A stretch of DNA of 64,000 bases from an uncultured Pseudomonadota bacterium (GCA_964651435.1 CAZYVU010000010.1:11392-75391); one strand, 5' to 3'. Shown: positions 1 through 64,000, numbered from the stretch's first letter. The notes: generated by a model from the letters alone, not told the origin. Numbers and translations: made by a program.

Positions 1-230
1 CTGCCAGCCCGATAAGCGACTTCACCTTTTCAGTCTCCGGAGGATCTTTTGCTGCTCAACGAGGCCGGAACTTGCGGCCGGCCTATGGTGCAGAAGCGCA
101 GATTCGAAGGCATCATCAAGGCCCTCTATGGCCCCCTGGGTGCTTATGACGTCGGTGCCGCGCTGCCGTTCAGTATTAAGGCGCTCCTCCACCCTTCGCC
201 ATCTCTGGACAAACGCTGCGAGAATGGTCC

Positions 231-412
231 CCGGGGTCACATCTTCAATTGTCAATTTTCGGCTACCTGTATTATCCTGGAAGCGAGAAGAGCCCAGGAT
301 GGTCTGGGTTTTGAGTTTCGGGTTCTGGGTTCTGGGTTTTTGGGTTCTCAGTTTTGGGGTAACACAAGCCGGAACGGGACATGGGAGATGGAATGCCGGA
401 AATGGGAAGCGG
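231..412. repeat. Composite intergenic repeat, copy L1: 25-nt core (reverse form CCGGGGTCACATCTTCAATTGTCAA) plus a ~150-nt tail with GGGTTYT-type and GGGARAT-type heptamer runs
   Basis: Read directly: 231-257 = CCGGGGTCACATCTTCAATTGTCAATT. The following ~150 nt aligns by eye with 1489-1633 (shared GGCTRCCTGYATTATCC..GCGAGAAGAGCCCAGGATG..TCTGGGTTTTGAGTTT..CCGGAACGGGA). It fills the gap downstream of the GT2 stop at 439. Confidence 0.9.
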
Positions 413-438
413 TTCAAAATTTTGCCTACCCTCAGCAG

Positions 439-1449
439 TCACGTGGCCTTGAACAGAAGGTCTACAATGGAGCTGTAGACGCCCTTTGAATATCGTTGGT
501 AGTGGCCTGTGCTCAACTCCCTTGCGATGGGCACCACCCTTCGGAACAGGCTTCCCGGCAAATGGCCGCGCACCCGAAGGTGGCTGAGCTTGCTATCGAT
601 TTTCGATAGGGCATCGGGGGCTGCCGGCCGGGCCGAGGCTTCCGCTACGCGACGGCGAAGCATCATGAATTGTTCAAACTGCCGATCGTAGGCCGAAGGG
701 GGGGCTTGCAGCGCCCCTCTTACCTTTCCCCAAAAGGTGAGCCTTCTGCCCCCGGCCTGATTGGCGGCGTGCTGGCGATACTTTGCCAAAGGCCTTTCAA
801 CCATGCCTACCCTGCCGAAAACCGCGATGACCAGACCGATCCAGTGGTCGTGCATCCACTCTGCCGGGATGGGAAGGAGCACCTCTCTGAACCGGGCCCG
901 GAAGGCCATTGTCATGCCTGTTGCCACGTTGTGGCGCAGGAGAACCTCCAGGGCATGGCCCTCCCGGACAAGCTTTCTGCTGCCGACGGGAAAGAATGTG
1001 GTGCTCTTGTCCCAGAGCAGGAGACCCATGGGCTCAAGCCCTTCACGGACCAGCTCCGCATCGGAAAACAGCGCATCGAGGTCCGGGTGCTCCAGGAAGG
1101 CCGCCGACAGCGCCGCAATCTTTTCCGGGTGCCACACGTCATCCTGGTCGCAGAGAGCGATAACGTCGCCGCTGCAGAGGCCTATTGCTTTCTCGAAGTT
1201 CTTCGTCGAGCCCAACCGGACATCGTTCACGGAGATGGACACCGGGAAACCTGCTTCCGCCGCGAAGTCCCTGCAAATCTTCAGGGTACGGTCCGTCGAG
1301 CAGTCATCGGAGATGACGACCTCGTCAGGCAGCCTGGTCTGAGCCGCAATGCTCTGAAGTTGTTCGGCGAGATAGAGCTCACCATTGTACGTACATAGAG
1401 CCACCGATATTCCCGTCCCCGGGCCCGTCCCCGGCGTCCCCGGGGTCAC
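439..1449 (-). CDS. Family 2 (GT-A fold) glycosyltransferase
   Basis: ISVALCTYNGELYLAEQLQSI, ISDDCSTD and CDQDDVW motifs are typical of GT2 enzymes. The ORF track gives 439..1500, but that start is the TTG of the repeat core. The GTG at 1449 (also repeat-derived) is my preferred start; the start is uncertain and the stop is firm. Confidence 0.8.
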   Translation of the reverse strand: MTPGTPGTGPGTGISVALCTYNGELYLAEQLQSIAAQTRLPDEVVISDDCSTDRTLKICRDFAAEAGFPVSISVNDVRLGSTKNFEKAIGLCSGDVIALCDQDDVWHPEKIAALSAAFLEHPDLDALFSDAELVREGLEPMGLLLWDKSTTFFPVGSRKLVREGHALEVLLRHNVATGMTMAFRARFREVLLPIPAEWMHDHWIGLVIAVFGRVGMVERPLAKYRQHAANQAGGRRLTFWGKVRGALQAPPSAYDRQFEQFMMLRRRVAEASARPAAPDALSKIDSKLSHLRVRGHLPGSLFRRVVPIARELSTGHYQRYSKGVYSSIVDLLFKAT

Positions 1450-1633
1450 ATTCCTGTCCCTGTCCCCGTAAGGGGGCCCGAATGGGGGTTCAATTGTCAA
1501 TTTTGGCTGCCTGCATTATCCCGGAGGCGAGAAGAGCCCAGGATGTTCTGGGTTTTGAGTTTTGGGTTTTGGGTTCTCGGTTTTAGGTTAACAGAAACCG
1601 GAACGGGAAATGGGAAATGGGAAATGGGAGAGG
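1439..1633. repeat. Composite intergenic repeat, copy L2 (core split by a 36-bp insertion, plus heptamer tail)
   Basis: The core halves CCGGGGTCACAT (1439-1451) and TTCAATTGTCAATTTT (1489-1504) are separated by TCCTGTCCCTGTCCCCGTAAGGGGGCCCGAATGGGGG. The tail 1505-1633 is similar to L1 and ends in GGGAAATGGGAAATGGGAAATGGGAGAGG, 3 nt before the fcl stop. Confidence 0.9.
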
Positions 1634-1636
1634 CCG

Positions 1637-2947
1637 TTACTGCACGGCCTTCACATACCACTCATAGGCCTTGCCGATGCCGCGGCCAAGCTCTACCTTG
1701 TGGTGCCAGCCGAGGCCGTGAAGGCGGGACACATCCATGAGCTTTCTCGGGGTGCCGTCGGGCTTCGATACGTCGAAGGCAATGGCGCCCTTGAAGCCGA
1801 CCACTTGGGCGACCATGAGCGCAAGGTCCCGAATGGTCAAGTCTTTTCCCATCCCGATATTGATCTGCGAAATACCGTTTTCGTAGAGGTCCGGCGCGTT
1901 TATGCGCTCCGCGATGTAGTATATGGCATCGGCCACGTCATCGACGTAGAGGAACTCCCGAAGGGGGCTCCCCGTGCCCCAGACGGTGACGGTGACCGAA
2001 GAGGGGTCCGAAGGGCCCGATGGATGGGCGGCAATCGGTGACCCGGCATTGGTCGAGGGCGCGGCGGCGTTCGGTGACCCGGCGGCTCCTGCAAGGCCCG
2101 TTGTCGCCCCGAGGCCGGTGGCGGGCCGCGAAGGGTCCGTCCCCTGAGTACTAATATTGACAATTGAAGATGTGACCCCGGCAGGGTCCGTGCCCTGAAT
2201 GCCGAAGGCGCCCAGGACGGCCAGAACGTCCGCCTCGGGCGACTGGCGGGAAATCACAATCTCCCTCCCCCCGGACCGGAGCCGGCCATTGCCGTATCTG
2301 AGAAAGTCGGCTCTGATGGCATCCCATTCTCCCTCGGCAAGAAGGCGGGCAAGGTGAAACTTGCGGATCAGCGCCGGCAGGACGTGAGACGTCTCCAGAT
2401 TGTAATTGTCGTTAGGGCCATAGAGGTTCGTGGGCATGACAGAAATGAAGTTGTCCCTGTATTGGCGGTAGTAGCTTTCGCACAGCTTGATGCCTGCTAT
2501 CTTCGCGATGGCATAGGGCTCGTTCGTGTATTCAAGGTAGCCGGAGAGCAGGCACTCTTCCCGCAACGGCTGGGGTGCGAGCTTCGGGTAGATGCAGGAG
2601 CTGCCGAGGAAGATGAGCTTCTTCACGCCGTGCTGGTGGGCCGCCTCGATGAGGTTGGCCTCGATCATGAGGTTCTGGTAAATGAATTCGGCCCGATAGG
2701 TGTTGTTGGCCATGATGCCGCCCACGCGGGCTGCGGCGATGATAACGTATTCCGGTCGCACCTCGGCGAAGAAGCGTTCCGTAGCGTCCTGGCGGATCAG
2801 ATCGAGCTCGTCCAACTCTCGCGTAACGATATTCTTGTGGCCTTCCGCAGCAAACTTGCGCAGGATCGCCGATCCCACCATTCCGGCATGGCCGGCTATG
2901 TATATCTTTGCATCCTTGTTGATTCCGTGTTGGTCTGCTTGCGACAT
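1637..2947 (-). CDS. fcl: GDP-L-fucose synthase (GDP-4-keto-6-deoxymannose 3,5-epimerase/4-reductase) carrying a ~65-codon in-frame insert
   Basis: N-terminal Rossmann [14 protein letters not shown], then [47 protein letters not shown] and [18 protein letters not shown] all match the Fcl/WcaG family as I remember it. The length is 436 aa. Confidence 0.9.
2147..2182. repeat. Core repeat copy inside fcl, bracketed by 15-nt direct repeats
   Basis: 2157-2181 = TTGACAATTGAAGATGTGACCCCGG. Flanks are AGGGTCCGTCCCCTG (2132-2146) and AGGGTCCGTGCCCTG (2183-2197), 51 nt apart. Confidence 0.9.
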
Positions 2948-3227
2948 GATGCCTCCGCCCAGCTTAAGGTCGAGCAGAAAGGGCCGATGCTTAAGACCGC
3001 TCTTTCAAAAAACCTTACTGCTTCGGACTGCTTCGGAAGAATTGCGTTGCTTTTGTCCGTGCTCGAGAAACTGAATGTGCGGCTTCCGTCGTACGAAATA
3101 TCTTCGAAGCGCCGGCATCGAGCACGCCCTCGGCCCTTTCGGTAAAGAATACCACAAGAAGCCTCGAATTCATAGAATGTCCGATAAAGGTCCGATAGTG
3201 ATCTCGCAGGGCCCCGCACGCCTTCGA

Positions 3228-4403
3228 TCACTGCCCGAACATGGCGACGGGCGCAGACACGGGTGCGCCGACATAGGAGAGGATGATGTGGCGGATGCGC
3301 TCTGCCGCCTTGCCGTCTCCGTAAGGATTGTGGGCATGGGACATCGTTGCGTATTCATTGCCGTCGGCCATGAGGCGGGTCACCTCTTCGACGATCGTTC
3401 CGTAATCGGTGCCAACAAGCCTGACCGTTCCTGCCGCCACCCCCTCGGGCCTCTCTGTCGTGTTGCGCATGACGAGCACGGGCTTGCCGAGGCCCGGCGC
3501 CTCCTCCTGAACGCCGCCCGAGTCGGTGAGGATGAGGTGCGCTCGGTTCATGAGGGCCACGAAGGGCAGATAGGGAAGGGGCTCGATAAGATGGATGTTC
3601 TGCGATGGCCGCTCGGCGAGGCCCAGAATGCGTTTCACGGGCTCCCGCACATTGGGGTTAAGGTGCACGGGATAGACGAACTGGGTCTCGGGGAAACGCC
3701 GGCCAAGCTCTGCGATGGCGTTGCAGATGTTCTCGAAGCCTTCCCCGAAGTTTTCCCGGCGGTGGCCCGTGATGAGGACGACGGGCTTGCCGTCCCAGGA
3801 GACAAAGGACTTGTCGGGCAATCCGTCTATGGCGGGTGGGGCTGTCCTCACCCGCTCCACCGCCATCAGGAGGGCGTCGATGACCGTATTGCCCGTGACG
3901 AAAATTCCGTCGGGCTTCACGCCCTCAGCCAGAAGGTTCTGCCTGTTCGTTTCGGTGGGCGCGAAATGGAGTGTCGTGATGCGCGTCGCTAACTGCCGGT
4001 TTATCTCCTCCGGCCATGGCGAATAGATGTCGCCGGTGCGCAGCCCCGCCTCCACGTGCCCGACCGGTATCTTGTGGTAGAAGGCGGCAAGGGCGGCGCA
4101 GAAAACCGTCGTCGTATCGCCCTGTACGAGGACAAGGTCGGGACGGTGCTCGGCCATGTAGCGGTCGAGGGCTCTGATCGCTCGGGCCGTCAGGTCGCCA
4201 AGCGTCTGGTTTTTCTGCATAAGGTTCAAGTCTACATCCGGCACGATGCCGAATATCTCCAGGACCTGGTCGAGCATCTCGCGGTGCTGGGCCGTCACAC
4301 AGACGTGAGAGATGATGTCAGGGCTCTTTTTAAGCCCAAGGATAACCGGCGCCAGCTTGATAGCCTCCGGTCGCGTGCCGAATATGATGGATACTTTTTT
4401 CAT
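3228..4403 (-). CDS. wecB: UDP-N-acetylglucosamine 2-epimerase family (non-hydrolysing; WecB/WbpI-like)
   Basis: [60 protein letters not shown] and [12 protein letters not shown] are hallmark WecB-family motifs. ATG start. Confidence 0.9.
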
Positions 4404-4637
4404 CTATAGTCCTCAGCGTTCCCTTGCATGGTGTTGCTTCGGTAACGAACCTTTCCGCAGCAAGATGTGGAGACGGTCTCCTGCCGCATCTCCTACCCTA
4501 TCGCTTGCCTCCGCCTCCGGCCTCTGTTTCTGACCTCTATCGCTTGCCCATCTCCTACCACATCTCCGACTCTACCCCCGCTTACTCCTCCCCCATCGAG
4601 GGGAGAGGATTGAGGTGGGGGTCAAAAGGGTGCCGGC

Positions 4638-5555
4638 TTATGGTGCGTCAGGCCTTGCCAATCCCGAATATTGACAATTGAAGATGTGACCCCGAGGAAG
4701 GCGGAGGAAGGCGGAGAGGGCATCGCGCCAGGGCCGCATGGTGATGCCAAGCTCGCGGGCAAGCTTCGCCTTCGACATGTAGGAGTTCCTCGGTCGCGTT
4801 GCCTTCGTCGGATACTCCTCGGTGGATATGGGGACAATGCGCACGTCCCTCGTCACGAGGCCCCTTTCCCGGGCCAGGCGGTAGATTTCGGCGGCAAATG
4901 CGTGCCAGTTGGTTCTGCCCTCGTTCGTCACGTGATAGGTGCCGAAGCTGCTCGCATCGGCCTCGATGATCTGGGCGATTGTCCGGGCAAGGTCCACGGC
5001 GTAGGTGGGGCTTCCCCACTGATCGCAAACCACCCGCACCTCGTCTCTCTCGTTGAAGAGCCTGAGCATGGTGACGACAAAGTTGCCTCCGTACCTGCCG
5101 TAGAGCCAGGCGGTACGCAGAATAAAATGCCTGTCCCACGTAGCCTCCACGTATTGCTCGCCCAGGGCCTTGCTTTCACCGTATACGCAGAGAGGGTGAA
5201 GGGGGTCGGTCTCGCAGAGCTCTGCCCTATCGTCGCCGCCGCCTCCGAAGACGTAATCCGTGGAAATGTGGATCAGCCGCGCCCCCATATGGCGGGCAAT
5301 CTCGGCTACATTCCTGGCCCCGTCCGCGTTCAGCTCAAAGGCTCGGCCCCGTTCATCTTCCGCCCGGTCCACCGCCGTATAGGCGGCACAGTTGACGATC
5401 CATGAGAGCGGCTTGTGGCGGGCGAATTGCTCGAGGATCGCTTTATCTGCGATATCCACCTCGGCATCCGTGGCGGCGAAGGCCAAGCCGCGCTCCTTGA
5501 GGCACTCCTCCACCTCTCGGCCGAGCATGCCTTTATTTCCGATGAGCCAGATCAT
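4638..5555 (-). CDS. rmlD: dTDP-4-dehydrorhamnose reductase with a repeat-encoded C-terminal tail
   Basis: MIWLIGNKGMLGREV, NCAAYTAVDRAEDE, HISTDYVFGG, VYGESKALGE and RTAWLYG are the RmlD pattern. The last ~20 codons ([20 protein letters not shown]) are a translation of the repeat core at 4671-4694. Confidence 0.88.
   Translation of the reverse strand: MIWLIGNKGMLGREVEECLKERGLAFAATDAEVDIADKAILEQFARHKPLSWIVNCAAYTAVDRAEDERGRAFELNADGARNVAEIARHMGARLIHISTDYVFGGGGDDRAELCETDPLHPLCVYGESKALGEQYVEATWDRHFILRTAWLYGRYGGNFVVTMLRLFNERDEVRVVCDQWGSPTYAVDLARTIAQIIEADASSFGTYHVTNEGRTNWHAFAAEIYRLARERGLVTRDVRIVPISTEEYPTKATRPRNSYMSKAKLARELGITMRPWRDALSAFLRLPRGHIFNCQYSGLARPDAP
4655..4694. repeat. Core repeat copy with an upstream inverted-repeat arm (TTGCCAAT-N7-ATTGACAA)
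   Basis: 4671-4694 = TTGACAATTGAAGATGTGACCCCG. 4655-4662 TTGCCAAT is an imperfect complement of 4670-4677 ATTGACAA. Confidence 0.9.
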
Positions 5556-5785
5556 ATGAGTTCGGGGTTGGAAGTTACGAGTTCGGAGATTGGAGGAAGG
5601 ACAAAAAGCGACGAATGTCCCCTCAGGCGAAAAACCAACTCACCGAAATCCTTGTCGGTCGTGATTAGCAGGGCCTGTTTGTTGCGCGCCCCGAGATACG
5701 GTTGTCAGGGCTCTCCGAGAGACAAGCTTTCTGTCGTGCCTTATCCGGCATCAAGTATCCAGCGACCAGTATCCAAGACAACAAA

Positions 5786-5864
5786 TTGACAATTGAAGAT
5801 GTGACCCCGGAGAGAGGCAGGCCTTGTCAATCCGTAATATTGACAATTGAAGATGTGACCCCGG
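5786..5864. repeat. Two tandem core repeat copies (5786-5810 and 5840-5864), the second with the hairpin arm TTGTCAAT (5824-5831)
   Basis: Both copies read TTGACAATTGAAGATGTGACCCCGG exactly. The second ends flush against the GT4 stop codon (TTA on plus, 5865-5867). Confidence 0.95.
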
Positions 5865-7082
5865 TTAGGCCCCGGAGAGGACGCTGTCGAAGACGGCCGC
5901 CAGTTTGCCCGTCAGGCCTTCGCTCGAATATTGGCGGTCGATGGCATCATAGTCGGGCTGAAAGAAGTCGTACCGGCCCTTTTGCGCGATGATCTTCCTG
6001 AGCACGGCAGCTATCTCCTCCACCCGGTAGGGGTTGACGCATATCCCTGTCCGCGTCTCGCCGATGAACCGCTCCGCCTCGCTTCCTGCCGTGAGGGCCA
6101 GTATGGGTTTCCGTGCGCCGAAGTACTCATAGAGTTTCCCGGGCGCCGCGCTGGCTATCCCCTCCCCCGCAAAGAGGAGCAGAACATCGGCCGATACCTG
6201 GTATGTCAGGGCCTCCTCCCTCGGGACAGGGCCGTCACACCGAACCAGGTCGCGGTAGCGATCCGAGCCGAAGAGGGCCTTCTCCTCCTCCGTAAAGTCG
6301 CCCACCATCTGGATCGCCAGCCGGGCCTGCTCGTCCTTCTGCAGGCTTGCCGCGGCCTTGAGCAGAGGCTCGATGGTGGCCACGGCCCGGCTCTTGTACA
6401 GCCTGCCCGTAAATACGATGTTCATCTTCCCTCCCAGGTCCCGGGGCTTGATATGCTCATAGTCGGACCGGTCGAAGCCGTTGGTGATGGTCACGGCGTT
6501 ACAGCCCGGCCTTTGGAGGCAGAAGTAGTTCGTGATGGGATCGGACACGGCCGTAACAGCGGCGGCACGATTCACAACCTCGCTCTCGACACGAAGGTAC
6601 TTTTTCGATACAAGCGGCGGTTGGCTCTTCACCGGCTCAAAGGCAAGGCCGTCCCGGAAATCGGCAACGAGAGGAATAGAGTGTCTTCCGGCAACTTCAA
6701 GCCCTATGGCAAGGTTGTCGACGATGGGGTAAGTGGCGAAAATGAGCTGTACGTCGGCGGCCTTCAGGAGGCCCGAGAGTCCGTCGAGAACGGCCCTCTG
6801 CCAAAGACGCCGCCAGCCGGGCCACATGCCCGCCCGCCATGCAACTGCCCTGACGCCCTGCCAAAAGAGGCTCTTCGCATCCTTCGATCCCTCCATGGCA
6901 TCCATGGGGTCGGCGAAACGGAGGATGTCTTTCTCCCCCGGAGCCGTCAGGCCCACGTCGACGGTGGCCACGATGGCGCGATAGCCATAGCGCGGCAGAT
7001 AGGCGGCAAACTTCACGGGCCGGTGCACGCCGCCGTTGTTCATTGGCGCGTAGTAGTAGGCGATGAACAGGACGTTACGCAT
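5865..7082 (-). CDS. GT-B fold glycosyltransferase (GT4-like)
   Basis: The N-terminus MRNVLFIAYYYAPMNNGGVHRP is typical of GT4 N-domains. The C-domain shows NIVFTGRL..ADVLLLFAGEG..PGKLYEYFGARKPILAL (an E-x7-E-like region). ATG start, 3 nt from the next gene. Confidence 0.8.
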   Translation of the reverse strand: MRNVLFIAYYYAPMNNGGVHRPVKFAAYLPRYGYRAIVATVDVGLTAPGEKDILRFADPMDAMEGSKDAKSLFWQGVRAVAWRAGMWPGWRRLWQRAVLDGLSGLLKAADVQLIFATYPIVDNLAIGLEVAGRHSIPLVADFRDGLAFEPVKSQPPLVSKKYLRVESEVVNRAAAVTAVSDPITNYFCLQRPGCNAVTITNGFDRSDYEHIKPRDLGGKMNIVFTGRLYKSRAVATIEPLLKAAASLQKDEQARLAIQMVGDFTEEEKALFGSDRYRDLVRCDGPVPREEALTYQVSADVLLLFAGEGIASAAPGKLYEYFGARKPILALTAGSEAERFIGETRTGICVNPYRVEEIAAVLRKIIAQKGRYDFFQPDYDAIDRQYSSEGLTGKLAAVFDSVLSGA

Positions 7083-7085
7083 CTT

Positions 7086-8213
7086 TTATCGGCCCGCAGG
7101 GCCGGACTCATTCTCCCTTTCCCACCAGCGGCCTATCTCCTTTGCCGGAGCGAACCAGGGGCCGTTTTTCGCGAGGGCTTCCAGAACCCTTCCGTAGAGC
7201 TGGAACGAGTCTTTCCGTACGCCGTAGCCTGCGTGCCAGGAAAGGGTCAGCACGCCGCCCACTCCCTCGACGGCCGAGGCAAGGCGCAGGACATACCGAA
7301 AGGCGGTCTCCGTGTCCAGCCTCAGGCCCTTCGAAGGGTTGAGCATGGCGCTGTCCTGGACGATAAGGGGTACCTCCAGGACGGACGTCCCTGCGGCCGC
7401 CCTCTCGCCCCGGAAGCGCCACGGGTAACAGGTTCCGAACCGAAAACCGACGTTGTCGTTAAAGCCTCCTGTCGAATCGTACCGGAGCCCCGCCCGGGCC
7501 TGCGCAGAAGGCGTGCAGCGGACGTCGTAGTGGAGGTAATGCTGCCGAACGCTTACCACGTCGCTGCCGATGGAGTCTTCCAGGCGTTCCCTTTCCCGCG
7601 CCATGGCGGCGCCGTCGTCAAAGGAATGCCACGCCGGATGAAGGCCTATTTCCCATCCCTGCGAGTGAATGAGCCGAAAGACCTCGCCCACCTCCCGCTC
7701 CCCTCCCGCGAAAACGACGGTATCCGACAGCTCGTAGGTGAGGTCCGAGACGTGGCGCTTCGTTACGCCGCTGAAACCGGACCCGACAAAGAATGTGGAG
7801 CGGACCCCCACCTCGCGCTCGACGTCCAGCCAAGGATTGAGGCTGTCGACAAAGAGGCCGTCCCGGTTTCCACCCTTTCCCATGAGGTAAGCGGCCCCTT
7901 TTGAAAGGGCGTGCCGCGCCGCCGCCTTGCCGGACAGCATCTTGGCGGCCCGCCTGGCCTCCCTGGCCGATTGCGGGGCCATGAAGTCCACGTCGTGGGT
8001 GAGGCAAACGGCAAAGGGCCTACCGTCGGGCCAGCGGGGCCGCACCCCGCCCTTGTCGAGATAGGCCTCGTCGACCACCGGCCTGTAGAGCAGCCCCAGA
8101 GGGTTGAGGACGTTGTAGCCGAAATCGGGAACGATGCCCTCCAGGAAGCGGCCCTCGTTGAGCTGCTCCGCCTCGTACCCGCCCGCCAGGAGCTTGTCCA
8201 GGTCAATTTCCAT
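7086..8213 (-). CDS. Polysaccharide deacetylase-fold protein (HDVD motif)
   Basis: CLTHDVDFMAP, STFFVGSG and EIGLHPAWHSF resemble CE4-like deacetylase-family proteins. I start at the ATG at 8213 (MEIDLDKLL), overlapping the upstream gene end by 11 nt; the ORF-track start at 8315 lies inside the upstream gene. Confidence 0.7.
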   Translation of the reverse strand: MEIDLDKLLAGGYEAEQLNEGRFLEGIVPDFGYNVLNPLGLLYRPVVDEAYLDKGGVRPRWPDGRPFAVCLTHDVDFMAPQSAREARRAAKMLSGKAAARHALSKGAAYLMGKGGNRDGLFVDSLNPWLDVEREVGVRSTFFVGSGFSGVTKRHVSDLTYELSDTVVFAGGEREVGEVFRLIHSQGWEIGLHPAWHSFDDGAAMARERERLEDSIGSDVVSVRQHYLHYDVRCTPSAQARAGLRYDSTGGFNDNVGFRFGTCYPWRFRGERAAAGTSVLEVPLIVQDSAMLNPSKGLRLDTETAFRYVLRLASAVEGVGGVLTLSWHAGYGVRKDSFQLYGRVLEALAKNGPWFAPAKEIGRWWERENESGPAGR

Positions 8214-9429
8214 CGGACGGAACGGCGGAGAGGCCGTTGATGAGCGCCTTGGGGAGGTTTGCGTGGGGCGACGCATCGCCGCCCCGCATGAGCATGCGCG
8301 CCACACCGTAGGCACGCGTCATGTCGAACTTCAGGTCCTTTCCATCGATGTCCGTAAAGGTCCTCCTGTACGGGGCCCGGTCGATGGCTCCCCACACGCC
8401 GAACTCCCTCACCAACTGCCGGTAGGCAATAGCGGCCTGCGGAAACCAGAATTTGTATCGGAGACCGGCTTCATACGTGGGTTCGCGCGCGGGTGCCCGG
8501 CCCAGAAGGGCGTCCCGTATCATGCCGGGGAAGTCAACGCCCGCCTTGATGGAGAGATCGAGGGTGCCCCACAGCTTGGGGTTGATCTCGATGAGCTTGT
8601 ACTTCCCGTCCCGCTCGTCGAACTTGAACTCAATCTGTGCCGGGCCGTGCCACTTCAGCGCCTCCAGGATGCGCGTCGCGTGCCCCCGCACCGTCCTGTT
8701 GTGGGTTGTCACATTGACGGCGCCCACACCCCCGTAGATGGGATACATGATATGGCGGCGCTGTGTGAGAACGGCGAGGACGCGGCCACGGTCGGTGACG
8801 GTGCAGGCGTCATGGATAAAACCGGGGACGAATTCCTGAATGAGGGGCAGCGTAAAGTCGAAGGCGCCCGTCCGGGCCTCGAAGGAGGTGACCTCCCGAT
8901 AGAAGCGCAGCAGCTCCACCTTGTCATTGGCATAGCGCAGCCCCGTTGAGACACCCACGCCGCTTCGCGCCTTAATGACGACGGGATACCGGAGCTCCCC
9001 CGCAATTTCCTCAAGGCCTTTCTCGTCAAGACCGACGAAGGATTGCGGCGTTTCAATCCCCAGGGAACGGCACAAATCAAGGGTCTTCGCCTTGTCGTGG
9101 GCGAACCGGAAGGTCTCAAAATCCGGTGCCATGAACCTGACGCCGGCCCTTTTAAGCCTGTCGCAGTGTTTCGACACGGCATAGCAAGACGTGTTCCCGA
9201 AGGGAAGGATGAAATCGTAGCCCTTCTCCCTACACAGGCCGATAACATCGGCTATGTAGGCCTCGTCATCGACGTCCGACGGCGTGATGCGGATGAAATC
9301 ATTGACGTAGACGCTCCTGACGCCGCAGAAACCCCAGGCGAGATCGCAGGTGTCCCCTCTCCTGACGAGGGCCCGCATACCCGCCCTGACCTGGGGGCCC
9401 AGATATTCAGGCACGAGCACCCTGGCCAT
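8203..9429 (-). CDS. ATP-grasp domain ligase
   Basis: YPVVIKARSGVGVSTGLRYANDKVEL, LIQEFVPG and GPAQIEFKFDERDGKYKLIEINPKLWG match the ATP-grasp fold pattern. Its ATG directly follows the stop of the ABC ATPase gene (TAG-ATG). Confidence 0.8.
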   Translation of the reverse strand: MARVLVPEYLGPQVRAGMRALVRRGDTCDLAWGFCGVRSVYVNDFIRITPSDVDDEAYIADVIGLCREKGYDFILPFGNTSCYAVSKHCDRLKRAGVRFMAPDFETFRFAHDKAKTLDLCRSLGIETPQSFVGLDEKGLEEIAGELRYPVVIKARSGVGVSTGLRYANDKVELLRFYREVTSFEARTGAFDFTLPLIQEFVPGFIHDACTVTDRGRVLAVLTQRRHIMYPIYGGVGAVNVTTHNRTVRGHATRILEALKWHGPAQIEFKFDERDGKYKLIEINPKLWGTLDLSIKAGVDFPGMIRDALLGRAPAREPTYEAGLRYKFWFPQAAIAYRQLVREFGVWGAIDRAPYRRTFTDIDGKDLKFDMTRAYGVARMLMRGGDASPHANLPKALINGLSAVPSDGN

Positions 9430-10218
9430 CTACGGCCGATCCATGCGAATCTCTTTGTCCACCTCTTCCTCCAGCGACGTAAGCACCCGCTTGCGGAGGC
9501 TTATGTATGCGTCGCTCACGTAGTCCCTCGGCCGCGTGATGGAGGACTCGAATATGTGCTTCACGGTGCCGGGCCTGGCCGTCATGACGACGATTATGTC
9601 GGAAAGAAAGGTGGCCTCGATGACGCTGTGCGTCACGAAGATGACGGTCTTTCTGAGCCGCTCCCATATGCGCACCAGCTCACCCTGCATATACTTTTTT
9701 GTCTGCGCGTCCAGGGCGCCGAAGGGCTCGTCCATCAGGAGCACGTCGGGCTCGTAGGCCAGCGCCCGCGCAATGGCAACCCGCTGTTTCATGCCGCCCG
9801 ACAACGTGTGGGGGTAGGCGTTCTCAAAGCCCTGTAGGTTCACCAGCTCCACATATTGCATGGCGATCTCCCTGGCCTCCCTTTTCGTCCGGCCGTTGCT
9901 CCTGAGGCCGAACATGATGTTACCGAGGACGGTCTTCCAGGGGAAGAGCGCGTAGTCCTGAAAAACGAACCCGCGGTCCGGCGCCGGGCCCTCTATCGCC
10001 TTGCCATTCAGCAGGATCTCGCCGGACGTCGGCCTCTCGAATCCCGCTATGAGGTTGAGAAGGGTGGATTTGCCGCACCCCGAAGGGCCGACGAGCGTGA
10101 CAAACTTCCCGTCGGGAACGGCGAAGGTGATATCTTCCAGGGCCTGTATGTGTGCGCCTTCGTGGCGGTAGACCTTCGAGACCTTTCGGAGCTCTATCCT
10201 TAAGGGGTCCTGACTCAT
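9430..10218 (-). CDS. ABC transporter ATP-binding protein (NitT/TauT nitrate/sulfonate/taurine family type)
   Basis: Walker A GPSGCGKST, signature LSGGMKQRVAIARAL and Walker B LLMDEPFGALD. The ATG at 10218 forms an ATGA overlap with the permease stop. Confidence 0.9.
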   Translation of the reverse strand: MSQDPLRIELRKVSKVYRHEGAHIQALEDITFAVPDGKFVTLVGPSGCGKSTLLNLIAGFERPTSGEILLNGKAIEGPAPDRGFVFQDYALFPWKTVLGNIMFGLRSNGRTKREAREIAMQYVELVNLQGFENAYPHTLSGGMKQRVAIARALAYEPDVLLMDEPFGALDAQTKKYMQGELVRIWERLRKTVIFVTHSVIEATFLSDIIVVMTARPGTVKHIFESSITRPRDYVSDAYISLRKRVLTSLEEEVDKEIRMDRP

Positions 10219-11006
10219 GAGCCCGCCACGATGCCCCACCGGCGCAGCGTGCCCGCTTCCACCCTCTGGAGGACGGCCCGGTCCAGAAGGGCGCCGATGA
10301 TACCGATGGAGGCAAGCCCGACAAGCATTATTCCGGCGTCATTCCAGAATCGCGCATCGTAGATCATCTTGCCCAGGCCCCAGCCTACGGCCGCGGCCAG
10401 CATCTCGCTCCCCACCAGCGCCCGCCAGCAGTAACCCACGGAAAGGCGAAGGGCGGGCAGAACATAGACCAGGGTGCCCGGCAAAATGACCTCCAGGTAG
10501 AGCCGCGGGCCGCCGACGCCCATGATGCGGGCCGCGTTGACCTGGCGGGGGCTTAGTGCGGCCATGCCTGCCATGGTGCTCATGGTGATCTCAAAAACGC
10601 CCCCGAGAAAAACGGCCATGATGACGGTGCCGCTCCCGAGGCCTGCAGTCACGAGCAGTAGGGGCACCCAGGCGATGGTGGGCACTGCCATGAGGAAGCT
10701 CAGGGTGGGCGAGAAGGCCTCCCGGGCCGTTCTGCTCAACCCCAGGAGGGTACCCGCCGCTATGCCCGCAGCGGCCGCCAGCAGGTACCCCACGGAAAGG
10801 CGGCCCAGGCTGTTAAGCATATGGCGCATCAGCGTCCCTTTCTCGAAGAGAAGCACGGCAAACTGGCCGGCGATGGCCGTAGGGGGTGGCAGTATGGCAG
10901 GGTTCACGATGCCCGTCCTGCAAAGGGCCTCCCAGGCCGCGCAGATGACGAGCCAGGGGAGAATGATGTCGACGACGGTTCTCCTCACCGGCCCACCATG
11001 CCCCAC
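10215..11006 (-). CDS. ABC transporter permease (NitT/TauT type), copy 2
   Basis: Multi-pass hydrophobic protein with the EAA-like loop region AALSPRQVNAARIMGVGGPRLYLEVILP. An alternative GTG start at 10988 would make a GTGA overlap with the upstream stop. Confidence 0.85.
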   Translation of the reverse strand: MGHGGPVRRTVVDIILPWLVICAAWEALCRTGIVNPAILPPPTAIAGQFAVLLFEKGTLMRHMLNSLGRLSVGYLLAAAAGIAAGTLLGLSRTAREAFSPTLSFLMAVPTIAWVPLLLVTAGLGSGTVIMAVFLGGVFEITMSTMAGMAALSPRQVNAARIMGVGGPRLYLEVILPGTLVYVLPALRLSVGYCWRALVGSEMLAAAVGWGLGKMIYDARFWNDAGIMLVGLASIGIIGALLDRAVLQRVEAGTLRRWGIVAGS

Positions 11007-11761
11007 TTGCGCACCGTCGCGCGCTCAAGCGCCGCCATGAGCCCCTTATCGATAACGGTGAAGGTGATACCCAGCAGAATGATGCCCCCGAAAACGACGC
11101 TGACGCGCAGGTGCTCCGCCGCGTCCCAGATCATGTAGCCCATTCCGAGGCCAGTGGCGGCGACAAGCTCGACGGCCACAACCGTTCGCCAGCACCGGGC
11201 AAGCCCTTGTCTAACACCCGTGAGAATGTGGATGGCAGCCCAGGGCACGTACACGTGAAGCACCATGGCAGGCCCCCGCACGCCCATTACCAGGGCCGCG
11301 CGCACCAGTCTCCTGTCGACGCTGCGCACCCCGGCCGATGCATTGTAGGCAAGGGGAAAAAAGCTCGCAACAGCCCCGATGGCGACGATCGTTCCGTCGC
11401 CGAAGCCCATCCAGATGATGAAGAGCGGCGCCATGGCGATGCCCGGTATGGGGAGGATCACGGCAAGGACAGGGGAAAGCAGCCGGTTCAGGCGGTCAAA
11501 AAGGCCCATGAGGACACCCGCCACTATACCCAGCGAGATGCCGATGAGCGAACCCAGCAGAAGGCGCCGCAACGTTGCCAGGAAATGGCCCAGCAGAACC
11601 GGTTTGCCTCCGGCCGAGAGGCGTTCGAGGCCCAGCATGTCGCTGAAGACCTGCGCGGGGGACGAGAAAAGGCCTTGTTCGAGCATGCCTGCCCATGCCA
11701 GGGCCTGCCAGAGGAGCAGGATGCCTGCCGGCGGCGCCAGAGCCAAGAGCATCTTTCTCAC
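10985..11761 (-). CDS. ABC transporter permease (NitT/TauT type), copy 1
   Basis: Hydrophobic multi-pass protein with SVDRRLVRAALVMGVRGPAMVLHVYVP. The ORF-track start at 11761 is a GTG touching the repeat core; an ATG lies at 11752. Confidence 0.85.
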   Translation of the reverse strand: MRKMLLALAPPAGILLLWQALAWAGMLEQGLFSSPAQVFSDMLGLERLSAGGKPVLLGHFLATLRRLLLGSLIGISLGIVAGVLMGLFDRLNRLLSPVLAVILPIPGIAMAPLFIIWMGFGDGTIVAIGAVASFFPLAYNASAGVRSVDRRLVRAALVMGVRGPAMVLHVYVPWAAIHILTGVRQGLARCWRTVVAVELVAATGLGMGYMIWDAAEHLRVSVVFGGIILLGITFTVIDKGLMAALERATVRKWGMVGR

Positions 11762-11784
11762 GGGGTCACATCTTCAATTGTCAA
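11761..11784. repeat. Core repeat copy (reverse form) between the SBP and permease genes
   Basis: 11761-11784 = CGGGGTCACATCTTCAATTGTCAA. The extended match CAGTATCCARGACAACAAATTGACAATTGAAG is shared with 5768-5797 (reverse complement). Confidence 0.95.
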
Positions 11785-11886
11785 TTTGTTGTCCTGGATA
11801 CTGGGGGCTGGTGATTGGGTTTGTCTGGTTTGTCTCGTTGTGAACAAAATAAACCTAACAAACCATATAGACCATATAAACCGCCT

Positions 11887-12885
11887 CTATTTCGCAGTTC
11901 GGCGCTCCCGTTCGCGAAGGGCCTTGGCCTCGGCAAGCAGGGAGGCGTCCCACTTGATGGCGGGGATACGGTCGATCTTCTTCTCGGCGTGGAGGAACCT
12001 TGCCGCCTCCTGCACGTCCTTTACAATCCCTTCATCAAGGTCCAGAGAGAAGTCGATGCGCTTAAACACCCGCTCGAAGACCTCGGGGGACACGTTGTAG
12101 CCTTTCTGATTTGCGGCCTGCGCCGCCACCTTGGCCGCCCTTTTCGGGTCGGTCCGGATGAAATCGGCCTTATCGAGGTGGGCGGCCAGAAACCGCACGA
12201 TCTCCGCCCGGTTCGTACGAACAAAGTCCGCTGTTGTGTGGAGGAGGACGGGAACACGCGAAACGTCGCCGTATGTCCGGAGCACCCGGCCCGACCCTTG
12301 AGCCTCCGCGATGGCGCAGGTCGGCTCCCATGCCGTGAAGGCCTCGATGGAGCCGCCTTTGAGCGCCGCACCCATGTCCTCGATCTTCAGGTTCACCCAC
12401 CGAAAGTCGTCCCAGGAGAGGCCTTTTGTCCTCTCGAAATACTTCCTCAGCACCTGTTCGGCCCCGGTGCCGAGACGCGTCGCCACCGTCTTGCCCTTGA
12501 GGTCGCTCCACGAGCCGTATTTCGAGTTGGCCCTCACCACCGTGGCGTATCGGTCGCCCCGCTGAACGACGCCGACGATGACGGCCCGGTCGCCGAGGGC
12601 ATTGAAGAGTTCTACGCTCTTGCTGTCGCTTCCACAGTTGATCTTGCAGCGCCCGGCAATGAGGGCCTGGTTGCCCTCCGTACCGGAACTGAAGAGGAGG
12701 TGCTCCACCGCCAGCCCGTAGCGTTTCCAAAGCTCAGGCTGCCCCTGGAGCAGAAACTCCTCCGGATAATACTGCCCTGCGTAGCAGAAGGGGCTGCTCT
12801 TCTGGGCCCAAGCCGTCGTGCCATGCCCTGCCAGGAGAAGTGCAAAAATGACGATACCAATGGATAAAGCGGTTCCTGTCTTCAT
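11887..12885 (-). CDS. ABC transporter periplasmic substrate-binding protein (NMT1/THI5-like, NitT/TauT type)
   Basis: Signal peptide MKTGTALSIGIVIFALLLAGHGTTAWA. The size, alternating pattern and gene context with two permeases and an ATPase fit this family. Confidence 0.8.
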   Translation of the reverse strand: MKTGTALSIGIVIFALLLAGHGTTAWAQKSSPFCYAGQYYPEEFLLQGQPELWKRYGLAVEHLLFSSGTEGNQALIAGRCKINCGSDSKSVELFNALGDRAVIVGVVQRGDRYATVVRANSKYGSWSDLKGKTVATRLGTGAEQVLRKYFERTKGLSWDDFRWVNLKIEDMGAALKGGSIEAFTAWEPTCAIAEAQGSGRVLRTYGDVSRVPVLLHTTADFVRTNRAEIVRFLAAHLDKADFIRTDPKRAAKVAAQAANQKGYNVSPEVFERVFKRIDFSLDLDEGIVKDVQEAARFLHAEKKIDRIPAIKWDASLLAEAKALRERERRTAK

Positions 12886-12888
12886 TCT

Positions 12889-13539
12889 CTAATGATCCTT
12901 TGAAAAATGAAAGTATCTCCACGATAGATACTCAAGGGTCTCCCCCGGCACAAAGCCACGGGAGACACATTCGCGGCCCAGCCTCTTTTCGTCAAAACCC
13001 CCATAGCCCAGCTCCCACCTGTGGTTCTTAGTCTCCAGCCGGCTCTTTTTCCACCTGACGTACATGCTCTTTCTCAACCGGAGCACTTTGACGTCAAAGA
13101 TGCACCTGCGCACGGAAAAAAGCGGCAGGCTTATGAACAGGCCCCCGGTGACGTAGTCCTTGATATTGTCCAGCACGACGCCCAACTCCTCAAACTCCAT
13201 ATGCTCGAATACCTCGAAGGCACAGAAATGATCGAAGGGTCCGGCGGGGCGGTAGTCAACGGCGTCGATGACGATATCGGGCGACTTTGCCGGATCGATG
13301 TCCAGCGTAGTCACCGTGACGCCCTTTGTCCTCAGGTAATTGGCCAGGAAGCCCGTCCCGATGCCAAGCTCCACGACAGAATCCCCCGGCCTAACGTGGC
13401 CCTCCATGAGCTTCAACTGATACCAGTAGGAATTCCAGTGCTCGATCCGTTCGAGACTGTGAATCCATTCCGAATCGTAGCTTCTCTTTCGGTCTGCCAA
13501 ACCGTTACCGGATGAAGCCGTGCCTTCTGAGCAGGGCAA
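12889..13539 (-). CDS. Class I SAM-dependent methyltransferase
   Basis: Motif I VVELGIGTGFLANYL followed by the acidic TLDID. The start is a TTG in the ORF track and is uncertain. Confidence 0.75.
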   Translation of the reverse strand: MPCSEGTASSGNGLADRKRSYDSEWIHSLERIEHWNSYWYQLKLMEGHVRPGDSVVELGIGTGFLANYLRTKGVTVTTLDIDPAKSPDIVIDAVDYRPAGPFDHFCAFEVFEHMEFEELGVVLDNIKDYVTGGLFISLPLFSVRRCIFDVKVLRLRKSMYVRWKKSRLETKNHRWELGYGGFDEKRLGRECVSRGFVPGETLEYLSWRYFHFSKDH

Positions 13540-15082
13540 AGGCAGGTCTTCGCAGCTCGTCGTCTCTCAGAAAAACAAGGAGGTAGTAGCCGAGCGTTGC
13601 GGCCGCCATGACCGCCACCAACGGAAAATGTGACAGTCCGAACCACCACTTGCCGATTGCGATGGCTGCCAGGAAGGGGCTGCCGACGAGACAGCATCTT
13701 GCCAGGTGGAATAACGTCCGTCCGGCCGAAAGCCCGACCATGGTATTGAGCCACACGCAGAGGGCACCATAGCAGAGGGCGCTGGACACAGTGAACAAAG
13801 CGAGCGTCAGCATAATGTTGCCCGTCAGGCCGCCTATTACGAGCGACAGAAGCCTGACCGTGAAGAGTATGGCGTTAAATAGAAGGGCCTGGCTCTGCTT
13901 CTCCATGACGCTGGTGAGGGTGCTCATGGGGGACGAAATAAACTGGAGAAAGAGCCACACCCCCGTAATCTGAACGTACGTTCCAGCCTCCGCCCATTTG
14001 TCCCCGAAAACGATGATGAAGAGCTCCCGGCCCGCTATCGTGAGCAGGAGGATGGGAAACATGCCGTAGCCGATAAGCCTCTTGTACACGTCATCAACGA
14101 GCCCGGCAAGGTTGTCCCGCGACCGGAACGCCTCTGCCGTCCTCTGAAAAAAGACCTGCGCTATGGCCCCCCCGGCCAGGACCATGGGTGCGGCGAGCAC
14201 CGTTCGCCCAAGGTCGTAGAAGCCCACGATAGCCGGTGAAAAATAGATGGCCAGGACCCAGGTGGGGACGCTGTGGGACGCCGCGTTCAGCAGGGCGGAC
14301 CAGGAACCGAAAAGCGGAAACCTCTTATAGCGCCTCAGGCCCACCTGCACGGACCGCCAATTGACACCGGGACGGAGCCTTCGCCGGTCATCCCTTAAGA
14401 TTTGGCCGCCCAGAAAGAGGACCGACAGGAGGTTGCCGAGAACGGCCGAGCAGATCAGAACGCCCCCGCTCACGAAGCCCGAAAACCCGAGGCCCAGCTT
14501 GGTCCCCTGGGCGAAGATCGATGAAAGGCCCTGGGCAACGGAGAGGCGGCCGAACCGCCTCCTCCTCGTGTTCCACGAATTGAGTGCCAGAAAAAAACCT
14601 CCAAGGCACACGGACAGGGGCATGAGCCAGAGGTATTTGAGGAGCATGGGCGCATTGAGGGCCCTCGCCAGGTCCTTTCCGAAAAAGAAAAGCAGTATCG
14701 AGACGAGGGCGGTCATTGCGATGGTAAGCAGAATGCAGAGCACGAAGAGACCCGCCGCCTCCTCGTCCGTCTCGGGCAGCATGATGGCGAGCTCGTACCG
14801 CAAGCAGGTCACGAGGGTGATGACGACGGATATGGAGACAAAGAGCGCGGCAACGCCGAAGGCCTCCGGCGCAAAGAGGCGCGTTGTTACCGGGGCCGCC
14901 AGGATGCCGATGGCGTGGGCGAAGACGTTGCCCGTGATGAGCTTGAACACACTGCCGGCAAAGCTGTAAGGCCTTCCCGTTTCCGGCCCTGCCTCCGGCC
15001 CGTCAGCCTGCAACAGGGGTCTCCAGGGCAGCGCGAAGCGCCTCGGCGACGACGGCCTGCTGACCCTCCGCCAGAAAGGCAC
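13505..15082 (-). CDS. Polysaccharide flippase, MOP/Wzx-like
   Basis: About 12-14 hydrophobic segments. The N-terminal LITGNVFAHAIGILAAPVTTRLFAPEAFG is typical of polysaccharide-biosynthesis (Wzx/RfbX) proteins. The annotated GTG start overlaps the upstream gene by 80 nt, so the true start is probably further in. Confidence 0.75.
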   Translation of the reverse strand: MPFWRRVSRPSSPRRFALPWRPLLQADGPEAGPETGRPYSFAGSVFKLITGNVFAHAIGILAAPVTTRLFAPEAFGVAALFVSISVVITLVTCLRYELAIMLPETDEEAAGLFVLCILLTIAMTALVSILLFFFGKDLARALNAPMLLKYLWLMPLSVCLGGFFLALNSWNTRRRRFGRLSVAQGLSSIFAQGTKLGLGFSGFVSGGVLICSAVLGNLLSVLFLGGQILRDDRRRLRPGVNWRSVQVGLRRYKRFPLFGSWSALLNAASHSVPTWVLAIYFSPAIVGFYDLGRTVLAAPMVLAGGAIAQVFFQRTAEAFRSRDNLAGLVDDVYKRLIGYGMFPILLLTIAGRELFIIVFGDKWAEAGTYVQITGVWLFLQFISSPMSTLTSVMEKQSQALLFNAILFTVRLLSLVIGGLTGNIMLTLALFTVSSALCYGALCVWLNTMVGLSAGRTLFHLARCCLVGSPFLAAIAIGKWWFGLSHFPLVAVMAAATLGYYLLVFLRDDELRRPAFALLRRHGFIR

Positions 15083-16121
15083 CCATTGGAAGGCTCATGA
15101 CCTCCCGGCTCGTTTCTTCGGCCACGGGAAAACTGTTCTTCCCATGGCCCAGGTGCGCATAGGCGGGCTGGAGGTGGACAGGCGTTTCATAGTAGACGGC
15201 GACGGAAATGCCGCCGGCGCGCAACGCCCTCACCACAGCGTCCCGGCGGGGTACGAGGATGGAGTACTGGGCGAAAACCGGTCTCACCCCTTCTCGAATG
15301 ACGGGCCTCTTTAGGCCCGGCAGACCGGCCAAGAGCGCCCCGTAGCGGGCGGCGGCCTCCTCTCTTCTCGCGATCTCATCATCGAGGCGTCTCAGTTTGA
15401 CCCTGAGGATCGCCGCCTGGATGGCATCCAGCCTCGAGTTCAGCCCGACCGAATAAGCCTCGCCTTTCCCGTCTAATCCGTGGCGCCTCAACTCTTTCAG
15501 CTTCAGGGCCAGGGAGGGATCGTCCGTAAAAACGGCCCCACCGTCGCCGTAGCCGCCCAGGGGCTTGGACGGAAAAAAGCTTGTGCAGCCTATGCCGGAA
15601 AGGGCGCAGGACCGCGTCCCCTTGTAACGGGCGCCAAAGCTTTGGGCACCGTCCTCTATCACAGGAAGGGAGTGGCGGGCGGCGACGGCGTTAATCTCAT
15701 CAAAATCGGCCGGTTGTCCGAAGAGGCCGACGGCAACGATGGCCTTGGTCCGCTCCGTAATCTTCGGCTCAATCCGGGCGGCGTCGATGTTGAACGTCTC
15801 CTTGTCGATATCGGCGAAAACGGGTGTTGCCCCGCGCAGCGCGATGGCCCCTGCCGTTGCCGCGAAGGTAAACGGCGTGGTGATCACCTCATCCCCCGCC
15901 CCTATCCGGAGGGCCATGAGGCTCAGGACGAGCGCATCGGTGCCGCTGGCGCAGGTAACGGCATGCCTAACGCCCACATAGGAGGAAAGCTCCGTCTCCA
16001 GCGCCTCCACCTCTTCTCCGCCGATAAAGGCGGCAGAATCGAGGACACGCTGAATGGCGCCGTCGATCTCTTCCTTGTATGCGCGATACTGGGCCTTTAG
16101 GTCAACAAGGGGGATCTTCAT
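15003..16121 (-). CDS. wbpE: DegT/DnrJ/EryC1 family sugar aminotransferase, WbpE-like
   Basis: MKIPLVDLKAQY, CASGTDAL, VIEDGAQSFGA, CTSFFPSKPLGGYGDGGA and NSRLDAIQAAIL closely follow the P. aeruginosa WbpE sequence as I recall it. Confidence 0.88.
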   Translation of the reverse strand: MKIPLVDLKAQYRAYKEEIDGAIQRVLDSAAFIGGEEVEALETELSSYVGVRHAVTCASGTDALVLSLMALRIGAGDEVITTPFTFAATAGAIALRGATPVFADIDKETFNIDAARIEPKITERTKAIVAVGLFGQPADFDEINAVAARHSLPVIEDGAQSFGARYKGTRSCALSGIGCTSFFPSKPLGGYGDGGAVFTDDPSLALKLKELRRHGLDGKGEAYSVGLNSRLDAIQAAILRVKLRRLDDEIARREEAAARYGALLAGLPGLKRPVIREGVRPVFAQYSILVPRRDAVVRALRAGGISVAVYYETPVHLQPAYAHLGHGKNSFPVAEETSREVMSLPMGAFLAEGQQAVVAEALRAALETPVAG

Positions 16122-16127
16122 GGCGAT

Positions 16128-16793
16128 CTACGATTCGCGTAACGGCCGAAGCACTCCGTCTTGGAGGCTGTATTGGTTGCCGCAGGCGCGGCACCTTACC
16201 TCTCCTCCGGCCATGGCAGGCGCCCGGTAGTCGTCTGCCGGCAACGCCCCGGCCACACCGGACGGGGTAAACCCGATCTCAAGCGTCGTGCCGCACTTAC
16301 AGACCCAGCCCTTCTGTACGGCGGGCACGCCGGCCACAAGGGCATAGTCGGGCACGCCGGCCGTAACGACGGCGCCGGCCGCCACCATTGCGTAACACCC
16401 GATGGTGTTTCCGCACAGTATGGTGGCGTTGGCCCCGATGGTGGCGCCTTGCCTCACCAGGGTTTTCCTGAACTCATGCTTCCTTTCGATGAATGCCCTG
16501 GGGTTGTAAACGTTTGTGAAAACACACGAGGGGCCACAGAAGACCTCGTCCTCCAGGGTGACGCCCGTGAAGACGGACACGTTGTTCTGGATCTTGCAAC
16601 GGTCGCCGACAGAGACGTCGGGACCGATGGAGACGTTCTGCCCGATGGTGCAACCTTCGCCGATAACGGAGTTGCGGAGAATGTGGGAAAAGTGCCATAT
16701 CTTCGTGCCCCGGCCGATCTTGACGCCGTCATCGACGCTGGCGCTTTCGTGAACGAACATTTGCGGTTCCGATCCGTTTTGTGGGGAGGTCAT
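16128..16793 (-). CDS. wbpD: Hexapeptide-repeat N-acetyltransferase, WbpD-like
   Basis: VWHF-type region [39 protein letters not shown] and [13 protein letters not shown] are the WbpD/WlbB pattern. ATGA overlap with the upstream gene at 16790-16793. Confidence 0.85.
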
Positions 16794-17554
16794 TCGCCCT
16801 CGATAATCAGCCGTCCGTCCCTGCGGGACACAAAGGCGAGGTTTCCGCAGAGGTAGTCCTCTGCCGCCTCACCTTCTGCGGCGAGGTAGGCCCGGAGCAC
16901 CTCCGACCGCGTTGCCGGTCTTGTGGTCCACCAGATGGGATGGATGACAAGCTGGAGAGGCTGCCCCTCAAAGGATGGGACCTCCGAGCAGACACAGCCC
17001 GTCCTCCAGACCCTTCGCGAATCCGTTCTGGTGACAAAGACGCCGGACTGGCTCATGGCGTGAGCGTCCGGGGGAAGGTGCGCCGGCAACCGGCCCTCCG
17101 GTAACCCATCAAGCATCCCGTGGGTAAGGGGGCGGTGCCAGCTAAAGGAGTCGAGGGTGCCAAGCTCCAGGCGGGCCAGGGAGAAGAGCGAAAGCAGGGC
17201 CTCGCCGGCATCGGGCCGACCGTCGCCGTCGCCGAAAAGGGCCTTTGCGTCCACATGCAGCCCGACGTGGTGCCCCAGAGACCTCAGCTCTTCGATGATT
17301 GCCCGTGAACCGCCCGTGGCCGGATTGTAGGCATCGGACGTAACCATAACGTGGTATACGGCCGAGATACCCATCTCGGCCTCAATGCGGGCCATACGCA
17401 GGGCTTCTCGCAGGCTCAGATCCACATCGTGACGCATGACGATCCTATGGGGCCGGCCCGCCTCGGGCGACGAAAAGCAGGTGAACCGGTATCCCGCAGA
17501 CAGGAAGGCCCGGACAATCTCTTTGTAATGCTCCTCGGTAAACGCACAGGTCAT
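16790..17554 (-). CDS. Polysaccharide deacetylase-fold protein (second HDVD-motif paralogue)
   Basis: [32 protein letters not shown] and [13 protein letters not shown] overlap with the upstream gene (17551-17554). Confidence 0.6.
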
Positions 17555-18537
17555 TTGACTATCTTTTCATCCTCGTCGCCGCGTTCGGGGTAGCGCTTCC
17601 GGAGCCTCCTCGCGGGCACCCCTGCCACGATCTCGTTTTCCCCCACGGACCGCGTGACGATCGATCCGAGGCCGGTCATCGACCGGTCACCGAAGGTGAT
17701 GCCGTTCATGAGCGTCGTCGAAGGGGCAAGCCAGGCCGAAGCTCCGACGACGCTGCTACCGCCGAGCACATCGCTTCCCGTAACCAGGGCCCCCCGCCCG
17801 ATCAGCACGTTGTGTCCCACGTTGACCAGGTGGCCGATCTTGACGTGATCCTCGATGATCGTATCGTTCAGGGAGCCCCTGCAGACGCAGGCGTTGGAAA
17901 GGATCTCCACGTCCTCTCCGATGCGCACCAGGCCGAAGTGGACGAACTTCACCGCCTCGCCCGTGGCCTCGTCGAGCTCGTATCCGAAACTGTCCAGGCC
18001 GATGGTGCAGTTGGCACCGATGACGCAGTTGGGGCCGATTCTGGCATGGTCGATGACCGTGTTGGGGCCGATGACGCAGTTAGGGCCGATCTGCGTGTCG
18101 GGGCCGATGACCACCCCCGGCCCGAGACGGACCCCGGCCGCTATCGTGGCGCTTCGGCTGATGCGCTGTCTCTGCCTGGCCACCGGCTCGTCGGACCGGA
18201 ACGGCAGCAGAAGGAGCGCCATGACAAACCGCGGCTTCGCGGTGATGATCAGCACGCGGCCGGTGGAAAAGTCGTCCGGCAGGAGGCGGGCAAGGACGGG
18301 CGGGAGAACGATGAAGCAGGATTGTGAGGCCAGCAGCGCCTTGAGCCTCGCCGGTCCATCGTCCTTGCAGAAGACCAGGTCCGTCTCGGCGGCAAGCTCC
18401 AGAGACCTGCCGCCCGAAATGGCCAGCTCGCGCCTCAGCCCTCTCCTGTCCCGGATCTCAGCGATGAGCTCGCGCCACCGGGGCCGGATGGTCTCCAGAA
18501 GATCATCGAGGAAGAGGTTTTTGGGCTTCCTATTCAT
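17551..18537 (-). CDS. Left-handed beta-helix (LbH) acyltransferase, LpxD-like
   Basis: Long run of hexapeptide repeats (GVRLGPGVVIGPDTQIGPNCVIGPNTVIDHARIGPNCVIGANCTIG ...) with an N-terminal non-repeat domain. Confidence 0.8.
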   Translation of the reverse strand: MNRKPKNLFLDDLLETIRPRWRELIAEIRDRRGLRRELAISGGRSLELAAETDLVFCKDDGPARLKALLASQSCFIVLPPVLARLLPDDFSTGRVLIITAKPRFVMALLLLPFRSDEPVARQRQRISRSATIAAGVRLGPGVVIGPDTQIGPNCVIGPNTVIDHARIGPNCVIGANCTIGLDSFGYELDEATGEAVKFVHFGLVRIGEDVEILSNACVCRGSLNDTIIEDHVKIGHLVNVGHNVLIGRGALVTGSDVLGGSSVVGASAWLAPSTTLMNGITFGDRSMTGLGSIVTRSVGENEIVAGVPARRLRKRYPERGDEDEKIVK

Positions 18538-18570
18538 AACTCTAAGTCTCCGGAAGCAATGCGGGAGTCG

Positions 18571-19527
18571 CTACGGCGAATCCTTTACGAGGGGGTGATA
18601 GTCGCCTTTGAGCCCCACGGGTACGGCATGGCGGATTGCATAGACGATGTCGATCGACGGCCTCACGTCGTCGAGGCCGAAGCCGCTGCCCGAGAGGATC
18701 TCCTCGTAGCTGGCGGTGTGCAGGTCGAACATGCCCTCGGAAAAATCTATTCTGGTATCGTCAACGACCATGTATCGCAGCGATTTGGGGAGCGGGCAAT
18801 CCGGGGTTTGGGGAAGGTCCCGCCCGTCGATGGAGAGAAACCATCGCACCCGGGCCCTTTTGAACTCCAGGTATCCGGCGGCGCGGGACGGCTCCGACAG
18901 GTGAACCTTCAGGTCTTCGAAGGGTCCGAAAATCCACTGAAGCGCATCGAAAAAGTGGATACCGATGTTGGTGGGCAGGCCGCCCGACTTGGGCGTCTCG
19001 CCCTTCCACGAGTAGAGGTACCAGCGCCCTCTCGGCGTAATGTAGGTCAGGTCGATGTCGGCCTTGCGATCGCTGGGCCGCCTAAGCACCTCGCTCTTCA
19101 GGGCAACGACGGACGGGTGGAGGCGAAGCTGCAGAATGGCGTTCACACGCCGGCCCGTTTCCGCCTCCAATTCCTTGAGGGCATCGACATTCCAGGGGTT
19201 GAGCACAAGCGGCTTTTCGCAGACGGCATCGGCTCCCACCCTCAGGGCGAAGCGAATATGGGCATCGTGAAGGTAGTTGGGAGACGTGATGCTGACGTAG
19301 TGAATCCGGCGGTCCTCTCCCATTCTCTTCAGCTTCTCGACGTGCCTGTCGAACCGTTCGAATTCAACGAAAAAAGAGGCATCGGGAAAGTAGCTGTCCA
19401 TGACGCCCACGGCATCGTGCGGGTCCATGGCCGCAACGAGCCTGTTGCCCGTCTCCTTGATCGCTTTCATGTGCCTGGGTGCGATGTATCCTGCCGCTCC
19501 AAGAAGTGCAAAGTTTTTCATTGTCAT
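18571..19527 (-). CDS. wbpB: Gfo/Idh/MocA oxidoreductase, WbpB-like (UDP-GlcNAcA 3-dehydrogenase type)
   Basis: MKNFALLGAAGYIAPRHMKAIKETGN, SPNYLH, CEKPLV, ILQLR, DLTYIT.RG.WY..SWKG, TNIGIHFFD, AGYLEF..ARVRWFLS and SYEEIL track WbpB almost motif for motif. Confidence 0.9.
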   Translation of the reverse strand: MTMKNFALLGAAGYIAPRHMKAIKETGNRLVAAMDPHDAVGVMDSYFPDASFFVEFERFDRHVEKLKRMGEDRRIHYVSITSPNYLHDAHIRFALRVGADAVCEKPLVLNPWNVDALKELEAETGRRVNAILQLRLHPSVVALKSEVLRRPSDRKADIDLTYITPRGRWYLYSWKGETPKSGGLPTNIGIHFFDALQWIFGPFEDLKVHLSEPSRAAGYLEFKRARVRWFLSIDGRDLPQTPDCPLPKSLRYMVVDDTRIDFSEGMFDLHTASYEEILSGSGFGLDDVRPSIDIVYAIRHAVPVGLKGDYHPLVKDSP

Positions 19528-21824
19528 CTTCTCCGGCTCATGCTCCGCAACTGCTCCATGCCCTGGAGTGCGTACTGGTCTTCGGGGGCGTAAACGAGTA
19601 TACGCTCGAAGGCGCTGCGCGCCTTGGCAATGTCGCCGAGAGAACCGTAAGCACCGCCCACGATGAGGAGTGCTATTGCGTTATTGGGATCTTCCTTGAG
19701 CACATCCTCGGCCTCCTTTAAAGCCTCGGCGAAACGCCCCTGCTGGCTCAGGATGAGCGCCAGTGTGAGCTTGGCCGTCTCCCACTCTTCTTCTCGGTCT
19801 CCACGGGCCTCCAGGGCATGGACGCGGGCGCGATAGGTCCGCTCGGAAGCGGCAAACCCGCCCGCCGCTTCGAGAATCTCCGCCTCCAAAAGATAATGCG
19901 AGAAGTCGCCCGGCCGCATCTCCTTGGCCCGGCGGGCGGAGGAGAGCGCTTGGTCAAGCTTGTTCTGCTGCTTGTAATAAACGGCCAGCACCATGTGGAC
20001 CGTGTCGTTGTTCGGATCCATCGCCAGGACTTGCCGAACGGCCTCTTCGGCATCGGCGTCCGGTTCGGAGGCCCTTCCGTGGGCGAGCTCGGCAGATTCC
20101 AGGTTTATCTGATGGAGCAGCACGTAGGCGTCAAAGGGGTTTGCCCGTTCGGCCTCGTCGAGCACCGTTGCGGCCGCCTCGTGGGCCTTGAGGTCGCCCG
20201 TCTCGGCAAACCGGGCCGAATAGATCTGCCCGGCCACGTCGTAATAGTGGTAATCGCTGCCGGCCAGCTCGAGGCCGGACTGTATGTTCGACTCGATCCG
20301 GGGCCACTGCCTCTTCACGTCCATGGACAGGCTCTGCCAGAATAGGCGGTCGACGACCATCGTTCGCGCCGTGTCTGCACATAAGAGGACCAGAAATATG
20401 ATGGTGATGGACGCCCCGGCGAGGGCAGCACGCCTTGTCGACGGATGGGGCTGAGCGGCAGGCTTGGGGACCTCAAAAGGTACCGCTGCGGCGACGGCAA
20501 GGCCGAGAATGGCCCAGAAATATGCCGCATGGGAGATCTCCGGCCATCCCGTGAGGTCCTCTGCCAGGTAGCTCACAATGGCGGCCAGAAAGGCGGCCTT
20601 TAGGAGAGGAGGCGCGCCTGCGTTGTTAGGAGAGGGCCTGCGGAGGAGCAGAGAGAGCACGGCAGCGATGAGCAATAGGTAAAGGAGGAGGCCGGGGATA
20701 CCGCTTTCGACGGCCACCTGGAGATACATGTTATGCACTTTCGTGGGGGTCATATCCTTGGTCTGAGCCAGTCGGCCCTCGGCCTCAAGACGATACCGCG
20801 GGTAGGTGAGCCGGAAACCGTCGAATCCCACACCAAACCAGGGATAGTCCCTTATGCTCAGCGCTGCGCCCCTGTACCAGTAGCCCCTGTCTGTCGTGGC
20901 CAGCTCGTCCTTCAGGGAAATGATGGCCCGGAAGCGCTCGCCGACCTGGACGACGCTTCTCCAGTTGGTCGCCAGGATGACCGACAGCCCCAGGAGGAAC
21001 AGTGCGGCGACGATGAGCGCCTTTTTGCGATCCATACCTTTTTGGAGCAGCAACGCGCCGACCATGATCACGGCCGACAAGAGGCTGCCGACGAGCGGCG
21101 CCCTGCTCAGGGTCGCCACAACGGCCGAAAGCAGAATGAATGCCGCAACCGCCCACAGAATGCGCTCAAAGGGCCTGGCGGCGGAGATGGCAAAGAACAG
21201 CGCAAAGGGAAAGCACAGGGAGAGCAACGTCGCCGTTACCGTCGGATTGCCGATCGTCGACCCTCCGTTCCTGACAACACCCCTCCACGCCATGAAATCC
21301 ATGCCGTAGCACTGGGCGATGGCATAGAGGGCTACCGGAATAAAGGTGCAGACCAGGATCCCCAGAATCCTCTTCAGCTTTCCCTCGTCGATGGGGAGGG
21401 TCGAGCAGGTCACAAAGAGGATGAGATAGTTTATGTGCGTCCAAAGGCCCTTGTACCCGTCGTGCACGCCGGAGAGCGCCGTGGGCTTGTGGAGGGCAAA
21501 AAAGGTGCTGAACACCCACCAGGCAAAGAGGGCGAACAGCGGGTAGGAGACAACCCTCGGCGGAAACCGGAGCCGGCCCTGCCTCAGCCGGTAGACCCAC
21601 AGAATGACCAGAAGGAGCGTCGATATCCTGAGCGCGAAGAGCTTCGCGAGGATGAACTGTGACGCCAAGCCGGTGGAAAAGACGAAGGCGACGGATAGGA
21701 AGAGAATGGCAAGGGCTGCCTCTTCGAGGCCGAAGCCGGTGCCTGTCCGGGCGATAGCGGTACGGCCGGGAGTCGTCGCGGCACGGCCGGGGGCTCGAGC
21801 TGCCGGGGCTGATTTCTTACTCAT
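19524..21824 (-). CDS. O-antigen ligase/polymerase-like (Wzy_C) membrane domain fused to C-terminal TPR repeats
   Basis: About 12 hydrophobic helices over the first ~480 aa with the TLSRAPLVGSLL loop, then ~280 aa of TPR-like helical repeats (AVYYKQQNKLDQALSSARRAKEMRP ..). Confidence 0.8.
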   Translation of the reverse strand: MSKKSAPAARAPGRAATTPGRTAIARTGTGFGLEEAALAILFLSVAFVFSTGLASQFILAKLFALRISTLLLVILWVYRLRQGRLRFPPRVVSYPLFALFAWWVFSTFFALHKPTALSGVHDGYKGLWTHINYLILFVTCSTLPIDEGKLKRILGILVCTFIPVALYAIAQCYGMDFMAWRGVVRNGGSTIGNPTVTATLLSLCFPFALFFAISAARPFERILWAVAAFILLSAVVATLSRAPLVGSLLSAVIMVGALLLQKGMDRKKALIVAALFLLGLSVILATNWRSVVQVGERFRAIISLKDELATTDRGYWYRGAALSIRDYPWFGVGFDGFRLTYPRYRLEAEGRLAQTKDMTPTKVHNMYLQVAVESGIPGLLLYLLLIAAVLSLLLRRPSPNNAGAPPLLKAAFLAAIVSYLAEDLTGWPEISHAAYFWAILGLAVAAAVPFEVPKPAAQPHPSTRRAALAGASITIIFLVLLCADTARTMVVDRLFWQSLSMDVKRQWPRIESNIQSGLELAGSDYHYYDVAGQIYSARFAETGDLKAHEAAATVLDEAERANPFDAYVLLHQINLESAELAHGRASEPDADAEEAVRQVLAMDPNNDTVHMVLAVYYKQQNKLDQALSSARRAKEMRPGDFSHYLLEAEILEAAGGFAASERTYRARVHALEARGDREEEWETAKLTLALILSQQGRFAEALKEAEDVLKEDPNNAIALLIVGGAYGSLGDIAKARSAFERILVYAPEDQYALQGMEQLRSMSRRR

Positions 21825-22124
21825 AGGTTTGAAATAATGTTACGGCAATTAGGTCTTGACAGTGCTTGTTCGAGCAGGCTACCGCCCTCGATGTCTTAAA
21901 ACACCCGGTATTGAACACGACTTCACAACAGCAAAAAAGGCCTGCGTCATACCCCAAGGGAGTATCGCATCAGCCCCTCATTCCTTCCTGCCCAAAAGGC
22001 CAACGATATCCCTCCGGAACAGGTCCCAGCATGCCAATGTATTATTCGTTGTTATATCCCACATGGTTAGTTGCCGTCAAGCTTGAGACCCCTTGATAGA
22101 CAACGGAAAAGGGGGCATGGGGCG

Positions 22125-23072
22125 CTATTTTGCCAACGGCCGGCCCGAGGGCTGCGAACCGTCCGACACGATCTTTCGGGGGGTGGCCCCGGGAAAGAGG
22201 TCGAGGTACCAGAGATCGGATGTGGCCCTCGAATCGGCACCAGGCCTTTCGAAAATGATGGCCCTGCCGTGGCTCACGAAGGTGGGGTTCGACCCCTCGG
22301 TGATTCTGCGCTTTGTGCCCTTCTGAACGTTGACCAGATAGATTGTGCCCCGGGAGGATTCATAGTTGCCCGGACCGTAGCAGAGGATTGCGCTCCCATC
22401 CCGATCAAAACGAGGGCGCCAATAGGGGGTGCTATCGGTGCCTTGGGGGAAATGAAAAACAGGCTTTCCGCCCGACTCTATGACCTCCAACCCTCCGGAC
22501 AGGTCATTCGTGTGCTCGCTGTATGCCACCTGCCTGCCGTCAGGCGAAAAGGAAGGCCAGGCATATACGCGGCCCGTGTCTATCAACACGTCGGAGCTGC
22601 CCGCAAAAACGGACGATGTGAGGCTCAGCAAATCGATGACGATAAGGGCCACATTGGCAAATGAAATGGAGTCGTCGCCGATCCAATATGTTTTCATGTT
22701 GGAAACGCCCGCAAAGATGAGACTCGTACCGTCGGGTGAAAAGGCGGGGTGGGCCCCTCCCCGTATGCCGCGCAGCGAAAATCGCTTGGCGGGGCCGCCT
22801 CTTGCGGGAACGAGATAGATGCTTCCGAGATCCGGCGATTCGTCGGTGCCGGTAATATAGGCCACCCACTTTCCGTCGGGCGAAATGGCGGGGTGGGTAT
22901 CCTGCCCCGAAAAGGTCAATTGCTTCTCCCAGCTCCCCTTCGCATTGGCGACCCATATGTTGCCCCGGCGGACAAAAGCGATAGCAGCCTCTTCGGCCGC
23001 CGCGGGGATGGTCAAAAGGAGGGACGCGAAAATAACAAAGAATACCAACAAGCGGACTGGGGCACGACTCAT
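22125..23072 (-). CDS. Periplasmic PD40/TolB-like beta-propeller protein
   Basis: Signal peptide MSRAPVRLLVFFVIFASLLLTIPAAA. Repeated P.xSPDG motifs (HPAISPDGKWVAY, HPAFSPDGTSLIF, WPSFSPDGRQVAY). I use the ATG at 23072. Confidence 0.85.
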   Translation of the reverse strand: MSRAPVRLLVFFVIFASLLLTIPAAAEEAAIAFVRRGNIWVANAKGSWEKQLTFSGQDTHPAISPDGKWVAYITGTDESPDLGSIYLVPARGGPAKRFSLRGIRGGAHPAFSPDGTSLIFAGVSNMKTYWIGDDSISFANVALIVIDLLSLTSSVFAGSSDVLIDTGRVYAWPSFSPDGRQVAYSEHTNDLSGGLEVIESGGKPVFHFPQGTDSTPYWRPRFDRDGSAILCYGPGNYESSRGTIYLVNVQKGTKRRITEGSNPTFVSHGRAIIFERPGADSRATSDLWYLDLFPGATPRKIVSDGSQPSGRPLAK

Positions 23073-23151
23073 AGGTACCTCATTATACCACGGAGCGGAC
23101 CGGGAAAGTCCATGCATACCTCGCCTATCTCCGGAGCTGTCCCTATATTCT

Positions 23152-23180
23152 TTGACAATCGGTTTTGCACCTGGTACCAT
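23152..23180 (+). promoter_or_regulatory. Putative sigma70-type promoter (TTGACA-N17-TACCAT) ending 6 nt before the ATG
   Basis: TTGACA at 23152-23157 and TACCAT at 23175-23180 with a 17-nt spacer. The ATG of the TPR lipoprotein is at 23187. Confidence 0.4.
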
Positions 23181-23186
23181 GCTTGT

Positions 23187-23702
23187 ATGTTACGGGTTAC
23201 AGCGCTTATGGCGGTTCTGGTGGGGACCCTTTTCCTCCCCGGTTGCTTCAACTACGTCTACGACATGAACCGGGAGGCCGACGAGGCCATCACCGCCGGC
23301 AATTACGGCCAAGCCCTCGGGGCCTACGACCGGGCCATCAACCTAAACCCCAGGGATGCCGAAGCCTATATGGGGCGAGGCTACGTGCACCAGCGTCTGG
23401 GCAACTATCATGGGGCGATTGCGGACTTCTCGCGCGCTATCGAACTCATGCCGAACAACGCCACGCCCTTCTTCCTGCGGGGTATGGCCTACAGCATGAG
23501 CGGCGACAACGAGCGGGCCGTGAAGGATTACTGGCAGTCCATAGCCCGCGACCCCGGCAACAGCGACGTCTACTTCAACCTTGCCGAGTCTTACAATGCC
23601 CTCGGCGACAGGGGTAAAGCGCTTGAAAACTATCGCAAAGCGGCCAAGCTCGGCAACGCCGACGCCCAAAACGCATTGAAGCAGCAAGGGTTCGGCTGGT
23701 AA
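23187..23702 (+). CDS. TPR-repeat lipoprotein
   Basis: Lipobox LFLPGC after a hydrophobic N-terminus. Four TPR units (AYDRAINLNPRDAEAYMGRGYV .. ). The ORF-track start at 22749 lies antisense to the neighbouring gene. Confidence 0.8.
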   Translation: MLRVTALMAVLVGTLFLPGCFNYVYDMNREADEAITAGNYGQALGAYDRAINLNPRDAEAYMGRGYVHQRLGNYHGAIADFSRAIELMPNNATPFFLRGMAYSMSGDNERAVKDYWQSIARDPGNSDVYFNLAESYNALGDRGKALENYRKAAKLGNADAQNALKQQGFGW

Positions 23703-23746
23703 GATACCCGTCGTTCCAGGTGCAACCCGGGCAAACTCCCAGCAAA

Positions 23747-23771
23747 TTGACAATTGAAGATGTGACCCCGG
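23747..23771. repeat. Core repeat copy flush against the stop codon of the Moco subunit gene
   Basis: 23747-23771 = TTGACAATTGAAGATGTGACCCCGG, followed immediately by TTA (the stop of the minus-strand gene). Confidence 0.95.
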
Positions 23772-26111
23772 TTAGCGGCGGAGGGCGGTAAAGAGACGCT
23801 CCGCCGTGACGGGCAGCTCGTCGATGCGCACGCCGACGGCATCGTAAATCGCATTCAGTATTGCCGGAATGGTGGGCATGATGGCCCCTTCGCCCACCTC
23901 TTTGGCCCCGAAGGGGCCGTTGGGCTCGTCGCTCTCGATGATGATCGTCTTCACGTTGGGCATGTCGAGAGACGTCGGTATGCGATACTCGCCGAAGGTG
24001 GGGTTGGCCACCCTCCCCGCTGCATCGAACTTCACCTCTTCAAAGAGGGCCTCACCGAGGCCCATGGACAGGGACCCCTGCATCTGCCCCTCCACGTTCG
24101 TCTTGTTGATGGCAAAACCGCAGTCGTGGGCGTCCGTCATGGCATCGACCGTCACCTTTCCCGTGGCCGTATCGACGGTCACCTCTACCACCTGTGCCGA
24201 ACACCCGTATGCGGGCGATGTTCCCACTGCCGCTCCCTTGTACTTGCCGCCAAGCTCGCCGGGCTTGTAGGCGCCTGTGGCGGCGATTGTCCCGCGGGCG
24301 AGAAAGGCGACCCGTGCCGCCTCGGAAAAGGTGAGCACCTCTTCGCCTGGAGGCAAGGTCCAGCCTCGGTGCTCCTGCGCGTACCGTTTTCTCAGCGGCG
24401 TAAAATCGACGCCCGGCTCACGGAACAGGATGAGGCCGTCCTTAATGTCCATCTGGTCCACGGGGACCTTGAGGCTCTCCGAGAGCGCCTCAAGGATCCG
24501 GCCCTTCACCGATTCGGCGGCCTGCTTGACGGCATGTCCCGTCATCAGGGTCTGGCGGGACGAATATGCGCCAAGGTCGACGCCGAAATCGGTGTCTCCC
24601 GAATGGACGCGCACATCCTCGTAACGAACGCCGAGTGCCTCTGCTGCGATCATGGCGAGGGTCGTATCGGACCCTTGTCCTATTTCCGCCGAGGCCGTAT
24701 AAAGGTTGACGGTGCCGCCGTCTTCCGAGACCTTGATCATGCACGTGGAATGGAAGGTGTCGGACCGGTAGATGGGGTAACCGGCGCCCGAAACGAAGAA
24801 GCCGCACGCCATGCCGATGCCTTTCCCCGGCGGCAGCTTGCCCTTCTTGGCCTTCCAGTCCGACCCGTCCCTAACGGCTTCGATGCACTCGCGCATGCCG
24901 AGGCTGCTCATGTTGAAGTCGTTGCACGTAACGTCTCCCCTCTCGATGATGTTTTTCAGACGAAATTCTATAGGATCTATGCCCAAGTCGTTCGCTATGG
25001 TGTCGAGCTGCTGCTCCCATGCCGCCCTGGCCGCCACGCCGCCGTGGCCCCGCTGGGCTCCGCAGGCAGGCTTGTTCGTGTAGATGCGGAATCCGTCGTA
25101 CTTCATGTTGGGCAGCTTGTACGGTGCCCCCAGCAAGGAGCCTGCATAGTAGATCGTGGCGATGCCGAAGCTCGAATAGGCGCCGCCCTCGAGATAGCAG
25201 GTATTGTGTAGGGCCACGAGCGTCCCGTCCTTTTTGACGCCCGTCGTCAGCTCATGGACAAACTGGTGGCGGGACCTGGAATGGAGGAAGACCTGTTCCC
25301 TGGTGAAGCACATCTTGACGGGCCGCCCCGTTCGCATGGACAGCAGGCAGGCGCCGAGCTCCATTGTGTTGGCCGCAGCCTTGGGTCCGAACCCGCCGCC
25401 GACATAGGGCTTCACCACCCGCACCTTGCCGACGGGCAGCCCGAGAACCATGGCGATCGTTCTTTGCACATAGTGAGGCGTCTGGGTCGATGAGTGGAGG
25501 GTCAGGTTCCCGTTAAGGTCGTAAACGGCGACACATGCCTGTGGCTCAAGGAAGGCGGCATCCTGCCTCTTGTTGGTGAAACGGTCCGTCCGGATATAGT
25601 CACACTCTTTGAACGCCTCGTCGACGTCGCCGAAATGTTGGTGCACTTCGGCGCAGATGTTGCCGGGAAAATCGTCATGGACCAAAGGGGCGCCCTCGGC
25701 CATGGCCTCGGAAACGGTAAAAAGCGGTGGCAGCTCCTCATACTCGACGTCGATAAGGGATATGGCCTCCAGGGCCGTCTCCATGTCGACGGCGGCCACG
25801 GCGGCGATCTCGTCACCCACGTACCGCACCTTGTCGATGCAGAAGACCGTTTCGTCATACCGGGCGGGGCTGACGCCGAACCGGACCGGCCCCGCCTCTT
25901 TCGCCGTAACCACATCCTTGACTCCCGGCAGCCTGCGGGCCCTGGATGTATCAATCTTCAGGATCCGTGCATGGGCTATTGGGCTCTGCAGGAGGGCGCC
26001 GAAAAGCATGTTCGGCATGGAGAGGTCCGCGGCATAGCGCGCGTCACCCGTTACCTTCGACCTGGCATCCACCCTCGGAAGCCGCTTATTGATAACACGG
26101 TAGTCGTTCAT
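23772..26111 (-). CDS. Xanthine dehydrogenase/aldehyde oxidoreductase family, molybdopterin-binding large subunit
   Basis: RVDARSKVTGDARYAADL, PQACVAVYD, VGGGFGPK, CGAQRGHGG, SAEIGQGSDT and GAKEVGEGAI are canonical for this family. Start MNDYRV at 26111 with GGAGG upstream. Confidence 0.9.
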   Translation of the reverse strand: MNDYRVINKRLPRVDARSKVTGDARYAADLSMPNMLFGALLQSPIAHARILKIDTSRARRLPGVKDVVTAKEAGPVRFGVSPARYDETVFCIDKVRYVGDEIAAVAAVDMETALEAISLIDVEYEELPPLFTVSEAMAEGAPLVHDDFPGNICAEVHQHFGDVDEAFKECDYIRTDRFTNKRQDAAFLEPQACVAVYDLNGNLTLHSSTQTPHYVQRTIAMVLGLPVGKVRVVKPYVGGGFGPKAAANTMELGACLLSMRTGRPVKMCFTREQVFLHSRSRHQFVHELTTGVKKDGTLVALHNTCYLEGGAYSSFGIATIYYAGSLLGAPYKLPNMKYDGFRIYTNKPACGAQRGHGGVAARAAWEQQLDTIANDLGIDPIEFRLKNIIERGDVTCNDFNMSSLGMRECIEAVRDGSDWKAKKGKLPPGKGIGMACGFFVSGAGYPIYRSDTFHSTCMIKVSEDGGTVNLYTASAEIGQGSDTTLAMIAAEALGVRYEDVRVHSGDTDFGVDLGAYSSRQTLMTGHAVKQAAESVKGRILEALSESLKVPVDQMDIKDGLILFREPGVDFTPLRKRYAQEHRGWTLPPGEEVLTFSEAARVAFLARGTIAATGAYKPGELGGKYKGAAVGTSPAYGCSAQVVEVTVDTATGKVTVDAMTDAHDCGFAINKTNVEGQMQGSLSMGLGEALFEEVKFDAAGRVANPTFGEYRIPTSLDMPNVKTIIIESDEPNGPFGAKEVGEGAIMPTIPAILNAIYDAVGVRIDELPVTAERLFTALRR

Positions 26112-26124
26112 CGTCGCCCCCTCC

Positions 26125-26601
26125 TCACGTACTCTTCTTCGCAGACCGGGAGGCTGACTGAAGGGCCTCGACGATCTTCTGGTAACCCGTGCAGCGGCAA
26201 AGGTTTCCCGAAATGGCCTCCCGAATCTCCGCCTCCGACGGCTCGGAATTTTTGTCCAGAAGACTCTTGCCCACCAGCACCATGCCGGGCGTGCAGAAGC
26301 CGCATTGCACGGCACCGTTCTCGATGAAGGCCTCCTGGACAGGGTGCAGGGTGGGCCCGTCGGCTATCCCTTCTATTGTGGTTACCGTCCGTCCATCGCA
26401 CTGCACCGCCAAAACGAGGCAGGAATTGACGGGGTTGCCGTCGAGGAGAACAGTGCAGGTACCGCAGTCACCGACACCGCAACCCTCCTTTGTACCCAGC
26501 AGGCCCAGGTCTTCCCGAAGAAACTGCGTCAGGGTCCGGTTGGGGATAACGGCCGCTTCATAGTCCCTTTCGTTTACGGTGATCCGGATAAGCCGCTTCA
26601 T
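26125..26601 (-). CDS. Xanthine dehydrogenase family [2Fe-2S] small subunit
   Basis: GCGVGDCGTCTV, NSCL, QCGFCTPG and NLCRCTGY are the two 2Fe-2S cluster motifs. ATGA overlap with the FAD subunit stop. Confidence 0.92.
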   Translation of the reverse strand: MKRLIRITVNERDYEAAVIPNRTLTQFLREDLGLLGTKEGCGVGDCGTCTVLLDGNPVNSCLVLAVQCDGRTVTTIEGIADGPTLHPVQEAFIENGAVQCGFCTPGMVLVGKSLLDKNSEPSEAEIREAISGNLCRCTGYQKIVEALQSASRSAKKST

Positions 26602-27497
26602 CGGCCGGTCCTCCCTCTGTTCAGCCGTCCATGATCGAGCGCCTTTGCAAGCGTTCTCCGCGTCAGCACCTCCACCATGGCGCACCGGTACTCGGCGCTG
26701 CCCCGGCCATCGGTTATGGGGGCGCACTCGGTGGCCGCCTGTGCGGCCGCCTTATCGAAGAGCCCTTCGCCGGGCGCCTCCCCCAGAAGCATCGCCTCCG
26801 CCCTCGATGCGCGAACAGCCGTGGGCGCCACGGAGCTGAGGACGATCTTCGCCCCGCAAATTTTTCCGCCGGGGCTTTCAAGCGTTATGAGGGAGGCAAC
26901 GGCGACAATGGCGATCTCCAGGGCGTTGCGGTGGCCGAGCTTCATGTACTCACCCCCCGTAAACGGCGGTGGTTCGTCAACGAGTATGGCCTCAATCAGC
27001 TCGTCGGCATCGAGAACCGTTTGGCCGGGGCCGACAAAGAACCGGTCCAGCGAAACCTCGCGGGTCCCGCGGAGGCTCGTTACCTTCGCCCGCGCACCGT
27101 AGGCGAGCAGGGCCGGTGGCAGGTCGGCCGCGGGCCTTGCCGTAGCCAGGTTGCCGCCTATGGTGGCACGATTGCGAATGAGAGGCGATCCGAGGCAGGA
27201 CGCCGCCCGGGCAAGGGCCGGAAGAACGGACCCGATGGCGGGAGACTCTTTCAGCTCTGCGGCCGTCACGAGAGGGCCGATGGAAAGGCCACGTCCCGTG
27301 CGTCTGACCCCGGCCAAATCCGGCACCCTGCCAAGGCTCACGAGGGCCCGGGGTTTTTCAACGCCCTGCTTCATCTTTACGAGAATGTCCGTGCCGCCGG
27401 CGATGATCTTGCCGTCTGCCTTTAGCCCAGCCAAACAATCGAGGGCATGAGCAAGGTCGGGCGGCTCGTAATACTCAAATCCGGGTAAGAGCAGCAT
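26598..27497 (-). CDS. Xanthine dehydrogenase family FAD-binding medium subunit (CoxM-like)
   Basis: IIAGGTDILV, ATIGGNLA and a C-terminal SAEYR motif. GGAGG RBS upstream of the ATG at 27497. Confidence 0.88.
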   Translation of the reverse strand: MLLLPGFEYYEPPDLAHALDCLAGLKADGKIIAGGTDILVKMKQGVEKPRALVSLGRVPDLAGVRRTGRGLSIGPLVTAAELKESPAIGSVLPALARAASCLGSPLIRNRATIGGNLATARPAADLPPALLAYGARAKVTSLRGTREVSLDRFFVGPGQTVLDADELIEAILVDEPPPFTGGEYMKLGHRNALEIAIVAVASLITLESPGGKICGAKIVLSSVAPTAVRASRAEAMLLGEAPGEGLFDKAAAQAATECAPITDGRGSAEYRCAMVEVLTRRTLAKALDHGRLNRGRTGR

Positions 27498-27662
27498 GAA
27501 ATATTCCTCCTACGCTAAGCATGCAAAGCATTTTCGCACATCAATCATGGCCGGCGCAAGCGCCTCTGCGGTACACGCGAAGGGTCCCCTTTTTTTTACA
27601 TATCCGACGGGAGACTCTTGCGCGTAAGGGCCCCGATGAAGATGGGGGCCAAACATCCCGCG

Positions 27663-27692
27663 TTGACAAGGGCCCACGCTCTCCGGTACTAT
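27663..27692 (+). promoter_or_regulatory. Putative sigma70-type promoter (TTGACA-N18-TACTAT) for the SYLF/radical-SAM pair
   Basis: Hexamers at 27663-27668 and 27687-27692. AAGGAGG RBS before the ATG at 27745. Confidence 0.4.
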
Positions 27693-27744
27693 TTGCCAGG
27701 TTTGATTGCCGCTGTCATACCTCACACCTTAATAAGGAGGGGCC

Positions 27745-28494
27745 ATGGACCGCAACGATTTTCAGAGGAAAAAGGGGCTTAAAGGAGCGTACGTCGCTTT
27801 CTTGCTGGTTTGCCTCTTCGTCTTTGCGCTCTGCCCGGGCACGGCACGGGCCGCCAGCGCAGAGCTCGACGCCCGCCACCTCGTCGACAAGGCAAGGTTT
27901 ACCTTTGAGAGCTTCATGCAGGCGCGAGAGATGGAGGCCTTCAGGAACCTTCTTAAGAATGCCCGCGCCCTTTATATTGCGCCCCAGGTTCTGCGCGGCG
28001 CCTTCATCTTCGGTGCCTCCGGAGGGAGCGGCGTCCTCATAGCCCGGGAGGGCATGGAGAACAAATGGGTCGGACCGGCCTTTTATACCATCGGGGACGT
28101 AAGCTTCGGGCTCCAGATCGGAGGCGACGCTTCGGAGATCATCCTTCTCATCATGTCCCAGCGCGGGATAACGGCCATGCTCGGAACAAGCCTGAAGCTG
28201 GGCGCAGACTTGAGCGTGGCCTTGGGCCCCGTTGGAATGGGCGCCAAGGCCTCGACGGCAAACCTGAGCGCCGATATCATAGCGTTCTCTCGCTCGAAGG
28301 GCCTTTACGGAGGCATTTCGGTCGACGGCGCCATCGTGGCCGTTCGGGAGAGTCTGAACTCAGCCTACTACAAGAAGCCGACGACACCTTCCGACATCTT
28401 TGTGATGCAGGAGGTCACCAACCCGCACGCCGACGACCTTCTCAACGTCGTGGCGCGGGGAGCCGCATTGGAGCCCCCAACCCCTCAGCCGTAG
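27745..28494 (+). CDS. SYLF (Ysc84/DUF500) lipid-binding domain protein, secreted
   Basis: Signal peptide LLVCLFVFALCPGTARA. FGLQIGGDASEIILLIMS, LKLGADLSVALGPVG and SRSKGLYGGISVDGAIV match the SYLF domain pattern. Confidence 0.8.
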   Translation: MDRNDFQRKKGLKGAYVAFLLVCLFVFALCPGTARAASAELDARHLVDKARFTFESFMQAREMEAFRNLLKNARALYIAPQVLRGAFIFGASGGSGVLIAREGMENKWVGPAFYTIGDVSFGLQIGGDASEIILLIMSQRGITAMLGTSLKLGADLSVALGPVGMGAKASTANLSADIIAFSRSKGLYGGISVDGAIVAVRESLNSAYYKKPTTPSDIFVMQEVTNPHADDLLNVVARGAALEPPTPQP

Positions 28495-28497
28495 AGG

Positions 28498-29781
28498 ATG
28501 ACTGTGCCCCTTGTCGGATGCACCTCCATCGAGCCCTTTGAGGTCTGCTCTATCCGGCCTCCCACGGAGAACTACAGCCTCACCTTCAGACTTACCCGGA
28601 ACTGCGGCTGGAATCGCTGCAAGTTCTGCCCCGTCTACAAGTTGGGGGCCAGGTTCAGCAGGAGAAGCATCGATGAGGTAAAGGGCGATATAGACCGGGC
28701 CCGCCGCATCGATGATCTCCTCGCGGACTTGGGGGTCGACAGCCCATCGCGACGGCACGACCTCTACGGAAAGGTCGGAGCGCTCATCGAAAAGCTGGGT
28801 GCCGGGAAAGGGAATCGGGAGGCCCACGCCACACCTGGCGACAACGATGATGATGAACGGATGGCCTGGTTCGCCTCGTGGTTCAAGGAGAAGCCTTCCC
28901 TGGAAGACAGCATTTACCACGTACTTACGTGGCGGCTTTACGGCGGAGGCACGGCCTTCCTTGGCGATGCCGATTCGCTTCTGCTGCGGCCCGACTTTTT
29001 CTCCGACGTCATGGGGTACGTCAGGGAACGGTTTCCCGCCATAGGACGGTTTACCGTATACGGCCGTACGCGGTCGGCAGTGCGGAAACCCTTCGACGAC
29101 CTTCGTGCATTCGCCCGTGCGGGCCTTCACCGCATCCATTTCGGCATCGAGAGCGGGAGTGACAGGGTACTCACGTTCATGAGTAAAGGCGAAACGGCAG
29201 GGGACCACGTGGAGGGTTGCCGAAAAGCGAGAGAAGCGGGCATCTCCCCGTCCGTTTACGTTATGCCCGGACTCGGAGGGACAGCATGGTCGGAGGAACA
29301 TGCCTACGAGACGGCACGGGTCATCACGGAGGCAAAGCCCGACTACGTGCGACTCCGCACCCTGGAGATCTTTCCGGGGACGCCTCTTGCCGAGGCCGTG
29401 GCCGCCGGAGGGTTTACGGAGGCGACAGAGGAGCAGGTGGTCAGGGAGATCAGGATCATTGTCGCACATGCCGACGGCCCCATGACGCTGGTGAGTGACA
29501 GCGCGTCAAACCTCCTCGACGTGGGCGGCAGACTTCCTCAGGACAGGGAAAAGACGCTTTCAGTGATCGATGGCTACCTGGCCATGAGCGGGCGCGAGAA
29601 GCTCGAGTTCAGCCTCCTGTCACGCCTTCAGTCCTTCCTCGGCCAGTACGGCAACCTGTCGCCTGACATTGCGAGGATCGTCGCGCCCTACCTCGGAGAG
29701 GATAGCATCAACACATCGCGTATGTCCGAGGAACTTCTTCACGGAACGATCAGGCTGATCCGTTCGAAGCTTATGCCTTAG
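28498..29781 (+). CDS. Radical SAM superfamily protein with a CX4CX2C cluster motif
   Basis: RNCGWNRCKFCPVY, then FLGDADSLL (GGE-like region), GLHRIHFGIESGS and YVMPGLGG. It starts 4 nt after the SYLF stop. Confidence 0.8.
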   Translation: MTVPLVGCTSIEPFEVCSIRPPTENYSLTFRLTRNCGWNRCKFCPVYKLGARFSRRSIDEVKGDIDRARRIDDLLADLGVDSPSRRHDLYGKVGALIEKLGAGKGNREAHATPGDNDDDERMAWFASWFKEKPSLEDSIYHVLTWRLYGGGTAFLGDADSLLLRPDFFSDVMGYVRERFPAIGRFTVYGRTRSAVRKPFDDLRAFARAGLHRIHFGIESGSDRVLTFMSKGETAGDHVEGCRKAREAGISPSVYVMPGLGGTAWSEEHAYETARVITEAKPDYVRLRTLEIFPGTPLAEAVAAGGFTEATEEQVVREIRIIVAHADGPMTLVSDSASNLLDVGGRLPQDREKTLSVIDGYLAMSGREKLEFSLLSRLQSFLGQYGNLSPDIARIVAPYLGEDSINTSRMSEELLHGTIRLIRSKLMP

Positions 29782-30707
29782 GCCGCCGACCGTCCCGGGC
29801 CCCAGCCCTTCTTCGCTTCGAGCCATACGACATAGAGGATTGCCACCACCGACGTCACTGTTGCGGGAACGACTGCCGTCTCGTTGAAAAAAAAGAGCGC
29901 CAGGCCCCCTGCGAGCCCGAAGTTCTTGAAGGTCCCGAGGAGAAGGAGGCTCGTGGACCGTGGACCGGGAACCCCCATGGTTCGGGCCACCACCTTGATG
30001 ATCGATCCGAGCACAAAGGTGCTCAGAACGGCGATTGCGGTAACCGGAAGGAGCCCCAGGGGATCGGACAAAAAGAGCCCCCTGTTGAGCCCAACCATGG
30101 TGTAGGTGAGGATGAAAAAGCTCCAGTTCGTAAGGGGTCCTTTGAGGAACTCGATCCTGGCTGCCGCACCGGTTCGAATAAGAATACGCGACAGGATCAG
30201 GGGGCCGGCGATGAGCTCCAGCAGGGTGATGATGAGCTTCCAGGGACTGACAAATCCGGCACCGAGAAGGGCCACGACGATGAGGGGCTGGATGGCAAGG
30301 GCACCGACGTAGCCACCGACGGTGCCTATAAGCGCGTACTCGTTGTCTCCCCCAAGGAAGAAGGAGAAGGGGATGACGGCCACTGCCGGCGGAACGGCGG
30401 CCAGAACGACGAACCCCGTCCAGAGGTCCGTATCGTCAATGAGAAACCGGGCCAGGAGAAGGAGCACCGTCGCATGAAGGGCATAGCTCATGAGGATGCC
30501 GGCCAAGGCCGGCTTGAGGATGTGCCTCGTCGATCGCAGCGATGCACCGGTCACGCCGAGCGTCGATATGGTCATGATGATCGCAAGCGCGGGCAGCGTG
30601 GCCCCACTCGTCCACCGGGCGGCCCCGTCCCAGACAAGGCCGAGCACGATGCCCAGCAGCATGACGGCGTTTCGGTTCTTCACAATGGTAAGAAAGGAAA
30701 TTTTCAT
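29778..30707 (-). CDS. Integral membrane permease, BASS/AEC-like fold (function uncertain)
   Basis: About 9-10 hydrophobic segments. LGTFKNFGLAGGLALFF resembles the bile-acid:Na+ symporter / auxin-efflux-carrier superfamily. ATG start. Confidence 0.6.
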   Translation of the reverse strand: MKISFLTIVKNRNAVMLLGIVLGLVWDGAARWTSGATLPALAIIMTISTLGVTGASLRSTRHILKPALAGILMSYALHATVLLLLARFLIDDTDLWTGFVVLAAVPPAVAVIPFSFFLGGDNEYALIGTVGGYVGALAIQPLIVVALLGAGFVSPWKLIITLLELIAGPLILSRILIRTGAAARIEFLKGPLTNWSFFILTYTMVGLNRGLFLSDPLGLLPVTAIAVLSTFVLGSIIKVVARTMGVPGPRSTSLLLLGTFKNFGLAGGLALFFFNETAVVPATVTSVVAILYVVWLEAKKGWGPGRSAA

Positions 30708-30839
30708 GTTGCCCCTTCACCTTCAACGCGTTATCAAAAAAAGTTAGGCAGCGGTGAGAACCGGAAACAAGTATGCCACAGGAGGCCGGCCCTGACAAGA
30801 AGCGCCGCGCAAGAGATAGGATGGTGGAGTGACGGCCCG

Positions 30840-30868
30840 TTGACAGATTAGAGGGTCGCTGCTACAAT
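30840..30868 (+). promoter_or_regulatory. Near-consensus sigma70 promoter (TTGACA-N17-TACAAT) upstream of the giant RCC1 gene
   Basis: TTGACA at 30840-30845 and TACAAT at 30863-30868 with an exact 17-nt spacer. AGGAGGA RBS at 31001-31007. Confidence 0.5.
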
Positions 30869-31014
30869 TCAAAAAAGGGAGTGGTGGTAAAATGGGCGGG
30901 GTAGATATCGAGGCACGGTCATTTCAGACTATTGAGGGGACATGGACCCTCATCTGCCGGGTTGTCTCTCACAACATAAGTACATCGAATCATTGCGCGA
31001 ATTAGGAGGACCAC

Positions 31015-34000
31015 ATGGGCCGCCGTCTTTGCTTGTTCACCTGGACAGTCATTGCTGTCATTTTCTTTACATTTCAGGCATACGCTCACGCGTCCGGCGT
31101 ACCCGGCGCGCCACAGGATGCGCTGGAGGACGCCAGCGACAACACCGTCTGGACGTGGGGCGCAAATTTCAGCGGCGAACTGGGGAATGGTACGTGGGAG
31201 CCCGGCACAAGAACCCCCGGCGAGCTGGCCGACTTTGCGGACGTAACATCCGTCGCCGCCGGCGACGCTTTCACGGTTGCCCTCAAATCGGACGGCACCG
31301 TCTGGACCTGGGGGAACAATGCGTTCGGCCAGCTCGGTGATGGGACGACAGTGAACAAGAATGTGCCGACCCAGGTGCCGACCCTCTCCGACATCATCGC
31401 GATGGCGGCCGGGCCGTATCACACCGTCGCCCTTACATCGGCCGGCACGGTCTGGGCCTGGGGCAGGAATGATTACGGTCAGGTCGGCGATGGGACGACG
31501 ACAAACCGGCTGAGCCCCGTCGTCGTCGCGGGCGTTACGGGGGTTACGGCCATTGCGGCCGGGTATGAGCACACCTTGGCAGTCAGATCGGACGGCACCG
31601 TCTGGACCTGGGGACGCAACAATGGCGGCCAGCTCGGTGACGGGACGACGACAAACCGGCTGAGCCCCGTCCAGGTGTCGGTGCTCACGGGCGCTGTGCG
31701 CTTGGCGGGCGGGGGCTGGCACTCCATGGCCCTCAAGTCGGACGGCACCGTCTGGACCTGGGGGTCGAACCTCCACGGCCAGTTGGGTGACGGCTCGTAC
31801 GACTGGAGCGTCATCCCCAAGGTGGTGCCTGGCTTCGCGGGCATAGCGAACATCGCATGCGGCGGCGACTACTCCATGGCCCTCAAGTCTGACGGCACCG
31901 TGTGGACCTGGGGTTTCGGCGGCCAAGGGTCTCTGGGGACGGGCGAGTGGACCAACAGGCTAAGCCCCGTTCAGGTGCCGGGGCTTACAGGCGTCGGAGG
32001 TGCCACCGCCAGGGCGTGCACGACAATAGCCTGGAAATCAGACGGTTCAGGCTTCTGGGCATGGGGCTGTAACGAAGCCGGCCAGTTCGGGGACGGCACA
32101 TTCGGATACCAGAATCCGAGCCCCACCGCCGTGTCGGCGCTTTCGGGCATCGCGACCATGGCAAGCGGCGCCGGTCACACGGTCGCCCTTGCAAACCCGG
32201 CACCGCCCTCGTCCTACATCCTCACCGTTGCCAAGTCGGGGACAGGAGCGGACGCCGTGACATCGTCTCCGGCTGGCATCGACTGCGGCGCCACGTGCAG
32301 CTATGTCTTTACGGCTGGAACGGTCGTCACGTTGACGGCGACCCCTGCCGCAGGCTCCATGTTCACCGGCTGGTCAGGCGGGGGCTGCTCGGGCACGGGA
32401 ACGTGCACGGTGACGCTTGATGCCGATGTTACGGTCACGGCAACCTTTGCAGCCATGCCGATCCTTACCGTTGCCACGTCAGGGACAGGGTCGGGAACGG
32501 TAACGTCGTCGCCGGCGGGCATCGACTGCGGCGCCACGTGCAGCTATGCCTTTACGGCTGGAACGGTCGTCACGTTGACGGCGACCCCTGCCGCAGGCTC
32601 CATGTTCACCGGCTGGTCAGGCGGGGGCTGCTCGGGCACGGGAACGTGCACGGTGACGATGAACAGCGCTACGGCCGTCACTGCAACCTTCGGCAATACG
32701 GCGGTCTTGACCCTCACGAGATTCGGTACCGGCCTGGGAACCGTCACGTCTTCCCCCGCGGGCATCATTTGCGGGAACACCTGCAGCGCCTCCTTCAGCC
32801 CCGGCTCCGTCGTTACCTTGACCGCAACGCCTGCGGCCGGTTCCACCTTTCTGGGCTGGCTTGGCGGCGGCTGCTCGGGCACGGGAACGTGCACGGTGAC
32901 GCCCGGCGCCGCCACGATGGTGGCCGCCATTTTCTCGTCTGCCGCAACGGGTAACATGGTCTGGGCATGGGGAGACAATTATTATTGTCAGATTGGTGAC
33001 GGGACGACGACGGACCGGCTGAGCCCCGTCCAGGTACCGGGGCTGACGGGCGTCGTGGCTGTTGCCGGAGGGGGCTATCACTCCATGGCCCTCACATCGG
33101 CCGGCACCCTATGGACCTGGGGACTCAATGAGGATGGTCAGCTCGGGGATGGGACAAGAACGCAGAGGTGCAGTCCTGTTCAGGTGCCAGGGCTTACCGG
33201 TGTTACGGCCATTTCGGGAGGTTGGGGTCACTCTCTGGCCGTGAAGGCTGACGGCACCGTCTGGGTATGGGGCGGCAACGGTTACGGTCAGCTTGGGGAT
33301 GGGACGACGACGGACCGGCTGAGCCCCGTCCAGGTACCGGGCATGGCGGGCGTTGTGGCCGCGGCTGGAGGCGGCTATCACTCCCTGGTGTTGACATCTG
33401 ATGGAACCGTATGGGCGTTCGGGCACAATACGAATGGCCAGCTCGGGGACGGCACAACGACGGACCGGCTGAGCCCCGTCCAGGTGCCGGGGCTGACGGG
33501 CATCGTGGCCGTAGCAGCAGGGGGCAGCTATTCTGCGGCCCTTAGATCGGATGGCACGGTCTGGGCATGGGGGGACAATTATTATTGCCAGATCGGGGAC
33601 GGGACGACGACGGACCGGTTGAGCCCCGTCCAGGTGCCGGGGCTGACGGACGTTGCCGGGATAGCGGGCGGCGATGCCCACGTTGTAGCAAAAAAGACGG
33701 ACGGCACCGCCAGGGCATGGGGATACAACGCTTACGGTCAGCTTGGGGATGGGACGACAACAAAGAGGTGCAGCCCCGTTCAGGTGTCGGGGCTGACAAA
33801 TGTTGCCGGCATGGCCGGGGGGTACGGGCACAGCCCGGCGCTCACATCAAGCGGTACCTTTTGGGCCTGGGGCCGCAATTTTAACGGTCAGCTTGGGGAT
33901 GGGACGACAACAAACAGATCAAGTCCTGGCCAGGTACCGGGGCTGACGGGAGGTCTCAGCGTTTCAGCGGGCTGGGAACACAGCATCGCCCTTCGGGCCG

Positions 34001-37000
34001 GTGAGACGCCCTCTTCCTACGCCCTTGCTGTCACAAGGACCGGTACCGGCGCGGGCGCGGTAGCCTCCTCCCCGGCCGGCATCGACTGCGGGGCCACCTG
34101 CAGCGCCTCCTTCAGCGCCGGCACCGTCGTTACCTTGACCGCAACGCCCGATGCCGGTTCCATCTTTACGGGCTGGTTGGGCAGCGGGTGCTCGGGCACG
34201 GGAACATGTACGGTGACACTGAACAGCAATACGGTGGTTGCCGCCCTCTTTTCACCGGAGGCAACCAGCAATGTGGTGTGGACCTGGGGACACAACGAAT
34301 ATGGCCAGCTCGGGGATGGAACGACGGCGGACAGACACAGCCCGATTGCTGTATCGGGCGTCACGAATGCCGTTGGGATTACCGGTGGGGATGCCCATAC
34401 GCTGGCTGTCACATCGGCCGGTACGGTCTGGGCGTGGGGGTGGAACCTCTATGGCCAGCTCGGGGACGGAACGACGGCGGACAGGCTGAGCCCCGTCCAG
34501 GTGCCGGGCATGGCGGGCGTTGCCGATGCTGGGGCCGGCGCCTCTCATACCGTCGCGGTGAAGTTCGACAGCACGGTCTGGGCCTGGGGAAGCAACAACT
34601 CCGGCCAAGTCGGGGACGGGACGACGACAAACAGGCTAAGCCCCGTTCAGGTGCCGGGGCTGACGGGTGTGGTGGCCATCGCGGCCGGTGGTTACCACTC
34701 CATGGCCCTCAAATCGGACGGGACCGTCTGGGCGTGGGGATGGAATGCATTCGGTCAAATCGGGGACGGGACGACGACAAACAGGCTAAGCCCCGTTCAG
34801 GTGCCGGGGCTGACGGGTGTGGTGGCCATCGCGGCCGGTGCTTACCACTCCATGGCCCTCAAATCGGACGGGACCATCTGGGCGTGGGGAGGAAATATGT
34901 ACGGCCAGGTCGGTGACGGGACAGTGACGGACAGGCTGAGTCCCGTTCAGGTGCCCGCCTTCACCGGTACTAAGGGTATTGCAGCGGGGGGCTTTCACTC
35001 TGTGGCCCTCAAATCGGATGGGACCATCTGGGCGTGGGGGGACAACACCCTGGGACAAATCGGGGACGGCACGACAACGGAACGGCGCAGTCCCGTTCAG
35101 GTGCCGGGCATGGCAGCAGTTGCACGAATCGGAGGCGGCGGCGGACACACGGTAGCCCTCGCGTCGAACGGCACCCTCTGGACTTGGGGCAACAACTCCA
35201 AGGGTCAGATCGGGGACGGAACGACGACGAACAGGCTGAGCCCCGTCCAGGTGCCGGGGCTGACGGCGGTTACGGGGATTGCCGGCGGGTGGAAGCACAC
35301 AATGGCCGTCAGGGCCGGAGGAGAGCCCACTTCCCACACCCTTACCGCCACAAGGACCGGTACCGGCGCGGGCGCGGTAGCCTCCTCCCCGGCCGGCATC
35401 GACTGCGGGGCCACCTGCAGCGCCTCCTTCAGCGCCGGCACCGTCGTTACCTTGACCGCAACGCCCGATGCCGGTTCCATCTTTACGGGCTGGTTGGGCA
35501 GCGGGTGCTCGGGCACGGGAACATGCACAATAACGCTCAGCGGCGACAGCATCGTCGTTGCCCTATTCTCACAGCAGGGAACGGATAGCAGCCTCTGGAC
35601 CTGGGGCAACAACGAGAATGGCCAGCTCGGGGACGGAACGACGACGAACAGGCTAAGCCCCGTTCAGGTGCCGGGGCTGACGGGTCTGCAAGGAACGGCG
35701 GGCGGAGCGGAACACTCAATGGCCCTGAAGTCGGACGGCACGGTCTGGGCATGGGGCAACAATTTCTACGGCCAGCTCGGGGATGGGACGACGACGGACA
35801 GCCTGAGCCCTATCCAGGTGCCGGGGCTCGCGGGCATAGTTGCCGTGGCAGCCGGGGACTATCACAGTGCGGCCTTGAAGTATGATGGTACGGTCTGGAC
35901 CTGGGGATCAAACGGCAACGGACAGCTCGGGGACGGTACGACGACGGACAGCCTGAGCCCTATCCAGGTGCCGGGGCTCGCGGGTGTCATCGACCTTGCG
36001 AGCGGCGGTTATCACATTGTGGCGCTCAAATCGGATGGCACGGTCCGGGCCTGGGGTTGGAACGAGGACGGCCAGATTGGGGACGGAACCACTACAGAGA
36101 GACTGAGCCCTGTCCAGGTGCCGGGGCTCGCGGGTGTTAAAGCTATCGCCACCGGCGACTATCATTCTATGGCCATCAAGTCCGACGGAACGGTCTGGGC
36201 CTGGGGCTGGAATGAGAATGGTCAACTTGGGGATGGGACGACGACGAACGGGCTGAGCCCTGTTCAGGTACCGGGGCTTGCGGGTATGACAGCAGTCGCT
36301 GGCGGGAACTCCCACACCGTTGCCCTAAAATCGGACGGTACGGTCTGGGCCTGGGGTTGGAACGAAGCGGGTCAGCTTGGGGACGGAACGACAACCCAGC
36401 GGCTGAGCCCTGTCCAGACAACGGGGCTGACGGGCGCTGTCACTGTCGCCACCGGCGGCTATCATTCCCTGGCCATCAAGTCGGACGGTACCCTCTGGAC
36501 CTGGGGCTGGAACGAGGACGGTCAACTTGGGGACGGGACGACGACGAACAGGCTGAGCCCTGTCCAGGTACCGGGGCTTGCGGGTATCGCGAAGATTGCC
36601 GCGGGATACGTCCATTCCCTTGCCCTCAAGTTTCCCTCCTCCTATATGCTCACCGTTACTAAGACGGGGGCCGGCACGGGCACCGTGACGTCGTCACCGG
36701 CGGGCATCGACTGCGGGGCCGTCTGCAGCGCCCAGTTCATCCAAACTACGGTCATTACCCTCACTGCCACGGCAGCATCCAACTCCTCCCTAACGGGCTG
36801 GTCAGGCTGTGACAGCACCCCTGCTGCAAACCAATGTGTGGTAACCATGAATGCCGCACGGTTTGTAGAAGCGTCATTCGCGCTGAAGACCTACGTCGTC
36901 ACCCCGTCTGCGGGCGCCAACGGCACGATGACACCTAACACGCCACAGACCGTCACCCATAACGCCACCACCTCTTTTACCGTTACCCCCGCCACGGGCT

Positions 37001-38571
37001 ACCACATCGACTCCGCAACGGGCTGCGGCGGGACCCTTTCGGGCTCCACCTACACCACGGGCCCCATCACCGCCGACTGCACGGTCAGTGCCACCTTTGC
37101 CATTAACACGTACACCATCTCCGCCTCCGTCTCCGGAGGCCACGGCACGGTCACCGTCGTAACCCCTACGGTTCCCCATGGCGGCACGGCTACTATTAAT
37201 ATTTCCCCCGACACGGGTTACCACATAGCAGGCATTACGGACAACGGCATCTCCGTGAGGATAATAAACCCCTACACCATCCAGAACGTCACGGCGGCCC
37301 ACACCATCGTCGCCACCTTTGAAGTGAACAGGTACACGCTCACGGCTACTACATCCGGACCGGGCACCGTAAGCGCCGCCGGCCTCATATGCTCCGGAAG
37401 CACGTGCACGGGCACGTATGATTACGGCACAACCGTGGCAGTGACGGCCGCACCCGCTGCGGGCTCCATGCTGAGCGGCTGGTCAGGCTGTGACAGCTCA
37501 TCGGGTAACACGTGTTCGGTGAGCATGACGTCCGACCGGAGTATCAGCGCAACCTTCATCGTTATCAAGACCTTGACCGTTTCCAAAGCCGGTTCCGGTA
37601 CCGTTGCCTCGGCCCCTCCGGGCATCGCTTGCGGCAGCGCCTGCAGTGCACCGTTCACGCCCGGCACCGTCGTAACGCTCACCCCAACTCCTGACACAGG
37701 GAATGTCTTTGCTTACTGGTCGGGGGCCTGCACGGGTAAGCTTGCGACCTGTCTTGTAACGATGGACGCCGACAAGACGGTGGGGGCCGTCTTCGTGCCG
37801 GCGAAAACAAAGACAGTAAAGCTCACCGTCACAAAGGTGAAGACAGCCAAAGGGGACGGCACCGTCGAGAGCAGCGACGGTACGATCAATTGCGGAAAGG
37901 ATTGCTCGGAACTTTTTTATCCCAATACACCCGTCCTTCTCCGCGCCACCCCCAACGCCGACTCGGTGTTTACCGGCTGGTCGGGCACAGGCATTACCTG
38001 TCCCGGTACGGGGACCTGCTCCGTTACCATGGACAAGGCCTATACGGTGAAGGCTACATTTGTCGGGCCGTCGCTTCTGAAGGTCCAAAAGGCCCCAAAG
38101 AACAAGGGAACGGGCGTCATCACCAGCAGCGACGGCGCCATTGACTGCGGAGAGGAGTGTCAGAAGAGTTATGTTTACAACACCGCCGTCACCCTGACGG
38201 CAACGCCTGATCCCGGCTCCGTCTTCATCTCCTGGACGGGCTGTGATGCTGTGTCGGCAAACGTGTGCACCTTTGCGATGAAAAAAGCGAGGACCGCCAA
38301 GGCCACTTTTGAAGGCCCCGTCATCGTCACGGTGACAAGGGCATACCAGAAGAAGGGCGCGGGGACCGTTACGTCTTCCCCGTCCGGCATCGACTGCGGA
38401 ACCACATGCAAGGCCGGGTTTACGAAGGGGACTGAGGTCACCCTGACGGCTACCCCTGCTGCCGGCTCGGTCTTTGGCGGCTGGTCAGGGGGCGGTTGTT
38501 CGGGGACGGGGACGTGTACCATCACCGCCGAGAAGACTACGACCGTGAGGGCGACGTTTATCGGGAGGTGA
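31015..38571 (+). CDS. Giant secreted protein: 4 x seven-bladed RCC1-like beta-propellers interleaved with 13 Ig-like (divergent InlB B-repeat-type) modules
   Basis: Signal-like N-terminus MGRRLCLFTWTVIAVIFFTFQAYAHA. There are 28 blades with the signature DGTVWxWGxNxxGQLGDGTTxxRxSPVQVxGL, counted 7+7+7+7. The modules are of the type GTVTSSPAGIDCGxxCS..TLTATPxxGSxFxGWSGxxCSGTGTCTVT. Confidence 0.9.
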   Translation: MGRRLCLFTWTVIAVIFFTFQAYAHASGVPGAPQDALEDASDNTVWTWGANFSGELGNGTWEPGTRTPGELADFADVTSVAAGDAFTVALKSDGTVWTWGNNAFGQLGDGTTVNKNVPTQVPTLSDIIAMAAGPYHTVALTSAGTVWAWGRNDYGQVGDGTTTNRLSPVVVAGVTGVTAIAAGYEHTLAVRSDGTVWTWGRNNGGQLGDGTTTNRLSPVQVSVLTGAVRLAGGGWHSMALKSDGTVWTWGSNLHGQLGDGSYDWSVIPKVVPGFAGIANIACGGDYSMALKSDGTVWTWGFGGQGSLGTGEWTNRLSPVQVPGLTGVGGATARACTTIAWKSDGSGFWAWGCNEAGQFGDGTFGYQNPSPTAVSALSGIATMASGAGHTVALANPAPPSSYILTVAKSGTGADAVTSSPAGIDCGATCSYVFTAGTVVTLTATPAAGSMFTGWSGGGCSGTGTCTVTLDADVTVTATFAAMPILTVATSGTGSGTVTSSPAGIDCGATCSYAFTAGTVVTLTATPAAGSMFTGWSGGGCSGTGTCTVTMNSATAVTATFGNTAVLTLTRFGTGLGTVTSSPAGIICGNTCSASFSPGSVVTLTATPAAGSTFLGWLGGGCSGTGTCTVTPGAATMVAAIFSSAATGNMVWAWGDNYYCQIGDGTTTDRLSPVQVPGLTGVVAVAGGGYHSMALTSAGTLWTWGLNEDGQLGDGTRTQRCSPVQVPGLTGVTAISGGWGHSLAVKADGTVWVWGGNGYGQLGDGTTTDRLSPVQVPGMAGVVAAAGGGYHSLVLTSDGTVWAFGHNTNGQLGDGTTTDRLSPVQVPGLTGIVAVAAGGSYSAALRSDGTVWAWGDNYYCQIGDGTTTDRLSPVQVPGLTDVAGIAGGDAHVVAKKTDGTARAWGYNAYGQLGDGTTTKRCSPVQVSGLTNVAGMAGGYGHSPALTSSGTFWAWGRNFNGQLGDGTTTNRSSPGQVPGLTGGLSVSAGWEHSIALRAGETPSSYALAVTRTGTGAGAVASSPAGIDCGATCSASFSAGTVVTLTATPDAGSIFTGWLGSGCSGTGTCTVTLNSNTVVAALFSPEATSNVVWTWGHNEYGQLGDGTTADRHSPIAVSGVTNAVGITGGDAHTLAVTSAGTVWAWGWNLYGQLGDGTTADRLSPVQVPGMAGVADAGAGASHTVAVKFDSTVWAWGSNNSGQVGDGTTTNRLSPVQVPGLTGVVAIAAGGYHSMALKSDGTVWAWGWNAFGQIGDGTTTNRLSPVQVPGLTGVVAIAAGAYHSMALKSDGTIWAWGGNMYGQVGDGTVTDRLSPVQVPAFTGTKGIAAGGFHSVALKSDGTIWAWGDNTLGQIGDGTTTERRSPVQVPGMAAVARIGGGGGHTVALASNGTLWTWGNNSKGQIGDGTTTNRLSPVQVPGLTAVTGIAGGWKHTMAVRAGGEPTSHTLTATRTGTGAGAVASSPAGIDCGATCSASFSAGTVVTLTATPDAGSIFTGWLGSGCSGTGTCTITLSGDSIVVALFSQQGTDSSLWTWGNNENGQLGDGTTTNRLSPVQVPGLTGLQGTAGGAEHSMALKSDGTVWAWGNNFYGQLGDGTTTDSLSPIQVPGLAGIVAVAAGDYHSAALKYDGTVWTWGSNGNGQLGDGTTTDSLSPIQVPGLAGVIDLASGGYHIVALKSDGTVRAWGWNEDGQIGDGTTTERLSPVQVPGLAGVKAIATGDYHSMAIKSDGTVWAWGWNENGQLGDGTTTNGLSPVQVPGLAGMTAVAGGNSHTVALKSDGTVWAWGWNEAGQLGDGTTTQRLSPVQTTGLTGAVTVATGGYHSLAIKSDGTLWTWGWNEDGQLGDGTTTNRLSPVQVPGLAGIAKIAAGYVHSLALKFPSSYMLTVTKTGAGTGTVTSSPAGIDCGAVCSAQFIQTTVITLTATAASNSSLTGWSGCDSTPAANQCVVTMNAARFVEASFALKTYVVTPSAGANGTMTPNTPQTVTHNATTSFTVTPATGYHIDSATGCGGTLSGSTYTTGPITADCTVSATFAINTYTISASVSGGHGTVTVVTPTVPHGGTATINISPDTGYHIAGITDNGISVRIINPYTIQNVTAAHTIVATFEVNRYTLTATTSGPGTVSAAGLICSGSTCTGTYDYGTTVAVTAAPAAGSMLSGWSGCDSSSGNTCSVSMTSDRSISATFIVIKTLTVSKAGSGTVASAPPGIACGSACSAPFTPGTVVTLTPTPDTGNVFAYWSGACTGKLATCLVTMDADKTVGAVFVPAKTKTVKLTVTKVKTAKGDGTVESSDGTINCGKDCSELFYPNTPVLLRATPNADSVFTGWSGTGITCPGTGTCSVTMDKAYTVKATFVGPSLLKVQKAPKNKGTGVITSSDGAIDCGEECQKSYVYNTAVTLTATPDPGSVFISWTGCDAVSANVCTFAMKKARTAKATFEGPVIVTVTRAYQKKGAGTVTSSPSGIDCGTTCKAGFTKGTEVTLTATPAAGSVFGGWSGGGCSGTGTCTITAEKTTTVRATFIGR
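32275..32658 (+). repeat. Intragenic direct repeat: two 141-nt copies (32275-32415, 32518-32658), 1 mismatch
   Basis: Read directly. The offset is 243 nt (81 codons). It covers adjacent Ig-like modules. Confidence 0.9.
34032..35525 (+). repeat. Intragenic long-range direct repeat: identical 177-nt blocks at 34032-34208 and 35349-35525
   Basis: Read directly. The offset is 1317 nt (439 codons). Both encode TRTGTGAGAVASSPAGIDCGATCSASFSAGTVVTLTATPDAGSIFTGWLGSGCSGTGTC. Confidence 0.85.
34610..34890 (+). repeat. Intragenic tandem repeat: two 131-nt copies (34610-34740, 34760-34890), 2 mismatches
   Basis: Read directly. The offset is 150 nt, which is one RCC1 blade. Confidence 0.85.
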
Positions 38572-38641
38572 AGAACTGCCAAAAGAACAGCGTATACGAT
38601 TTTTGACCTGAAGAGGCTTTTGTAGAGTCGCGACTTTGAAG

Positions 38642-39517
38642 ATGCGTGTTTATAGCAGGCACATTCTGTTCCTTGTCGTCTCAGCCGCCCTGTTCATGGC
38701 CGCGGCGACGGGGGCGAAGGGCTGCACCCTATGGGCTGCTGCCGGCGACCGAGTGGAAGGCGGCGGCACGCTCCTCGCCAAAAACCGCGACATGCCTCCT
38801 CAGGTCAGCGAGCTGAGGATATACACGCCGAAGGCGGGAAACCGCTTTCTTGGCCTCTTCCACGTAAAAGGCGCCAAGTCTTTTCCCGTGGCCGGCGTTA
38901 ACGAGAAAGGGCTTGCCATTGTGTCCGCCACGGCGAGCAGCATTCCCAGGGCCGAGAGGTACGCAACAGGGCGGGGCCTCAACGAAAAGCTGCTCACGGC
39001 CTTCGATTCTGTCGACGGCCTTCTTGCGAGCCCGGATGCCCTGTCGGCAAGCCACCCCACCTTCTATGTGGTGGCCGACCGCACAAAGATTGCCGTCATC
39101 GAGATAGGCCCCAAGGGGCAGGTTGCAACGAAAACCGAGAACAGCGGCGTGCTCTTTCATACAAACCACTACCTCGACCCTAAGCTCCTCTGGGTAAACG
39201 AAAGAACCGGCAGGAGCTCGCAGGTTCGCCTCGACCGCATCCGCGAACTCCTGGCCTCACATGCCGGACCTTTGACCCTGGAGGCCTTCACCGCCTTCAG
39301 CGAAGACACGAAGGGGGGGCCCGATGACGGCATATGGAGAACGGGCAGCGCCCCCAACAAGGAGAGAACCCTTGCCACATGGATCGTCTCCCTGCCGAAA
39401 ACCGCTGATCCCGTCGTCGCCGTTAAATTGGCCAATCCGGGGGAGCCGGTGAAGACCTTTACCTTCACCCTCGACAACTCTTTCTGGACAGATCGCTCCA
39501 AAGCCATAGTATACTGA
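38642..39517 (+). CDS. Ntn-hydrolase, peptidase C45 / acyl-CoA:6-APA acyltransferase-like, secreted
   Basis: A signal peptide is followed by GCTLWAA (candidate nucleophile Cys), then LLAKNRD and FHTNHY. The ORF-track start at 38636 is TTG; an ATG lies at 38642. Confidence 0.7.
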   Translation: MRVYSRHILFLVVSAALFMAAATGAKGCTLWAAAGDRVEGGGTLLAKNRDMPPQVSELRIYTPKAGNRFLGLFHVKGAKSFPVAGVNEKGLAIVSATASSIPRAERYATGRGLNEKLLTAFDSVDGLLASPDALSASHPTFYVVADRTKIAVIEIGPKGQVATKTENSGVLFHTNHYLDPKLLWVNERTGRSSQVRLDRIRELLASHAGPLTLEAFTAFSEDTKGGPDDGIWRTGSAPNKERTLATWIVSLPKTADPVVAVKLANPGEPVKTFTFTLDNSFWTDRSKAIVY

Positions 39518-39588
39518 GTGATACATTTACACAGGCTTTTTGCGGGGTGAGGGGGGGCAATGTGAACCTCTTTAATCGGTGAGGAACG

Positions 39589-40194
39589 ATGACGGAAGAA
39601 GACCTTCGTTGCGTCAAGGAGCTTTACCACCTTTGGAAGCCCGTTTACCCCTTCCTGGCCCGGCACGTTGCCGGACTCTATGGGAGGCACGGGGGCCGGG
39701 CCGTTGAGCTGGGGCCCTTCGCGGGCGCAATCTACGCCCTTGCGGACAGGGGCGTGGCAGAACATTTCACCCTGGCACCCTTTTCCACCGAGCTGGCCAC
39801 CTTCTTCCGGGAAGAGACGAACCATTCGGGTTACGGGTCGAGGATAGAAGTCTTGTCAACGGATCAGTCCTTTACCAACATTCCATCCTTCGGGGCTGAT
39901 CTTATCGTTTTTCGCGGAGCTTTCTTCTTTCCCGGCCATTTTCATGCCGACCTGAAGGCCGTCGGCCGCATTCTCAGCCCCGGCGGCATGGCCTTTGTCG
40001 GCGGCGGGTTCGGCAGAGACACCCCTGCAGGCGTCATCTCCTCGATAGCGGCCCGCAGCCACGAACTCAATGAACGGCTCGGAAAACAAGATGTGCACCC
40101 CCATGACCTTAAGGGCAGGATAGCGGAGGCAGGCCTTGAGGGCATGGCAACGGTGACGACGGAAGGGGGGCTCTGGGTGGTACTGAGGAAATGA
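39589..40194 (+). CDS. Methyltransferase-fold protein (degenerate motif I), function unknown
   Basis: RAVELGPFAGAIYAL..ADLIVFRGAFFF..ILSPGGMAFVGGG resembles a class I MTase layout. ATGA overlap with the downstream permease. Confidence 0.5.
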   Translation: MTEEDLRCVKELYHLWKPVYPFLARHVAGLYGRHGGRAVELGPFAGAIYALADRGVAEHFTLAPFSTELATFFREETNHSGYGSRIEVLSTDQSFTNIPSFGADLIVFRGAFFFPGHFHADLKAVGRILSPGGMAFVGGGFGRDTPAGVISSIAARSHELNERLGKQDVHPHDLKGRIAEAGLEGMATVTTEGGLWVVLRK

Positions 40195-41495
40195 ACGTAA
40201 GGTACGGCCTCGATGACCGCCCCCCGCTCAAACAGCTTATCGCCTTCGGTATCCAGTGGTTTGCCGTTTCCGTTCCCGCGCTTGTCATTATCGGCAAGAT
40301 CGTGGCGGACGTCCACTCAGCCGATGACGCCGCTCAGGTGCTTTACCTGCAGAAGATGACGTTTATTATCGGCTTTACCCTTTTTGGCCAGATCCTCTGG
40401 GGCCACCGCCTTCCACTTCTCGCCGGCCCTTCCACGGCCATTCTTATCGCCGTCCTGGCCTCCCGCCAATCGGGCACGGCGGCCATCTACGGATCGGTCC
40501 TGGCCGGCGGCCTCATACTTACCGGCATCGGCCTGACTGGGCTCTTCGGCAGGCTGCGGCGCCTCTTCACCCCCCGGGTCGTTGCCGTAGTCTTGCTTCT
40601 CATCGCATTCACCCTCATACCTACGGTGCTGCAGCTCATGATGGGGAGCGGTGCGTCGAGCAGGCCCCTGTCAAACCTCCTCTTTTCTCTTGCCCTCCTG
40701 CTCTCCATGGCCATAGCATACCAATTCCTCAGGGGCACCTTAAGGCTCACGCTCATCATCTGGACCATGGTCGCCGGTTCGGTCTCCCATCACCTCCTCC
40801 TCGCAGGCACGCCGCCCCAGGGCGCCCTTGACAGCCCTGCGGTCTTTTCGTTTTTTTTCTCGGGCCTTACCACATCCCCCGCCTTCGAGTCGGGCGTACT
40901 CCTTTCCTTTCTTTTCTCCTTCCTGGCCCTCATCGTCAACGACTTCGGCTCCATCCAGTCGCTCAACGAGATCCTCAGACCGCAAGGTGCGGCGAGAAGG
41001 ATAGACCGCGGCATAACGGCAACGGGGCTTGCCAATGTGGCTGCCGGATTTTTGGGGGTCCTGGGGCCTGTCAACTTCTCCCTCTCCCCGGGCATCATCA
41101 TGGCTACCCGGTGCGCCTCACGATTCACCCTTCTGCCGGCCGCAGCGCTTCTCTGCGTGATCTCCTTCTCGCCCGCCCTCATCGGCGTCATGGGCGCCAT
41201 TCCCGCATCCGTCATCGGCGCCGTCCTCGCCTACATCCTGTCGTCCCAGATCGCAGCCGGCCTCGGCGTGCTTATGCAGCAACAGATCCCTCTCGACTTC
41301 GAGGGAGGCCTCGTTGTGGGCATCCCCGTGCTCGTGTCGATTCTCATAGCCTTTCTCCCTGGGGCGATTCTCGGCGATGTGCCTCCATTCCTCAAGCCTT
41401 TGCTGGGAAACGGATTTGCGGCAGGCCTTCTGGTCTGTCTCGTCCTGGAGCACGTCGTTTTCCGCCGCCGGAGAGAGGTCCCTCCAACGTCATAA
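40191..41495 (+). CDS. NCS2 (xanthine/uracil/vitamin C permease) family transporter
   Basis: N-terminus PPLKQLIAFGIQWFAVSVPALVII and ~12-14 hydrophobic segments, as expected for nucleobase:cation symporter-2 proteins. Confidence 0.7.
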   Translation: MNVRYGLDDRPPLKQLIAFGIQWFAVSVPALVIIGKIVADVHSADDAAQVLYLQKMTFIIGFTLFGQILWGHRLPLLAGPSTAILIAVLASRQSGTAAIYGSVLAGGLILTGIGLTGLFGRLRRLFTPRVVAVVLLLIAFTLIPTVLQLMMGSGASSRPLSNLLFSLALLLSMAIAYQFLRGTLRLTLIIWTMVAGSVSHHLLLAGTPPQGALDSPAVFSFFFSGLTTSPAFESGVLLSFLFSFLALIVNDFGSIQSLNEILRPQGAARRIDRGITATGLANVAAGFLGVLGPVNFSLSPGIIMATRCASRFTLLPAAALLCVISFSPALIGVMGAIPASVIGAVLAYILSSQIAAGLGVLMQQQIPLDFEGGLVVGIPVLVSILIAFLPGAILGDVPPFLKPLLGNGFAAGLLVCLVLEHVVFRRRREVPPTS

Positions 41496-41570
41496 CCCCC
41501 ATTCTTGCGCTGCCATTTGCCTTCTGTTACAATTGATAGGCAGTTCAATACGTTACTACGAGGGGGAATA

Positions 41571-42008
41571 ATGAAGCTTCCGGAGTACATCACACAAGAA
41601 GAAGTGAAGAGGGTCTGCAAGGAGATCAAGGTCCGCGACTGGACAACCCTCAAAGAACCGAAGACGACACCAAAGGAGGCAAAAACCATCCTCGACCTCG
41701 TCAATACGGAGAAGATGCCCATCGACGTCAGTGAATTCCGGGCGGGCCTCGACGTGGAGCTCGAACACGGGACCCGCTTTAAGGATGCCAACGTGACGAA
41801 CAACCACCCCATCATCACGGGCATGATCGTCCTCGCGCACCTGAAGGAATCTCTCGATTACTACAAGCTCCTCGATGTAGCCGAGCTGGAGGGCGACCTT
41901 CTGAAGGCCGTCGCCAAGGGCGACATGAAGAAGACAAAGGAGAAATACAAAAAACTCGCCGCGGCGAGGATCGTCCTTGCCAAGGCGGAGGCGGCACAGG
42001 TCAAATAG
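41571..42008 (+). CDS. Conserved hypothetical protein (VELEHG motif; DUF5661-like by recollection)
   Basis: GAGGGGG RBS then ATG at 41571. Good coding pattern with GLDVELEHGTRFKDANVTNNHP. Confidence 0.6.
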   Translation: MKLPEYITQEEVKRVCKEIKVRDWTTLKEPKTTPKEAKTILDLVNTEKMPIDVSEFRAGLDVELEHGTRFKDANVTNNHPIITGMIVLAHLKESLDYYKLLDVAELEGDLLKAVAKGDMKKTKEKYKKLAAARIVLAKAEAAQVK

Positions 42009-42137
42009 GAGAAATTTGATCCGGGGCATCCATGTCTTTCGTAAGAAAACAGATGATATTCTCACCCTGATAGGCTATATTTATGACCGGGGAAGCTTCT
42101 GGAGGTGATTACAAATCATCACAAGGAGGCTTTACCT

Positions 42138-42695
42138 ATGGAAGAGAAGCTCGCAAACCCGGCACCGCTCGGCCTCATGGGATTCGGCATGACAACGGTG
42201 CTCCTCAACATCCACAATGCCGGCTTTTTCCCCATCGGGTCCATGATCCTCGCCATGGGCTTGTGCTACGGGGGGCTGGCCCAGATCATTGCCGGCATCA
42301 TGGAGTTCAAGAAGGGCAACACCTTCGGATTTACCGCTTTTACGTCATACGGCCTCTTCTGGTGGACCCTCGTGTTTATCCTCGTTTTCAAGGCCCTTCC
42401 CGGCAATCCCGAACCTTTTATGGGCTGGTATCTCTTCATGTGGGGACTCTTCACCTTCTTCATGTGGTTCGGCACCTTCGGCAAGAACAGGCTCATCCAG
42501 TTCGTATTTCTGAGTCTCACCATCCTCTTCTGGCTCCTGGCCATTCGCGATTGGACGGGAAGTCACACCGTCGGCACCATAGCGGGCTGGGAAGGCATCA
42601 TCTGCGGCCTTTCGGCGGTCTACCTCGCCATGGCTGAGGTGCTCAACGAGGCAAAGGGTCGGACCGTTCTGCCAATCGGGGACCTGGGCAAGTAA
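42138..42695 (+). CDS. satP: GPR1/FUN34/YaaH family acetate/succinate transporter
   Basis: [23 protein letters not shown] is the family signature. There are six hydrophobic segments. AGGAGG RBS before the ATG at 42138. Confidence 0.88.
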
Positions 42696-42785
42696 GTTCG
42701 GAGTGGGGAGTTCGGAGTGAAAGGCAGAAGCGGGGAAACGGCGAGAAGAGTTCGGAGTTCGGAGACCGCAGCAAGTGAGTTCGGG
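42694..42785. repeat. Cluster of GAGTTCGGRG short repeats
   Basis: AAGTTCGGAG 42694-42703, GAGTTCGGAG 42708-42717, GAGTTCGGAGTTCGGAG 42748-42764 and GAGTTCGGG 42777-42785. The same decamer occurs at 5558-5567 and 5579-5588. Confidence 0.85.
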
Positions 42786-42867
42786 TGCTAAAGAGCGTTC
42801 TCTTGCTCTGCGCTCCTAAAATTCAACGCTCTTGAAGGCCGTCAGACCGCTCGTCGAGTCCCGCAGT

Positions 42868-43614
42868 CTACCGCCGGTTTACGCTCCGGAGGAGTGCCTC
42901 CTGTGCCTTGGGTGAAAGACCAAGGCCAGGCAGGTCCTTCCGCAGGGATTCGACAGTACCGAAGCCCCCCACGTATCCGTTGACCCGCGTAACGGCCGGG
43001 GAAGCAATAAAATCCTTAAGGTCCGGATACCTGGCATAGTATTCCTTCGCGATCTCCGGCCGGCCTCGCAGGTAATACTTCTGGTGGTAGTCCTCGGCAA
43101 GATAGAACTTGCGAAAGGGTACGACCTCCGTTTGGGCCTTGTGGCCCACTTTCTTTTCAAGCTGTCCCAAAAAGGCCGCGGCGGCCTTCTGCTGCTCGGC
43201 GCTGTGGTAAAAGATGACAGAGGCATACTGACGTGACCACGACCGGCTGAAGGGTTCGTGGCTGTCGGCAAAAACCTTAAGAAGCCCTTCATAGGTCACC
43301 CTTGCCGGGTCAAAGTCTATCTGAATCGTCTCGGAATGGTCACCCAAACTTCGGTAGGTTGGATTTTCTTTGGTCCCGCCGCTGTAGCCGACACGCGTCC
43401 TCACCACTCCATCGATAAGCCCGAACCGGGCATCGGGACCCCAAAATCACCCAAGGGCAAAGGTGGCTGTTTCAAGCGCCTTCTTTTCGCCGGCCCGGCT
43501 GTGGTCGACCACTCCTGGGAGCATAAGCATGCAGATGGCCGTGAGTCCAACAAGGGATAGGTGGGCCAAGAGGCTGCCCGGGGACTTTACCCTGATACGC
43601 AATCTGCTTTTCAT
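42868..43614 (-). CDS. msrA: Peptide methionine-S-sulfoxide reductase MsrA with in-frame UGA (selenocysteine) at the catalytic position and an N-terminal signal/anchor
   Basis: ORFs 43447..43725 and 42868..43407 are in the same frame and are separated only by TGA at 43447-43449. The read-through gives ..ETATFALG-U-FWGPDARFGLIDGVVRTRVGYSGG, i.e. the GCFWG active-site motif with U for C. The start MKSRLRIRV is at 43614. Confidence 0.8.
43413..43435 (-). promoter_or_regulatory. Candidate bacterial SECIS hairpin
   Basis: Minus-sense CGAUGCCCG-GUU-CGGGC-UU-AUCG begins 12 nt after the UGA codon. It has a GC-rich upper stem, a GU-containing apical loop and a UU bulge. Confidence 0.5.
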
Positions 43615-43762
43615 GCTCACAATATAAGTCCTTTTGGCCGTTTCGCAAGGGATGGTTGCGATGGACTCCGGTGAAGGGGCGCTTGCCGGCTCCAGCATTG
43701 ATACGGAGGGAAATCGCAAAGGCAAAGAAGGGCGCGTCGTTCGTAAGGGAATTGGGGCGGAG

Positions 43763-43793
43763 AAAAAGCCGGCCCGGCATTATCCGGGCCGGC
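43763..43793 (-). terminator. Rho-independent terminator downstream of csp
   Basis: Perfect 10-bp stem GCCGGCCCGG/CCGGGCCGGC (43768-43777 / 43784-43793) with a 6-nt loop, followed on the minus strand by TTTTT (43763-43767). Confidence 0.8.
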
Positions 43794-43804
43794 TTCGAGA
43801 TGGC

Positions 43805-44005
43805 TTACCTTTTTACTACGTTTGCTGCTGCAGGACCCTTCGGTCCGCTGACAACGTCAAAAGTCACCGCATCCCCTTCTGATAAGGATCTGAAACCACT
43901 GCCCTGAATGACCGTATGATGAACAAAAACATCGGAGCCATCGTCTGTGGTAATAAATCCAAATCCTTTTGCATCATTAAACCACTTCACTGTACCTCTT
44001 GCCAT
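43805..44005 (-). CDS. Cold-shock domain protein (CspA family)
   Basis: [15 protein letters not shown] (RNP1) and DVFVHH (RNP2). 66 aa. Confidence 0.95.
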
Positions 44006-44170
44006 ATTGGCACCTCTTTGTTTGAATTTGAAGGATACGGAGTCTAAGTTAAGAAGAAACGAGAAACAAGAAAATTTCTGCGGTTGCTACTAACCGATAC
44101 TTCCGGCTGCTTCGACCATTATTATCGCACAGACCGGCGAGAATTACAAGAGCCGTTAAAAAAAGCCACG

Positions 44171-45919
44171 CTATGAATCCTGCTTTGCCCTCTTTTGCCG
44201 GTACATCATCTTGTCGGCACGGCCAAGAATCTCGTCGAGGGTCAAAGGTGCATCGGGGTTGTAGCGGGCCGCACCCATGCTCGCCGAGAGGGCATATCGT
44301 CTGGTCCTGAAACGGTTAAATTCCTGAACGGCTGAAGACCATCGCCCGGCAATGACCTCTCGGGTCTCCTGAGAGGCGTCGATGACAAGGACGGCAAACT
44401 CGTCTCCCCCCATGCGGGCAAGAATATCGGACTCGCGAAACGTCTTCCTTAAAATGTCGGCCATGTCTACAAGGGCCATGTCGCCCTCGTGGTGCCCCAG
44501 CGTGTCGTTTATCCATTTCATGTTGTCCAGATCAAAAAAGAAAAGCTCCATGGCCCTGCCCGTTCTTTCGGCCAGCTTCATCTGTCTCTGAGCAAGGGCA
44601 AAGAACCCCCGTCGATTGTAGAGCCCTGTCAACTCGTCCATAACGGACATGGTGCGAAGCCTCTCCTCCAGCCTTTTTCGATCCGTCACGTCCCTGAGGT
44701 GAGCGAGAGAAACCCGTTGTCCATGATAGGCAATGCCGGCCACGGAGGTTTCTACGGTAAGAACCGAACCATCCTTGCGGACGCCTTTGAATTCGTACCG
44801 GGGAGGCACAGGCTCGCACCGTTGCCGCCTGCGGTTGAGCTCCATGACTCTCTGGCGGTCGTCGGGATGAACGACCACAAAGGGGTCTTGGCCCACAACG
44901 TCCTCGGGCTTGTCATACCCGAACATCTCAAGGAACTTTTGGTTCACATAGATGTGCTGGTCTCCCGAAACAAGTGCTATGCCGTCATTTGAGTGCTCGA
45001 TCGCCATTCTGCAACGCTCTTCCGATTCCAGCAGCTTCTCCTCCGTCTCCTTTCGTTCCGTGATATTCTCGTGGGTGCCCTCGTAGTAGAGCAGGCTCCC
45101 TCTCCCGTCCCGAACGACCCGCGCGTTGACGGAGACCCAGACGGCCCCGCCATCCTTCTTCCGTATCTGGTGCTCAAAGTTTCGCACCGATCCCTGTTCG
45201 GCCAGCAGTTTCTTGAAGAGTTTCCTCTTCCCCGGATCGACATAGTGCTGCGTGGCGATGTCGGTAATGCTTTCCATCATCTCCCTGGCCGAATCATACC
45301 CGCACATCTTGACGAAGGCAGGGTTGACGCTTAGGAAACGCCCCTCCGGGGTGCTCTGGAAAATGCCTTCAACGGCGTTCTCAAAAATGCTCCGGTACTT
45401 CTCCTCGCTTTTTTTTAGGGCTTCCTCCGCCGCCCTCTTTCTGGTCACATCACGCCACACGACATGGGTCAACGTCCTGCCACGAAAGGGAATTAACGTC
45501 AGGGCCACCTCCACCAACAGGTCCTGGTCTTCCGCTGTCCGGTGAAGCCACTCGAAATGGCTGCCGCCATCCCTCTGGGCCACAGACAGCAGACCCTTCT
45601 CCTTCTCCGAAGAGCTTTGGCCGTCGGGCTGGAACTCAGGAGACAGCTCCGATGGGCGCCTCCCTATGACCTGGCCCTTTGTCGAAAGACCTAAAACCCG
45701 CACCGCAGCCTCGTTGGCATCAATAAAATTGTCACCGTCGATAAGAAGGACGGGGTCAGCCGATTTTTCAAAGATGAGATGAAACTTGTTCTCACTTTCC
45801 TCAAGCTGCTTTTCCACGCCTGCGAATCGGAGGAGGTCCGCTTCCAGCTCGGAAACGCGTTTCCGAAGCGCGTTAAGTTCCTGCTGAAGAGCAGTCATTC
45901 GGGGGTTTGGGTTTTTCAT
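44171..45919 (-). CDS. PAS-domain diguanylate cyclase (coiled coil + 3 PAS + GGDEF)
   Basis: C-terminal RMGGDEFAVL with the RESD (RxxD I-site) five residues upstream. There are repeated PAS-like blocks (FENAVEGIFQSTPEGRFLSVNPAF..) and an N-terminal heptad-rich segment. Confidence 0.88.
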   Translation of the reverse strand: MKNPNPRMTALQQELNALRKRVSELEADLLRFAGVEKQLEESENKFHLIFEKSADPVLLIDGDNFIDANEAAVRVLGLSTKGQVIGRRPSELSPEFQPDGQSSSEKEKGLLSVAQRDGGSHFEWLHRTAEDQDLLVEVALTLIPFRGRTLTHVVWRDVTRKRAAEEALKKSEEKYRSIFENAVEGIFQSTPEGRFLSVNPAFVKMCGYDSAREMMESITDIATQHYVDPGKRKLFKKLLAEQGSVRNFEHQIRKKDGGAVWVSVNARVVRDGRGSLLYYEGTHENITERKETEEKLLESEERCRMAIEHSNDGIALVSGDQHIYVNQKFLEMFGYDKPEDVVGQDPFVVVHPDDRQRVMELNRRRQRCEPVPPRYEFKGVRKDGSVLTVETSVAGIAYHGQRVSLAHLRDVTDRKRLEERLRTMSVMDELTGLYNRRGFFALAQRQMKLAERTGRAMELFFFDLDNMKWINDTLGHHEGDMALVDMADILRKTFRESDILARMGGDEFAVLVIDASQETREVIAGRWSSAVQEFNRFRTRRYALSASMGAARYNPDAPLTLDEILGRADKMMYRQKRAKQDS

Positions 45920-46137
45920 TCGCTATGCCTGACGGCAGGCCTGTCCTTGCAGGTAGGGGCCGATTCATTATACCATGTGCAGGCCGCCCTTCCAACCCTA
46001 TTGCCGAAGCGGCCTGCCTGTCGGCGCGGGGAGATCGTTGCCGGAGAGCGGCCCTCGGAGGAGAGGTGCAGGGTCTTTTCTGATATAATCTGTAACAGGC
46101 CGGGTGGTGCCACAGCCGCGACAACAAAGGAGGGGAC

Positions 46138-46338
46138 ATGCCGTACGTTAACATCAGGATCACGAAGGATGGAGCAACAGCGGAACAGAAGGCAAGGCTG
46201 ATCGCCGGGACGACCCAGCTCCTCGTCGATGTGTTGGGGAAAAACCCCCAGACCACTTTCGTCGTCATCGACGAAGTGGATACGGACAACTGGGGCATCG
46301 GGGGCGAAAGCGTGACGGTAAGGCGCAGACGGGGCTGA
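46138..46338 (+). CDS. 4-oxalocrotonate tautomerase family protein
   Basis: MPYVNIRITK (catalytic Pro1 after Met removal). 66 aa. GGAGG RBS. Confidence 0.85.
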   Translation: MPYVNIRITKDGATAEQKARLIAGTTQLLVDVLGKNPQTTFVVIDEVDTDNWGIGGESVTVRRRRG

Positions 46339-46360
46339 TGGGAGCCCACTCAGGTTTCCA

Positions 46361-47947
46361 GTGGCGTCCAAAAAGCAGAAGCGGCAACAGGCCTCGGCGC
46401 CTATTGCCCTGACCGAGGAACAAAGGGATATCATCAGGCGTATTGAGGAGACGACCCAGACATTCTTCATTACCGGCAGGGCGGGCACGGGAAAGTCGAC
46501 CATCATCGACCATTTCATGGGCCTGACGAAGAAGACCGCCGTCAAGCTGGCCCCGACGGGCGTGGCAGCCCTCAACATAGGCGGCCACACGATCCACAGC
46601 TTTTTTGGCTTTCCAACAAACCTGACGGAAGAGAAATTTCTGAAGCTGCGCAAGGACGAGGAAAAGTACCGGGCCCTCGACACGATCATCATCGATGAGA
46701 TATCCATGGTCAGGGCCGACATGCTCGATTTTATCGACCGGTTCCTCGGCGAGGCGCGGCGAAAACCGAAGGCACCTTTTGGCGGCTGTCAGATGGTCTT
46801 CATCGGTGACCTCTATCAGCTTCCCCCCGTCGTTGAGCAGAGGGAGCGCGGCTACTTTCGGGAGGCATACGGAAGCGAGTATTTTTTCAGCGCCCAGGTG
46901 GTGCAGAAGCATAAGTTCAGGATTGTTGAGCTCAACGACATCTTCCGCCAGAGAGACCTCCAGTTTATCCAAATCTTGAATGCAATCCGACACAACGACG
47001 TGGGCAATGAACATCTGGCAATCCTCAACAGCCGCTGCGACCCCGAGTTTGAGCCTCCGGAGGAGGAATTCTTCCTCACCCTTTGCACGCGCCGGGACCT
47101 CGCCGCGCAGATCAACACAAGCAAGCTCGAACGCCTAAGGGGACCGCTCTTCGTAAGTCACGCCGAGATCGTCGGGGACGTGGAGCCCGGCGACTTTCCG
47201 GCTGAGGCGGAGCTTAACCTGAAAAAGAATGCCCAGGTCATGTTCATCCGGAACGACCCGTACGGACGGTGGGTCAACGGCTCCATCGGTATCGTAACGG
47301 CCATCGACACAGAAAACCAGTGTATTTACGTGGAGCTTTCGACGGGCGACGAGGTGGAGGTGGAAAGGGAGACATGGATTATCGAGCAGGTCGAGTACGA
47401 CAAGCGACGCAAGCGTCTTCAGTCAGTCGCCGTGGGTCAGTTCATCCAGTTTCCCCTTTCCTTGTCGTGGGCCATCACGATCCATAAAAGCCAGGGAAAA
47501 ACCTTTGAAAAGGTGATTGTCGACCTGGGAAAAGGCATCTTTGCAGGGGGGCAGCTCTATGTGGCGCTGAGCCGGTGTACGAGCCTCGACGGCCTCGTGC
47601 TCAGACAAAGAATCGAACCGAAACACATTCGGCTCGACCACACGGTATTGCGGTTTTTCTCCAACTACTACGTAGAGCTTGCCGAAACCATCATGACCTA
47701 TGAAGCGAAGCGTCGCCTTCTTGAGGAATCGATACAAAGGCAGATTCCTATCGACATCCGGTACCTCAACGCCCGCAACATAGTAAGTACGCGGCGCATC
47801 CTCCCCCACTCCCTGGAGGAAAAGGAGTACCGGGGAACGACCTTCGTGGGGCTAACGGCCTTCGACCACAAGAGAGGGGAGGTGAGGACCTTCCAGCCGA
47901 AGAGAATCCTTGAAATACTGAACATCCAGGATATCCTCACGGCCTAG
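46361..47947 (+). CDS. Pif1/RecD-like SF1B helicase with a C-terminal WYL-like domain
   Basis: Walker A GRAGTGKST, then APTGVAALNIGG, IIIDEISMV, FIGDLYQLPPV and HKSQGKTF..LYVALSRC. The last ~80 aa (IDIRY..TRRILPH..VGLTAFDHKRGEVRTFQPKRI) look WYL-like. GTG start. Confidence 0.8.
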   Translation: MASKKQKRQQASAPIALTEEQRDIIRRIEETTQTFFITGRAGTGKSTIIDHFMGLTKKTAVKLAPTGVAALNIGGHTIHSFFGFPTNLTEEKFLKLRKDEEKYRALDTIIIDEISMVRADMLDFIDRFLGEARRKPKAPFGGCQMVFIGDLYQLPPVVEQRERGYFREAYGSEYFFSAQVVQKHKFRIVELNDIFRQRDLQFIQILNAIRHNDVGNEHLAILNSRCDPEFEPPEEEFFLTLCTRRDLAAQINTSKLERLRGPLFVSHAEIVGDVEPGDFPAEAELNLKKNAQVMFIRNDPYGRWVNGSIGIVTAIDTENQCIYVELSTGDEVEVERETWIIEQVEYDKRRKRLQSVAVGQFIQFPLSLSWAITIHKSQGKTFEKVIVDLGKGIFAGGQLYVALSRCTSLDGLVLRQRIEPKHIRLDHTVLRFFSNYYVELAETIMTYEAKRRLLEESIQRQIPIDIRYLNARNIVSTRRILPHSLEEKEYRGTTFVGLTAFDHKRGEVRTFQPKRILEILNIQDILTA

Positions 47948-48002
47948 CCCTCCCATCCTCTCGCGAGGAGGATCCTACAAGAGGCGGGGGCCACCTCCAG
48001 CC

Positions 48003-49424
48003 TTACTGCTGCCTGGAGAATTCCAACCTGAGGTTCCCCGTTCCAATCACCCCCGTGTCGGCGTGTATCGTCGCCTTTCCCGTGATAATGACAGACATGA
48101 CCTGCCCCGAAGCGTCCTTCTTCATCGTCCCCTTGGCCTCGAACATGGAGAAGCCGGGATAGTACCGGTCAGGCGGCAGAAGGATCGCTCCCGGGCCGCT
48201 TCCGTTCACCATCACCTGCTCCGTTTTCATCTTCGGCATCTCCGTTCCAAGGTGGCTGAGGTTTTCAAGCATAAAATAGGTACCGTCGAGGGCATAGCAG
48301 GAAAGCGCCGTCGGCCGTCTATAGGTGGCCGTCATGTAACAGGTGCCCTGTATTGCCTTTGTCGTGGTCTTGAATTTGACGTTGCCGCTCTTGTCCTCCT
48401 CCAGGGACGTGACCCTAAGGGACGCCGAGAGGGGGGCCGTCCAGAGCGTACTCGTACTAATGAACCGGCCGGCGCCGCTGGGGTTCGCTCCGACGGGTAC
48501 CGTGGCGGCCACATACTGGGCCTTCCAATCGACAACCGACACCGTGTTGTCGAGGGTGTTCATCGTGTAGAGATACCGGTCCGACCGGTCTACGTCGATG
48601 TTGTAAGGGTAGTCCCCCACAGGTATCGTGGCCACCACCGTGCCCGTCGCTGTCTTGATGACGGAAACGGTATCGGACAGGCTGTTTGTCACAAATGCAT
48701 ATGTGCCGGAACGGTTGAAGACAACCGAGGTGGGCCCCGATCCGACAGGGATCTTGGAGAACGAATAGGTGTAAGGATTGACAACTGCAACTGCCCCTTC
48801 GCCATAATCGCAGACGAAGACCGATGCCCCCGACGGATGGACGGCTACACCGGCAAGAGATGTGCCGACGGCAATGGTGGCTATGATCGACTTGTAACGA
48901 GTGTCAACGATAGAAAGGCCATCGCCTCCTGAGACATAGACGTACCTATTTGACGGGTCAACGGCAATGTAGCTGCAAAGCCGGCCCATGGGAATAGTCG
49001 CCGTCACGGTCTGCGAGAAGAGGTCGAGAACCTGGACAGAATGGCTCGGCCCATCTATAACGTAGGCCGTCGTTTCCGTGCTGTTGACGGCAAGTGCCCC
49101 CGGTCCTCCCCCTCCCGTTGGAATGGTGGCCCACACCGCGTTGCTGACCGTGTCGATTACGGAGATGGTTTGGTCAGTGCGGTTCGTCACGTACACATTG
49201 TAACCGCCGGCGCCGACGGCGACTCCGCTGGGCTCACCGCCCACGGGGATCGTTGCGGTGACAACCCAGGCGTCCGTATCAACGACGGAAACGCTACTGC
49301 CGGCCCAATTGACGACGTACGCAAAGTGCCCCGGTGGAGGTGTAAGTGCCGCTGCGGGCGACAGGGTGAGCAACGAAAGTATAAATGCTGCCGATACCGA
49401 TGCCTTTACAAGAAATCGATTCAT
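48003..49424 (-). CDS. Secreted YVTN-family beta-propeller repeat protein with an extra C-terminal domain
   Basis: Signal peptide MNRFLVKASVSAAFILSLLTLSPAAA. Repeated blocks of the form YVTNxxxxTVSVID (VYVTNRTDQTISVIDT, AFVTNSLSDTVSVIKT, LYTMNTLDNTVSVVD). Confidence 0.8.
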   Translation of the reverse strand: MNRFLVKASVSAAFILSLLTLSPAAALTPPPGHFAYVVNWAGSSVSVVDTDAWVVTATIPVGGEPSGVAVGAGGYNVYVTNRTDQTISVIDTVSNAVWATIPTGGGGPGALAVNSTETTAYVIDGPSHSVQVLDLFSQTVTATIPMGRLCSYIAVDPSNRYVYVSGGDGLSIVDTRYKSIIATIAVGTSLAGVAVHPSGASVFVCDYGEGAVAVVNPYTYSFSKIPVGSGPTSVVFNRSGTYAFVTNSLSDTVSVIKTATGTVVATIPVGDYPYNIDVDRSDRYLYTMNTLDNTVSVVDWKAQYVAATVPVGANPSGAGRFISTSTLWTAPLSASLRVTSLEEDKSGNVKFKTTTKAIQGTCYMTATYRRPTALSCYALDGTYFMLENLSHLGTEMPKMKTEQVMVNGSGPGAILLPPDRYYPGFSMFEAKGTMKKDASGQVMSVIITGKATIHADTGVIGTGNLRLEFSRQQ

Positions 49425-49777
49425 GGCGCAACCCCCTTTGTGTAATGTGCTCATTTCCTTAGTATGCACCACAAATCCGTTTTTGTGAAGACCATACACA
49501 CGGTCATTTTACGGGCCTCCGTGTCTCCATCGGCAGCCCTGCCTTTTGAATTTACTTGTCAAAGGCCCTTCCTTGAGCTAAGATTGCGGTGCAGAAGGAA
49601 ACTGCCCCGGCGCCGTGCCACGGCCGGGGGCAAATTGGCTGGCGGTTACACCGCCTCCGTAGGGCAGGACCACACGGTCGCGCCTCGGAGAGCGGGAGAT
49701 CCCGGGGCACCGGCGGGAAGACAGGCCCGCCGATAGGGCACCGTCCGAATCACTGACTTGGAGGTAGGGGTTTTACG

Positions 49778-50023
49778 ATGGAACTAACTGCGGCCGAAAG
49801 GGACATGCTCGTCAAGATAGCAAACAATCAATTCACGGGGGGTGCCTACCGGCGCGCCACATTTATCGATAGGGTCTGCAGGAGCAAGGAGGACAGGGCC
49901 GTCCTTGACGAGCTCTGCCGGAAGGGACTGGCTGAAACGGGACTCGGCGGAACGGTGGCGGGCGATGTCTATGACGGCTGCTGGCTTACCGAGCAGGGCA
50001 AGGCAGAGGCGGGCATCGGTTAG
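49778..50023 (+). CDS. Hypothetical 81-aa protein
   Basis: ATG preceded by GGAGGTAGGGG. No motif recognised. Confidence 0.45.
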   Translation: MELTAAERDMLVKIANNQFTGGAYRRATFIDRVCRSKEDRAVLDELCRKGLAETGLGGTVAGDVYDGCWLTEQGKAEAGIG

Positions 50024-50053
50024 CCGGTGGGCTTGAGTCTCCAACCCGGCCTG

Positions 50054-50899
50054 TCAGTTTTTGAACCAATACGCTGACGCCGGGCGCTCGCCGCCAATGG
50101 GCTTCTTCGCCCCAATCCACGCAAAGGCCTCCTCGGCCGTTCCCAAGTAGTGGTACTTGGCGAAAATTTCCCGGCTCTCCTTCGACACCATAAAACTCTT
50201 AAACCTTTCGGCCAAGGAAATATTCTCGGCGTGGGCAAGGACGGCTGCCTGTCCGGCCCCGATTCTCTGAACTTCGCTTGCCTTCAGCTTGATTGTGTCG
50301 ATCTTCTCCGGGTACAGATCGCTCATGTTGTGAAGCCCGATGATTGCATCTACATTCTTGAAAGTGAGGGCCATCGCAAGCCTGTTGGCGTCGATGGGAT
50401 AGGCGACCACGTTTCTCCTGAAGGCAGCCAGTTGCTCTGCGTTGAACGCCTTTTCTACAATCTCGGCAGCCACCATGCCCGCAAACACCACCTCCGGATT
50501 GGCAATGGCCACCTTCAGTGATGGCCTCGTAAGATCCTGGAGCCCCTTAATGTTCTTAGGGTTGCCCTTCTGTACGTTAATGGCGGGGACAAAATATGCA
50601 ATCGGCTCTGCCGGTGATGTCGCCAGCAACCCTTTTGTTCTGGCCTGCTCCATGGCATAGACCGACGGCCCGACAAAGAGGTCGCCCTTCTTCGTAAGGG
50701 AGATTTGGGCAAGGAGCGTACCCACGCCCCCATAGCTCACCTGCACATTCACCTTGGTCCGCGATGCAAAAGCCTTGCTTATCTCCTCTATCGGCTGCTT
50801 AAATGCGGCCCCGCAAAAAACCATGAGCCGATCTTCCGCCTGAGCGGCAGCGGTCCATGTCAGTATCGCAACAACGAGCACAAAACCTACAAGCCTCAT
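50054..50899 (-). CDS. Periplasmic molybdate/tungstate-type (ModA-like) substrate-binding protein, orphan
   Basis: Signal peptide MRLVGFVLVVAILTWTAAAQA. FCGAAFKQPIEEI..YGGVGTLLAQI..GDLFVGPS resembles ModA-type PBPs. A ModE-box-like palindrome lies upstream. Confidence 0.6.
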   Translation of the reverse strand: MRLVGFVLVVAILTWTAAAQAEDRLMVFCGAAFKQPIEEISKAFASRTKVNVQVSYGGVGTLLAQISLTKKGDLFVGPSVYAMEQARTKGLLATSPAEPIAYFVPAINVQKGNPKNIKGLQDLTRPSLKVAIANPEVVFAGMVAAEIVEKAFNAEQLAAFRRNVVAYPIDANRLAMALTFKNVDAIIGLHNMSDLYPEKIDTIKLKASEVQRIGAGQAAVLAHAENISLAERFKSFMVSKESREIFAKYHYLGTAEEAFAWIGAKKPIGGERPASAYWFKN

Positions 50900-50949
50900 G
50901 AAGCTCACGATGCCCCTCCTTGATCCCAAGCCGATTCTTGTTTTGGCAC

Positions 50950-50976
50950 ATCGTTATATACTAATTTATATAACGC
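50950..50976. promoter_or_regulatory. ModE-box-like palindromic operator
   Basis: ATCGTTATATA-CTAATT-TATATAACGC has perfect 8-bp arms GTTATATA/TATATAAC with a 6-bp spacer, ~50 bp upstream of the ModA-like gene. It matches the CGnTATATA-N6-TATATAnCG Mo-box pattern as I recall it. Confidence 0.6.
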
Positions 50977-51042
50977 ACTGTCAAGAGGTTTTCAGTACAG
51001 GGGACCGACGGGACACATACCGGCCTGCCTGATGGTCTTAAA

Positions 51043-51609
51043 TTATTGCGTTGGAAGGGGTGCGAAAATCGCCAGAACCCCCAGCACGATGAACAGGGCG
51101 GCGGCTATCCAGTGCATCACCTTCATATTGATCCGGTGCGTGAGTTTTTCCCCTACCCATACGGCCGGCACGTTGGCGATCATCATGCCGAGGGTGGTTC
51201 CCATAACCACGGCCGTCAATGAATTATATCTCGCCGCCAGCGCAACGGTTGCCAACTGCGTCTTATCGCCCATCTCCACGAGGAAAAAGGCGATCAGCGT
51301 TGTGACAAATACGCCCGTACCCCTGAGCTTCTGGTCGTCACCCAGCTTGTCCGGCTTCAGGGCCCATATGCCAAAGGCAAAGAAGGAGAGTGCCACAATC
51401 CACTTCAGCGTCGTCGGCGAAACAAGTGAGGCAAGCCACGAGCCTACATAGCCGGCAAAGAAATGGTTGGCCACAGTGGCAAAAAAGATGCCCAGGATGA
51501 TTGCCAGCCTGTGTTTCAGCTTGGCGGCAAGAACGAAAGATAGTAGCTGCGTCTTATCGCCCATCTCGGCGAGCGTCACAATCGACGTGGACAGAAAAAA
51601 GGCTTCCAT
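51043..51609 (-). CDS. UPF0016/GDT1/TMEM165 family cation (Mn2+/Ca2+) transporter
   Basis: Two copies of the family signature E-x-G-D-K-T (LAEMGDKTQLL and LVEMGDKTQLA) in a 6-TM protein. ATG at 51609. Confidence 0.88.
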   Translation of the reverse strand: MEAFFLSTSIVTLAEMGDKTQLLSFVLAAKLKHRLAIILGIFFATVANHFFAGYVGSWLASLVSPTTLKWIVALSFFAFGIWALKPDKLGDDQKLRGTGVFVTTLIAFFLVEMGDKTQLATVALAARYNSLTAVVMGTTLGMMIANVPAVWVGEKLTHRINMKVMHWIAAALFIVLGVLAIFAPLPTQ

Positions 51610-51929
51610 TACGCGGTTTTCCTTTGCTGAAGATGAAGTCAGCTTGTGCCGGCTGGGCGGAACAAGGATCATACGAGTGAGCGCTAAACCGTAGAGTCTT
51701 TACCCTCCGGTATGGCCGGCAAGCCACCGCGCCCTTGCGGCGAGCTGCACTCAAGTATAACCAAAAATCCTCAACTGGGCAAGGGGCGGGAACAGGGCGC
51801 AGCCTCTGATTATGGCTCTCGTGGGCATGACAGGCATATGGTTTTGCTATGGCCGGAACAACAGCGGAACCATCCTTGCCCGAGTGCCGCAAGCAGGATG
51901 GCCCCAGGAGCCCCACGATGCCGGGAAAC

Positions 51930-52514
51930 TCACAAGCCTTCTGCCAAACTGACAAGCCCTGCTGCCACGTTCTTGAAAGCAGCTATGAGAGACAGGTACA
52001 GGTACGATGCCTTGGGCATGCACGCGCCCGTGATAAGCCTCCCCTCATGCATCAATGCGCACCTGTCGGCCATTTCGATGATCTTCTCCCTCCCTGTCCT
52101 GATGTTTACCTTGAGGGTGGGATTCCTCGTGAGAATGAAGTCGTGTGTTTCCTTGAACTGTTGCTTCATCGCCACAAAAAGGTCCGATATCTCTACGGTG
52201 GCCTTCACGCTAAGCATAATGTTGAGCTGCAGGATCGTCTTCTGTCTGGCTGTCATGTCCCGAACGGCCAATGCAACACGTTGCAGGGGCACCAATAGGC
52301 CCAAAAACTTCTTTTCTATTTCGTTTTTCTGCTCTTTGGCCGCAATCTCTTCAAACACCGGAAGGTTGGAAGAAAGGACGGTCACGAACTGCTGCTCCCC
52401 CTGCAACAGCATCTTTTGATCCTGTGTCAAAAACCCTTTCGAAATATTCTCTAAAGCGGGCATTGCTGCATCGAAAATCTCATGAAGCTTCTGTGTCAAA
52501 TCTTTTTCTTCCAT
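51930..52514 (-). CDS. Hypothetical helical protein (194 aa)
   Basis: Long ORF with an ATG start in a more AT-rich stretch. Heptad-rich and helical-looking, with no diagnostic motif. Confidence 0.5.
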   Translation of the reverse strand: MEEKDLTQKLHEIFDAAMPALENISKGFLTQDQKMLLQGEQQFVTVLSSNLPVFEEIAAKEQKNEIEKKFLGLLVPLQRVALAVRDMTARQKTILQLNIMLSVKATVEISDLFVAMKQQFKETHDFILTRNPTLKVNIRTGREKIIEMADRCALMHEGRLITGACMPKASYLYLSLIAAFKNVAAGLVSLAEGL

Positions 52515-52985
52515 GGCTTACACCTCCTCGATGAACCATCTGAGGCTCGCCTTCTGCCATGAGGCTGCGATTTCCGGCTCCGCACGTCTCCGAAACGGCA
52601 TTCGGGCGCTGTGCTATTTAATGGAGCGCATACTATTCCTAATAGCACGCACAACCTATTTGTCAATCGGGATCCGACAGCGCCCCCCGTACCGGCCTCT
52701 ACCCGTCTTTTTGGCAAGGCCACGCGGATAGCTCTTCTGGCGTCACCATTGGCGCTATGGGCCACTTTGTCGATGAAACCCTATCTCCCCTTTCGCCGTG
52801 CATCTGCTATGCCCTTGGCGAGAACGTCACTCCGAAAGCAACTATGCGGGGAAGAATGAAGGGATGGAGTTTGCTCTACTCTGCGGCCATCGACAACGGA
52901 TGACATTCTTCCTTGGAAGTGTTATAAGCCTTGAAGGAGCACTGCTTCGGCAGACTAACGTTTCGAGAAAGCTTTTGGAGGGGTT

Positions 52986-53960
52986 ATGAAGATTGTAACG
53001 TTGGAAGAGGGGTTTCTGACCCCGGATGTACTGAAGATATTTGGCGAGAAGGCCGACACAGATCCGTACACCATGAAGACTTCCGCCGCCCTCGTCGGCA
53101 CCAATGTGATGGAGGCGTATCTGGACCTGGGGGAAGGGCGGATTGCCGCCATGGACGAAGCGGGAATCGATATGCAGGTCCTTTCCTTTTCCGCGCCCCA
53201 GATTGCAGATACCGAGACGGCCATTCACATCATGACGGAGGCCAACGATAAGGCCGCAGAAGCCGTCAGCAAATATCCATCGCGATTTGCCGCCTTTGCA
53301 GCACTGACGGCAACGGATCCCTCGGCCGTCGTTACGGAATTTGAGCGGGTCTTGGCTAAGCCGGGCTTTGTGGGCGGATTCATCTGCGGAACCATGAACG
53401 GCGAATTCCTCGATGAGAGGAAATATTGGCCCATTCTTGAGTGCGCCGAGGCGCATCGTGCGCCCATCTATCTCCATCCGTATTTTCCTCTTCCCGGGGT
53501 TATGCAGACCTATTTCAAAGGGCGGGAAGAGCTATCGGCGCCGGTATGGGGCTTCATGGTCGACGCGAGCTGTCATTTTCTTCGGCTGCTGACGGCCGGG
53601 GTCTTTGACCAGTTCCCGGAACTGAAGATCATCCTGGGGCACCTCGGCGAATCGATCCCCTACAACCTTGACAGGATCAACACGCGCCTATCCGCCTTCG
53701 CACGCGAGAAGCTAAAAAGAAGCCCGGCGGACTATATTCTGAACAATCTGGTCATCACGACCAGCGGCAACTTCTCTCCTCAGTCGCTGCTATGCGCAAT
53801 GAACACGATCGGCGCAGACAATATTCTATTTTCGGCTGACTGGCCCAACGAATCGAACAAAACGGCCGTCGATTTCCTGGAACACCTGCCCGTCAGCAGA
53901 CCCGATCTGGAAAAGATTGCTTACAGGAACGCGGAACGGGTGCTCGGGTTAACGTCATAA
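52986..53960 (+). CDS. Amidohydrolase-2 (ACMSD-like decarboxylase/hydrolase) family protein
   Basis: Size and pattern (IDMQVLS.., YLHPYFP, ILGHLGE, FSADWP) are typical of PF04909-type TIM-barrel metal hydrolases. GGAGG RBS. Confidence 0.75.
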   Translation: MKIVTLEEGFLTPDVLKIFGEKADTDPYTMKTSAALVGTNVMEAYLDLGEGRIAAMDEAGIDMQVLSFSAPQIADTETAIHIMTEANDKAAEAVSKYPSRFAAFAALTATDPSAVVTEFERVLAKPGFVGGFICGTMNGEFLDERKYWPILECAEAHRAPIYLHPYFPLPGVMQTYFKGREELSAPVWGFMVDASCHFLRLLTAGVFDQFPELKIILGHLGESIPYNLDRINTRLSAFAREKLKRSPADYILNNLVITTSGNFSPQSLLCAMNTIGADNILFSADWPNESNKTAVDFLEHLPVSRPDLEKIAYRNAERVLGLTS

Positions 53961-54221
53961 GGGAGAGGGCCGCCTCGGACATCCTTTCGCTCATCTGCCA
54001 AGAACAAGTGCCAAACGGTCAGGTACTGGAGCGGCAAGTTCGCCGCTGCGATGTCCCGTTCCCTGGGGGAGTCGCGAGACACTCCTGATGGGCCGGCACC
54101 CGTTCTAAGAGATTGGGTTCGTACCAGAACCGCATGTCAAACCCACACCGTTGCCATAGTGGCAGTCCTGCGTTGCTACTGAGCCATCATCACAGCCTGT
54201 CATTCCGCTGCCCGTTGCTAC

Positions 54222-54368
54222 CTAGACCGTCGGCATACACCATCCCGAAGCCGAAACGCCATCTCCGTTGGAGCAGTGTCCATCATTGACCGCATCAGAA
54301 CCACTTATGCACTGTCCCACGGCGAGTCTACTGGAAAGCGAAATACATTGCGGCACTTCGTATCGCAT
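54222..54368 (-). CDS. Small Cys-periodic peptide (48 aa; continues in frame past a TAG to 54105)
   Basis: GGGGAG RBS then ATG at 54368, giving MRYEVPQCISLSSRLAVGQCISGSDAVNDGHCSNGDGVSASGWCMPTV. Cys residues fall at 8, 20, 32 and 44. A promoter-like element lies upstream. Confidence 0.45.
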   Translation of the reverse strand: MRYEVPQCISLSSRLAVGQCISGSDAVNDGHCSNGDGVSASGWCMPTV

Positions 54369-54407
54369 AGCTACTCCCCCTTTCCCCTTGACCTCATTGA
54401 AGAGCAA

Positions 54408-54521
54408 CGTATGTTTTGAAAATAGCAGCGATTTTACCGATCGTCAAGGGATAGTTTTCCCCTTCCCTGTTTCCCAATGCGTACAACAGAACTTTTTTCT
54501 GCGGTTAGAACCCGGTTAGAA
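54408..54521. repeat. 114-bp direct repeat, copy A (partner at 58555-58668)
   Basis: CGTATGTTTTGAAAATAGCAGCGATTTTAYCGATCGTYAAGGGATAGTTTTCCCC ... TTCTGCGGTTAGAACCCGGTTAGAA is shared. The ends are nearly identical and the middle is diverged. Weaker similarity extends ~37 bp further left in both copies. Confidence 0.9.
54419..54447 (-). promoter_or_regulatory. Putative sigma70-type promoter (TTGACG-N17-TATTTT) for the peptide gene
   Basis: On the minus strand the -35 is at 54447-54442 and the -10 at 54424-54419. Upstream are two TTCTAACCG direct repeats with 11-bp period (plus-strand CGGTTAGAA at 54502-54510 and 54513-54521). Confidence 0.45.
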
Positions 54522-54576
54522 TCTCTCTCCTGCACCAAAAACGTCCCGGGAACTTTCCCTGAGCCGTTGTCTGCGT

Positions 54577-54626
54577 TGGTTGCGGGGATTGGATTTGAAC
54601 CAATGACCATCGGGGATGAGCCGGTT
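54577..54626 (-). pseudogene. tRNA-fMet-like 3' half remnant (anticodon arm to CCA), no 5' half
   Basis: Minus-sense AACCGGCTCATCCCCGATGGTCATTGGTTCAAATCCAATCCCCGCAACCA. The T-arm ATTGG-TTCAAAT-CCAAT and the 3' end CCCCGCAACCA mirror the initiator tRNA 3' end. A CAT anticodon lies in a degenerate loop. No matching CGCGGGG 5' strand occurs within 350 nt. Confidence 0.6.
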
Positions 54627-55065
54627 AAGTGACCTTAAATCAAGCAATGACAGGTATCGCGAGGAGAGACCACGACTTACCCCTGCTCTACGGTGTGTCG
54701 TGAGATTGGTCTTTGTGGATGACAAAAAGACATTTTTCAGGAATACTCAAAATGGTATAGTTTTGGATATCAATAATGCCGACGGACTCTCTATATGAAC
54801 GCGGGCTCAAGGGAAAGAGTTGCCCATGCATATTAGATTAAAGATCCGGGAGCCCTCCGGGATTGTTGGTATCTACAAGAAGCGCTCACTATACCTATCC
54901 ATGACGGGGTACCGATAATTATGCCCGAAATGAAAGAAGATCTGTCGGTTGAGTCTTCAGAGGAGGATTAGGTTTTGTCCGTAGAAACCGAAGACCCCAT
55001 TGGGACAAACGCCTGAGGCTTATTCAACAATTGGTTGCGGCTCATTGCAGAGACAGGAGGAATCC

Positions 55066-57432
55066 ATGGATAAAGACATCACTCAGGGTCGGTTTGACGG
55101 CCTGTCGCGTCGAAGATTTCTTGCAATGCTGGGGGCTGCCGGCGCAACTCTTGCTGCATACAAGATCGGTGCAAAGAGGGCGTCTGCCGCCGAGAGTATT
55201 GAACCCGTTTCCGTTCAGGACGTACAACAGGGCGAGGACATCTTTGCATACATAAAGAGAATGAAAGGCGGTTTTGATCAGAGATTCTTCCAGCAGGTTA
55301 TCGGCGCCGCCAATGAGTTCAAAGAAGGAGACTTGACGATCGGAGTAGGTGCTAAGGATGACGCTGCCCGTCACAATGCCCGCGCTCTTCTGTCGAGCAC
55401 GAAGATCAAAGACCTCTATGAGCATCCCCTTCTCGTAGACAGCCTCCAGAAATTGATCTGGCAGACTACCGACCAGGCCCGGTATGCCGAGATTAAAGAG
55501 TGGACCATGGGGCGGTTGAAAGAATTTCTCCTTACACAGCCCGAGGTCGAGATTAAAGCCATTATGGCTGGTCTCACAAGCGACACCATCGGCTGCGTGC
55601 CCAAGCTGATGACCAATGAAGAGCTTATAAAACTGAGTCAAAAGATCTTCAACGTGCTGCCCGGCGCCAAAATAGGGGCAAAAGGCTACATGGGCGCCCG
55701 CATCCAGCCCAATTCACCAACAGACCATCCCGATGATGTGGCGTGGCAGGTTTTTGACGCATTTTCCTATGCAACTGGTGATATCGTCATCGGGACCAAC
55801 CCCGTCGACAGCCAGGTCAAGAATAACCTTGCGGTGCAAAAGACCCTCAGAGAGATTGTGGAAGCATTCCAACTCCAGGATACGATCCCCTGGTGCGTGC
55901 TTGCCCATATCGACGTGCAGGCAGAGGTGAGAAAACAATATCCCGGAATGGTCGAAACGATGTTCCAAAGCATCGCCGGAACGGATGACTGCAACAAGAC
56001 CTTCGATGTCACCGTTGATAAGATTCTGCATTATGCGAGATCGAAGAGGGGCGAAAGATACGGGCTTTACTTCGAGACAGGGCAGGGTTCCGAGTTCACC
56101 AACGGGGCGGCAAAGGGCGTCGATATGATGGTGCTCGAGTCCCGTAAATACGGTTTTTCCAGGGCCGTCGGCATGGAGCTGGCCAAAGTTCAGCCCAAAG
56201 GCGCCTGGCTCCACGTCAATGATGTGGCAGGCTTTATCGGGCCTGAAGTCTTCAAGACACGCGATCAATTGGTGCGGTGCTGCCTTGAAGACCTGGCAAT
56301 GGGCAAACTCCATGGACTGACTATCGGCCTCGATATTTGTTCCACCCTTCACATGACAGTGAGTTTGGATGATCTGGATTGGTGCCAGGATCAGATCATG
56401 CCGGCTAACCCCGTGTACCTCATTGCGCTGCCTACCAAGAACGATCCCATGCTTGGGTATCTGACAACGGCCTTTCAGGACCATGTTCGCTTGAGAGATA
56501 GATTCGGCTATAAAGTTGACGATGCAATGTGGAGTTTCTATAAAAGGATCGGGATCGTCGATAAGAACAACGGATATACAGGCCATTTCGGGGATCCGCT
56601 CTGGGTCTATTACCAGTATTGTCTTGCCAAGGAAGACGCACGCTCGAAGGACGCCATCTATGCCGAGGGGAAACGAAAAATGAAAGAGGTGGAGGAGAGA
56701 GGCGTTGATTTGGCCACCGGTCATGGCAAACATCTCTGGGATCTCAATCCCGAACTGGCGGCCAAAGTTACAACGCTCTACCATGATGCAAAAAAATGTA
56801 TCCGGACGGAACTCACCCCCGAGTTCGTAAAAACAATACCCAATGCGTTGCCGATCAAGACTCTATCCGGGAGCCGCGATGAGTACATTTCCCACCCCGA
56901 AACAGGTGAAAAGTTACGCCCTCAGTCGATAACGGCCCTGGTAAAACTGAGAGATTCCTGGGTAGACCCGGCTAACCCGGTCAAAGGCCAAATCGTCATT
57001 TCCGACGGTCTGAACGCCAACGCCATTATGGACGAGAACCACCTTGCCCCGTATCTCGCTGAAATACGAAAACTCTTTGCCGAGGCCGGCGTTACGCTGA
57101 GCAATACAAACATCGTCGTCACCGGAGGAAGGGTCCGCGCAGGATACAGGATTGGGGAGCTGCTCTTTGAAAAGTCGAACGCCAACGAGTTTAGAGCCGT
57201 CCTGCACATCATCGGCGAACGGCCCGGAACCATGCATCATTCCTATTCCGTCTACATCACGGTTGTAAGGGGCAGCGTGTGGGCGCAGAAAAAAATCGAC
57301 CATGACATAACAAAGGTCGTCTCCAATATCGCCGATACGGCCTTACCGCCCAAGGAAGCGGCTCGGGAGACGTTGATGATCATACGGGAGCTGGTAGGGA
57401 AAGAAGCCCATAACAGCCGCCGCCTCCGCTGA
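55066..57432 (+). CDS. Ethanolamine ammonia-lyase-like EutB-EutC fusion with an N-terminal twin-arginine (Tat) signal
   Basis: Tat signal SRRRFLAMLGAAGATLAA...ASAAE. The EutB part has ARIQPN, GDIVIGTNPV, VLAHI, LYFETGQGSEF, GFIGPEV and YLTTAFQDH. The EutC part has VISDGLNANAI, GGRVRAGYRIGELL, IIGERPG and VSNI. AGGAGG RBS before the ATG at 55066. Confidence 0.85.
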   Translation: MDKDITQGRFDGLSRRRFLAMLGAAGATLAAYKIGAKRASAAESIEPVSVQDVQQGEDIFAYIKRMKGGFDQRFFQQVIGAANEFKEGDLTIGVGAKDDAARHNARALLSSTKIKDLYEHPLLVDSLQKLIWQTTDQARYAEIKEWTMGRLKEFLLTQPEVEIKAIMAGLTSDTIGCVPKLMTNEELIKLSQKIFNVLPGAKIGAKGYMGARIQPNSPTDHPDDVAWQVFDAFSYATGDIVIGTNPVDSQVKNNLAVQKTLREIVEAFQLQDTIPWCVLAHIDVQAEVRKQYPGMVETMFQSIAGTDDCNKTFDVTVDKILHYARSKRGERYGLYFETGQGSEFTNGAAKGVDMMVLESRKYGFSRAVGMELAKVQPKGAWLHVNDVAGFIGPEVFKTRDQLVRCCLEDLAMGKLHGLTIGLDICSTLHMTVSLDDLDWCQDQIMPANPVYLIALPTKNDPMLGYLTTAFQDHVRLRDRFGYKVDDAMWSFYKRIGIVDKNNGYTGHFGDPLWVYYQYCLAKEDARSKDAIYAEGKRKMKEVEERGVDLATGHGKHLWDLNPELAAKVTTLYHDAKKCIRTELTPEFVKTIPNALPIKTLSGSRDEYISHPETGEKLRPQSITALVKLRDSWVDPANPVKGQIVISDGLNANAIMDENHLAPYLAEIRKLFAEAGVTLSNTNIVVTGGRVRAGYRIGELLFEKSNANEFRAVLHIIGERPGTMHHSYSVYITVVRGSVWAQKKIDHDITKVVSNIADTALPPKEAARETLMIIRELVGKEAHNSRRLR

Positions 57433-57487
57433 GAATACATGCAAGGCCGAAGGCACAGGCCAAGGCGGTGAACAGAGGAAGCCGGCA

Positions 57488-58519
57488 ATGAAAGAAGAGG
57501 CGCAGATGAATGCCCTTTGTGTATCAATTGTTTTCGCATTATTTCTGGCAGGTTTTGCCATCCCCGGCGACTCGTACGGAAAAGATGAGGCGGTGCGGTA
57601 TGCTGTTGTGGACAACCACATCCACTTCCTCGATTTTGTCCAGGAAACGGACGGCTTCGAACGGCTCATTCAGGCCATGGACAAGGCCGGCGTTGAGAAG
57701 GCGGTCATCTTCGGTGTGCCGGTCGTAAAAACCTGGACAGAGGCAGACCCGGTTCGGCCGGTCTACTACCTTGACACGGATTCTCCCGCTTACTATTTCA
57801 GCGGCACAGACTTCATCCTTGCCCACGACCTCTCACGGCAACCGCCCGAGGTAAGGAGAAGATTCTTCCCCTTTCTGTGCGGATTCAACCCCGTAGACAT
57901 GAACGCTGCAAAGCAGATCGAGTTGATGCTGAAGACGTACCCGGGGTTCTGGAGGGGCATCGGCGAGATCATGTCTCGCCACGACGAATTGACCGCCTTC
58001 ATCCATGGTCAGACCCCCCGTGCGGACCACCCGGCGCTGATGCTCGTCTACAAGTTTGCAGCCGCTCAAGGGCTCCCCGTTCTTATCCACCATAACATCT
58101 CCTCCGCCCGGAAGGAAGATCCTATCTATTTGAGAGAACTGGAGCATGCCATACGGGAAAATCCCCGGACGGTCTTTATCTGGGCGCATGGCGGTATCTC
58201 GCGGCGCCTTGAGGTCCCCTCTTTGCTCACCGATCTCAGGAGAATGCTATCGGCTTACCCGAACCTCTCCATCGATATCTCGTGGGTCATTTACCCTGAC
58301 TATATAGCAAAAGACAAAGAATCAATGGCGAGGTGGGTCGCTTTCATAGAAGAGTTCCCGGACAGGGTCGTGATCGGCTCCGATATGGTCGGGCACTGGA
58401 AAACATATCCCCGGGAAATCATGAAGTACTACCGCCTGCTCGACTCCCTCAAGCCCGCCACGGCGGAGAAAGTTGCGAGAAGCAACATCCTGCGCCTCCT
58501 CGGCGAGAAGGCTCCTTAG
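57488..58519 (+). CDS. Periplasmic amidohydrolase (TIM-barrel metal-dependent hydrolase)
   Basis: Sec-type signal NALCVSIVFALFLAGFAIPG. VVDNHIHFLDF (HxH metal motif), LIHHN, FIWAHGG and VIGSDM. Confidence 0.8.
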   Translation: MKEEAQMNALCVSIVFALFLAGFAIPGDSYGKDEAVRYAVVDNHIHFLDFVQETDGFERLIQAMDKAGVEKAVIFGVPVVKTWTEADPVRPVYYLDTDSPAYYFSGTDFILAHDLSRQPPEVRRRFFPFLCGFNPVDMNAAKQIELMLKTYPGFWRGIGEIMSRHDELTAFIHGQTPRADHPALMLVYKFAAAQGLPVLIHHNISSARKEDPIYLRELEHAIRENPRTVFIWAHGGISRRLEVPSLLTDLRRMLSAYPNLSIDISWVIYPDYIAKDKESMARWVAFIEEFPDRVVIGSDMVGHWKTYPREIMKYYRLLDSLKPATAEKVARSNILRLLGEKAP

Positions 58520-58554
58520 CTGCTCCCCCTTCCCTCCATTTCATTAAGGAGTAC

Positions 58555-58668
58555 CGTATGTTTTGAAAATAGCAGCGATTTTATCGATCGTTAAGGGATA
58601 GTTTTCCCCCTCTCTGCACGTCAATGCATACAAGAAAACTTCTTTCTGCGGTTAGAACCCGGTTAGAA
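58555..58668. repeat. 114-bp direct repeat, copy B
   Basis: See copy A. It carries the same promoter-like hexamers (TTAACG-N17-TATTTT on minus, 58594-58566), pointing antisense into the amidohydrolase gene. Confidence 0.9.
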
Positions 58669-58673
58669 CAGGA

Positions 58674-59204
58674 TCACTTCCCCGGCAGCGTGTAGGTCCA
58701 GGTAAAATCGCTAAAGACCCGTGCAGCCTCTTTTTCTCCTGGCGGGAAATTTCTGCCCGTAGCAGAGCCCGTTCCTTTGATCCCTTCAAAACGTCCTGTC
58801 CCTTTGACGAATTCGCTGGTAGTCTTGGCGGAGTAAGTTCCGCTGCTGTCGGGAACGAGCAGCCGCTTGCTTCGGTTGACGACGGTGGAACCATCATCGA
58901 AGGTCCAAATGTTGTACGTGATTGCCTGAGAACTTTTTCCCGGCATCATGTCGATAACGCTGTGGCTTCTCAGCTTTGCCACGTCTCCGTTCTCGAAGAA
59001 CGCCAAGCCTTCATATACTGCCAACTCAAGGTGATGCCCGGGTTCGTCGTTCACTGCGATTGTCTCGTCTTTCGTAGCCGTGGCGACACTCCTCCCCTTA
59101 AGCGTCTCGGCCGCCTGCGCCAGAGCGCCAAGCAGGAAGCCTGCTATAACCACGATGCTTATGAAACCCAGAACTGCGCCCTTCGCCTTCATTCCTCTCT
59201 TCAT
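58674..59204 (-). CDS. Secreted hypothetical protein (176 aa)
   Basis: Strong RBS GAAAGGAGGAAGAACC before the ATG at 59204. Signal peptide AVLGFISIVVIAGFLLGALAQA. No diagnostic motif. Confidence 0.65.
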   Translation of the reverse strand: MKRGMKAKGAVLGFISIVVIAGFLLGALAQAAETLKGRSVATATKDETIAVNDEPGHHLELAVYEGLAFFENGDVAKLRSHSVIDMMPGKSSQAITYNIWTFDDGSTVVNRSKRLLVPDSSGTYSAKTTSEFVKGTGRFEGIKGTGSATGRNFPPGEKEAARVFSDFTWTYTLPGK

Positions 59205-59463
59205 GGTTCTTCCTCCTTTCTCGGTTAACACTCAGAAAACATATTCTTCCCGCATACCGCTCAATGGAAACGAGAATCGCCGAAGCCGGTAGGGGGTGCA
59301 GAATAACTCTTGTCGATCGGTCACAGCCTCTATTTCTTGCACTCCCGATATCGTTCTCGAAGTATAACTCAACTTGTTGGTGGGTGCGTGATTGATAATG
59401 GCGTGAGAAATGAATTTGTCAATATCATGTCACTGCGCCACAGATGCAAACCATTCTCCTCGA

Positions 59464-59612
59464 AAGGCAGGCCTCCATCATGTCTCGCTTCACAGCGCCA
59501 GACATACCAGCGCCGGCATGAGGACACATGCAGGCCAGAACATCAAGCGCGTATCGAGTCAGTTGGGGCATGCTTCGATCAAGAGATCACCCTCGACACC
59601 TACAGCAACCCG
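59464..59612 (+). pseudogene. Tyrosine recombinase/integrase C-terminal remnant, frameshifted
   Basis: KAGLHHVSLHSARHTSAG..AGQNIKRVSSQLGHASIK is read in one frame, followed by ITLDTYSNP in the -1 frame. This matches the box II region (H-x-x-R-H-T ... LGHasi..T..tY) of phage-type integrases. No N-terminal part is present. Confidence 0.65.
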
Positions 59613-59815
59613 TCTCAAGGTGTAGCGTCCATCAAGCAGCAGGTGGAGCTGCTGGGGGGATCGCAGCCACATCGAAAGAGGGCGACAAGTCCCAAGTTCA
59701 TTCTCCATTGATATGACCAAATACAGGAGCAGGCCAACCCGGACAGTTGCATCGGCGGATCAGGCGACGAGGCTCAGAGCATCAAGAAGCCTGAACCAGG
59801 GTGGATTGTCGACTT

Positions 59816-59841
59816 CCGCCGTTCACTTCGGCGGTTTATTT
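59816..59841 (+). terminator. Hairpin plus T-tract (plus-strand rho-independent terminator candidate) overlapping the mltF stop
   Basis: CCGCCG-TTCACTT-CGGCGG followed by TTTATTT. Confidence 0.4.
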
Positions 59842-61413
59842 ACTCTCGTCCTTCACTTCCTCAACGGCTCGCTTCTTCTCTTCCCGGGCATCCATGATGA
59901 GCCGGTAGGCAATGTAGTACTTGTAGATGTTACTTACATAGGTTACCGTTTCCGCGCCGATTTTCTCTGCGGCGACATATTCGACGTTGTGAAACCAGAC
60001 GTTTGGGTCCAGTCCGCGTTTCTCCGCCTCCCTGCGTAACTGCGAAATCCGACCCGCTCCCGCATTGTATGAAGCGAAGGCAAACAGGGCTTTGTCCAAC
60101 TGTGTCATCGGTTCTTTGCCGTAGTATTGATCGATCATCCAGCGCATGTATTTGACGCCTGCGTGGATGTTCGGCTCCACCTGGGCGATGTCCCCCACCC
60201 CGAGATCCTTGCCTGTTTCGGGCATGATCTGCATCACTCCAACGGCGCCCACCGAGCTGCGGGCGGCCTGATTGAGCTGGGATTCCTGATACCCCTGGGC
60301 GGCCATGAGCAGCCAGTCCACATCATATTGGTCTCCGTACTTCTGAAAATACTGGATCAAAGCAATGAATTTCCTGCGCTCAGCTTCAGAGGCGGCGTCC
60401 TTCACATACTTTGCACTCTTGAAGTACCGTGCCAGGATTCGACTCCCCACCGCCGTTTCTTGACCGTGGCGTTTCAAAAAATCGTCGAGGGCGGCCTTGA
60501 GGTGTGGGCTCCCCTTTCGGATAGCCCAACCGATATCTCCTCCGGCCCTCAGGGAAACCCCGTCGTGCACCATAATCCCCGGGAAGACCTGCTTCCAGAA
60601 AACCGCCTTATGACTGTCCACAACAATGAGAGAAACAAGGCCCGCGCTCACCATCTCGATGAGATCCTCGTCCTCCAGCGTCTCCGGAGCGTCCCTGAGG
60701 ATGACTGCCGGCTTTTTCTCTGTTGAGAAGCGCTTGTTAAGAGCAGTCAGGCTCTCGTAATAGCTCGAGGACTTACGGACGAAGACTTCCTTTCCGGCAA
60801 GGTCATCCAAGCTGGACACCTGAGGAGACGCAGGACCGGACACCAGCAGTTCTCTCACACCGGAGTAGACAGGCGAAGAGAAGTCTACCAGCTTCTGCCT
60901 TTCCGGGGTAACCGTGAGGTTGGCCGCGGCAATGTCCCCCTTGCCGGCAACGAGGGCGTTCAGCAATTCGTCCCTGGCCACGGGAATGAACAGCACCCGC
61001 ACCTTGAGATGCCTGTGTTTCAGCTTCTTCTGCTTTGCCAGTTTCTTGTTGAGGTCCTCCTCGAAGAGGCGAAACGCGTCGTAGGTCGCGCCGCGCTGGG
61101 TCGCCTTGTCGAGAAAATAGAAGGTCTTGCTGTACGCCGTCAGCACCCGGATGGTTCTCCGGTTGATCATTCCGTCGAGATCGCCTTTCCAGGGCTTCAT
61201 GGCTTCGGAAGGACTGAGGGTGAGCTCTTCACGTTGCTGCTTCTGAGCTAACGGCTTGGGCTTAGGAGCTGCATGAATGGGGCCGGCAAGAAGAAAGCAG
61301 AGAACGCACACGGTGGAGACAAGGGCCGCTAATGGCGCGATCGACAATGCAACCCTGCAGCATGTCGGCCTGCACAGAGCAGAGACAGGGTCCTGGGTGC
61401 GCCTGTTCAGCAT
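59836..61413 (-). CDS. mltF: Membrane-bound lytic murein transglycosylase F-like (SBP_bac_3 domain + SLT domain)
   Basis: The N-terminal half is periplasmic-binding-protein type 3-like (TIRVLTAYSKTFYF..). The C-terminal SLT domain has GYQESQLNQAARSSVGAVGVMQIMPETG and ASYNAGAGRI. Confidence 0.85.
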   Translation of the reverse strand: MLNRRTQDPVSALCRPTCCRVALSIAPLAALVSTVCVLCFLLAGPIHAAPKPKPLAQKQQREELTLSPSEAMKPWKGDLDGMINRRTIRVLTAYSKTFYFLDKATQRGATYDAFRLFEEDLNKKLAKQKKLKHRHLKVRVLFIPVARDELLNALVAGKGDIAAANLTVTPERQKLVDFSSPVYSGVRELLVSGPASPQVSSLDDLAGKEVFVRKSSSYYESLTALNKRFSTEKKPAVILRDAPETLEDEDLIEMVSAGLVSLIVVDSHKAVFWKQVFPGIMVHDGVSLRAGGDIGWAIRKGSPHLKAALDDFLKRHGQETAVGSRILARYFKSAKYVKDAASEAERRKFIALIQYFQKYGDQYDVDWLLMAAQGYQESQLNQAARSSVGAVGVMQIMPETGKDLGVGDIAQVEPNIHAGVKYMRWMIDQYYGKEPMTQLDKALFAFASYNAGAGRISQLRREAEKRGLDPNVWFHNVEYVAAEKIGAETVTYVSNIYKYYIAYRLIMDAREEKKRAVEEVKDESK

Positions 61414-61580
61414 CTAAACGTATTACTATTCCCGGAAGCAGATATCAAGCCAAAAGTTTGAAAGCCGTGTTGCTCATTACATGTCGGTGTTCATCCCTGT
61501 CTATCGGTAACACGTTCGCCTCGGTCTTGCCTTTGAACAGCAGCAGAGCGCGCCTGTTCACCGGCTGCCTCATTTCAAAA

Positions 61581-62096
61581 TCACTTTTGATCCTTACTGC
61601 TTATCTGCGCAAACGTCGATTTGATGAATTCGAGTACCGTTGCCGAAAGGTTCTTGAAGAGGTCTTGCAGCGAATCTTCGTAATCGCTGACGGTAGCCAC
61701 TTGAATGTTCCCTGTCTTTCCTTTCTCAACGATGGATTCTTTGCGGACTATCTGGGACCCTTTATTCAGTTGGAGTTCGCCGTGCATCGTCGAATCAATG
61801 CCGGCATTCCAGAAGCCTATTCTCGCGCGAGAGTCCAACGAGAGAATCCTCCCAGACAACACAAATTCGCTATCATTCACCAGTTTAATGCCTGCATTTT
61901 CAGCCGTTTTCCTAACCACTTCAGCAACAAAATCAACTACAGCGACATCCTCGCTCGTCAGTCTCCCCATGGACTGCCCCATATTGCTGTTTTTGTAATA
62001 CACAAATTTCGGATCATCCACCTTTCTCGAATCTGTGAAAGTTTTTACGGTAATTGCAGGTATTGAATCGAGCTTCTCAACCGTGATTCCTGGCAT
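61581..62096 (-). CDS. Hypothetical protein (171 aa)
   Basis: GAGGGG RBS before the ATG at 62096. AT-richer coding region with no motif recognised. Confidence 0.5.
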   Translation of the reverse strand: MPGITVEKLDSIPAITVKTFTDSRKVDDPKFVYYKNSNMGQSMGRLTSEDVAVVDFVAEVVRKTAENAGIKLVNDSEFVLSGRILSLDSRARIGFWNAGIDSTMHGELQLNKGSQIVRKESIVEKGKTGNIQVATVSDYEDSLQDLFKNLSATVLEFIKSTFAQISSKDQK

Positions 62097-62156
62097 CCAG
62101 CCCCTCGCGAGGGCCTACGAGAATGCCTTCGGATAGGATGGATAGGCTAAGCGGAC

Positions 62157-63779
62157 TAGGAGCCTGTCGGACTTTTCCCGTCCAATAACCATCGTAATAG
62201 GTTATAATCATTCATCTTTAAAGCAACTACCCCCAGGAGCGTACGAGAATGAGTGTGCGGTTTGTCGACTGCGATCGAGCCACCCCCTACTTACTTCCTC
62301 CCTCACTGGAAGACTGGCTGCCCGAAGGCCATCTTGCCAGGTTTGTGGTGGAGATTGTGGAACGCCTTGACCTTCGTTCAATACGAGACTCCTATACCGG
62401 CCGGGGGTCTTACCCCTACGAGCCTGCGATGCTCGCAGCGCTGCTTTTCTACGGCTACGCAATGGGAGTGTTCTCCAGCAGAAAGCTGGAGGCGAGCACC
62501 TATGATTCTGTTGCATTCCGGTACATTGCCGCCAACAGTCACCCCGATCACGACACCATCGCCAGTTTCCGGAAGAGATTCCTGCCGGAACTGGAAAGCC
62601 TCTTTACGCAGATCCTTGCCATTGCAGGACAGATGGGGGTTCTCAAGCTGGGGGCCGTGAGTCTCGATGGCACGAAGGTGAAGGCAAATGCATCCAAACA
62701 TAGGGCGCTCAGTTATGGTCATGCGACCGTGCTTGAGGAGCAATTGAGGGCTGAGGTTGCCGACCTGATGCGACGGGCGGAAGCTGCCGACGAGACGGAC
62801 ATTCCCGACGGCATGAGCATTCCCGAAGAGCTGGCCCGACGGGAAAAGCGGCTCACGGCAATTGCCCAAGCGAAGGCCGAGATCGAGCGACGGGCCCAAG
62901 AGCGCCATGCCGCTCAAGCGGAAGCCTATGCGAACAAGGTGGCCGAGCGGGTGAAGCAGGAGCACGCTACCGGCAAGAAGCCTAACGGTCCGGCGCCGCA
63001 GGCGCCCCTTCCGGGCCCTACCGCCAAAGACCAGGTGAACCTGACCGACGGCGAATCGCGGATCATGCCCGCATCGAACGGCTTCACACAGGCCTATAAC
63101 GCCCAGGCTGCTGTGGATGTGGGTTCCATGCTCATCGTTACCGGACAGATAAGCCAGCACCCCAATGATAAACAGGAGCTGAAGCCGATGCTCGACGCCA
63201 TTGCCTGCCTGCCCGATGCGCTTGGCGCAATCGGCGTCCTGCTTGCCGACAGCGGTTATTTCAGCGAAGCGAACGTGGCGGGCTGCGAAGCAAGGAAGAT
63301 AACCCCCTACATCGCCCCGGGCCGTGAAGCCCACAATCAGTCACTCGTGGAACGATTTACCGAACCGCCCCCCATTCCCTGTGAGGCCGATTGCGTCACT
63401 ACGATGCGACACCGGCTCAAGACGGCTGCCGGCAAAGCGCTCTATGCCCTCCGGAAGAGCACGGCGGAACCGGTGTTCGGGATTATCAAATCGGTGATGG
63501 GGTTCCGCTCTTTTCTCCTGCGTGGTGTTACGGCCGTGAGCGGCGAATGGAACCTGGTATGTATCGCCTGGAACCTGAAGCGGCTTCACGCATTACAGAG
63601 GTAAGAGGAAGTAGATGAGAAGCTCTTCACCAAACACCGCCTACTCTACGGCAGCGAGCAGCGGGCTGAAACAAATGGGGAACAGATGACCGGCACAGAA
63701 GGTGCGCGCGCTCCTTTTTTGAGACGATGACAGTATTCCTGGATGGAGCTATCAAGACTTCAAGTCCGACAGGCTCCTA
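62157..63779 (+). mobile_element. IS1182-family (IS5-like DDE) insertion sequence, apparently intact
   Basis: 18-bp terminal inverted repeats TAGGAGCCTGTCGGACTT (62157-62174) and its complement (63762-63779) enclose a single transposase ORF. Confidence 0.85.
62249..63604 (+). CDS. IS1182 family transposase
   Basis: The N-terminal LLPPSLEDWLPEGHLARFV..YTGRGSYPYEPAMLAALLFYGY..SSRKLE is characteristic of IS1182/IS5-type transposases. The C-terminal DDE region has LADSGYFS and EPVFGIIK. Confidence 0.9.
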   Translation: MSVRFVDCDRATPYLLPPSLEDWLPEGHLARFVVEIVERLDLRSIRDSYTGRGSYPYEPAMLAALLFYGYAMGVFSSRKLEASTYDSVAFRYIAANSHPDHDTIASFRKRFLPELESLFTQILAIAGQMGVLKLGAVSLDGTKVKANASKHRALSYGHATVLEEQLRAEVADLMRRAEAADETDIPDGMSIPEELARREKRLTAIAQAKAEIERRAQERHAAQAEAYANKVAERVKQEHATGKKPNGPAPQAPLPGPTAKDQVNLTDGESRIMPASNGFTQAYNAQAAVDVGSMLIVTGQISQHPNDKQELKPMLDAIACLPDALGAIGVLLADSGYFSEANVAGCEARKITPYIAPGREAHNQSLVERFTEPPPIPCEADCVTTMRHRLKTAAGKALYALRKSTAEPVFGIIKSVMGFRSFLLRGVTAVSGEWNLVCIAWNLKRLHALQR

Positions 63780-63896
63780 TCAACAGGCTCTTACATCATT
63801 ACCCCAAGCAAGGTAGATTACAGCTTTAGCCCCTTTAGTCTGACTGTACCAATAGAGGACAGGAGCGTGCTGGGACAAAGATTTGTAGGGAATTGA
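63780..63896 (+). pseudogene. C-terminal fragment of a carboxypeptidase-regulatory/Big-like domain protein, cut by the IS
   Basis: The frame opens at the IS boundary and reads S-TGSYIITPSKVDYSFSPFSLTVPIEDRSVLGQRFVGN-stop. The pattern GxYxITPSKxGYxFxP is typical of such beta-sandwich modules. Confidence 0.4.
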
Positions 63897-64000
63897 AGAA
63901 AGAAGAGCTCTTTGGTTTTGCCGGTCTCTATAATCACTGGCACACTCCCGACGGCAGCGAAATCTCTACCTGTACCATCATCACCACGGAAGCCAACGAG
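63897..64000 (+). pseudogene. SOS-response-associated peptidase (SRAP/YedK) internal fragment, 5'-truncated, runs off the window
   Basis: KKEELFGFAGLYNHWHTPDGSEISTCTIITTEANE matches the mid-protein FAGLW..W...G....T.TIiTt.aN block. The N-terminal catalytic Cys region is absent upstream. Confidence 0.45.

Follow-up and report, generated by a model that had tools for sequence, protein, structure and literature searches.

The 24-base core TTGACAATTGAAGATGTGACCCCG, repeated within the 64-kb window (the whole stretch of DNA analysed), is, judged by its sequence context, the terminal inverted repeat (TIR) of the TIRYT or "TIRtron" class (RAYT group 1, HUH subclass 2.1). It is identified as such because inverted cores flank a Y1 transposase at six loci and the tip fits GGGGWSAS. 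The core is therefore not a new device, but part of a known element class. The first-pass annotation had proposed an orientation rule, by which one sense of the core supplies GTG starts and the other, free of stop codons, sits on or replaces gene ends. We consider it likely that the cores were carried by elements inserted into packed genes and that the rule reflects the geometry of these insertions together with selection.

Copies of the core and the associated transposase

Seven exact copies were found, together with an eighth that is split by 37 nt, all within the first 24 kb of the window; none of the exact copies lies between 24 and 64 kb, and shuffling gave an expectation of 0. The successive spacings are about 1.2 kb, 0.7 kb, 2.5 kb, 1.1 kb, 54 nt, 5.9 kb and 12 kb. 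The following copies were located:

232..256 (24-mer 232-255), minus strand: core copy 1, ATTGACAATTGAAGATGTGACCCCG, exact match, sense to the minus-strand genes, holding TTG 255-253 and GTG 240-238
1441..1500, minus strand: split core detected by half-site searches, consisting of TTGACAATTGAA, 37 nt and ATGTGACCCCG
2156-2180 (24-mer 2157-2180), plus strand: core within the Fcl loop insertion
4670..4694 (24-mer 4671-4694), plus strand: core antisense to RmlD, encoding with its flank a 19-aa tail (codons 4697-4638)
5785..5809 (24-mer 5786-5809), plus strand: core between GT4 and RmlD, with the next copy 54 nt away
5839..5863 (24-mer 5840-5863), plus strand: core at the GT4 end, its tip 1-2 nt from the stop TAA 5865-5867, junction TAACCGGGGTCAC
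11761-11785 (24-mer 11761-11784), minus strand: core at the downstream end of a mosaic element
23746..23770 (24-mer 23747-23770), plus strand: core at the Moco subunit end, its tip 2 nt from the TAA 23772-23774 of the HcrA-like subunit

Orientations are mixed and every copy is solitary or direct. Inverted doublets are absent from the window and were found at the loci L005, L010, L031, L040 and L032. Four extra sense cores lie on contigs of the same population that run past window position 1, and the local density amounts to 8 copies per 24 kb or about 12 per 34 kb. The 24-mer was detected in 24 metagenome contigs, and an exact 23-mer at 15 loci in MAGs labelled as several phyla (GC 0.29-0.55), in both cases with flanks that are always unrelated.

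Six contigs of the population, obtained from different samples, are collinear and carry identical core copies without rearrangement; thus, nothing points directly to mobility at present. The bracketing of gene blocks of the surface-polysaccharide cluster by inverted and direct copies would fit phase variation, in which a site-specific recombinase acts on the copies to invert or delete parts of this locus. This reading is extremely improbable given the collinear contigs, the missing adjacent recombinase gene, the copies inside essential coding sequence and the same sequence flanking a Y1 transposase elsewhere.

This transposase was recognized at L001 and L013, where two inverted cores bracket 1023-1024 bp with one ORF. 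The ORF matched Y1_Tnp (E 1e-13; range among the tested proteins 3e-13 to 5e-14), and its best NCBIfam model was the REP-associated tyrosine transposase (REP_Tyr_transpos) with 64-77 bits at a cutoff of 80. All four further homologues (loci L045-L056) are likewise flanked by AATGACAWATGAAGATGTGACCCC. At the resulting six independent loci (L001, L013, L045, L046, L049 and L050) the units measure 1021-1024 bp, the ATG lies 40-41 nt beyond the end of the left TIR, and the stop codon falls within the right TIR. The encoded Y1/HUH proteins have 308-321 aa, their alignments show HYH and YIHGNP motifs, and E. coli TnpA_REP (4er8) was the sole match in the PDB. A putative C-terminal HTH matched Bac_DnaA_C with E 0.002-0.02, below the gathering score, and the DnaA NCBIfam model with E 0.008. 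The tip GGGGTCAC is shared by the window copies and most TIRs of the six loci, with one-base departures in L001 (GGAGTCAC) and L050 (AGGGTCAC). It is conserved although the proteins are only 59-73% identical, which points to recognition by the enzyme, not host coding, as the constraint. No TIRYT gene was found in the 64-kb window by tblastn.

TIRtrons (Di Nocera et al. 2013, PMC3733652) correspond to Y1 HUH subclass 2.1 (Quentin et al. 2018, PMC6006769) and to RAYT group 1 (Bertels et al. 2017, PMC5581495). Their TIR consensus is GGGGWSAS (PMC3733652), and single, dimeric and grouped TIR repeats have been described for the class (PMC3733652, PMC6006769, PMC5581495). The present system agrees in its Y1/HUH protein, longer than classical RAYTs and with a putative DnaA_C-like HTH tail, in the non-palindromic TIRs flanking the gene, one of them overlapping its 3' end, in dispersed TIRs as singles, dimers and groups, and in a broad taxonomic spread. 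It differs in three respects. An identical 23-mer across several labelled phyla, with proteins only 59% identical, is a stronger conservation than described; the local density of 8 copies in 24 kb is high compared with the roughly 12 per replicon given in the literature for flanking 16-mers; and several copies are embedded in coding sequence. None of the papers searched contained this exact TIR sequence.

Other repeat classes were rejected. Irregular spacing, mixed orientations and the lack of a CRISPR match in Rfam, where no family matched at all, speak against a CRISPR repeat. With the REP/REPIN-RAYT systems and BIMEs of enterobacteria and pseudomonads the core shares the link between short repeats and the Y1 transposase gene they border, mostly a single-copy gene, the inverted doublets, and mosaics with other short motifs filling operon gaps. 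As a REP/REPIN unit it failed on two points, being no hairpin and having no GTAG or CGTC tetranucleotide tag, either internally or at its ends; it is also non-palindromic and its transposase belongs to a different subclass. A classical DDE-mobilised MITE was dismissed, as inspection of doublets and TIRtrons revealed no duplicated flanks; the 15-nt direct repeat that surrounds the Fcl copy stands alone. IS200/IS605 elements have in common with the core loci the HUH Y1 catalytic domain and a gene-proximal subterminal hairpin (7-8 bp stems). However, they have no TIRs and use defined tetra- or pentanucleotide targets, whereas the core loci possess TIRs and showed no conserved target. IS200/IS605 transposases are also shorter, and the transpos_IS200 model (~125 aa) reached 16 bits at a cutoff of 55; with TIRs present, this class was excluded.

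The solitary core (29 nt) is unstructured, with an MFE of 0 kcal/mol and z +0.9, and none of 200 shuffles folds less well. Hairpins are the usual recognition sites of Y1 enzymes, and the lack of structure counts against mobilisation of a lone TIR. An element acting at the RNA level, similar to mRNA-stabilising or transcription-terminating REP/BIME sequences, would match the REP-like placement in operons and at 3' ends (PMC3733652) and the hairpins possible for doublets and for the variant with module B (see below). It is very unlikely in view of the unstructured core, the missing Rfam matches, copies in both orientations relative to transcription and copies without terminator-like sites.

Sense copies, start codons and spacers

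The statement that GTG 240-238 opens a 72-codon ORF ending at 22 was correct:

22..240, minus strand: 72-codon gene with its start inside the core; 77 codons if counted from TTG 255

Its 56 homologues, mostly of 68-85 aa, align end to end, and no Pfam family was found for the protein. Before a conserved Trp the sole canonical starts are TTG 255 and GTG 240 of the core, as no ATG, GTG or TTG occurs between GTG 240 and this residue; by sequence, no good Shine-Dalgarno motif precedes GTG 240. On these alignments the ORF is a real gene of a conserved 68-85 aa family. A DUF6036/AbiEii nucleotidyltransferase gene starts at 25 with a GTGA overlap and is likely its partner.

The starts of GT2 and of the permease are probably also located at the core. 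GTG 1449-1447, reported to open GT2, is in frame with this gene (VTPGTPGTGPGTGISVALCTYNG), but the core there is not intact; its 37-nt insert is unique within the window. The only upstream in-frame candidates, TTG 1500 and GTG 1449, both lie within the split core. The mini-ORF GTG-ACC-CCG-TGA (11769-11758) does overlap GTG 11761. For the use of this GTG by the permease, the alignment with the orthologue (VRKMLL versus MNFRKYLL) begins at the Arg-Lys immediately after it, but the gene callers of sister contigs placed the start at 11752 or 11746. In the window, all three sense copies are thus situated on a gene start.

Beyond the window this part of the rule did not hold. Start supply fails for three to four of seven sense copies of the same population; for three of the extra copies the next start follows 50-73 nt downstream of the core. 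All sense cores seen in other genomes fail as well, with the nearest starts 30-93 nt away, and about 35 other loci carry copies that provide no start. The census of these genomes relied on crude ORF calls; in it, genes adjoined the inner and the outer end of the core equally often.

The spacers with sense cores consist of repeat modules almost end to end. The following modules were located:

257..420, minus strand: type A module, an A/C-rich AACCCAG-type heptad tract and a hairpin-capable segment, then CAGGATAATACAGGTAGCCGAAA
1501..1625, minus strand: second copy of the type A module, filling the Fcl-to-GT2 spacer except for about 15 nt next to the Fcl stop (1637)
4649..4669, plus strand: module B, CAGGCCTTGCCAATCCCGAAT, with a second copy at 5818-5838, part of a 46-nt repeat with 93% identity
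11761..11886, minus strand: mosaic element of about 125 nt, spanning the whole NMT1-to-permease spacer

The first type A module occupies most of the spacer between GT2 and the next gene; copies with 88-91% identity are present at 1489-1622 and in L018 (5959-6116). Core copy 1 is preceded by the shared module CTTCCAGGATAATACAGGTAGCCGAAA. TTG(C/T)CAAT of module B pairs with ATTGACAA of the core to a subterminal hairpin (DNA fold -5.2 kcal/mol, z -1.9). A 44-nt module is common to the core copies at 5786 and 11761, and the sister contigs L019 and L020 terminate within the copy 5785..5809. In the mosaic element, the last G of the core forms GTG 11761-11759. In the comparator L057, a locus without cores, the NMT1 and permease genes overlap (ATGA) and have no spacer. 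Comparison of the two arrangements suggests that the ~125-nt element is an insertion.

A module of 50-59 nt lies sense to the downstream gene in all five copies. This uniform facing, the TTGACA exactly 17 nt from the conserved tip and the clustering of copies in one functional region could indicate a cis-regulatory site, either an outward -35 box for hybrid promoters or an operator for the putative DnaA-like HTH of the transposase or for another factor, co-regulating polysaccharide and toxin-antitoxin genes. But the promoter scan remained at chance level, the flanks after the tip are G-rich and not -10-like, a DUF433 operon is equipped, downstream of the core, with an extended -10 of its own, and antisense and intragenic copies would be senseless as promoters. 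We regard regulation in cis as quite unlikely.

Antisense copies and stop codons

In antisense, the window copies were found at stops (GT4, HcrA-like Moco subunit), in a C-terminal tail (RmlD) and in an in-frame loop (Fcl):

2009..2194, minus strand: Fcl loop insertion, in frame, 62 aa, residues 252-313, containing the core 2156-2180, which reads on the plus strand

Translation of the core as the Fcl loop (GVTSSIVN) and as the RmlD tail (RGHIFNCQ), as annotated, was confirmed. In alignments with E. coli Fcl, P0122 and others, the 62-aa insertion is absent from the closest orthologue (74% identity). The motif GCCGGG(G)TCAC occurs three times in this insertion and nowhere else in the window. Homology of RmlD to solved structures stops at residue 286 of 305, and the 19-aa tail lies beyond the last conserved residue. 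Such in-frame copies, translated as loops or tails with the protein intact, resemble Rickettsia palindromic elements (RPEs) and intragenic REPs. RPEs differ from the core, whose recognisable unit measures ~25 nt, in being palindromic and some 100-150 bp long, and to our knowledge no dedicated transposase is known for them.

The identical junctions described for the GT4 and Moco subunit stops are real, both ending in TAA-CC-GGGGTCAC. The junction TAACC|GGGGTCAC occurs at three unrelated genes, the third being a B3/4 protein in L038. Compared with 1rm6_A, the C-terminus of the HcrA-like subunit lacks no more than 5-10 residues. The neighbouring genes do not all lie on the minus strand: a TPR lipoprotein gene (23187-23702; TPR_1 E 7.5e-27) is located on the plus strand with its stop 43 nt from the inner end of the core 23746..23770. 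Hence, this copy lies in a 69-nt gap between convergent genes; relative to the TPR gene, whose 3' end it adjoins, it is sense as well.

The stop counts of the annotation are right (sense frames 0, 2 and 1; antisense frames 0, 0 and 0), but they do not exceed chance: 56.5% of the 24-mers of the window are stop-free in all three frames, and 52% are so on exactly one strand. The rule describes the window, yet it is not intrinsic to the sequence. One sense TGA (frame 3) is the transposase gene's own stop in the master copies (ATT GAC AAT TGA).

A portable gene-boundary cassette shaped by selection, one strand giving TTG/GTG starts and the other kept stop-free or stop-tipped, would agree with the three sense copies of the window and with the 72-codon gene, whose only option lies in the core. 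Every antisense frame was found translated (frame 1 in RmlD and L040, frame 2 in Fcl, frame 3 in L031), TAACC|GGGG recurs at the three gene ends, and the variant TIRs at other TIRYT loci also read stop-free in antisense. Against this stand the base rate of stop-freeness, the sense TGA accounted for by the transposase, the tip conserved among diverged TIRYT proteins, the failing start supply in the same population and other genomes, and GTG 240 without a good Shine-Dalgarno motif. We judge a cassette of this kind unlikely.

Probable insertion into packed genes

According to the favoured reading, TIR-borne insertion, the master element is a ~1.02-kb unit, in which two inverted cores with GGGG outward flank the transposase with its putative C-terminal DnaA-like HTH. 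TIR copies were presumably moved by this enzyme acting on single-stranded DNA. The core forms one extremity of BIME-like mosaic elements of ~50-250 nt, which have probably inserted into the compact polysaccharide/ABC-transporter operon and the neighbouring toxin-antitoxin island. Where ancestral genes overlapped or abutted, an inserted element takes up the whole intergenic gap, so that its terminal core touches the downstream start (sense) or the upstream stop (antisense). Selection would retain only insertions leaving both genes functional. Sense insertions destroying a start may survive via TTG or GTG in the sole open sense frame (LTIEDVTP), and antisense insertions near 3' ends may persist as short tails or loops, since the strand concerned is by chance devoid of stops. 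Thus, the apparent orientation rule would arise mostly because TIR-ended elements are wedged between tightly packed genes.

Geometry does not explain the triple TAA-CC-GGGG junction, nor the uniform sense orientation of the 50-59-nt module. An improbable extension is that the TIR tip was co-opted as a reusable gene-boundary module, the transposase favouring stop/start junctions and the element donating a start or tail. Preferential insertion at such junctions would account for the thrice-repeated TAA-CC|GGGG. If this were true, a mobile element would reshape the ends of proteins and the junctions in operons following an orientation-dependent programme, and not by accident plus selection.

Core copies and modules in the window

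The core, a 24-mer with the sequence TTGACAATTGAAGATGTGACCCCG, occurs in seven mismatch-free copies in the window and in an eighth copy that is split; with dinucleotide-preserving shuffles 0 matches are expected for the 24-mer.

Core copies in the window
232, minus strand, exact match
2157, plus strand, exact match
4671, plus strand, exact match
5786, plus strand, exact match
5840, plus strand, exact match
11761, minus strand, exact match
23747, plus strand, exact match
1441-1500, minus strand, split copy: TTGACAATTGAA, 37 unique nt, then ATGTGACCCCG

The whole set is confined to the first 24 kb, and one further A on the inner side is common to the copies. The 37-nt insert of the split core, CCCCCATTCGGGCCCCCTTACGGGGACAGGGACAGGA, has a single occurrence in the window. 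This copy adjoins three tandem GTCCCCGG-like units, which encode the TPGTPGTGPGTG N-terminal stretch of GT2 (window 1400-1500). Repetition was also seen at 31100-38600, where a very long stretch codes for repeat protein and contains two kinds of unit: one of 150 nt, present 22 times, with the propeller-like motif DGTVWTWG, and one of 243 nt with the motif SPAGIDCGATCS.

Outside the core, similarity among the copies is limited to a few modules, in every one of which the core forms one extremity of the element.

Modules found with the core
50-59 nt, CTTCCAGGATAATRCAGGTAGCCGAAA followed by the core, five copies, 5/5 sense to the next gene
about 160 nt, Type A, contains AACCCAG-type heptads
22 nt, module B
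44 nt, common to the copies at 5786 and 11761

The heptad tracts of the Type A modules (AACCCAG/AACCCAA; window 300-345 and 1545-1590, and 5990-6050 of the same-population contig L018) vary, with different numbers of heptads from copy to copy, and their complementary strand is rich in G.

Six contigs from other samples were collinear with the window at 99.8-99.9% identity and without indels; a recombination site or phase variation was rejected on these grounds. Two same-population contigs terminate inside a core, and two further ones continue beyond position 1 of the window, where they reach a toxin-antitoxin island and add four sense copies. The apparent gaps in one of these contigs, L059, each replace a different length of sequence and look like scaffold gaps of about 100 nt; one lies at a heptad tract (L018 6004-6058) and another over the split core and the 5' end of GT2 (window 1210-1435). 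The island (L018 5295-7708; L059 12797-16798) contains DUF6036/AbiEii, a HicA pair and two pairs of DUF433-DUF5615/PIN, and a sense-oriented module with core stands in front of every operon. One of these copies has a 1-nt deletion (GAAGATGGACCCC), another a tip mutation (GACCTCG). The independent sister contigs L017 and L020 both stop at window 2574 in the 5' half of Fcl, where no core is located; this position may be a strain-variable breakpoint.

Assignment to the TIRYT family

The exact 23-mer was found in 15 stretches of metagenome-assembled genomes (GC 0.29-0.55) labelled as delta-proteobacteria/Syntrophaceae, Thermodesulfobacteriota, Nitrospirae and WOR-3, and the 24-mer in 24 metagenome contigs; the flanks were unrelated in every case. 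In a contig labelled WOR-3 (L002, 29% GC) an exact core at 146-168 stands 30 nt ahead of a flippase gene (Polysacc_synt_3); the locus is again one for surface polysaccharide and follows a low-complexity tract rich in A and C. No match was obtained in viral contigs. In L005 and L010 two cores meet head to head, giving an almost perfect palindrome of some 45 nt, and inverted doublets with spacers of about 25-120 nt occur in L031, L040 and L032.

In L001 and L013, two inverted cores with GGGG pointing outward enclose 1023-1024 bp with one ORF of 312-314 aa. This ORF matched Y1_Tnp with an E value of about 1e-13. The top NCBIfam model was the REP-associated tyrosine transposase, at a score slightly below the cutoff; the C-terminus weakly matched a DnaA_C-like HTH, and the sole solved relative is E. 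coli TnpA_REP (4er8). The two proteins share 59% identity, and their terminal inverted repeats (TIRs) are identical save one tip base each. The family is large, with more than 7000 homologues, many labelled RayT by JGI. Many are on contigs only about 1.0-1.3 kb long, the length expected if assembly stops at the repeats on either end. The same arrangement, with AATGACAWATGAAGATGTGACCCC on both sides, was found for all four further homologues examined: 40 nt separate the left repeat from the ATG, and the stop codon lies within the right repeat. Over the six loci with flanked transposase genes, nearly all TIRs agree in their outer 14 nt, GAAGATGTGACCCC; three loci have tip variants that differ by a single base. 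Outside the tip no target sequence is conserved across genomes, and in the genome of the window only a preceding C or CC was seen.

RAYT-like genes flanked by non-palindromic TIRs that share GGGGWSAS have been described as TIRYT or "TIRtron" elements; their TIR families are moderately abundant, with single, dimeric or grouped copies (PMC3733652). HUH subclass 2.1 has a Bac_DnaA_C-like tail (PMC6006769), and RAYT group 1 is the widest-spread group, with about 12 flanking 16-mers per replicon (PMC5581495). The tip of the window copies, GGGGTCAC, fits GGGGWSAS. We assign the core to this published class, TIRYT/"TIRtron", HUH subclass 2.1 and RAYT group 1 being taken as one. The modules of the window recombine as a mosaic, comparable to BIMEs. 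The feature is a set of TIRYT-associated TIR repeats in a BIME-like mosaic and belongs to an already-known kind of system.

A solitary core forms no hairpin (MFE 0) and carries neither a GTAG nor a CGTC tag; hence it does not qualify as a REP proper. A hairpin of 7-8 bp arises from the gene-proximal TIR with its adjoining sequence, and likewise from the module-B variant at 4649-4694 and 5818-5863. Three other identities were dismissed. A CRISPR remnant was ruled out by irregular spacing and mixed orientations, and an inverted repeat of the Tn3 family, suggested by the GGGG tip, was abandoned since the flanked gene is a Y1 transposase. For a sigma-70 promoter with the TTGACA of the core, the scan yielded a single weak site, which lay on the wrong strand and did not exceed shuffled sequence. 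An Rfam scan of the whole window reported no family at gathering score, a literature search with the exact core on both strands returned no paper, and the string GGGGTCAC is absent from the Di Nocera supplements.

Orientation of the core and gene boundaries

The first-pass annotation proposed that sense cores supply GTG starts and that antisense cores sit on or replace stop codons. All junctions listed for this rule were correct. One nuance was overlooked: since a TPR lipoprotein gene runs on the plus strand (23187-23702), the genes on the two sides of the 23747 copy are convergent, with a gap of 69 nt that holds the copy. The described frame pattern is real, with 0, 2 and 1 stops in the three sense frames and 0, 0 and 0 on the antisense strand. 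It is uninformative given the base rate: of all 24-mers in the window (60% GC), 56.5% lack stops in all three frames, and 52% lack them on one strand only. One of the sense-strand TGAs (ATT GAC AAT TGA) is the own stop of the transposase gene in the master copies.

A syntenic comparator without the core, L057 (GC 0.51), shares 55-67% protein identity in comparable genes. There, NMT1 runs into the permease gene, its stop and the permease start sharing ATGA; in the window about 125 nt of repeat are found at this place, and the spacers from Fcl to GT2 and from GT2 to the next gene are repeat nearly throughout. An element that fills the entire gap between co-directional genes, with a terminal core, necessarily touches one gene boundary with its tip: the downstream start if the core is sense, the upstream stop if it is antisense. 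The rule largely restates the terminal position of the core and the tight packing of the operon, and we regard it mostly as geometry with purifying selection in a compact operon. The observation is accurate, though in part over-read; its start-codon part is substantive.

Outside the organism a census of about 35 independent copies with crude long-ORF calls revealed both orientations. Supply of starts did not extend to these genomes: the nearest same-strand starts were 30-93 nt from the tip, none within the core. Where a copy had an ORF to either side, its inner end was nearer at least as often as the outer one (e.g. L009, L026, L027). Closeness of tip and stop recurred in L038 (2 nt), L024 (4 nt) and L033 (12 nt) and in two fused tails.

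Starts, tails and loops borne by the repeat

The 72-codon ORF claimed to open at GTG 240 proved to be a real gene with its starts in the core. It matched 56 proteins, mostly of 68-85 aa and most of them end to end, and its stop overlaps the DUF6036/AbiEii start (GTGA). The only canonical starts before the invariant Trp are GTG 240 and TTG 255 of the core; GTG 240 gives an N-terminal length inside the homologue range. Gene callers on the sister contigs missed this gene and reported, on the opposite strand, an overlapping 146-aa ORF without Pfam family (window 49-489, plus strand), probably a spurious call caused by the repeat.

GT2 is in frame with GTG 1449, as annotated. Upstream of its ISVALCTYNG strand the only in-frame starts are TTG 1500 and GTG 1449, both in the split core. 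The GTG within ISV is an unlikely alternative start; the GT2 orthologue has 19 residues ahead of the strand. For the permease, the overlap of the mini-ORF GTG-ACC-CCG-TGA with GTG 11761 was found as described, and the last base of the core is the G of this GTG. The alignment (orthologue ...F-R-K-Y-L-L vs V-R-K-M-L-L) favours GTG 11761 over ATG 11752 as putative start. The TGAGAAAG after the core may be a relic of an ancestral A-TGA overlap. The core's last G would have turned ATG into GTG, the inner end of the element would supply a new TAG stop for NMT1, and NMT1 would formerly have ended at the TGA of the mini-ORF.

Supply of starts is not general for sense copies of the same population. Three of them are followed by the gene's own ATG 50-73 nt downstream (DUF433 twice, HicB-like); the fourth is in frame with a Wzx-like ORF with a plausible own GTG five residues before the Pfam domain.

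On the antisense side the junction TAA-CC-GGGGTCAC was verified for GT4 (5865-5867) and the HcrA-like Moco subunit (23772-23774). It was also detected at the end of a B3/4-domain gene (L038 917-946, GC 0.62 contig), so that TAACC stands directly outside the tip at three unrelated gene ends. Similarity among the three stops just past GGTTAG. The junction could reflect a target preference or an element variant with its own stop. The GT4 genes of the window and L057 are not orthologous (24 identities). The HcrA-like protein is complete to within 5-10 residues of 1rm6. Its longest ORF (23772-26315; 847 aa from GTG) has an Arg/Pro-rich 67-residue leader without homology; since alignment to 4-hydroxybenzoyl-CoA reductase alpha begins only at residue 73, the real start is probably Met at residue 68.

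The translated copies were likewise as reported. RGHIFNCQ lies in the RmlD tail, whose 19 residues begin with the core; homology to solved structures stops at residue 286/305. GVTSSIVN lies in the Fcl loop, an insertion of 62 residues (2009-2194) lacking in a 74%-identical orthologue. The window's three GCCGGG(G)TCAC motifs all occur in this insertion in one orientation (2038, 2074, 2172), two of them as a 36-nt in-frame tandem, and a 15-nt direct repeat, CAGGG[C/G]ACGGACCCT, brackets the core. In a RumA-like methyltransferase of two related contigs a core doublet is read as tail in two frames (L031 180-256, GSHLQLS; L040 531-605, RGHIFNCQ); thus the junction has shifted between close relatives. 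Translation was seen for 3/3 antisense frames, as would suit a strand that is open by chance and tolerated rather than designed.

No new kind of system is revealed. The useful points are the start codons borne by the repeat, its translation as tails and loop, and a TIR tip that is very strongly conserved. At each start junction discussed here gene callers differ (GT2 with 353 aa vs GTG 1449; permease from 11746 or 11752 vs 11761), and recognising the repeat resolves these conflicts. Among RAYT groups, group 1 (TIRYT) is both the largest and the least understood. With its 14-nt tip, invariant save single-base variants, and a 23-mer shared unchanged by very different genomes, the present family offers a concrete substrate for biochemical tests. 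The window presents a clean natural case of a short mobile repeat absorbed into proteins as start codon, C-terminal tail and surface loop.

Follow-up and report, generated by a model that had tools for sequence, protein, structure and literature searches.

The 25-nucleotide motif that recurs in this stretch of DNA is most probably the terminal inverted repeat (TIR) of a family of mobile elements built around a RAYT-like Y1/HUH tyrosine transposase, that is, of the TIRYT or TIRtron kind. The repeat, its sharp boundaries, its arrangement in inverted pairs, its association with a transposase gene and its insertion relative to a homologous gene are all directly observed, and are described below.

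Copies of the motif in the window

There are eight copies of the motif in the window, the 64-kb stretch of DNA that was analysed, and they are found exclusively in its first 24 kb (Table 1), a distribution with P ~4e-4 if copies were placed uniformly. Seven copies match the 25-mer with at most one mismatch, and the eighth is present as two halves with a 36-bp insert between them. The number of 25-mer matches expected by chance in the window is 0.00 (100 shuffles). There is no genuine copy past 24 kb even when 6 edits are allowed, the sole match (at 48777) being spurious, and there is none in the next 7.3 kb to the right of the window (contig L141). The original prediction of eight near-identical copies in the first 24 kb and none later is thereby borne out, and its list of copies stands, with coordinates that were in places off by 1-2 nucleotides.

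Table 1. Repeat copies and associated features in the window, with the matches of each copy to the 25-mer TTGACAATTGAAGATGTGACCCCGG.
Feature	Position	Strand	25-mer match (mismatches)	Description
Solo repeat, perfect	231..256	-	231-255 (0)	Outer end (CCGGGG on the + strand) leftward, inner end toward L1 module
L1 inner module	257..430	-		~175 nt, non-coding, joined to the inner end of the repeat
L1 heptanucleotide tandem repeats	303-360			Within the L1 module
Split repeat	1440..1501	-	1489-1500 and 1440-1452 (halves)	GC-rich 36-bp insert at 1453-1488
L2 inner module	1502..1636	-		L1 paralogue; heptamer repeats at 1545-1589 and 1605-1629
fcl in-frame insertion	2009..2182	-		174 nt (58 aa), surface loop
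Solo repeat	2156..2181	+	2157-2181 (0)	Inside the GDP-L-fucose synthase gene (fcl, 1637-2947, -)
Solo repeat, 1 mismatch	4670..4695	+	4671-4695 (1)	Overlaps the 3' end of rmlD (4638-5555, -)
Solo repeat, perfect	5785..5810	+	5786-5810 (0)	First of a direct pair, 54 nt apart
Repeat, perfect	5839..5864	+	5840-5864 (0)	Outer end touches the TAA stop of a GT4 glycosyltransferase gene (5865-7082, -)
Solo repeat, 1 mismatch	11760..11785	-	11760-11784 (1)	Outer end 0-15 nt upstream of an ABC-permease gene start
Solo repeat, perfect	23746..23771	+	23747-23771 (0)	Outer end touches the TAA stop of a molybdopterin-binding dehydrogenase gene (23772-26315, -)

The repeat unit spans 24-26 nucleotides around the conserved block (A/T)ATTGACAATTGAAGATGTGACCCC, with an outer end GGGGTCAC... 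and an inner end ...TTGTCAAT, and it reaches 1-2 nucleotides further on its TTGACA side (ATTGACA...) than was first noted. The sub-families proposed at the outset, three in number and each united by longer shared context, are real. Copies are irregularly spaced and occupy both strands, in agreement with the earlier view that they do not form a CRISPR array, and an Rfam scan of the whole window returned no matches at the gathering threshold.

Every copy in the window has its outer end against a coding region, and in two to three copies a TAA stop codon is abutted exactly. The copies are solo ends, some of which carry a non-coding inner module of 60-190 nucleotides. The L1 module is shared by L2, which occupies the intergenic space between fcl and the GT2 glycosyltransferase gene, and by a third copy in the same-species contig L017. 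The outer end of the split repeat lies at the 5' end of the GT2 ORF, and the inner end of the copy near the ABC-permease gene faces an intergenic segment (11786-11886) with 9-nucleotide tandem repeats. Just left of the window, L017 holds four further copies between toxin-antitoxin operons; the scaffold gaps of this contig are located in repeat elements. All copies in the source species are solo and near-perfect, and there are no doublets. The copies do lie in or at the edge of the glycan cluster and the molybdoenzyme genes, as first described; the label 'Moco operon' does not hold, as this gene set encodes molybdenum hydroxylases (xanthine-dehydrogenase family) and not Moco biosynthesis.

The toxin-antitoxin cassettes of L017, separated as they are by repeats, suggested an integron with attC sites. 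This candidate was rejected, as no R'/R'' boxes were seen by eye and there is no integrase nearby. The only integrase fragment lies some 8 kb past the right end of the window.

Two copies alter the products of genes. The repeat within fcl is translated in frame as GVTSSIVNI, and the closest Fcl homologue (P0002, 74% identity) lacks the repeat-bearing 58-aa segment. A comparison of L017-L020 with the window for strain polymorphism or empty sites yielded only 100-N scaffold gaps. Within fcl, positions 2148-2182 (the repeat plus 9 nucleotides, a 35-nucleotide insert) lie between 16-nucleotide direct duplications at 2132-2147 and 2183-2198. In rmlD, the final 18 codons derive from the repeat and its inner flank, which replace the RmlD C-terminus. 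Full inverted partners are absent from the window, where partner remnants are 8 nucleotides in length: TTGCCAAT (4654-4661) lies 7 nucleotides inside the rmlD copy, and TTGTCAAT (5823-5830) pairs with the inner end of the copy that abuts the GT4 gene to give a small hairpin.

Distribution in other genomes

The exact 21-mer is found in 16 contigs among 185,579 species-representative genomes (MAGs), with unrelated flanks; metagenomes from sediments or wetlands add at least 120 contigs. The hosts are Thermodesulfobacteriota or Syntrophaceae-type MAGs from sediments, a typical genome has just one or two copies per contig, and a scan of viral contigs for the motif gave no matches. Among 130 instances that differ in their flanks, conservation breaks off sharply on either side of WATTGACAATTGAAGATGTGACCCC. 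The invariance of the full 24 nucleotides across genomes is to some extent an artefact of the exact 21-mer query. The ends of the repeat read GGGG... and ...CAAT, and the flanking sequences are unconserved, apart from a weak AAW.CCC tendency in the outer flank; no fixed target of 4-5 nucleotides was seen there.

The recurrence of one sequence in many species amid unrelated flanks, in some cases paired in inverted orientation behind genes, is also what a DNA-uptake-type signal or a lineage-wide oligonucleotide skew might produce. Such an origin is hardly conceivable given the one or two copies on most contigs, the 16 contigs among 185,579 representative genomes, the 47 kb of the source genome that lack the motif and the physical tie between the motif and a transposase gene.

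A crude census of ORF context across 130 independent instances revealed no gene-orientation bias. This result bears on a possible role of the motif as a portable promoter or 5' regulatory element, with TTGACA as a -35 box, that drives or regulates downstream glycan and toxin-antitoxin genes. The motif does contain a perfect TTGACA, six or seven successive copies in L017 lie upstream of co-oriented operons, and several copies in other MAGs are positioned 1-25 nucleotides upstream of an ATG. However, the downstream side of the motif faces a same-strand gene start about as often as the stop of a convergent gene (40 versus 38 among the 130 instances), the six positions 17 nucleotides after TTGACA are AAWTCC-like rather than TAnnnT, and the toxin-antitoxin operons are equipped with TGGTATAAT promoters of their own, which lie downstream of the motif. 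Conservation of the whole 24 nucleotides and inverted pairs around a transposase gene are not properties of promoters, and the lack of a hairpin, of any regular target duplication and of an orientation bias likewise argues against this role. We therefore regard a promoter as very improbable.

Inverted pairs and miniature derivatives

There are 27 loci in which paired copies have their inner (TTGACA) ends facing each other, and the opposite order is found in only one. These inverted pairs are quantised both in total length (about 46, 75, 163 and 1021 bp) and in spacing (about 21, 51, 139-144 and 997 nucleotides). Non-coding miniatures with the same ends measure about 46, 75, 163, 195 or 253 bp and fall into at least four size classes. 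A single copy of the repeat on either strand has a minimum free energy (MFE) of 0 kcal/mol, no better than shuffled sequences, which agrees with the earlier judgement that the motif is not a GC-rich hairpin of the REP type. Doublets of 45-77 nucleotides, in contrast, fold into long hairpins (-22.7 and -23.5 kcal/mol, z -9 to -10).

Target-site duplications are not general among 17 doublets and 137 instances, and the 16-nucleotide duplication at fcl is a one-off. Elements of the Y1/HUH type are expected to insert without duplicating their target, and so the duplication-free doublets and flanks are as expected for this type. The fcl duplication counts against a TIRYT origin, since canonical Y1 transposition makes none. 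The inverted repeats of Tn3-family transposons likewise begin with GGGG, and this outer terminus, the length of 24-26 nucleotides and the MITE-like doublets raise the possibility that the motif instead belongs to a DDE-type transposon (for instance one of the Tn3 family) or to its MITEs, as their inverted repeat. This is extremely unlikely, because the gene between the repeats encodes a Y1/HUH and not a DDE transposase, and because the doublets have no 5-bp or other target duplication. In addition, the window has a single DDE transposase (62249-63604), which has no copy beside it; the nearest one is 38 kb away.

The transposase enclosed by the repeats

The 1-kb class of inverted pairs encodes a Y1/HUH transposase of 302-314 amino acids, and seven complete units were found through the motif in related genomes, outside the window. 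The protein matches Pfam Y1_Tnp (2.5e-13) and NCBIfam REP_Tyr_transpos (4.5e-21); its score of 75.3 bits falls just short of the 80 bits that NCBIfam sets for the RAYT equivalog. Its best PDB match by sequence is the E. coli RAYT (4ER8), which is also the top Foldseek match of an AlphaFold model (E 2.4e-7, TM 0.74), followed by the IS608, ISDra2 and IS200 transposases. The residues H60 and H62 of the HUH motif and Y119, the tyrosine of YIHGNP, are invariant in 29 sequences. The model predicts a helical C-terminal domain (residues 227-299, pLDDT ~77-88), for which there are sub-threshold matches to Bac_DnaA_C (E ~0.05, 6 of 14 members) and, with the transposase profile against PDB, to DnaA domain IV (E 0.65).

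The association between gene and repeat also holds when the search starts from the protein. Five homologues were picked purely by protein similarity (P0124, P0162, P0126, P0176 and P0128), and all five genes lie between inverted copies of the repeat or of a variant differing at 2-3 nucleotides. In these units the 3' repeat copy overlaps the stop codon of the transposase, and 23 of 25 transposase homologues terminate in repeat-encoded ...DI(stop) or ...DN(stop).

There is no TIRYT gene in the window or in its ~11 kb of flanks (L017, 4 kb on the left, and L141, 7 kb on the right), as judged by tblastn over ~75 kb in total. This absence counts against a TIRYT origin, and a cognate enzyme in the source genome is putative.

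Comparison with known systems

TIRtrons or TIRYTs (TIR-associated tyrosine transposases), described by Di Nocera et al. (2013, PMC3733652), are equivalent to subclass 2.1 of TnpA-REP in Quentin et al. (2018, PMC6006769); proteins of this subclass have a C-terminal HTH domain resembling Bac_DnaA_C, HTH_23 or HTH_28. Their genes are bounded by TIRs with a GGGGWSAS consensus, which are also dispersed as singles, dimers and groups (PMC3733652; PMC6006769). The outer eight nucleotides of our motif, GGGGTCAC (the start of its reverse complement), match this consensus. The family described here shares with TIRYTs a RAYT-like Y1/HUH gene of ~300 amino acids with a C-terminal extension that is predicted to be helical and may be DnaA_C/HTH-like, long non-palindromic inverted repeats around the gene, one of which overlaps its 3' end, and dispersed repeat copies (singles in the window and L017, doublets of 45-253 bp in other loci). 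It differs in that its miniature derivatives form discrete size classes, and in that the source species shows only solo ends and no transposase gene across 75 kb.

The original prediction had placed the motif in no known repeat family. It is instead, in all probability, a terminal repeat of the IS/MITE kind, namely the TIR of RAYT-like transposase units (TIRtrons or TIRYTs) and of their miniatures, in kind the outcome that the prediction had itself named as refuting it. Neither the repeat sequence nor its host range was found in the literature searched, where a full-text search for the motif on either strand returned no paper. The repeat is thus an undescribed member of a known, little-studied class, and no experiment on a TIRYT was found in that literature.

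The REP/REPIN-RAYT system (Nunvar 2010; Bertels & Rainey 2011, PMC3116915; Messing 2012, PDB 4ER8) also comprises inverted repeats around a single Y1 gene whose product has the same fold. As in REPINs, inverted doublets with short spacers form long hairpins, singlets also occur, and sites are mostly extragenic and often directly after genes. Unlike a canonical REP, the present unit is not palindromic and lacks a GTAG or CGTC tag, and the protein is twice the length of E. coli TnpA-REP. The HUH/Y1 catalytic domain and the lack of target-site duplication are shared with IS200/IS605 elements (IS608, ISDra2), whose ends are asymmetric sub-terminal hairpins rather than terminal inverted repeats, and whose insertions adjoin a fixed target of 4-5 nucleotides, where the present repeat shows only the weak outer-flank tendency.

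Proposed mobility and possible roles of solo ends

We infer, taking IS200/IS605 TnpA and E. coli TnpA-REP as models, that the transposase would recognise the repeat ends, move or copy them through single-stranded DNA intermediates, and act in trans on copies that lack a transposase gene. The ~1-kb unit encoding the transposase would be the autonomous form, and its ends would bound the non-coding miniature derivatives, analogous to REPINs or MITEs. The eight copies of the window and the four just outside it would then be solo, non-autonomous copies lodged in tolerant parts of a glycan-biosynthesis and toxin-antitoxin region, namely between genes, at their extreme 3' ends and in the Fcl surface loop.

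The copies of the source species, all of them solo ends and not doublets, are nearly perfect, unlike decaying relics, and this counts against a TIRYT origin. A rival reading is that they are sites that have been domesticated and are under selection at gene and cassette boundaries, where they might bind the DnaA-like HTH domain of a TIRYT or of a host protein, or serve recombination that shuffles glycan and toxin-antitoxin cassettes. The near-perfect state of solo copies in the source species, the outer ends that all lie against coding regions (some exactly at TAA stops), the strong clustering in a variable-looking region and the weakly DnaA_C-like C-terminal domain of the transposase are consistent with such a role. 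However, there is neither a recombinase nor a TIRYT gene nearby, and four same-species assemblies of separate samples differ in this region by scaffold gaps alone, with no rearrangement and nothing gained or lost. The divergence of the repeat in the source species (~2-3%, versus 6% for the inner flank) is not significantly lower in this small sample, and the published TIR consensus is unlike a DnaA box (PMC6006769). Domestication thus appears distinctly unlikely.

Another, unlikely possibility is that the solo ends are not dead relics, and that a one-ended or template-switch TIRYT process makes and maintains them. The clean 35-nucleotide insert in fcl, kept in frame and with its 16-nucleotide duplication, is one site that would fit a process of this kind. 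If this were true, solo ends might act at gene boundaries, where they could provide genes with a stop codon or a C-terminal tail, or be bound by proteins or used in recombination so as to render glycan and toxin-antitoxin cassettes modular.

Significance of the family

A conserved 25-mer that could not be placed is now assigned, at the strength given above, to a known and almost unstudied class. The repeat has practical consequences for annotation, as it marks assembly break points and can mislead gene callers into reporting spurious ORFs that run across L1 and genes with chimeric ends. The family is unusually clean: its end is invariant, its autonomous unit measures 1 kb and its miniatures come in several size classes. 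Its solo ends alter real genes, as seen in the insert in GDP-fucose synthase and the replaced end of RmlD. These features make it a good system for asking whether TIRYTs truly mobilise their repeats. If the solo ends were functional, they would be the first means of approaching the function or mechanism of TIRYTs.

Copies in the window and its flanks

A search of the window with TTGACAATTGAAGATGTGACCCCGG, allowing up to three mismatches, yields seven matches, whereas 0.00 are expected from dinucleotide-preserving shuffles. An eighth, interrupted copy was recovered by separate searches with both motif halves, and the eight copies claimed for the first 24 kb are therefore all present, seven intact and one split. 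The remaining 40 kb, said to be free of the motif, has no credible match even at six edits, and the same tolerance gives no credible copy in the 7.3 kb of right flank past the window end. If placement were uniform, the probability that 8 of 8 copies fall within the first 24 kb of a 64-kb stretch would be about 4e-4. The three sub-families that had been proposed from longer common context are also real.

L017, a conspecific contig from a different sample, is 99.9% identical to the window and reaches 4 kb past its left end, where it carries four extra copies between toxin-antitoxin operons. All twelve copies in the window and L017 are solo ends. Several are joined to a modular non-coding inner segment, either in toxin-antitoxin spacers or as the paralogous modules L1 and L2, and remnants of an inverted partner, at most 8 nt long, are found at two sites. 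The sequence of these copies is near-perfect, which is unexpected for decaying relics.

Coordinates of repeat copies and other features (window positions unless L017 or L141, the right-flank contig, is named)
Feature	Position (strand)	Detail
Perfect copies (n=5)	231-, 2157+, 5786+, 5840+, 23747+	
One-mismatch copies (n=2)	4671+, 11760-	last base differs
Split copy	1440-1500(-)	36-bp interruption
Direct pair of copies	5785-5864	54 nt apart
GC-rich insert of split copy	1453-1488 (-)	CCCCCATTCGGGCCCCCTTACGGGGACAGGGACAGG, between GAA and GATG
GTCCCCGG-type tandem units	1412-1447	directly outside split copy
Inverted-partner remnants	4654-4661, 5823-5830	
Tandem-unit tracts	303-360, 1545-1589, 1605-1629, 11818-11882; L017 15058-15118, 15918-15975	
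ORFs across L1	49-489 (+), 22-417 (-)	146 aa in public gene call
Glycan cluster	439 to 21824 (-)	
Segment of fcl starting with motif	2009-2182	58 residues
51-nt unit in fcl	2132-2198	
Repeat plus 9 nt in fcl	2148-2182	
Rest of fcl loop insertion	2009-2130	
Tandem duplication GAGGAAGGCG	4694-4716	perfect, 10-nt unit, 2.3 copies, from outer edge of repeat in rmlD 3' end
Molybdopterin-binding subunit gene	23772-26315	
RCC1/InlB-like ORF	31015-38571 (+)	2518 aa
Low-G+C segment	42000-64000	last 22 kb
IS4/IS5-type DDE transposase	62249-63604 (+)	DUF772 + DDE_Tnp_1
Defence or toxin-antitoxin row	L017 12797-16000	just left of window
Scaffold gaps, 100 N	L017 11513-11612, 13506-13605	
Phage-integrase fragment	L141 8791-9207	138 aa, ~4 kb past right window end

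Distribution and boundaries of the repeat

The exact 21-mer GACAATTGAAGATGTGACCCC is present on 16 contigs from about a dozen species-representative MAGs labelled delta-proteobacteria, Syntrophaceae or Thermodesulfobacteriota, with two small contigs labelled WOR-3 and Nitrospirae instead. At least 120 metagenome contigs, the majority from sediments and wetlands, carry it as well, and the viral contigs scanned contain no match. Among the matches listed, 130 instances are left once redundant flanks are removed. These show near-complete conservation across WATTGACAATTGAAGATGTGACCCC and background level on either side, and the sole flank signal is a weak preference for AAW.CCC beyond the CCCC end. 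Such a sharp-edged unit, identical in unrelated contexts, is the mark of an inserted element and not of a diverging regulatory site. No canonical -10 was found at the proper distance from TTGACA. Copies are mostly intergenic, and in a crude ORF census their orientation relative to neighbouring genes is unbiased, since beyond the outer end there are 40 starts on the same strand and 38 stops on the opposite one.

Inverted pairs and miniature forms

With up to five edits allowed, more than one copy is found in 39 of the 136 loci besides the window. Adjacent inverted pairs nearly always read GGGGTCAC...TCAAT, interior, ATTGACA...GACCCC, an order seen 27 times against once for the opposite one. Start-to-start spacings are about 21 nt (L005, L011 and L105), about 51 nt (seven loci), 139-144 nt (five loci) and about 997 nt (seven loci), with single cases of 171 nt (L126, 195 bp in total) and 229 nt (L029, 253 bp in total). 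The short forms are non-coding. The interior of the 163-168-bp form is conserved, and thus this form is a MITE. The 45-77-nt forms fold into almost perfect hairpins, at -22.7 and -23.5 kcal/mol and with z near -9 to -10, and a single copy has no structure (MFE 0). No target-site duplication was found around doublets, and no general flanking duplication is evident across 137 instances, which comprise the 130 above and the copies in the window.

The transposase gene and its terminal repeats

The 1021-bp units carry a gene for a protein of 302-314 residues that matches Pfam Y1_Tnp (IS200-like; 2.5e-13) and the NCBIfam REP-associated tyrosine transposase model (4.5e-21, with 75.3 bits, below the cut-off of 80). 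Its sole significant PDB sequence match is 4ER8, the E. coli TnpA-REP, which is also the top structural match of the AlphaFold model (pLDDT 78.8; E 2.4e-7, TM 0.74); the transposases of IS608, ISDra2 and IS200 rank next. Among 29 homologues, neither the HUH histidines (NHYHLL) nor the YIHGNP tyrosine varies. The C-terminal third consists of helices and resembles DnaA domain IV/Bac_DnaA_C at a sub-threshold level. There are 4244 database clusters in the family at E <=1e-20, and those members that have a name are annotated as "REP element-mobilizing transposase RayT" or "transposase" and come from Thermodesulfobacteriota, Syntrophaceae or Deltaproteobacteria. We refer to such a RAYT-like gene with terminal inverted repeats (TIRs) as a TIRYT. 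In loci L143-L149 and L119, the stretch that separates the 5' repeat from the TIRYT start codon contains a conserved canonical promoter (TTGACA-N17-TATGAT/TAGAAT).

Because the 1-kb units had been found via the motif, further homologues were picked by protein similarity only. Four of these (P0124, P0162, P0126 and P0176), 63-65% identical to the L119 protein, are located in four different gene neighbourhoods, and 4 of 4 genes are flanked by inverted repeats. The upstream repeat, GGGGTCACATCTTCAwwTGTCAtTAAT, is positioned 36-64 nt before the start codon, and the downstream repeat, AATGACATATGAAGATGTGACCCC, overlaps the stop codon. Compared with the window motif, both have changes at 2-3 inner positions, and the outer TGAAGATGTGACCCC is unchanged. 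The proteins end in ...DI* or ...DN* in 23 of 25 homologues inspected, reading GAC-ATA-TGA or GAC-AAT-TGA of the repeat, which in this family supplies the stop codon and last two residues of the TIRYT gene. A further homologue picked for its IDN ending, P0128, has the exact ATTGACAATTGAAGATGTGACCCC on both sides. Both a transposase-bearing unit and miniature units demonstrably end in the repeat.

Genes touched by the window copies

The glycan cluster encodes GT2, GDP-fucose synthase, UDP-GlcNAc 2-epimerase, RmlD, GT4, an ATP-grasp protein, an ABC transporter, a flippase, an aminotransferase, acetyltransferases and a Wzy-like protein, and the molybdopterin-binding subunit to its right belongs to a xanthine-dehydrogenase-family enzyme. 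In every window copy the GGGG/CCCC end borders a coding region, and the TTGACA end faces non-coding DNA. Two copies directly adjoin TAA stop codons with zero spacer (5864/5865 and 23771/23772), as does a third outer end in L140, an unrelated high-GC contig, and the copy at 11760 is 0-15 nt from a start codon. Another overlaps the 3' end of rmlD from residue 287 of 305, just past the Pfam domain, so that repeat and flank together encode the final 18 residues.

The copy within the GDP-fucose synthase gene (fcl) is translated in frame as GVTSSIVNI. P0002, which at 74% identity is the nearest Fcl homologue, lacks the segment that starts with it, and the repeat plus 9 nt is placed between a 16-nt direct duplication (15 of 16 identical), which is not the expected product of Y1 transposition. 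The remainder of the loop insertion encodes a low-complexity Ala/Gly/Pro/Ser stretch. Two near-repeats of 21 nt in it, GCCGGGTCACCGAACGCCGCC and GCCGGGTCACCGATTGCCGCC, are similar to the repeat's outer end GCCGGGGTCAC and may be footprints of earlier events.

Sequences beside the copies and elsewhere in the window

Hepta- and nonanucleotide tandem units (TCTGGGT, GTTTTGG, GGGAAAT, GGTTTGTCT and ATAAACCAT) compose the intergenic DNA adjoining the repeats, and those of L017 make up long, almost perfect hairpins whose 29-nt arms are 97% complementary around a 3-nt loop. Comparable AAACCA-type runs adjoin the motif in unrelated MAGs, for example L002 and L042. The GT2 ORF is readable through the tandem units outside the split copy. 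The ORFs called over L1 are probably spurious products of a repeat-rich spacer. Each module of the L017 row (AbiEii/DUF6036-like, DUF433+DUF5615/PIN twice, and HicA/HicB-like) is preceded by one forward repeat copy plus inner module, and at least two of these toxin-antitoxin operons have their own TGGTATAAT promoters downstream of the copies. The scaffold gaps fall exactly within L-type repeat modules, indicating that these elements break short-read assemblies.

Elsewhere, the 2518-aa ORF has about 28 RCC1 repeats (RCC1-like beta-propellers) and 13 InlB B-repeat-like domains, and the DDE transposase is unrelated to the repeat. G+C is ~0.60-0.65 before the last 22 kb and 0.51-0.57 within it, a drop suggestive of a segment of distinct composition.

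Proposed mechanism

The biochemistry of IS200/IS605 TnpA and E. coli TnpA-REP is established, and the mechanism proposed here is drawn from it. By this analogy, the TIRYT would recognise the repeat ends, would nick and rejoin single-stranded DNA such that the target is not duplicated, and would work in trans on gene-less units. The Y1 transposases of IS608 and ISDra2 act on the template of the lagging strand. The window copies are best read as products or remnants of TIRYT activity, kept at insertion-tolerant places such as spacers, last gene codons and a variable surface loop. No TIRYT gene was found in the 75 kb covered for this organism (window plus flanks), and this result, the solo near-perfect copies, the fcl duplication and the three TAA abutments still admit a one-ended or template-switch route, or selection acting on the solo copies, a reading that we consider improbable.

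Class assignment

The reading as products of TIRYT activity concerns a class introduced by Di Nocera et al., who described RAYT-like genes with long terminal inverted repeats instead of REP hairpins and named them TIRtrons or TIRYTs (PMC3733652). An outer GGGGWSAS motif is common to many TIRYT TIRs, the TIR can overlap the 3' end of the gene, and some genomes contain moderately abundant TIR families whose copies are single, dimeric or grouped (PMC3733652). Quentin et al. placed 20 of 26 described TIRYTs in TnpA-REP subclass 2.1, wherein a C-terminal Bac_DnaA_C/HTH-like domain is present and REP hairpins are absent (PMC6006769). The present repeat starts GGGGTCAC, which fits GGGGWSAS, and the other listed traits are found too, with the HTH similarity here being sub-threshold only. 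In contrast to canonical REP/REPIN elements, the unit is non-palindromic and lacks a GTAG or CGTC tag. Given the shared traits and these two defining differences, we file the family under TIRYT/TIRtron, as a kind that would work like a REPIN-RAYT system.

The original prediction that the motif belongs to no known family is not upheld, as it is a TIRYT/TIRtron-type terminal repeat. Neither the motif nor its reverse complement has a match in the searchable literature, where the terms TIRYT and TIRtron are confined to two papers. The motif is an undescribed sequence family among TIRYT terminal repeats and MITE-like derivatives, and it belongs to a class that is described and experimentally untouched.

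Follow-up and report, generated by a model that had tools for sequence, protein, structure and literature searches.

A gene for a putative GDP-L-fucose synthase (fcl, GMER-type) lies on the minus strand at positions 1637–2947 of the DNA stretch analysed here (64,000 nt from an uncultured Pseudomonadota bacterium, referred to in its entirety as the window), and carries within its reading frame a copy of a short repeat that recurs elsewhere in the window. This raises the questions of what the repeat is, how it came to be read as part of an enzyme, and whether the enzyme has withstood it. As had been predicted from the sequence, the frame stays open through the insert and encodes exactly 436 amino acids. 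The product matched the Pfam Epimerase family (1e-60), and its best NCBIfam match was the GDP-L-fucose synthase equivalog NF047922 (459.8 bits, against a curated cutoff of 500), the match being broken into two parts by a 117-residue loop. Escherichia coli GDP-fucose synthetase (GMER; 1BWS) also aligned to it (5e-112) in two blocks with 117 residues between them. An AlphaFold2 (AF2) model of the protein (pTM 0.81) was used in Foldseek searches, in which the top matches were GMER-type reductases, including 1E6U/1BWS and 7ANH, with target-normalised TM-scores of 0.86–0.89. Since GDP-heptose reductases were also among these best structural matches, the sugar specificity of the fcl product is only putative. 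Alignment equated its residues S116, C118, Y145, K149 and H188 with S107, C109, Y136, K140 and H179 of the E. coli enzyme, and all five were invariant across 41 homologs. The Ser-Tyr-Lys triad, the Cys/His epimerisation pair and the extended-SDR fold were all present, and the N-terminal GxxGxxG motif was found as GHAGMVGS.

The 23-nt core of the repeat, TTGACAATTGAAGATGTGACCCC, was detected in seven exact copies in the window, the number expected from shuffled sequences being 0.00. With one split copy, these amount to eight copies in both orientations, all of them within the first 24 kb, which form a polysaccharide gene cluster; the remaining 40 kb contained none, and four further copies were found in the adjacent flank. 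Apart from the copy in fcl, they are located at 233–255 (minus strand, with a ∼150-nt inner extension at 257–420), 1437–1503 (minus strand; the split copy, with about 35 nt between TTGACAATTGAA and ATGTGACCCC, and with a ∼150-nt extension at 1501–1640 shared with the copy at 233), 4671–4693 (plus strand, with a subterminal hairpin, in the 3′ end of an rmlD-like ORF), 5786–5862 (plus strand; two tandem copies, 5786–5808 and 5840–5862, directly after a GT4 gene), 11762–11784 (minus strand, ending a ∼125-nt segment between the NMT1 and permease genes) and 23747–23769 (plus strand, directly after a stop codon, TAA-CC-GGGG...). All the window copies are one-ended, and those at 4671 and 5840 carry a hairpin arm (−5.5 kcal/mol). 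As an observation apart, copies at this locus clip or extend the ORFs next to them and lend neighbouring genes stop codons, tails at the C-terminus and false N-termini; both the GT4 gene and the rmlD-like gene take their stop codons from repeat ends. An Rfam search of window positions 1–25000 (E≤1) returned no match for the core or for the ∼150-nt extensions, which are thus not a described RNA. TTGACA might be taken for a promoter -35 box; a scan for sigma-70-type consensus sequences revealed no promoter at any core. Integron attC sites, CRISPR repeats and DNA-uptake sequences were also rejected as identities for the repeat: there was no inverse core site and no regular array, and the core was linked to a transposase gene.

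That link emerged from copies outside the window. The exact core was present in 15 GTDB genome stretches, from MAGs labelled as delta-proteobacteria, Syntrophaceae, Thermodesulfobacteriota, WOR-3 and Nitrospirae, and in at least 120 metagenome stretches; over 135 exact copies were collected in all, sharply bounded and with flanks that bore no relation to one another. In 120 unique contexts conservation was confined to GGGGTCACATCTTCAATTGTCAAT(T/A), with unrelated sequence on both sides. At no fewer than five independent loci (L007, which is the same as L072 and L107, plus L019, L080, L109 and L141), a pair of inverted cores, spaced by about 1,000 bp and with their GGGG ends facing outward, bracketed a gene for a ∼312-residue Y1 protein, forming an element of about 1.02 kb. 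Several more loci had partial or truncated transposase genes abutting cores. The transposases scored 40–53 bits against Pfam Y1_Tnp (cutoff 23), and their best NCBIfam match was the REP-associated tyrosine transposase family (REP_Tyr_transpos; 64–77 bits, with a cutoff of 80). The HUH motif NHYHL and the tyrosine motif YIHxNP were seen in their sequences, and the C-terminus was a Bac_DnaA_C-like HTH. These proteins were 55–66% identical to one another, yet their TIRs were exact. The names TIRtron and TIRYT were introduced by Di Nocera et al. (2013, BMC Genomics 14:522), who gave the TIR consensus as GGGGWSAS and described TIR families as moderately abundant, with single, dimeric and clustered TIRs (PMC3733652); TIRYT proteins correspond to subclass 2.1, which has a DnaA-C-like domain (Quentin et al. 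2018, PMC6006769). The core analysed here starts with GGGGTCAC, which fits the published consensus (PMC3733652, PMC6006769), and its copies likewise occurred solo, as dimers (back-to-back in L011 and L016) and in clusters, the tandem pair at 5786/5840 being an example. On these features, the repeat is the 23-nt TIR of a TIRtron that encodes a RAYT-like Y1/HUH transposase (TIRYT). A literature search for the core gave no match, and the TIR sequence is absent from PMC3733652 and PMC6006769. No TIRYT gene was found in the 64-kb window, in 17 kb of extra flank or in L001–L004.

The left end of the TIRtron contains a subterminal hairpin, TTGTCAAT-N5-6-TTGACA. Hairpins formed only in dimers or in left-end units with the extra arm; the 25-nt core and the 36-nt unit found in fcl both folded at 0 kcal/mol, no better than shuffled sequences. 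A single core is non-palindromic and so lacks what defines a classical REP, and an assignment to REPs or REPINs was also discarded on the absence of a GTAG or CGTC tag. The original prediction had further proposed a 51-nt duplication footprint around the fcl copy. The 15-nt direct repeats that bracket this copy are real and non-random (see below), but a target-site duplication typical of the family was not seen: the direct repeats flanking 123 independent copies were no longer than controls, the longest substrings shared by left and right flanks being distributed as in shuffled pairings. Target-site duplication was hence rejected as a property of the TIR family. What did accompany the TIRs was tandem duplication on a smaller scale. 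Duplications of 8–15 nt that adjoined, and often included, the GGGG end were found in 11 of 93 copies versus 6 of 186 control segments (Fisher p=0.007). The window copies at 4671, 5840 and 1437 follow this pattern, and 5805–5814 and 5870–5879 are the 10-nt arms of an A-B-A arrangement. This suggests that TIR ends promote local duplication.

The extra DNA in fcl was delimited against the closest ortholog, P0002 (382 residues, encoded at the syntenic locus L005), which is 74% identical over the aligned columns; a full-length search yielded none above this identity. P0002 keeps the same ancestral sub-domain as the fcl product (…DVLALLANFGIH…) and has no insert: its junction, FGIHSPTPDPRKVTVSLWGTG, reads SPTPDPRK-VTVSLWGTG where the window protein has 65 residues. 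About 65 extra codons had been predicted between two conserved Fcl blocks, and exactly 65 residues do separate them (the wider span, 1997–2191). At the junction, however, L005 has a single GAC CCC CGA AAG GTC ACC, while the window has GAC CCT GCC GGG GTC AC(A), then 180 nt, then GAC CCC TCT TCG GTC AC(C). From this codon comparison, the extra DNA is best described as a lineage-specific insert of 180 nt, or 60 codons (2006–2185, minus strand; residues 255–314), that is absent from P0002/L005. Its placement can slide inside an imperfect 19-nt junction repeat, the native junction sequence CGGACCCCTCTTCGGTCAC (1992–2010, minus strand) being 74% identical to CGGACCCTGCCGGGGTCAC (2172–2190), exactly 180 nt away; the two copies differ at five positions. 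The expected absence of the segment from relatives was thus borne out in the closest ortholog, which has one copy of the junction, and no homolog found shared this particular insert. A loop-centred search gave C-terminal matches only, although it also missed P0002 and P0001 (the 436-residue protein itself), and no exact match was found for any of three hypothetical empty-site proteins (two Δ60, one Δ17). We infer the pre-insertion state of fcl from the L005 sequence, an ortholog only 74% identical.

Inside the insert, the TIR copy occupies 2152–2181 on the minus strand (CCGGGGTCACATCTTCAATTGTCAATATTA on the coding strand; core at 2157–2181). It is translated as (A)GVTSSIVNI, so the prediction of a mobile-element repeat read in frame as GVTSSIVNI is borne out, now with an exact 23-mer and a TIRtron identity. 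Over these 30 nt it matches the copy at 5840 exactly, and beyond them the two diverge, indicating a truncated left-end unit; it has no partner arm for the hairpin and no fold. Among about 150 copies examined in the matches listed, it was the only one deep in a credible gene. The native site in fcl is …CTTCGGTCACCGTC…, whose Val-Thr codons, GGTCAC, resemble the outer end of the TIR; the GGGGTCAC end of the TIR falls on them in frame. The core is bracketed, at the predicted coordinates, by 15/16-nt direct repeats that encode QGTDP, an inner one (2132–2147, minus strand; 15-nt form AGGGTCCGTCCCCTG at 2132–2146) and an outer one (2183–2198, minus strand; 15-nt form AGGGTCCGTGCCCTG at 2183–2197). 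They lie exactly 51 nt apart and are 93% identical over 15 nt (94% over 16 nt). Such a bracket is not random: five cases of a 15-mer recurring within 100 nt with one mismatch or none were found in the 64 kb, compared with a mean of 0.4 in shuffles, and two of the five events involved the TIR repeat. The half-cores reported as nested or decayed copies (TCGGTGACCCGGC at 2035–2047 and 2071–2083, 36 nt apart) are where they were said to be, and belong to a single tandem duplication of 36 nt (2018–2083, minus strand; 30 nt, 80% identical). Their resemblance to the core is only marginal, since 49–59 of 1000 shuffles scored as well in Smith-Waterman comparisons (p≈0.05). A further 11-nt repeat has copies 120 nt apart inside the insert. 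The spacings of the insert repeats (51, 36 and 120 nt) are all divisible by three, which is what survival of in-frame outcomes alone would produce. The original prediction placed the insertion of the repeat at 1997–2197, an over-reading in so far as only about 30 nt (2152–2181) of the 180–195 extra nucleotides are demonstrably repeat-derived. The remainder of the insert (about 130 nt) has a GC content of 75%, versus 59% for the fcl gene, and blastn-short found no donor for it in the window or in 141 loci.

Taken together, these features are probably best read as a solo, truncated TIRtron TIR within a 60-codon, disordered, low-complexity expansion of a length-variable fcl linker, a tolerated passenger that arose in at least two steps. 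The older step would have been a GC-rich Gly/Ala/Pro/Ser expansion that included the 36-nt tandem duplication, whose copies are now 80% identical; the more recent one would have added the 36-nt TIR fragment and the 15-nt local duplication, still 93% identical. Selection for a working fcl would have kept only in-frame, stop-free outcomes. The fragment may have arrived by strand transfer by the Y1 transposase (TIRYT) on single-stranded DNA or, as a second candidate, by slippage during replication or a template switch close to a TIR end. Y1 transposition of the IS200 type makes no target duplication. As none was found in the TIR family either, the 15-nt bracket is to be taken as a local event that the presumed transposase does not explain. 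We infer the order of events, and the molecular mechanism is likewise proposed rather than observed.

The same junction could, alternatively, reflect a one-step, site-directed capture. In that case TIRYT would cut at or next to GGGGTCAC and join DNA to a similar site, the GGTCAC of fcl acting as a pseudo-target; a unit bounded by GGTCAC would have been pasted in, and later duplications at GGTCAC sites would have generated the half-cores. The insert is indeed bounded by copies of CGGACCCnnCnnnGGTCAC exactly 180 nt apart, GGTCAC occurs four times on the coding strand within 200 nt with a new segment after each, and the tandem TIRs at 5786/5840 have a similar A-B-A arrangement in which A includes the GGGG of the TIR. 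The enrichment of short tandem duplications at the GGGG end (11/93 versus 6/186, p=0.007) is also in line with it. However, the 19-nt junction copies differ at five positions while the TIR is 100% intact, which is at odds with a single recent event. Further, the distances from one GGTCAC to the next (98, 36 and 46 nt) are not in every case divisible by three, the extra GGTCAC sites are marginal (p≈0.05), and neither PMC3733652 nor PMC6006769 contains a mapped TIRYT cleavage site. This one-step origin is therefore considered unlikely. The same doubt attaches to a broader speculation, in which the Y1 enzyme would cleave at GGGGTCAC and also prefer it as a target: codons that mimic it (GGT-CAC or G-GTC-AC, Val-Thr) would capture TIR-bounded DNA, TIR ends would seed short duplications, and a transposase-driven route to disordered loops in essential enzymes would result. 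If this were true, the exact 23-mer in MAGs of different phyla would reflect an actively spreading element.

A tolerated passenger, as the two-step reading supposes, requires a site that can bear it. The site of insertion in fcl lies in the linker that leads from the (F/Y)GI strand to the VxVWGTG strand. In 113 homologs, the segment from …RKFH to …WGTG had a mode of 11 residues and a tail reaching 87; with 123, the window protein was the longest. In orthologs with the same sub-domain, (F/Y)GI was followed by an S/T/P-rich linker 8 to about 42 residues long. In the AF2 model, residues ∼253–312 had pLDDT values of 28–61 and no secondary structure, while the ancestral sub-domain (200–252) and strand 318–323 were confident. 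The 60-codon expansion is thus predicted to be a disordered loop outside the confidently modelled fold. The orientation of the TIR in fcl is the permissive one: GGGGTCACATCTTCAATTGTCAAT is stop-free in all three frames, while its reverse complement has stops in two of three. Since the TIR is stop-free in every frame and the insert is a multiple of three, translation would pass through and leave the core of the enzyme untouched. That unrelated taxa might carry an ancestral loop of equivalent length had been raised against the repeat insertion; this turned out to be partly so, P0079 having an independent 87-residue loop, but the insert of the window protein is shared by no homolog. Calling such tolerance unusual was, in turn, an over-reading, given how widely linker length varies in Fcl homologs and that enzymes with REP or RPE sequences inserted in frame have been described (PMC3733652). 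Most likely, the insert is a passenger that the enzyme tolerates and not a functional module; it is presumably neutral, and fcl presumably expressed.

Might fcl instead be dead or dying, its frame open only because GC-rich DNA seldom has stops? The insert is large (60 residues), the locus is full of TIR copies that clip or extend neighbouring ORFs, and the NCBIfam score is under the cutoff, all of which would agree with an inactivating insertion. On the other hand, the catalytic and cofactor-binding residues are all invariant, the model is confidently folded outside the loop, and the insertion lies at the most length-tolerant position in the family. In addition, an identical 436-residue protein (P0001) is encoded in four additional assemblies (ENA ERZ28616201 and ERZ15185456; Logan SRR8925765 and SRR19543045), on contigs 99.8–99.9% identical to the window; the fcl DNA of the five assemblies differs by two synonymous SNPs and no non-synonymous ones, the same allele is present in all five, and database searches yielded no variant allele. 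Inactivation is hence very unlikely. An apparent structural polymorphism between L001 and the window (1210–1435) proved to be only a scaffold gap of Ns.

A still lower probability was assigned to a function for the intragenic TIR, whether as a binding or recombination site that rearranges or regulates the polysaccharide locus (phase variation) or as part of a disordered linker under selection. It is suggested by the distribution of the eight copies, found in both orientations in the polysaccharide cluster of the first 24 kb and nowhere in the other 40 kb, and by the REP arrays that flank EPS genes in Thauera (PMC3733652). The arrangement was nevertheless the same in five of five independent assemblies, the cores have no sigma-70-type promoter, Rfam gave no match, and the fcl copy is truncated and without its hairpin arm, making such a role highly improbable. 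Least credible of all are an artefactual or chimeric assembly and an ancestral loop that resembles the repeat by chance: repeats do mislead assemblers and some relatives have a long loop (P0079, P0037), but the insert is present unchanged in four other, independent metagenome assemblies from other samples and pipelines, which excludes the artefact against which resequencing had been suggested as a check, its exact 23-mer is common to six other sites with an expectation of 0.00, and no homolog shares it.

The two-step reading, with the TIR as a tolerated passenger, ties a barely studied class of mobile DNA (TIRtrons and their TIRYTs) to a concrete and datable change in a protein, in that 17 codons of a metabolic enzyme stem from part of a transposon end. 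It would offer an example outside Rickettsia of selfish repeats lengthening a protein loop without killing the protein, and it points to where such insertions may survive, namely a linker that already varies tenfold in length. A sharply bounded sequence of 23–25 nt also becomes available for TIRYT biochemistry. For annotation there is a warning, since TIR copies in the locus supply neighbouring genes with stop codons, C-terminal tails and false N-termini.

Among known systems, the closest are the published TIRtrons, which have the same RAYT-like Y1/HUH gene between long inverted GGGGWSAS repeats, the Bac_DnaA_C-like HTH and dispersed single, paired or clustered TIRs. The present family differs in its 23-nt TIR, for which the literature search gave no match and which is exact although the proteins have diverged to 55–66% identity, and in that this TIR spans MAGs labelled as delta-proteobacteria, WOR-3 and Nitrospirae. 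No report of an intragenic, translated TIR copy was found in PMC3733652 or PMC6006769. With IS200/IS605 elements it has in common a transposase of the Y1/HUH type, a hairpin just inside the left end and the lack of target-site duplication in the family; those elements, however, are without terminal inverted repeats, whereas here the transposase is longer (∼312 residues), has an extra HTH, and the units are mostly solo and of 25 nt. MITEs, in which a pair of terminal inverted repeats encloses a short non-coding body and a target-site duplication is present, were considered and rejected: the window copies are one-ended and the direct repeats flanking copies in 123 contexts are no longer than those of controls, so the TIR repeat is not a MITE.

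Translated repeats inserted in frame have precedents in the RPEs of Rickettsia and in intragenic GTAG/CGTC REPs (PMC3733652). The latter encode 20–80 extra residues in real genes, and were proposed by the authors to form flexible linkers or loops (PMC3733652). Like the TIR described here, they are short, transposase-associated repeats within genes, and REP ends also give neighbouring ORFs their stop codons; classical REPs, however, form palindromic stem-loops and bear a GTAG or CGTC tag, and the core in fcl has neither. RPEs, inserted in frame in Rickettsia protein genes (Ogata et al. 2000, as cited in PMC3733652), offer the nearest parallel to the fcl insert: according to that summary, they too are short selfish repeats that are translated in frame within enzyme-type ORFs and leave the fold undisturbed. 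RPEs are described there as palindromic, CGTC-tagged sequences of 100–150 bp found in many genes of one genome and with no known transposase, whereas the fcl case involves a single, non-palindromic fragment of about 30 nt that is tied to a known transposase family.

The rmlD-like ORF (window 4638..5555, minus strand) contains a TIR copy in the region 4638-4700. Like the copy in fcl, the GDP-L-fucose synthase gene, this second one is translated, but in another frame. The RmlD domain of the 305-residue protein ends at residue 284, and a C-terminal tail is encoded by the TIR and its hairpin arm. A 10-nt tandem duplication (two units of GAGGAAGGCG) adjoins the outer end of this TIR copy. A TIR copy also lies at the start of the 353-aa GT2 ORF. 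This copy (window 1437-1503) is split, being interrupted by ∼35 nt (CCCCCATTCGGGCCCCCTTACGGGGACAGGGACAGG) located between TTGACAATTGAA and ATGTGACCCC, and its outer flank (1405-1445) contains tandem CCGGGGACG-type repeats. The first ∼31 residues of the ORF (MTIEPPFGPPYGDRDRNVTPGTPGTGPGTG) correspond to the split TIR and this flank, and the Pfam domain begins at residue 32, after the TIR- and repeat-encoded stretch; the annotated N-terminus of GT2 is probably false.

TIR copies were also found at gene borders. Immediately 3′ of the GT4 gene there is a tandem pair (window 5786-5883; two copies 54 nt apart), and the TAA stop codon of GT4 is provided by the inserted TIR unit. On either side of the second unit the 10-nt sequence CTCTCCGGGG is present in direct orientation (5805-5814 and 5870-5879), and this repeat takes in the GGGG of the first TIR. 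Further along, a ∼125-nt segment with a TIR at its end (window 11762-11890; 1062-1186 in L001, a contig of the same locus) lies exactly between the genes for an NMT1-type binding protein and an ABC permease, the start codon of the permease following immediately after the CCCC end of the TIR. In the syntenic ortholog L005, by contrast, these two genes overlap (ATGA, L005 1375-1378).

As for the Fcl loop, the homolog P0225 (229 aa, JGI) has an insert of its own (…LESFDKLRTSGVDESAPSLRSGELRRAGRG…) at the corresponding place, following RKFH…IRADF; it looks as if translated from a further GC-rich interspersed repeat of a common type. Inserts may land here repeatedly. The negatives of the loop-centred Fcl protein search are weak, since it returned neither the closest ortholog, P0002, nor P0001, the identical protein of which the query is a substring.

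All eight TIR copies of the window lie within positions 1-24000, a polysaccharide and ABC-transporter cluster, and none was found in the remaining 40 kb (24001-64000). Two of the TIR copies have an inner extension of ∼150 nt in common (257-420 and 1501-1640; 79-89% identity), in which short G/T-rich and GGGAAAT-type repeats recur periodically and which has no match in Rfam. Just left of the window, in L001 12822-16798, several small genes of toxin-antitoxin type follow one another (DUF433/DUF5615, HicA, PIN and AbiEii-like). Between these genes lie composite elements, each combining a TIR with a long perfect low-complexity hairpin and a conserved block of ∼60 nt, with TGGTATAAT-type -10 boxes downstream.

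Across 93 TIR copies (from the window, L001 and the TIR-bearing loci L007-L141), the GGGG end is preceded by a weak flank bias, GGGnTTT. Short tandem duplications of 8-15 nt, with no more than one mismatch, adjoining this end and often taking it in, were enriched. Neither this bias nor such duplications were found described in two TIRYT papers (Di Nocera et al. 2013, PMC3733652; Quentin et al. 2018, PMC6006769). The duplications were present at 11 of the 93 copies, versus 6 of 186 controls (p = 0.007).
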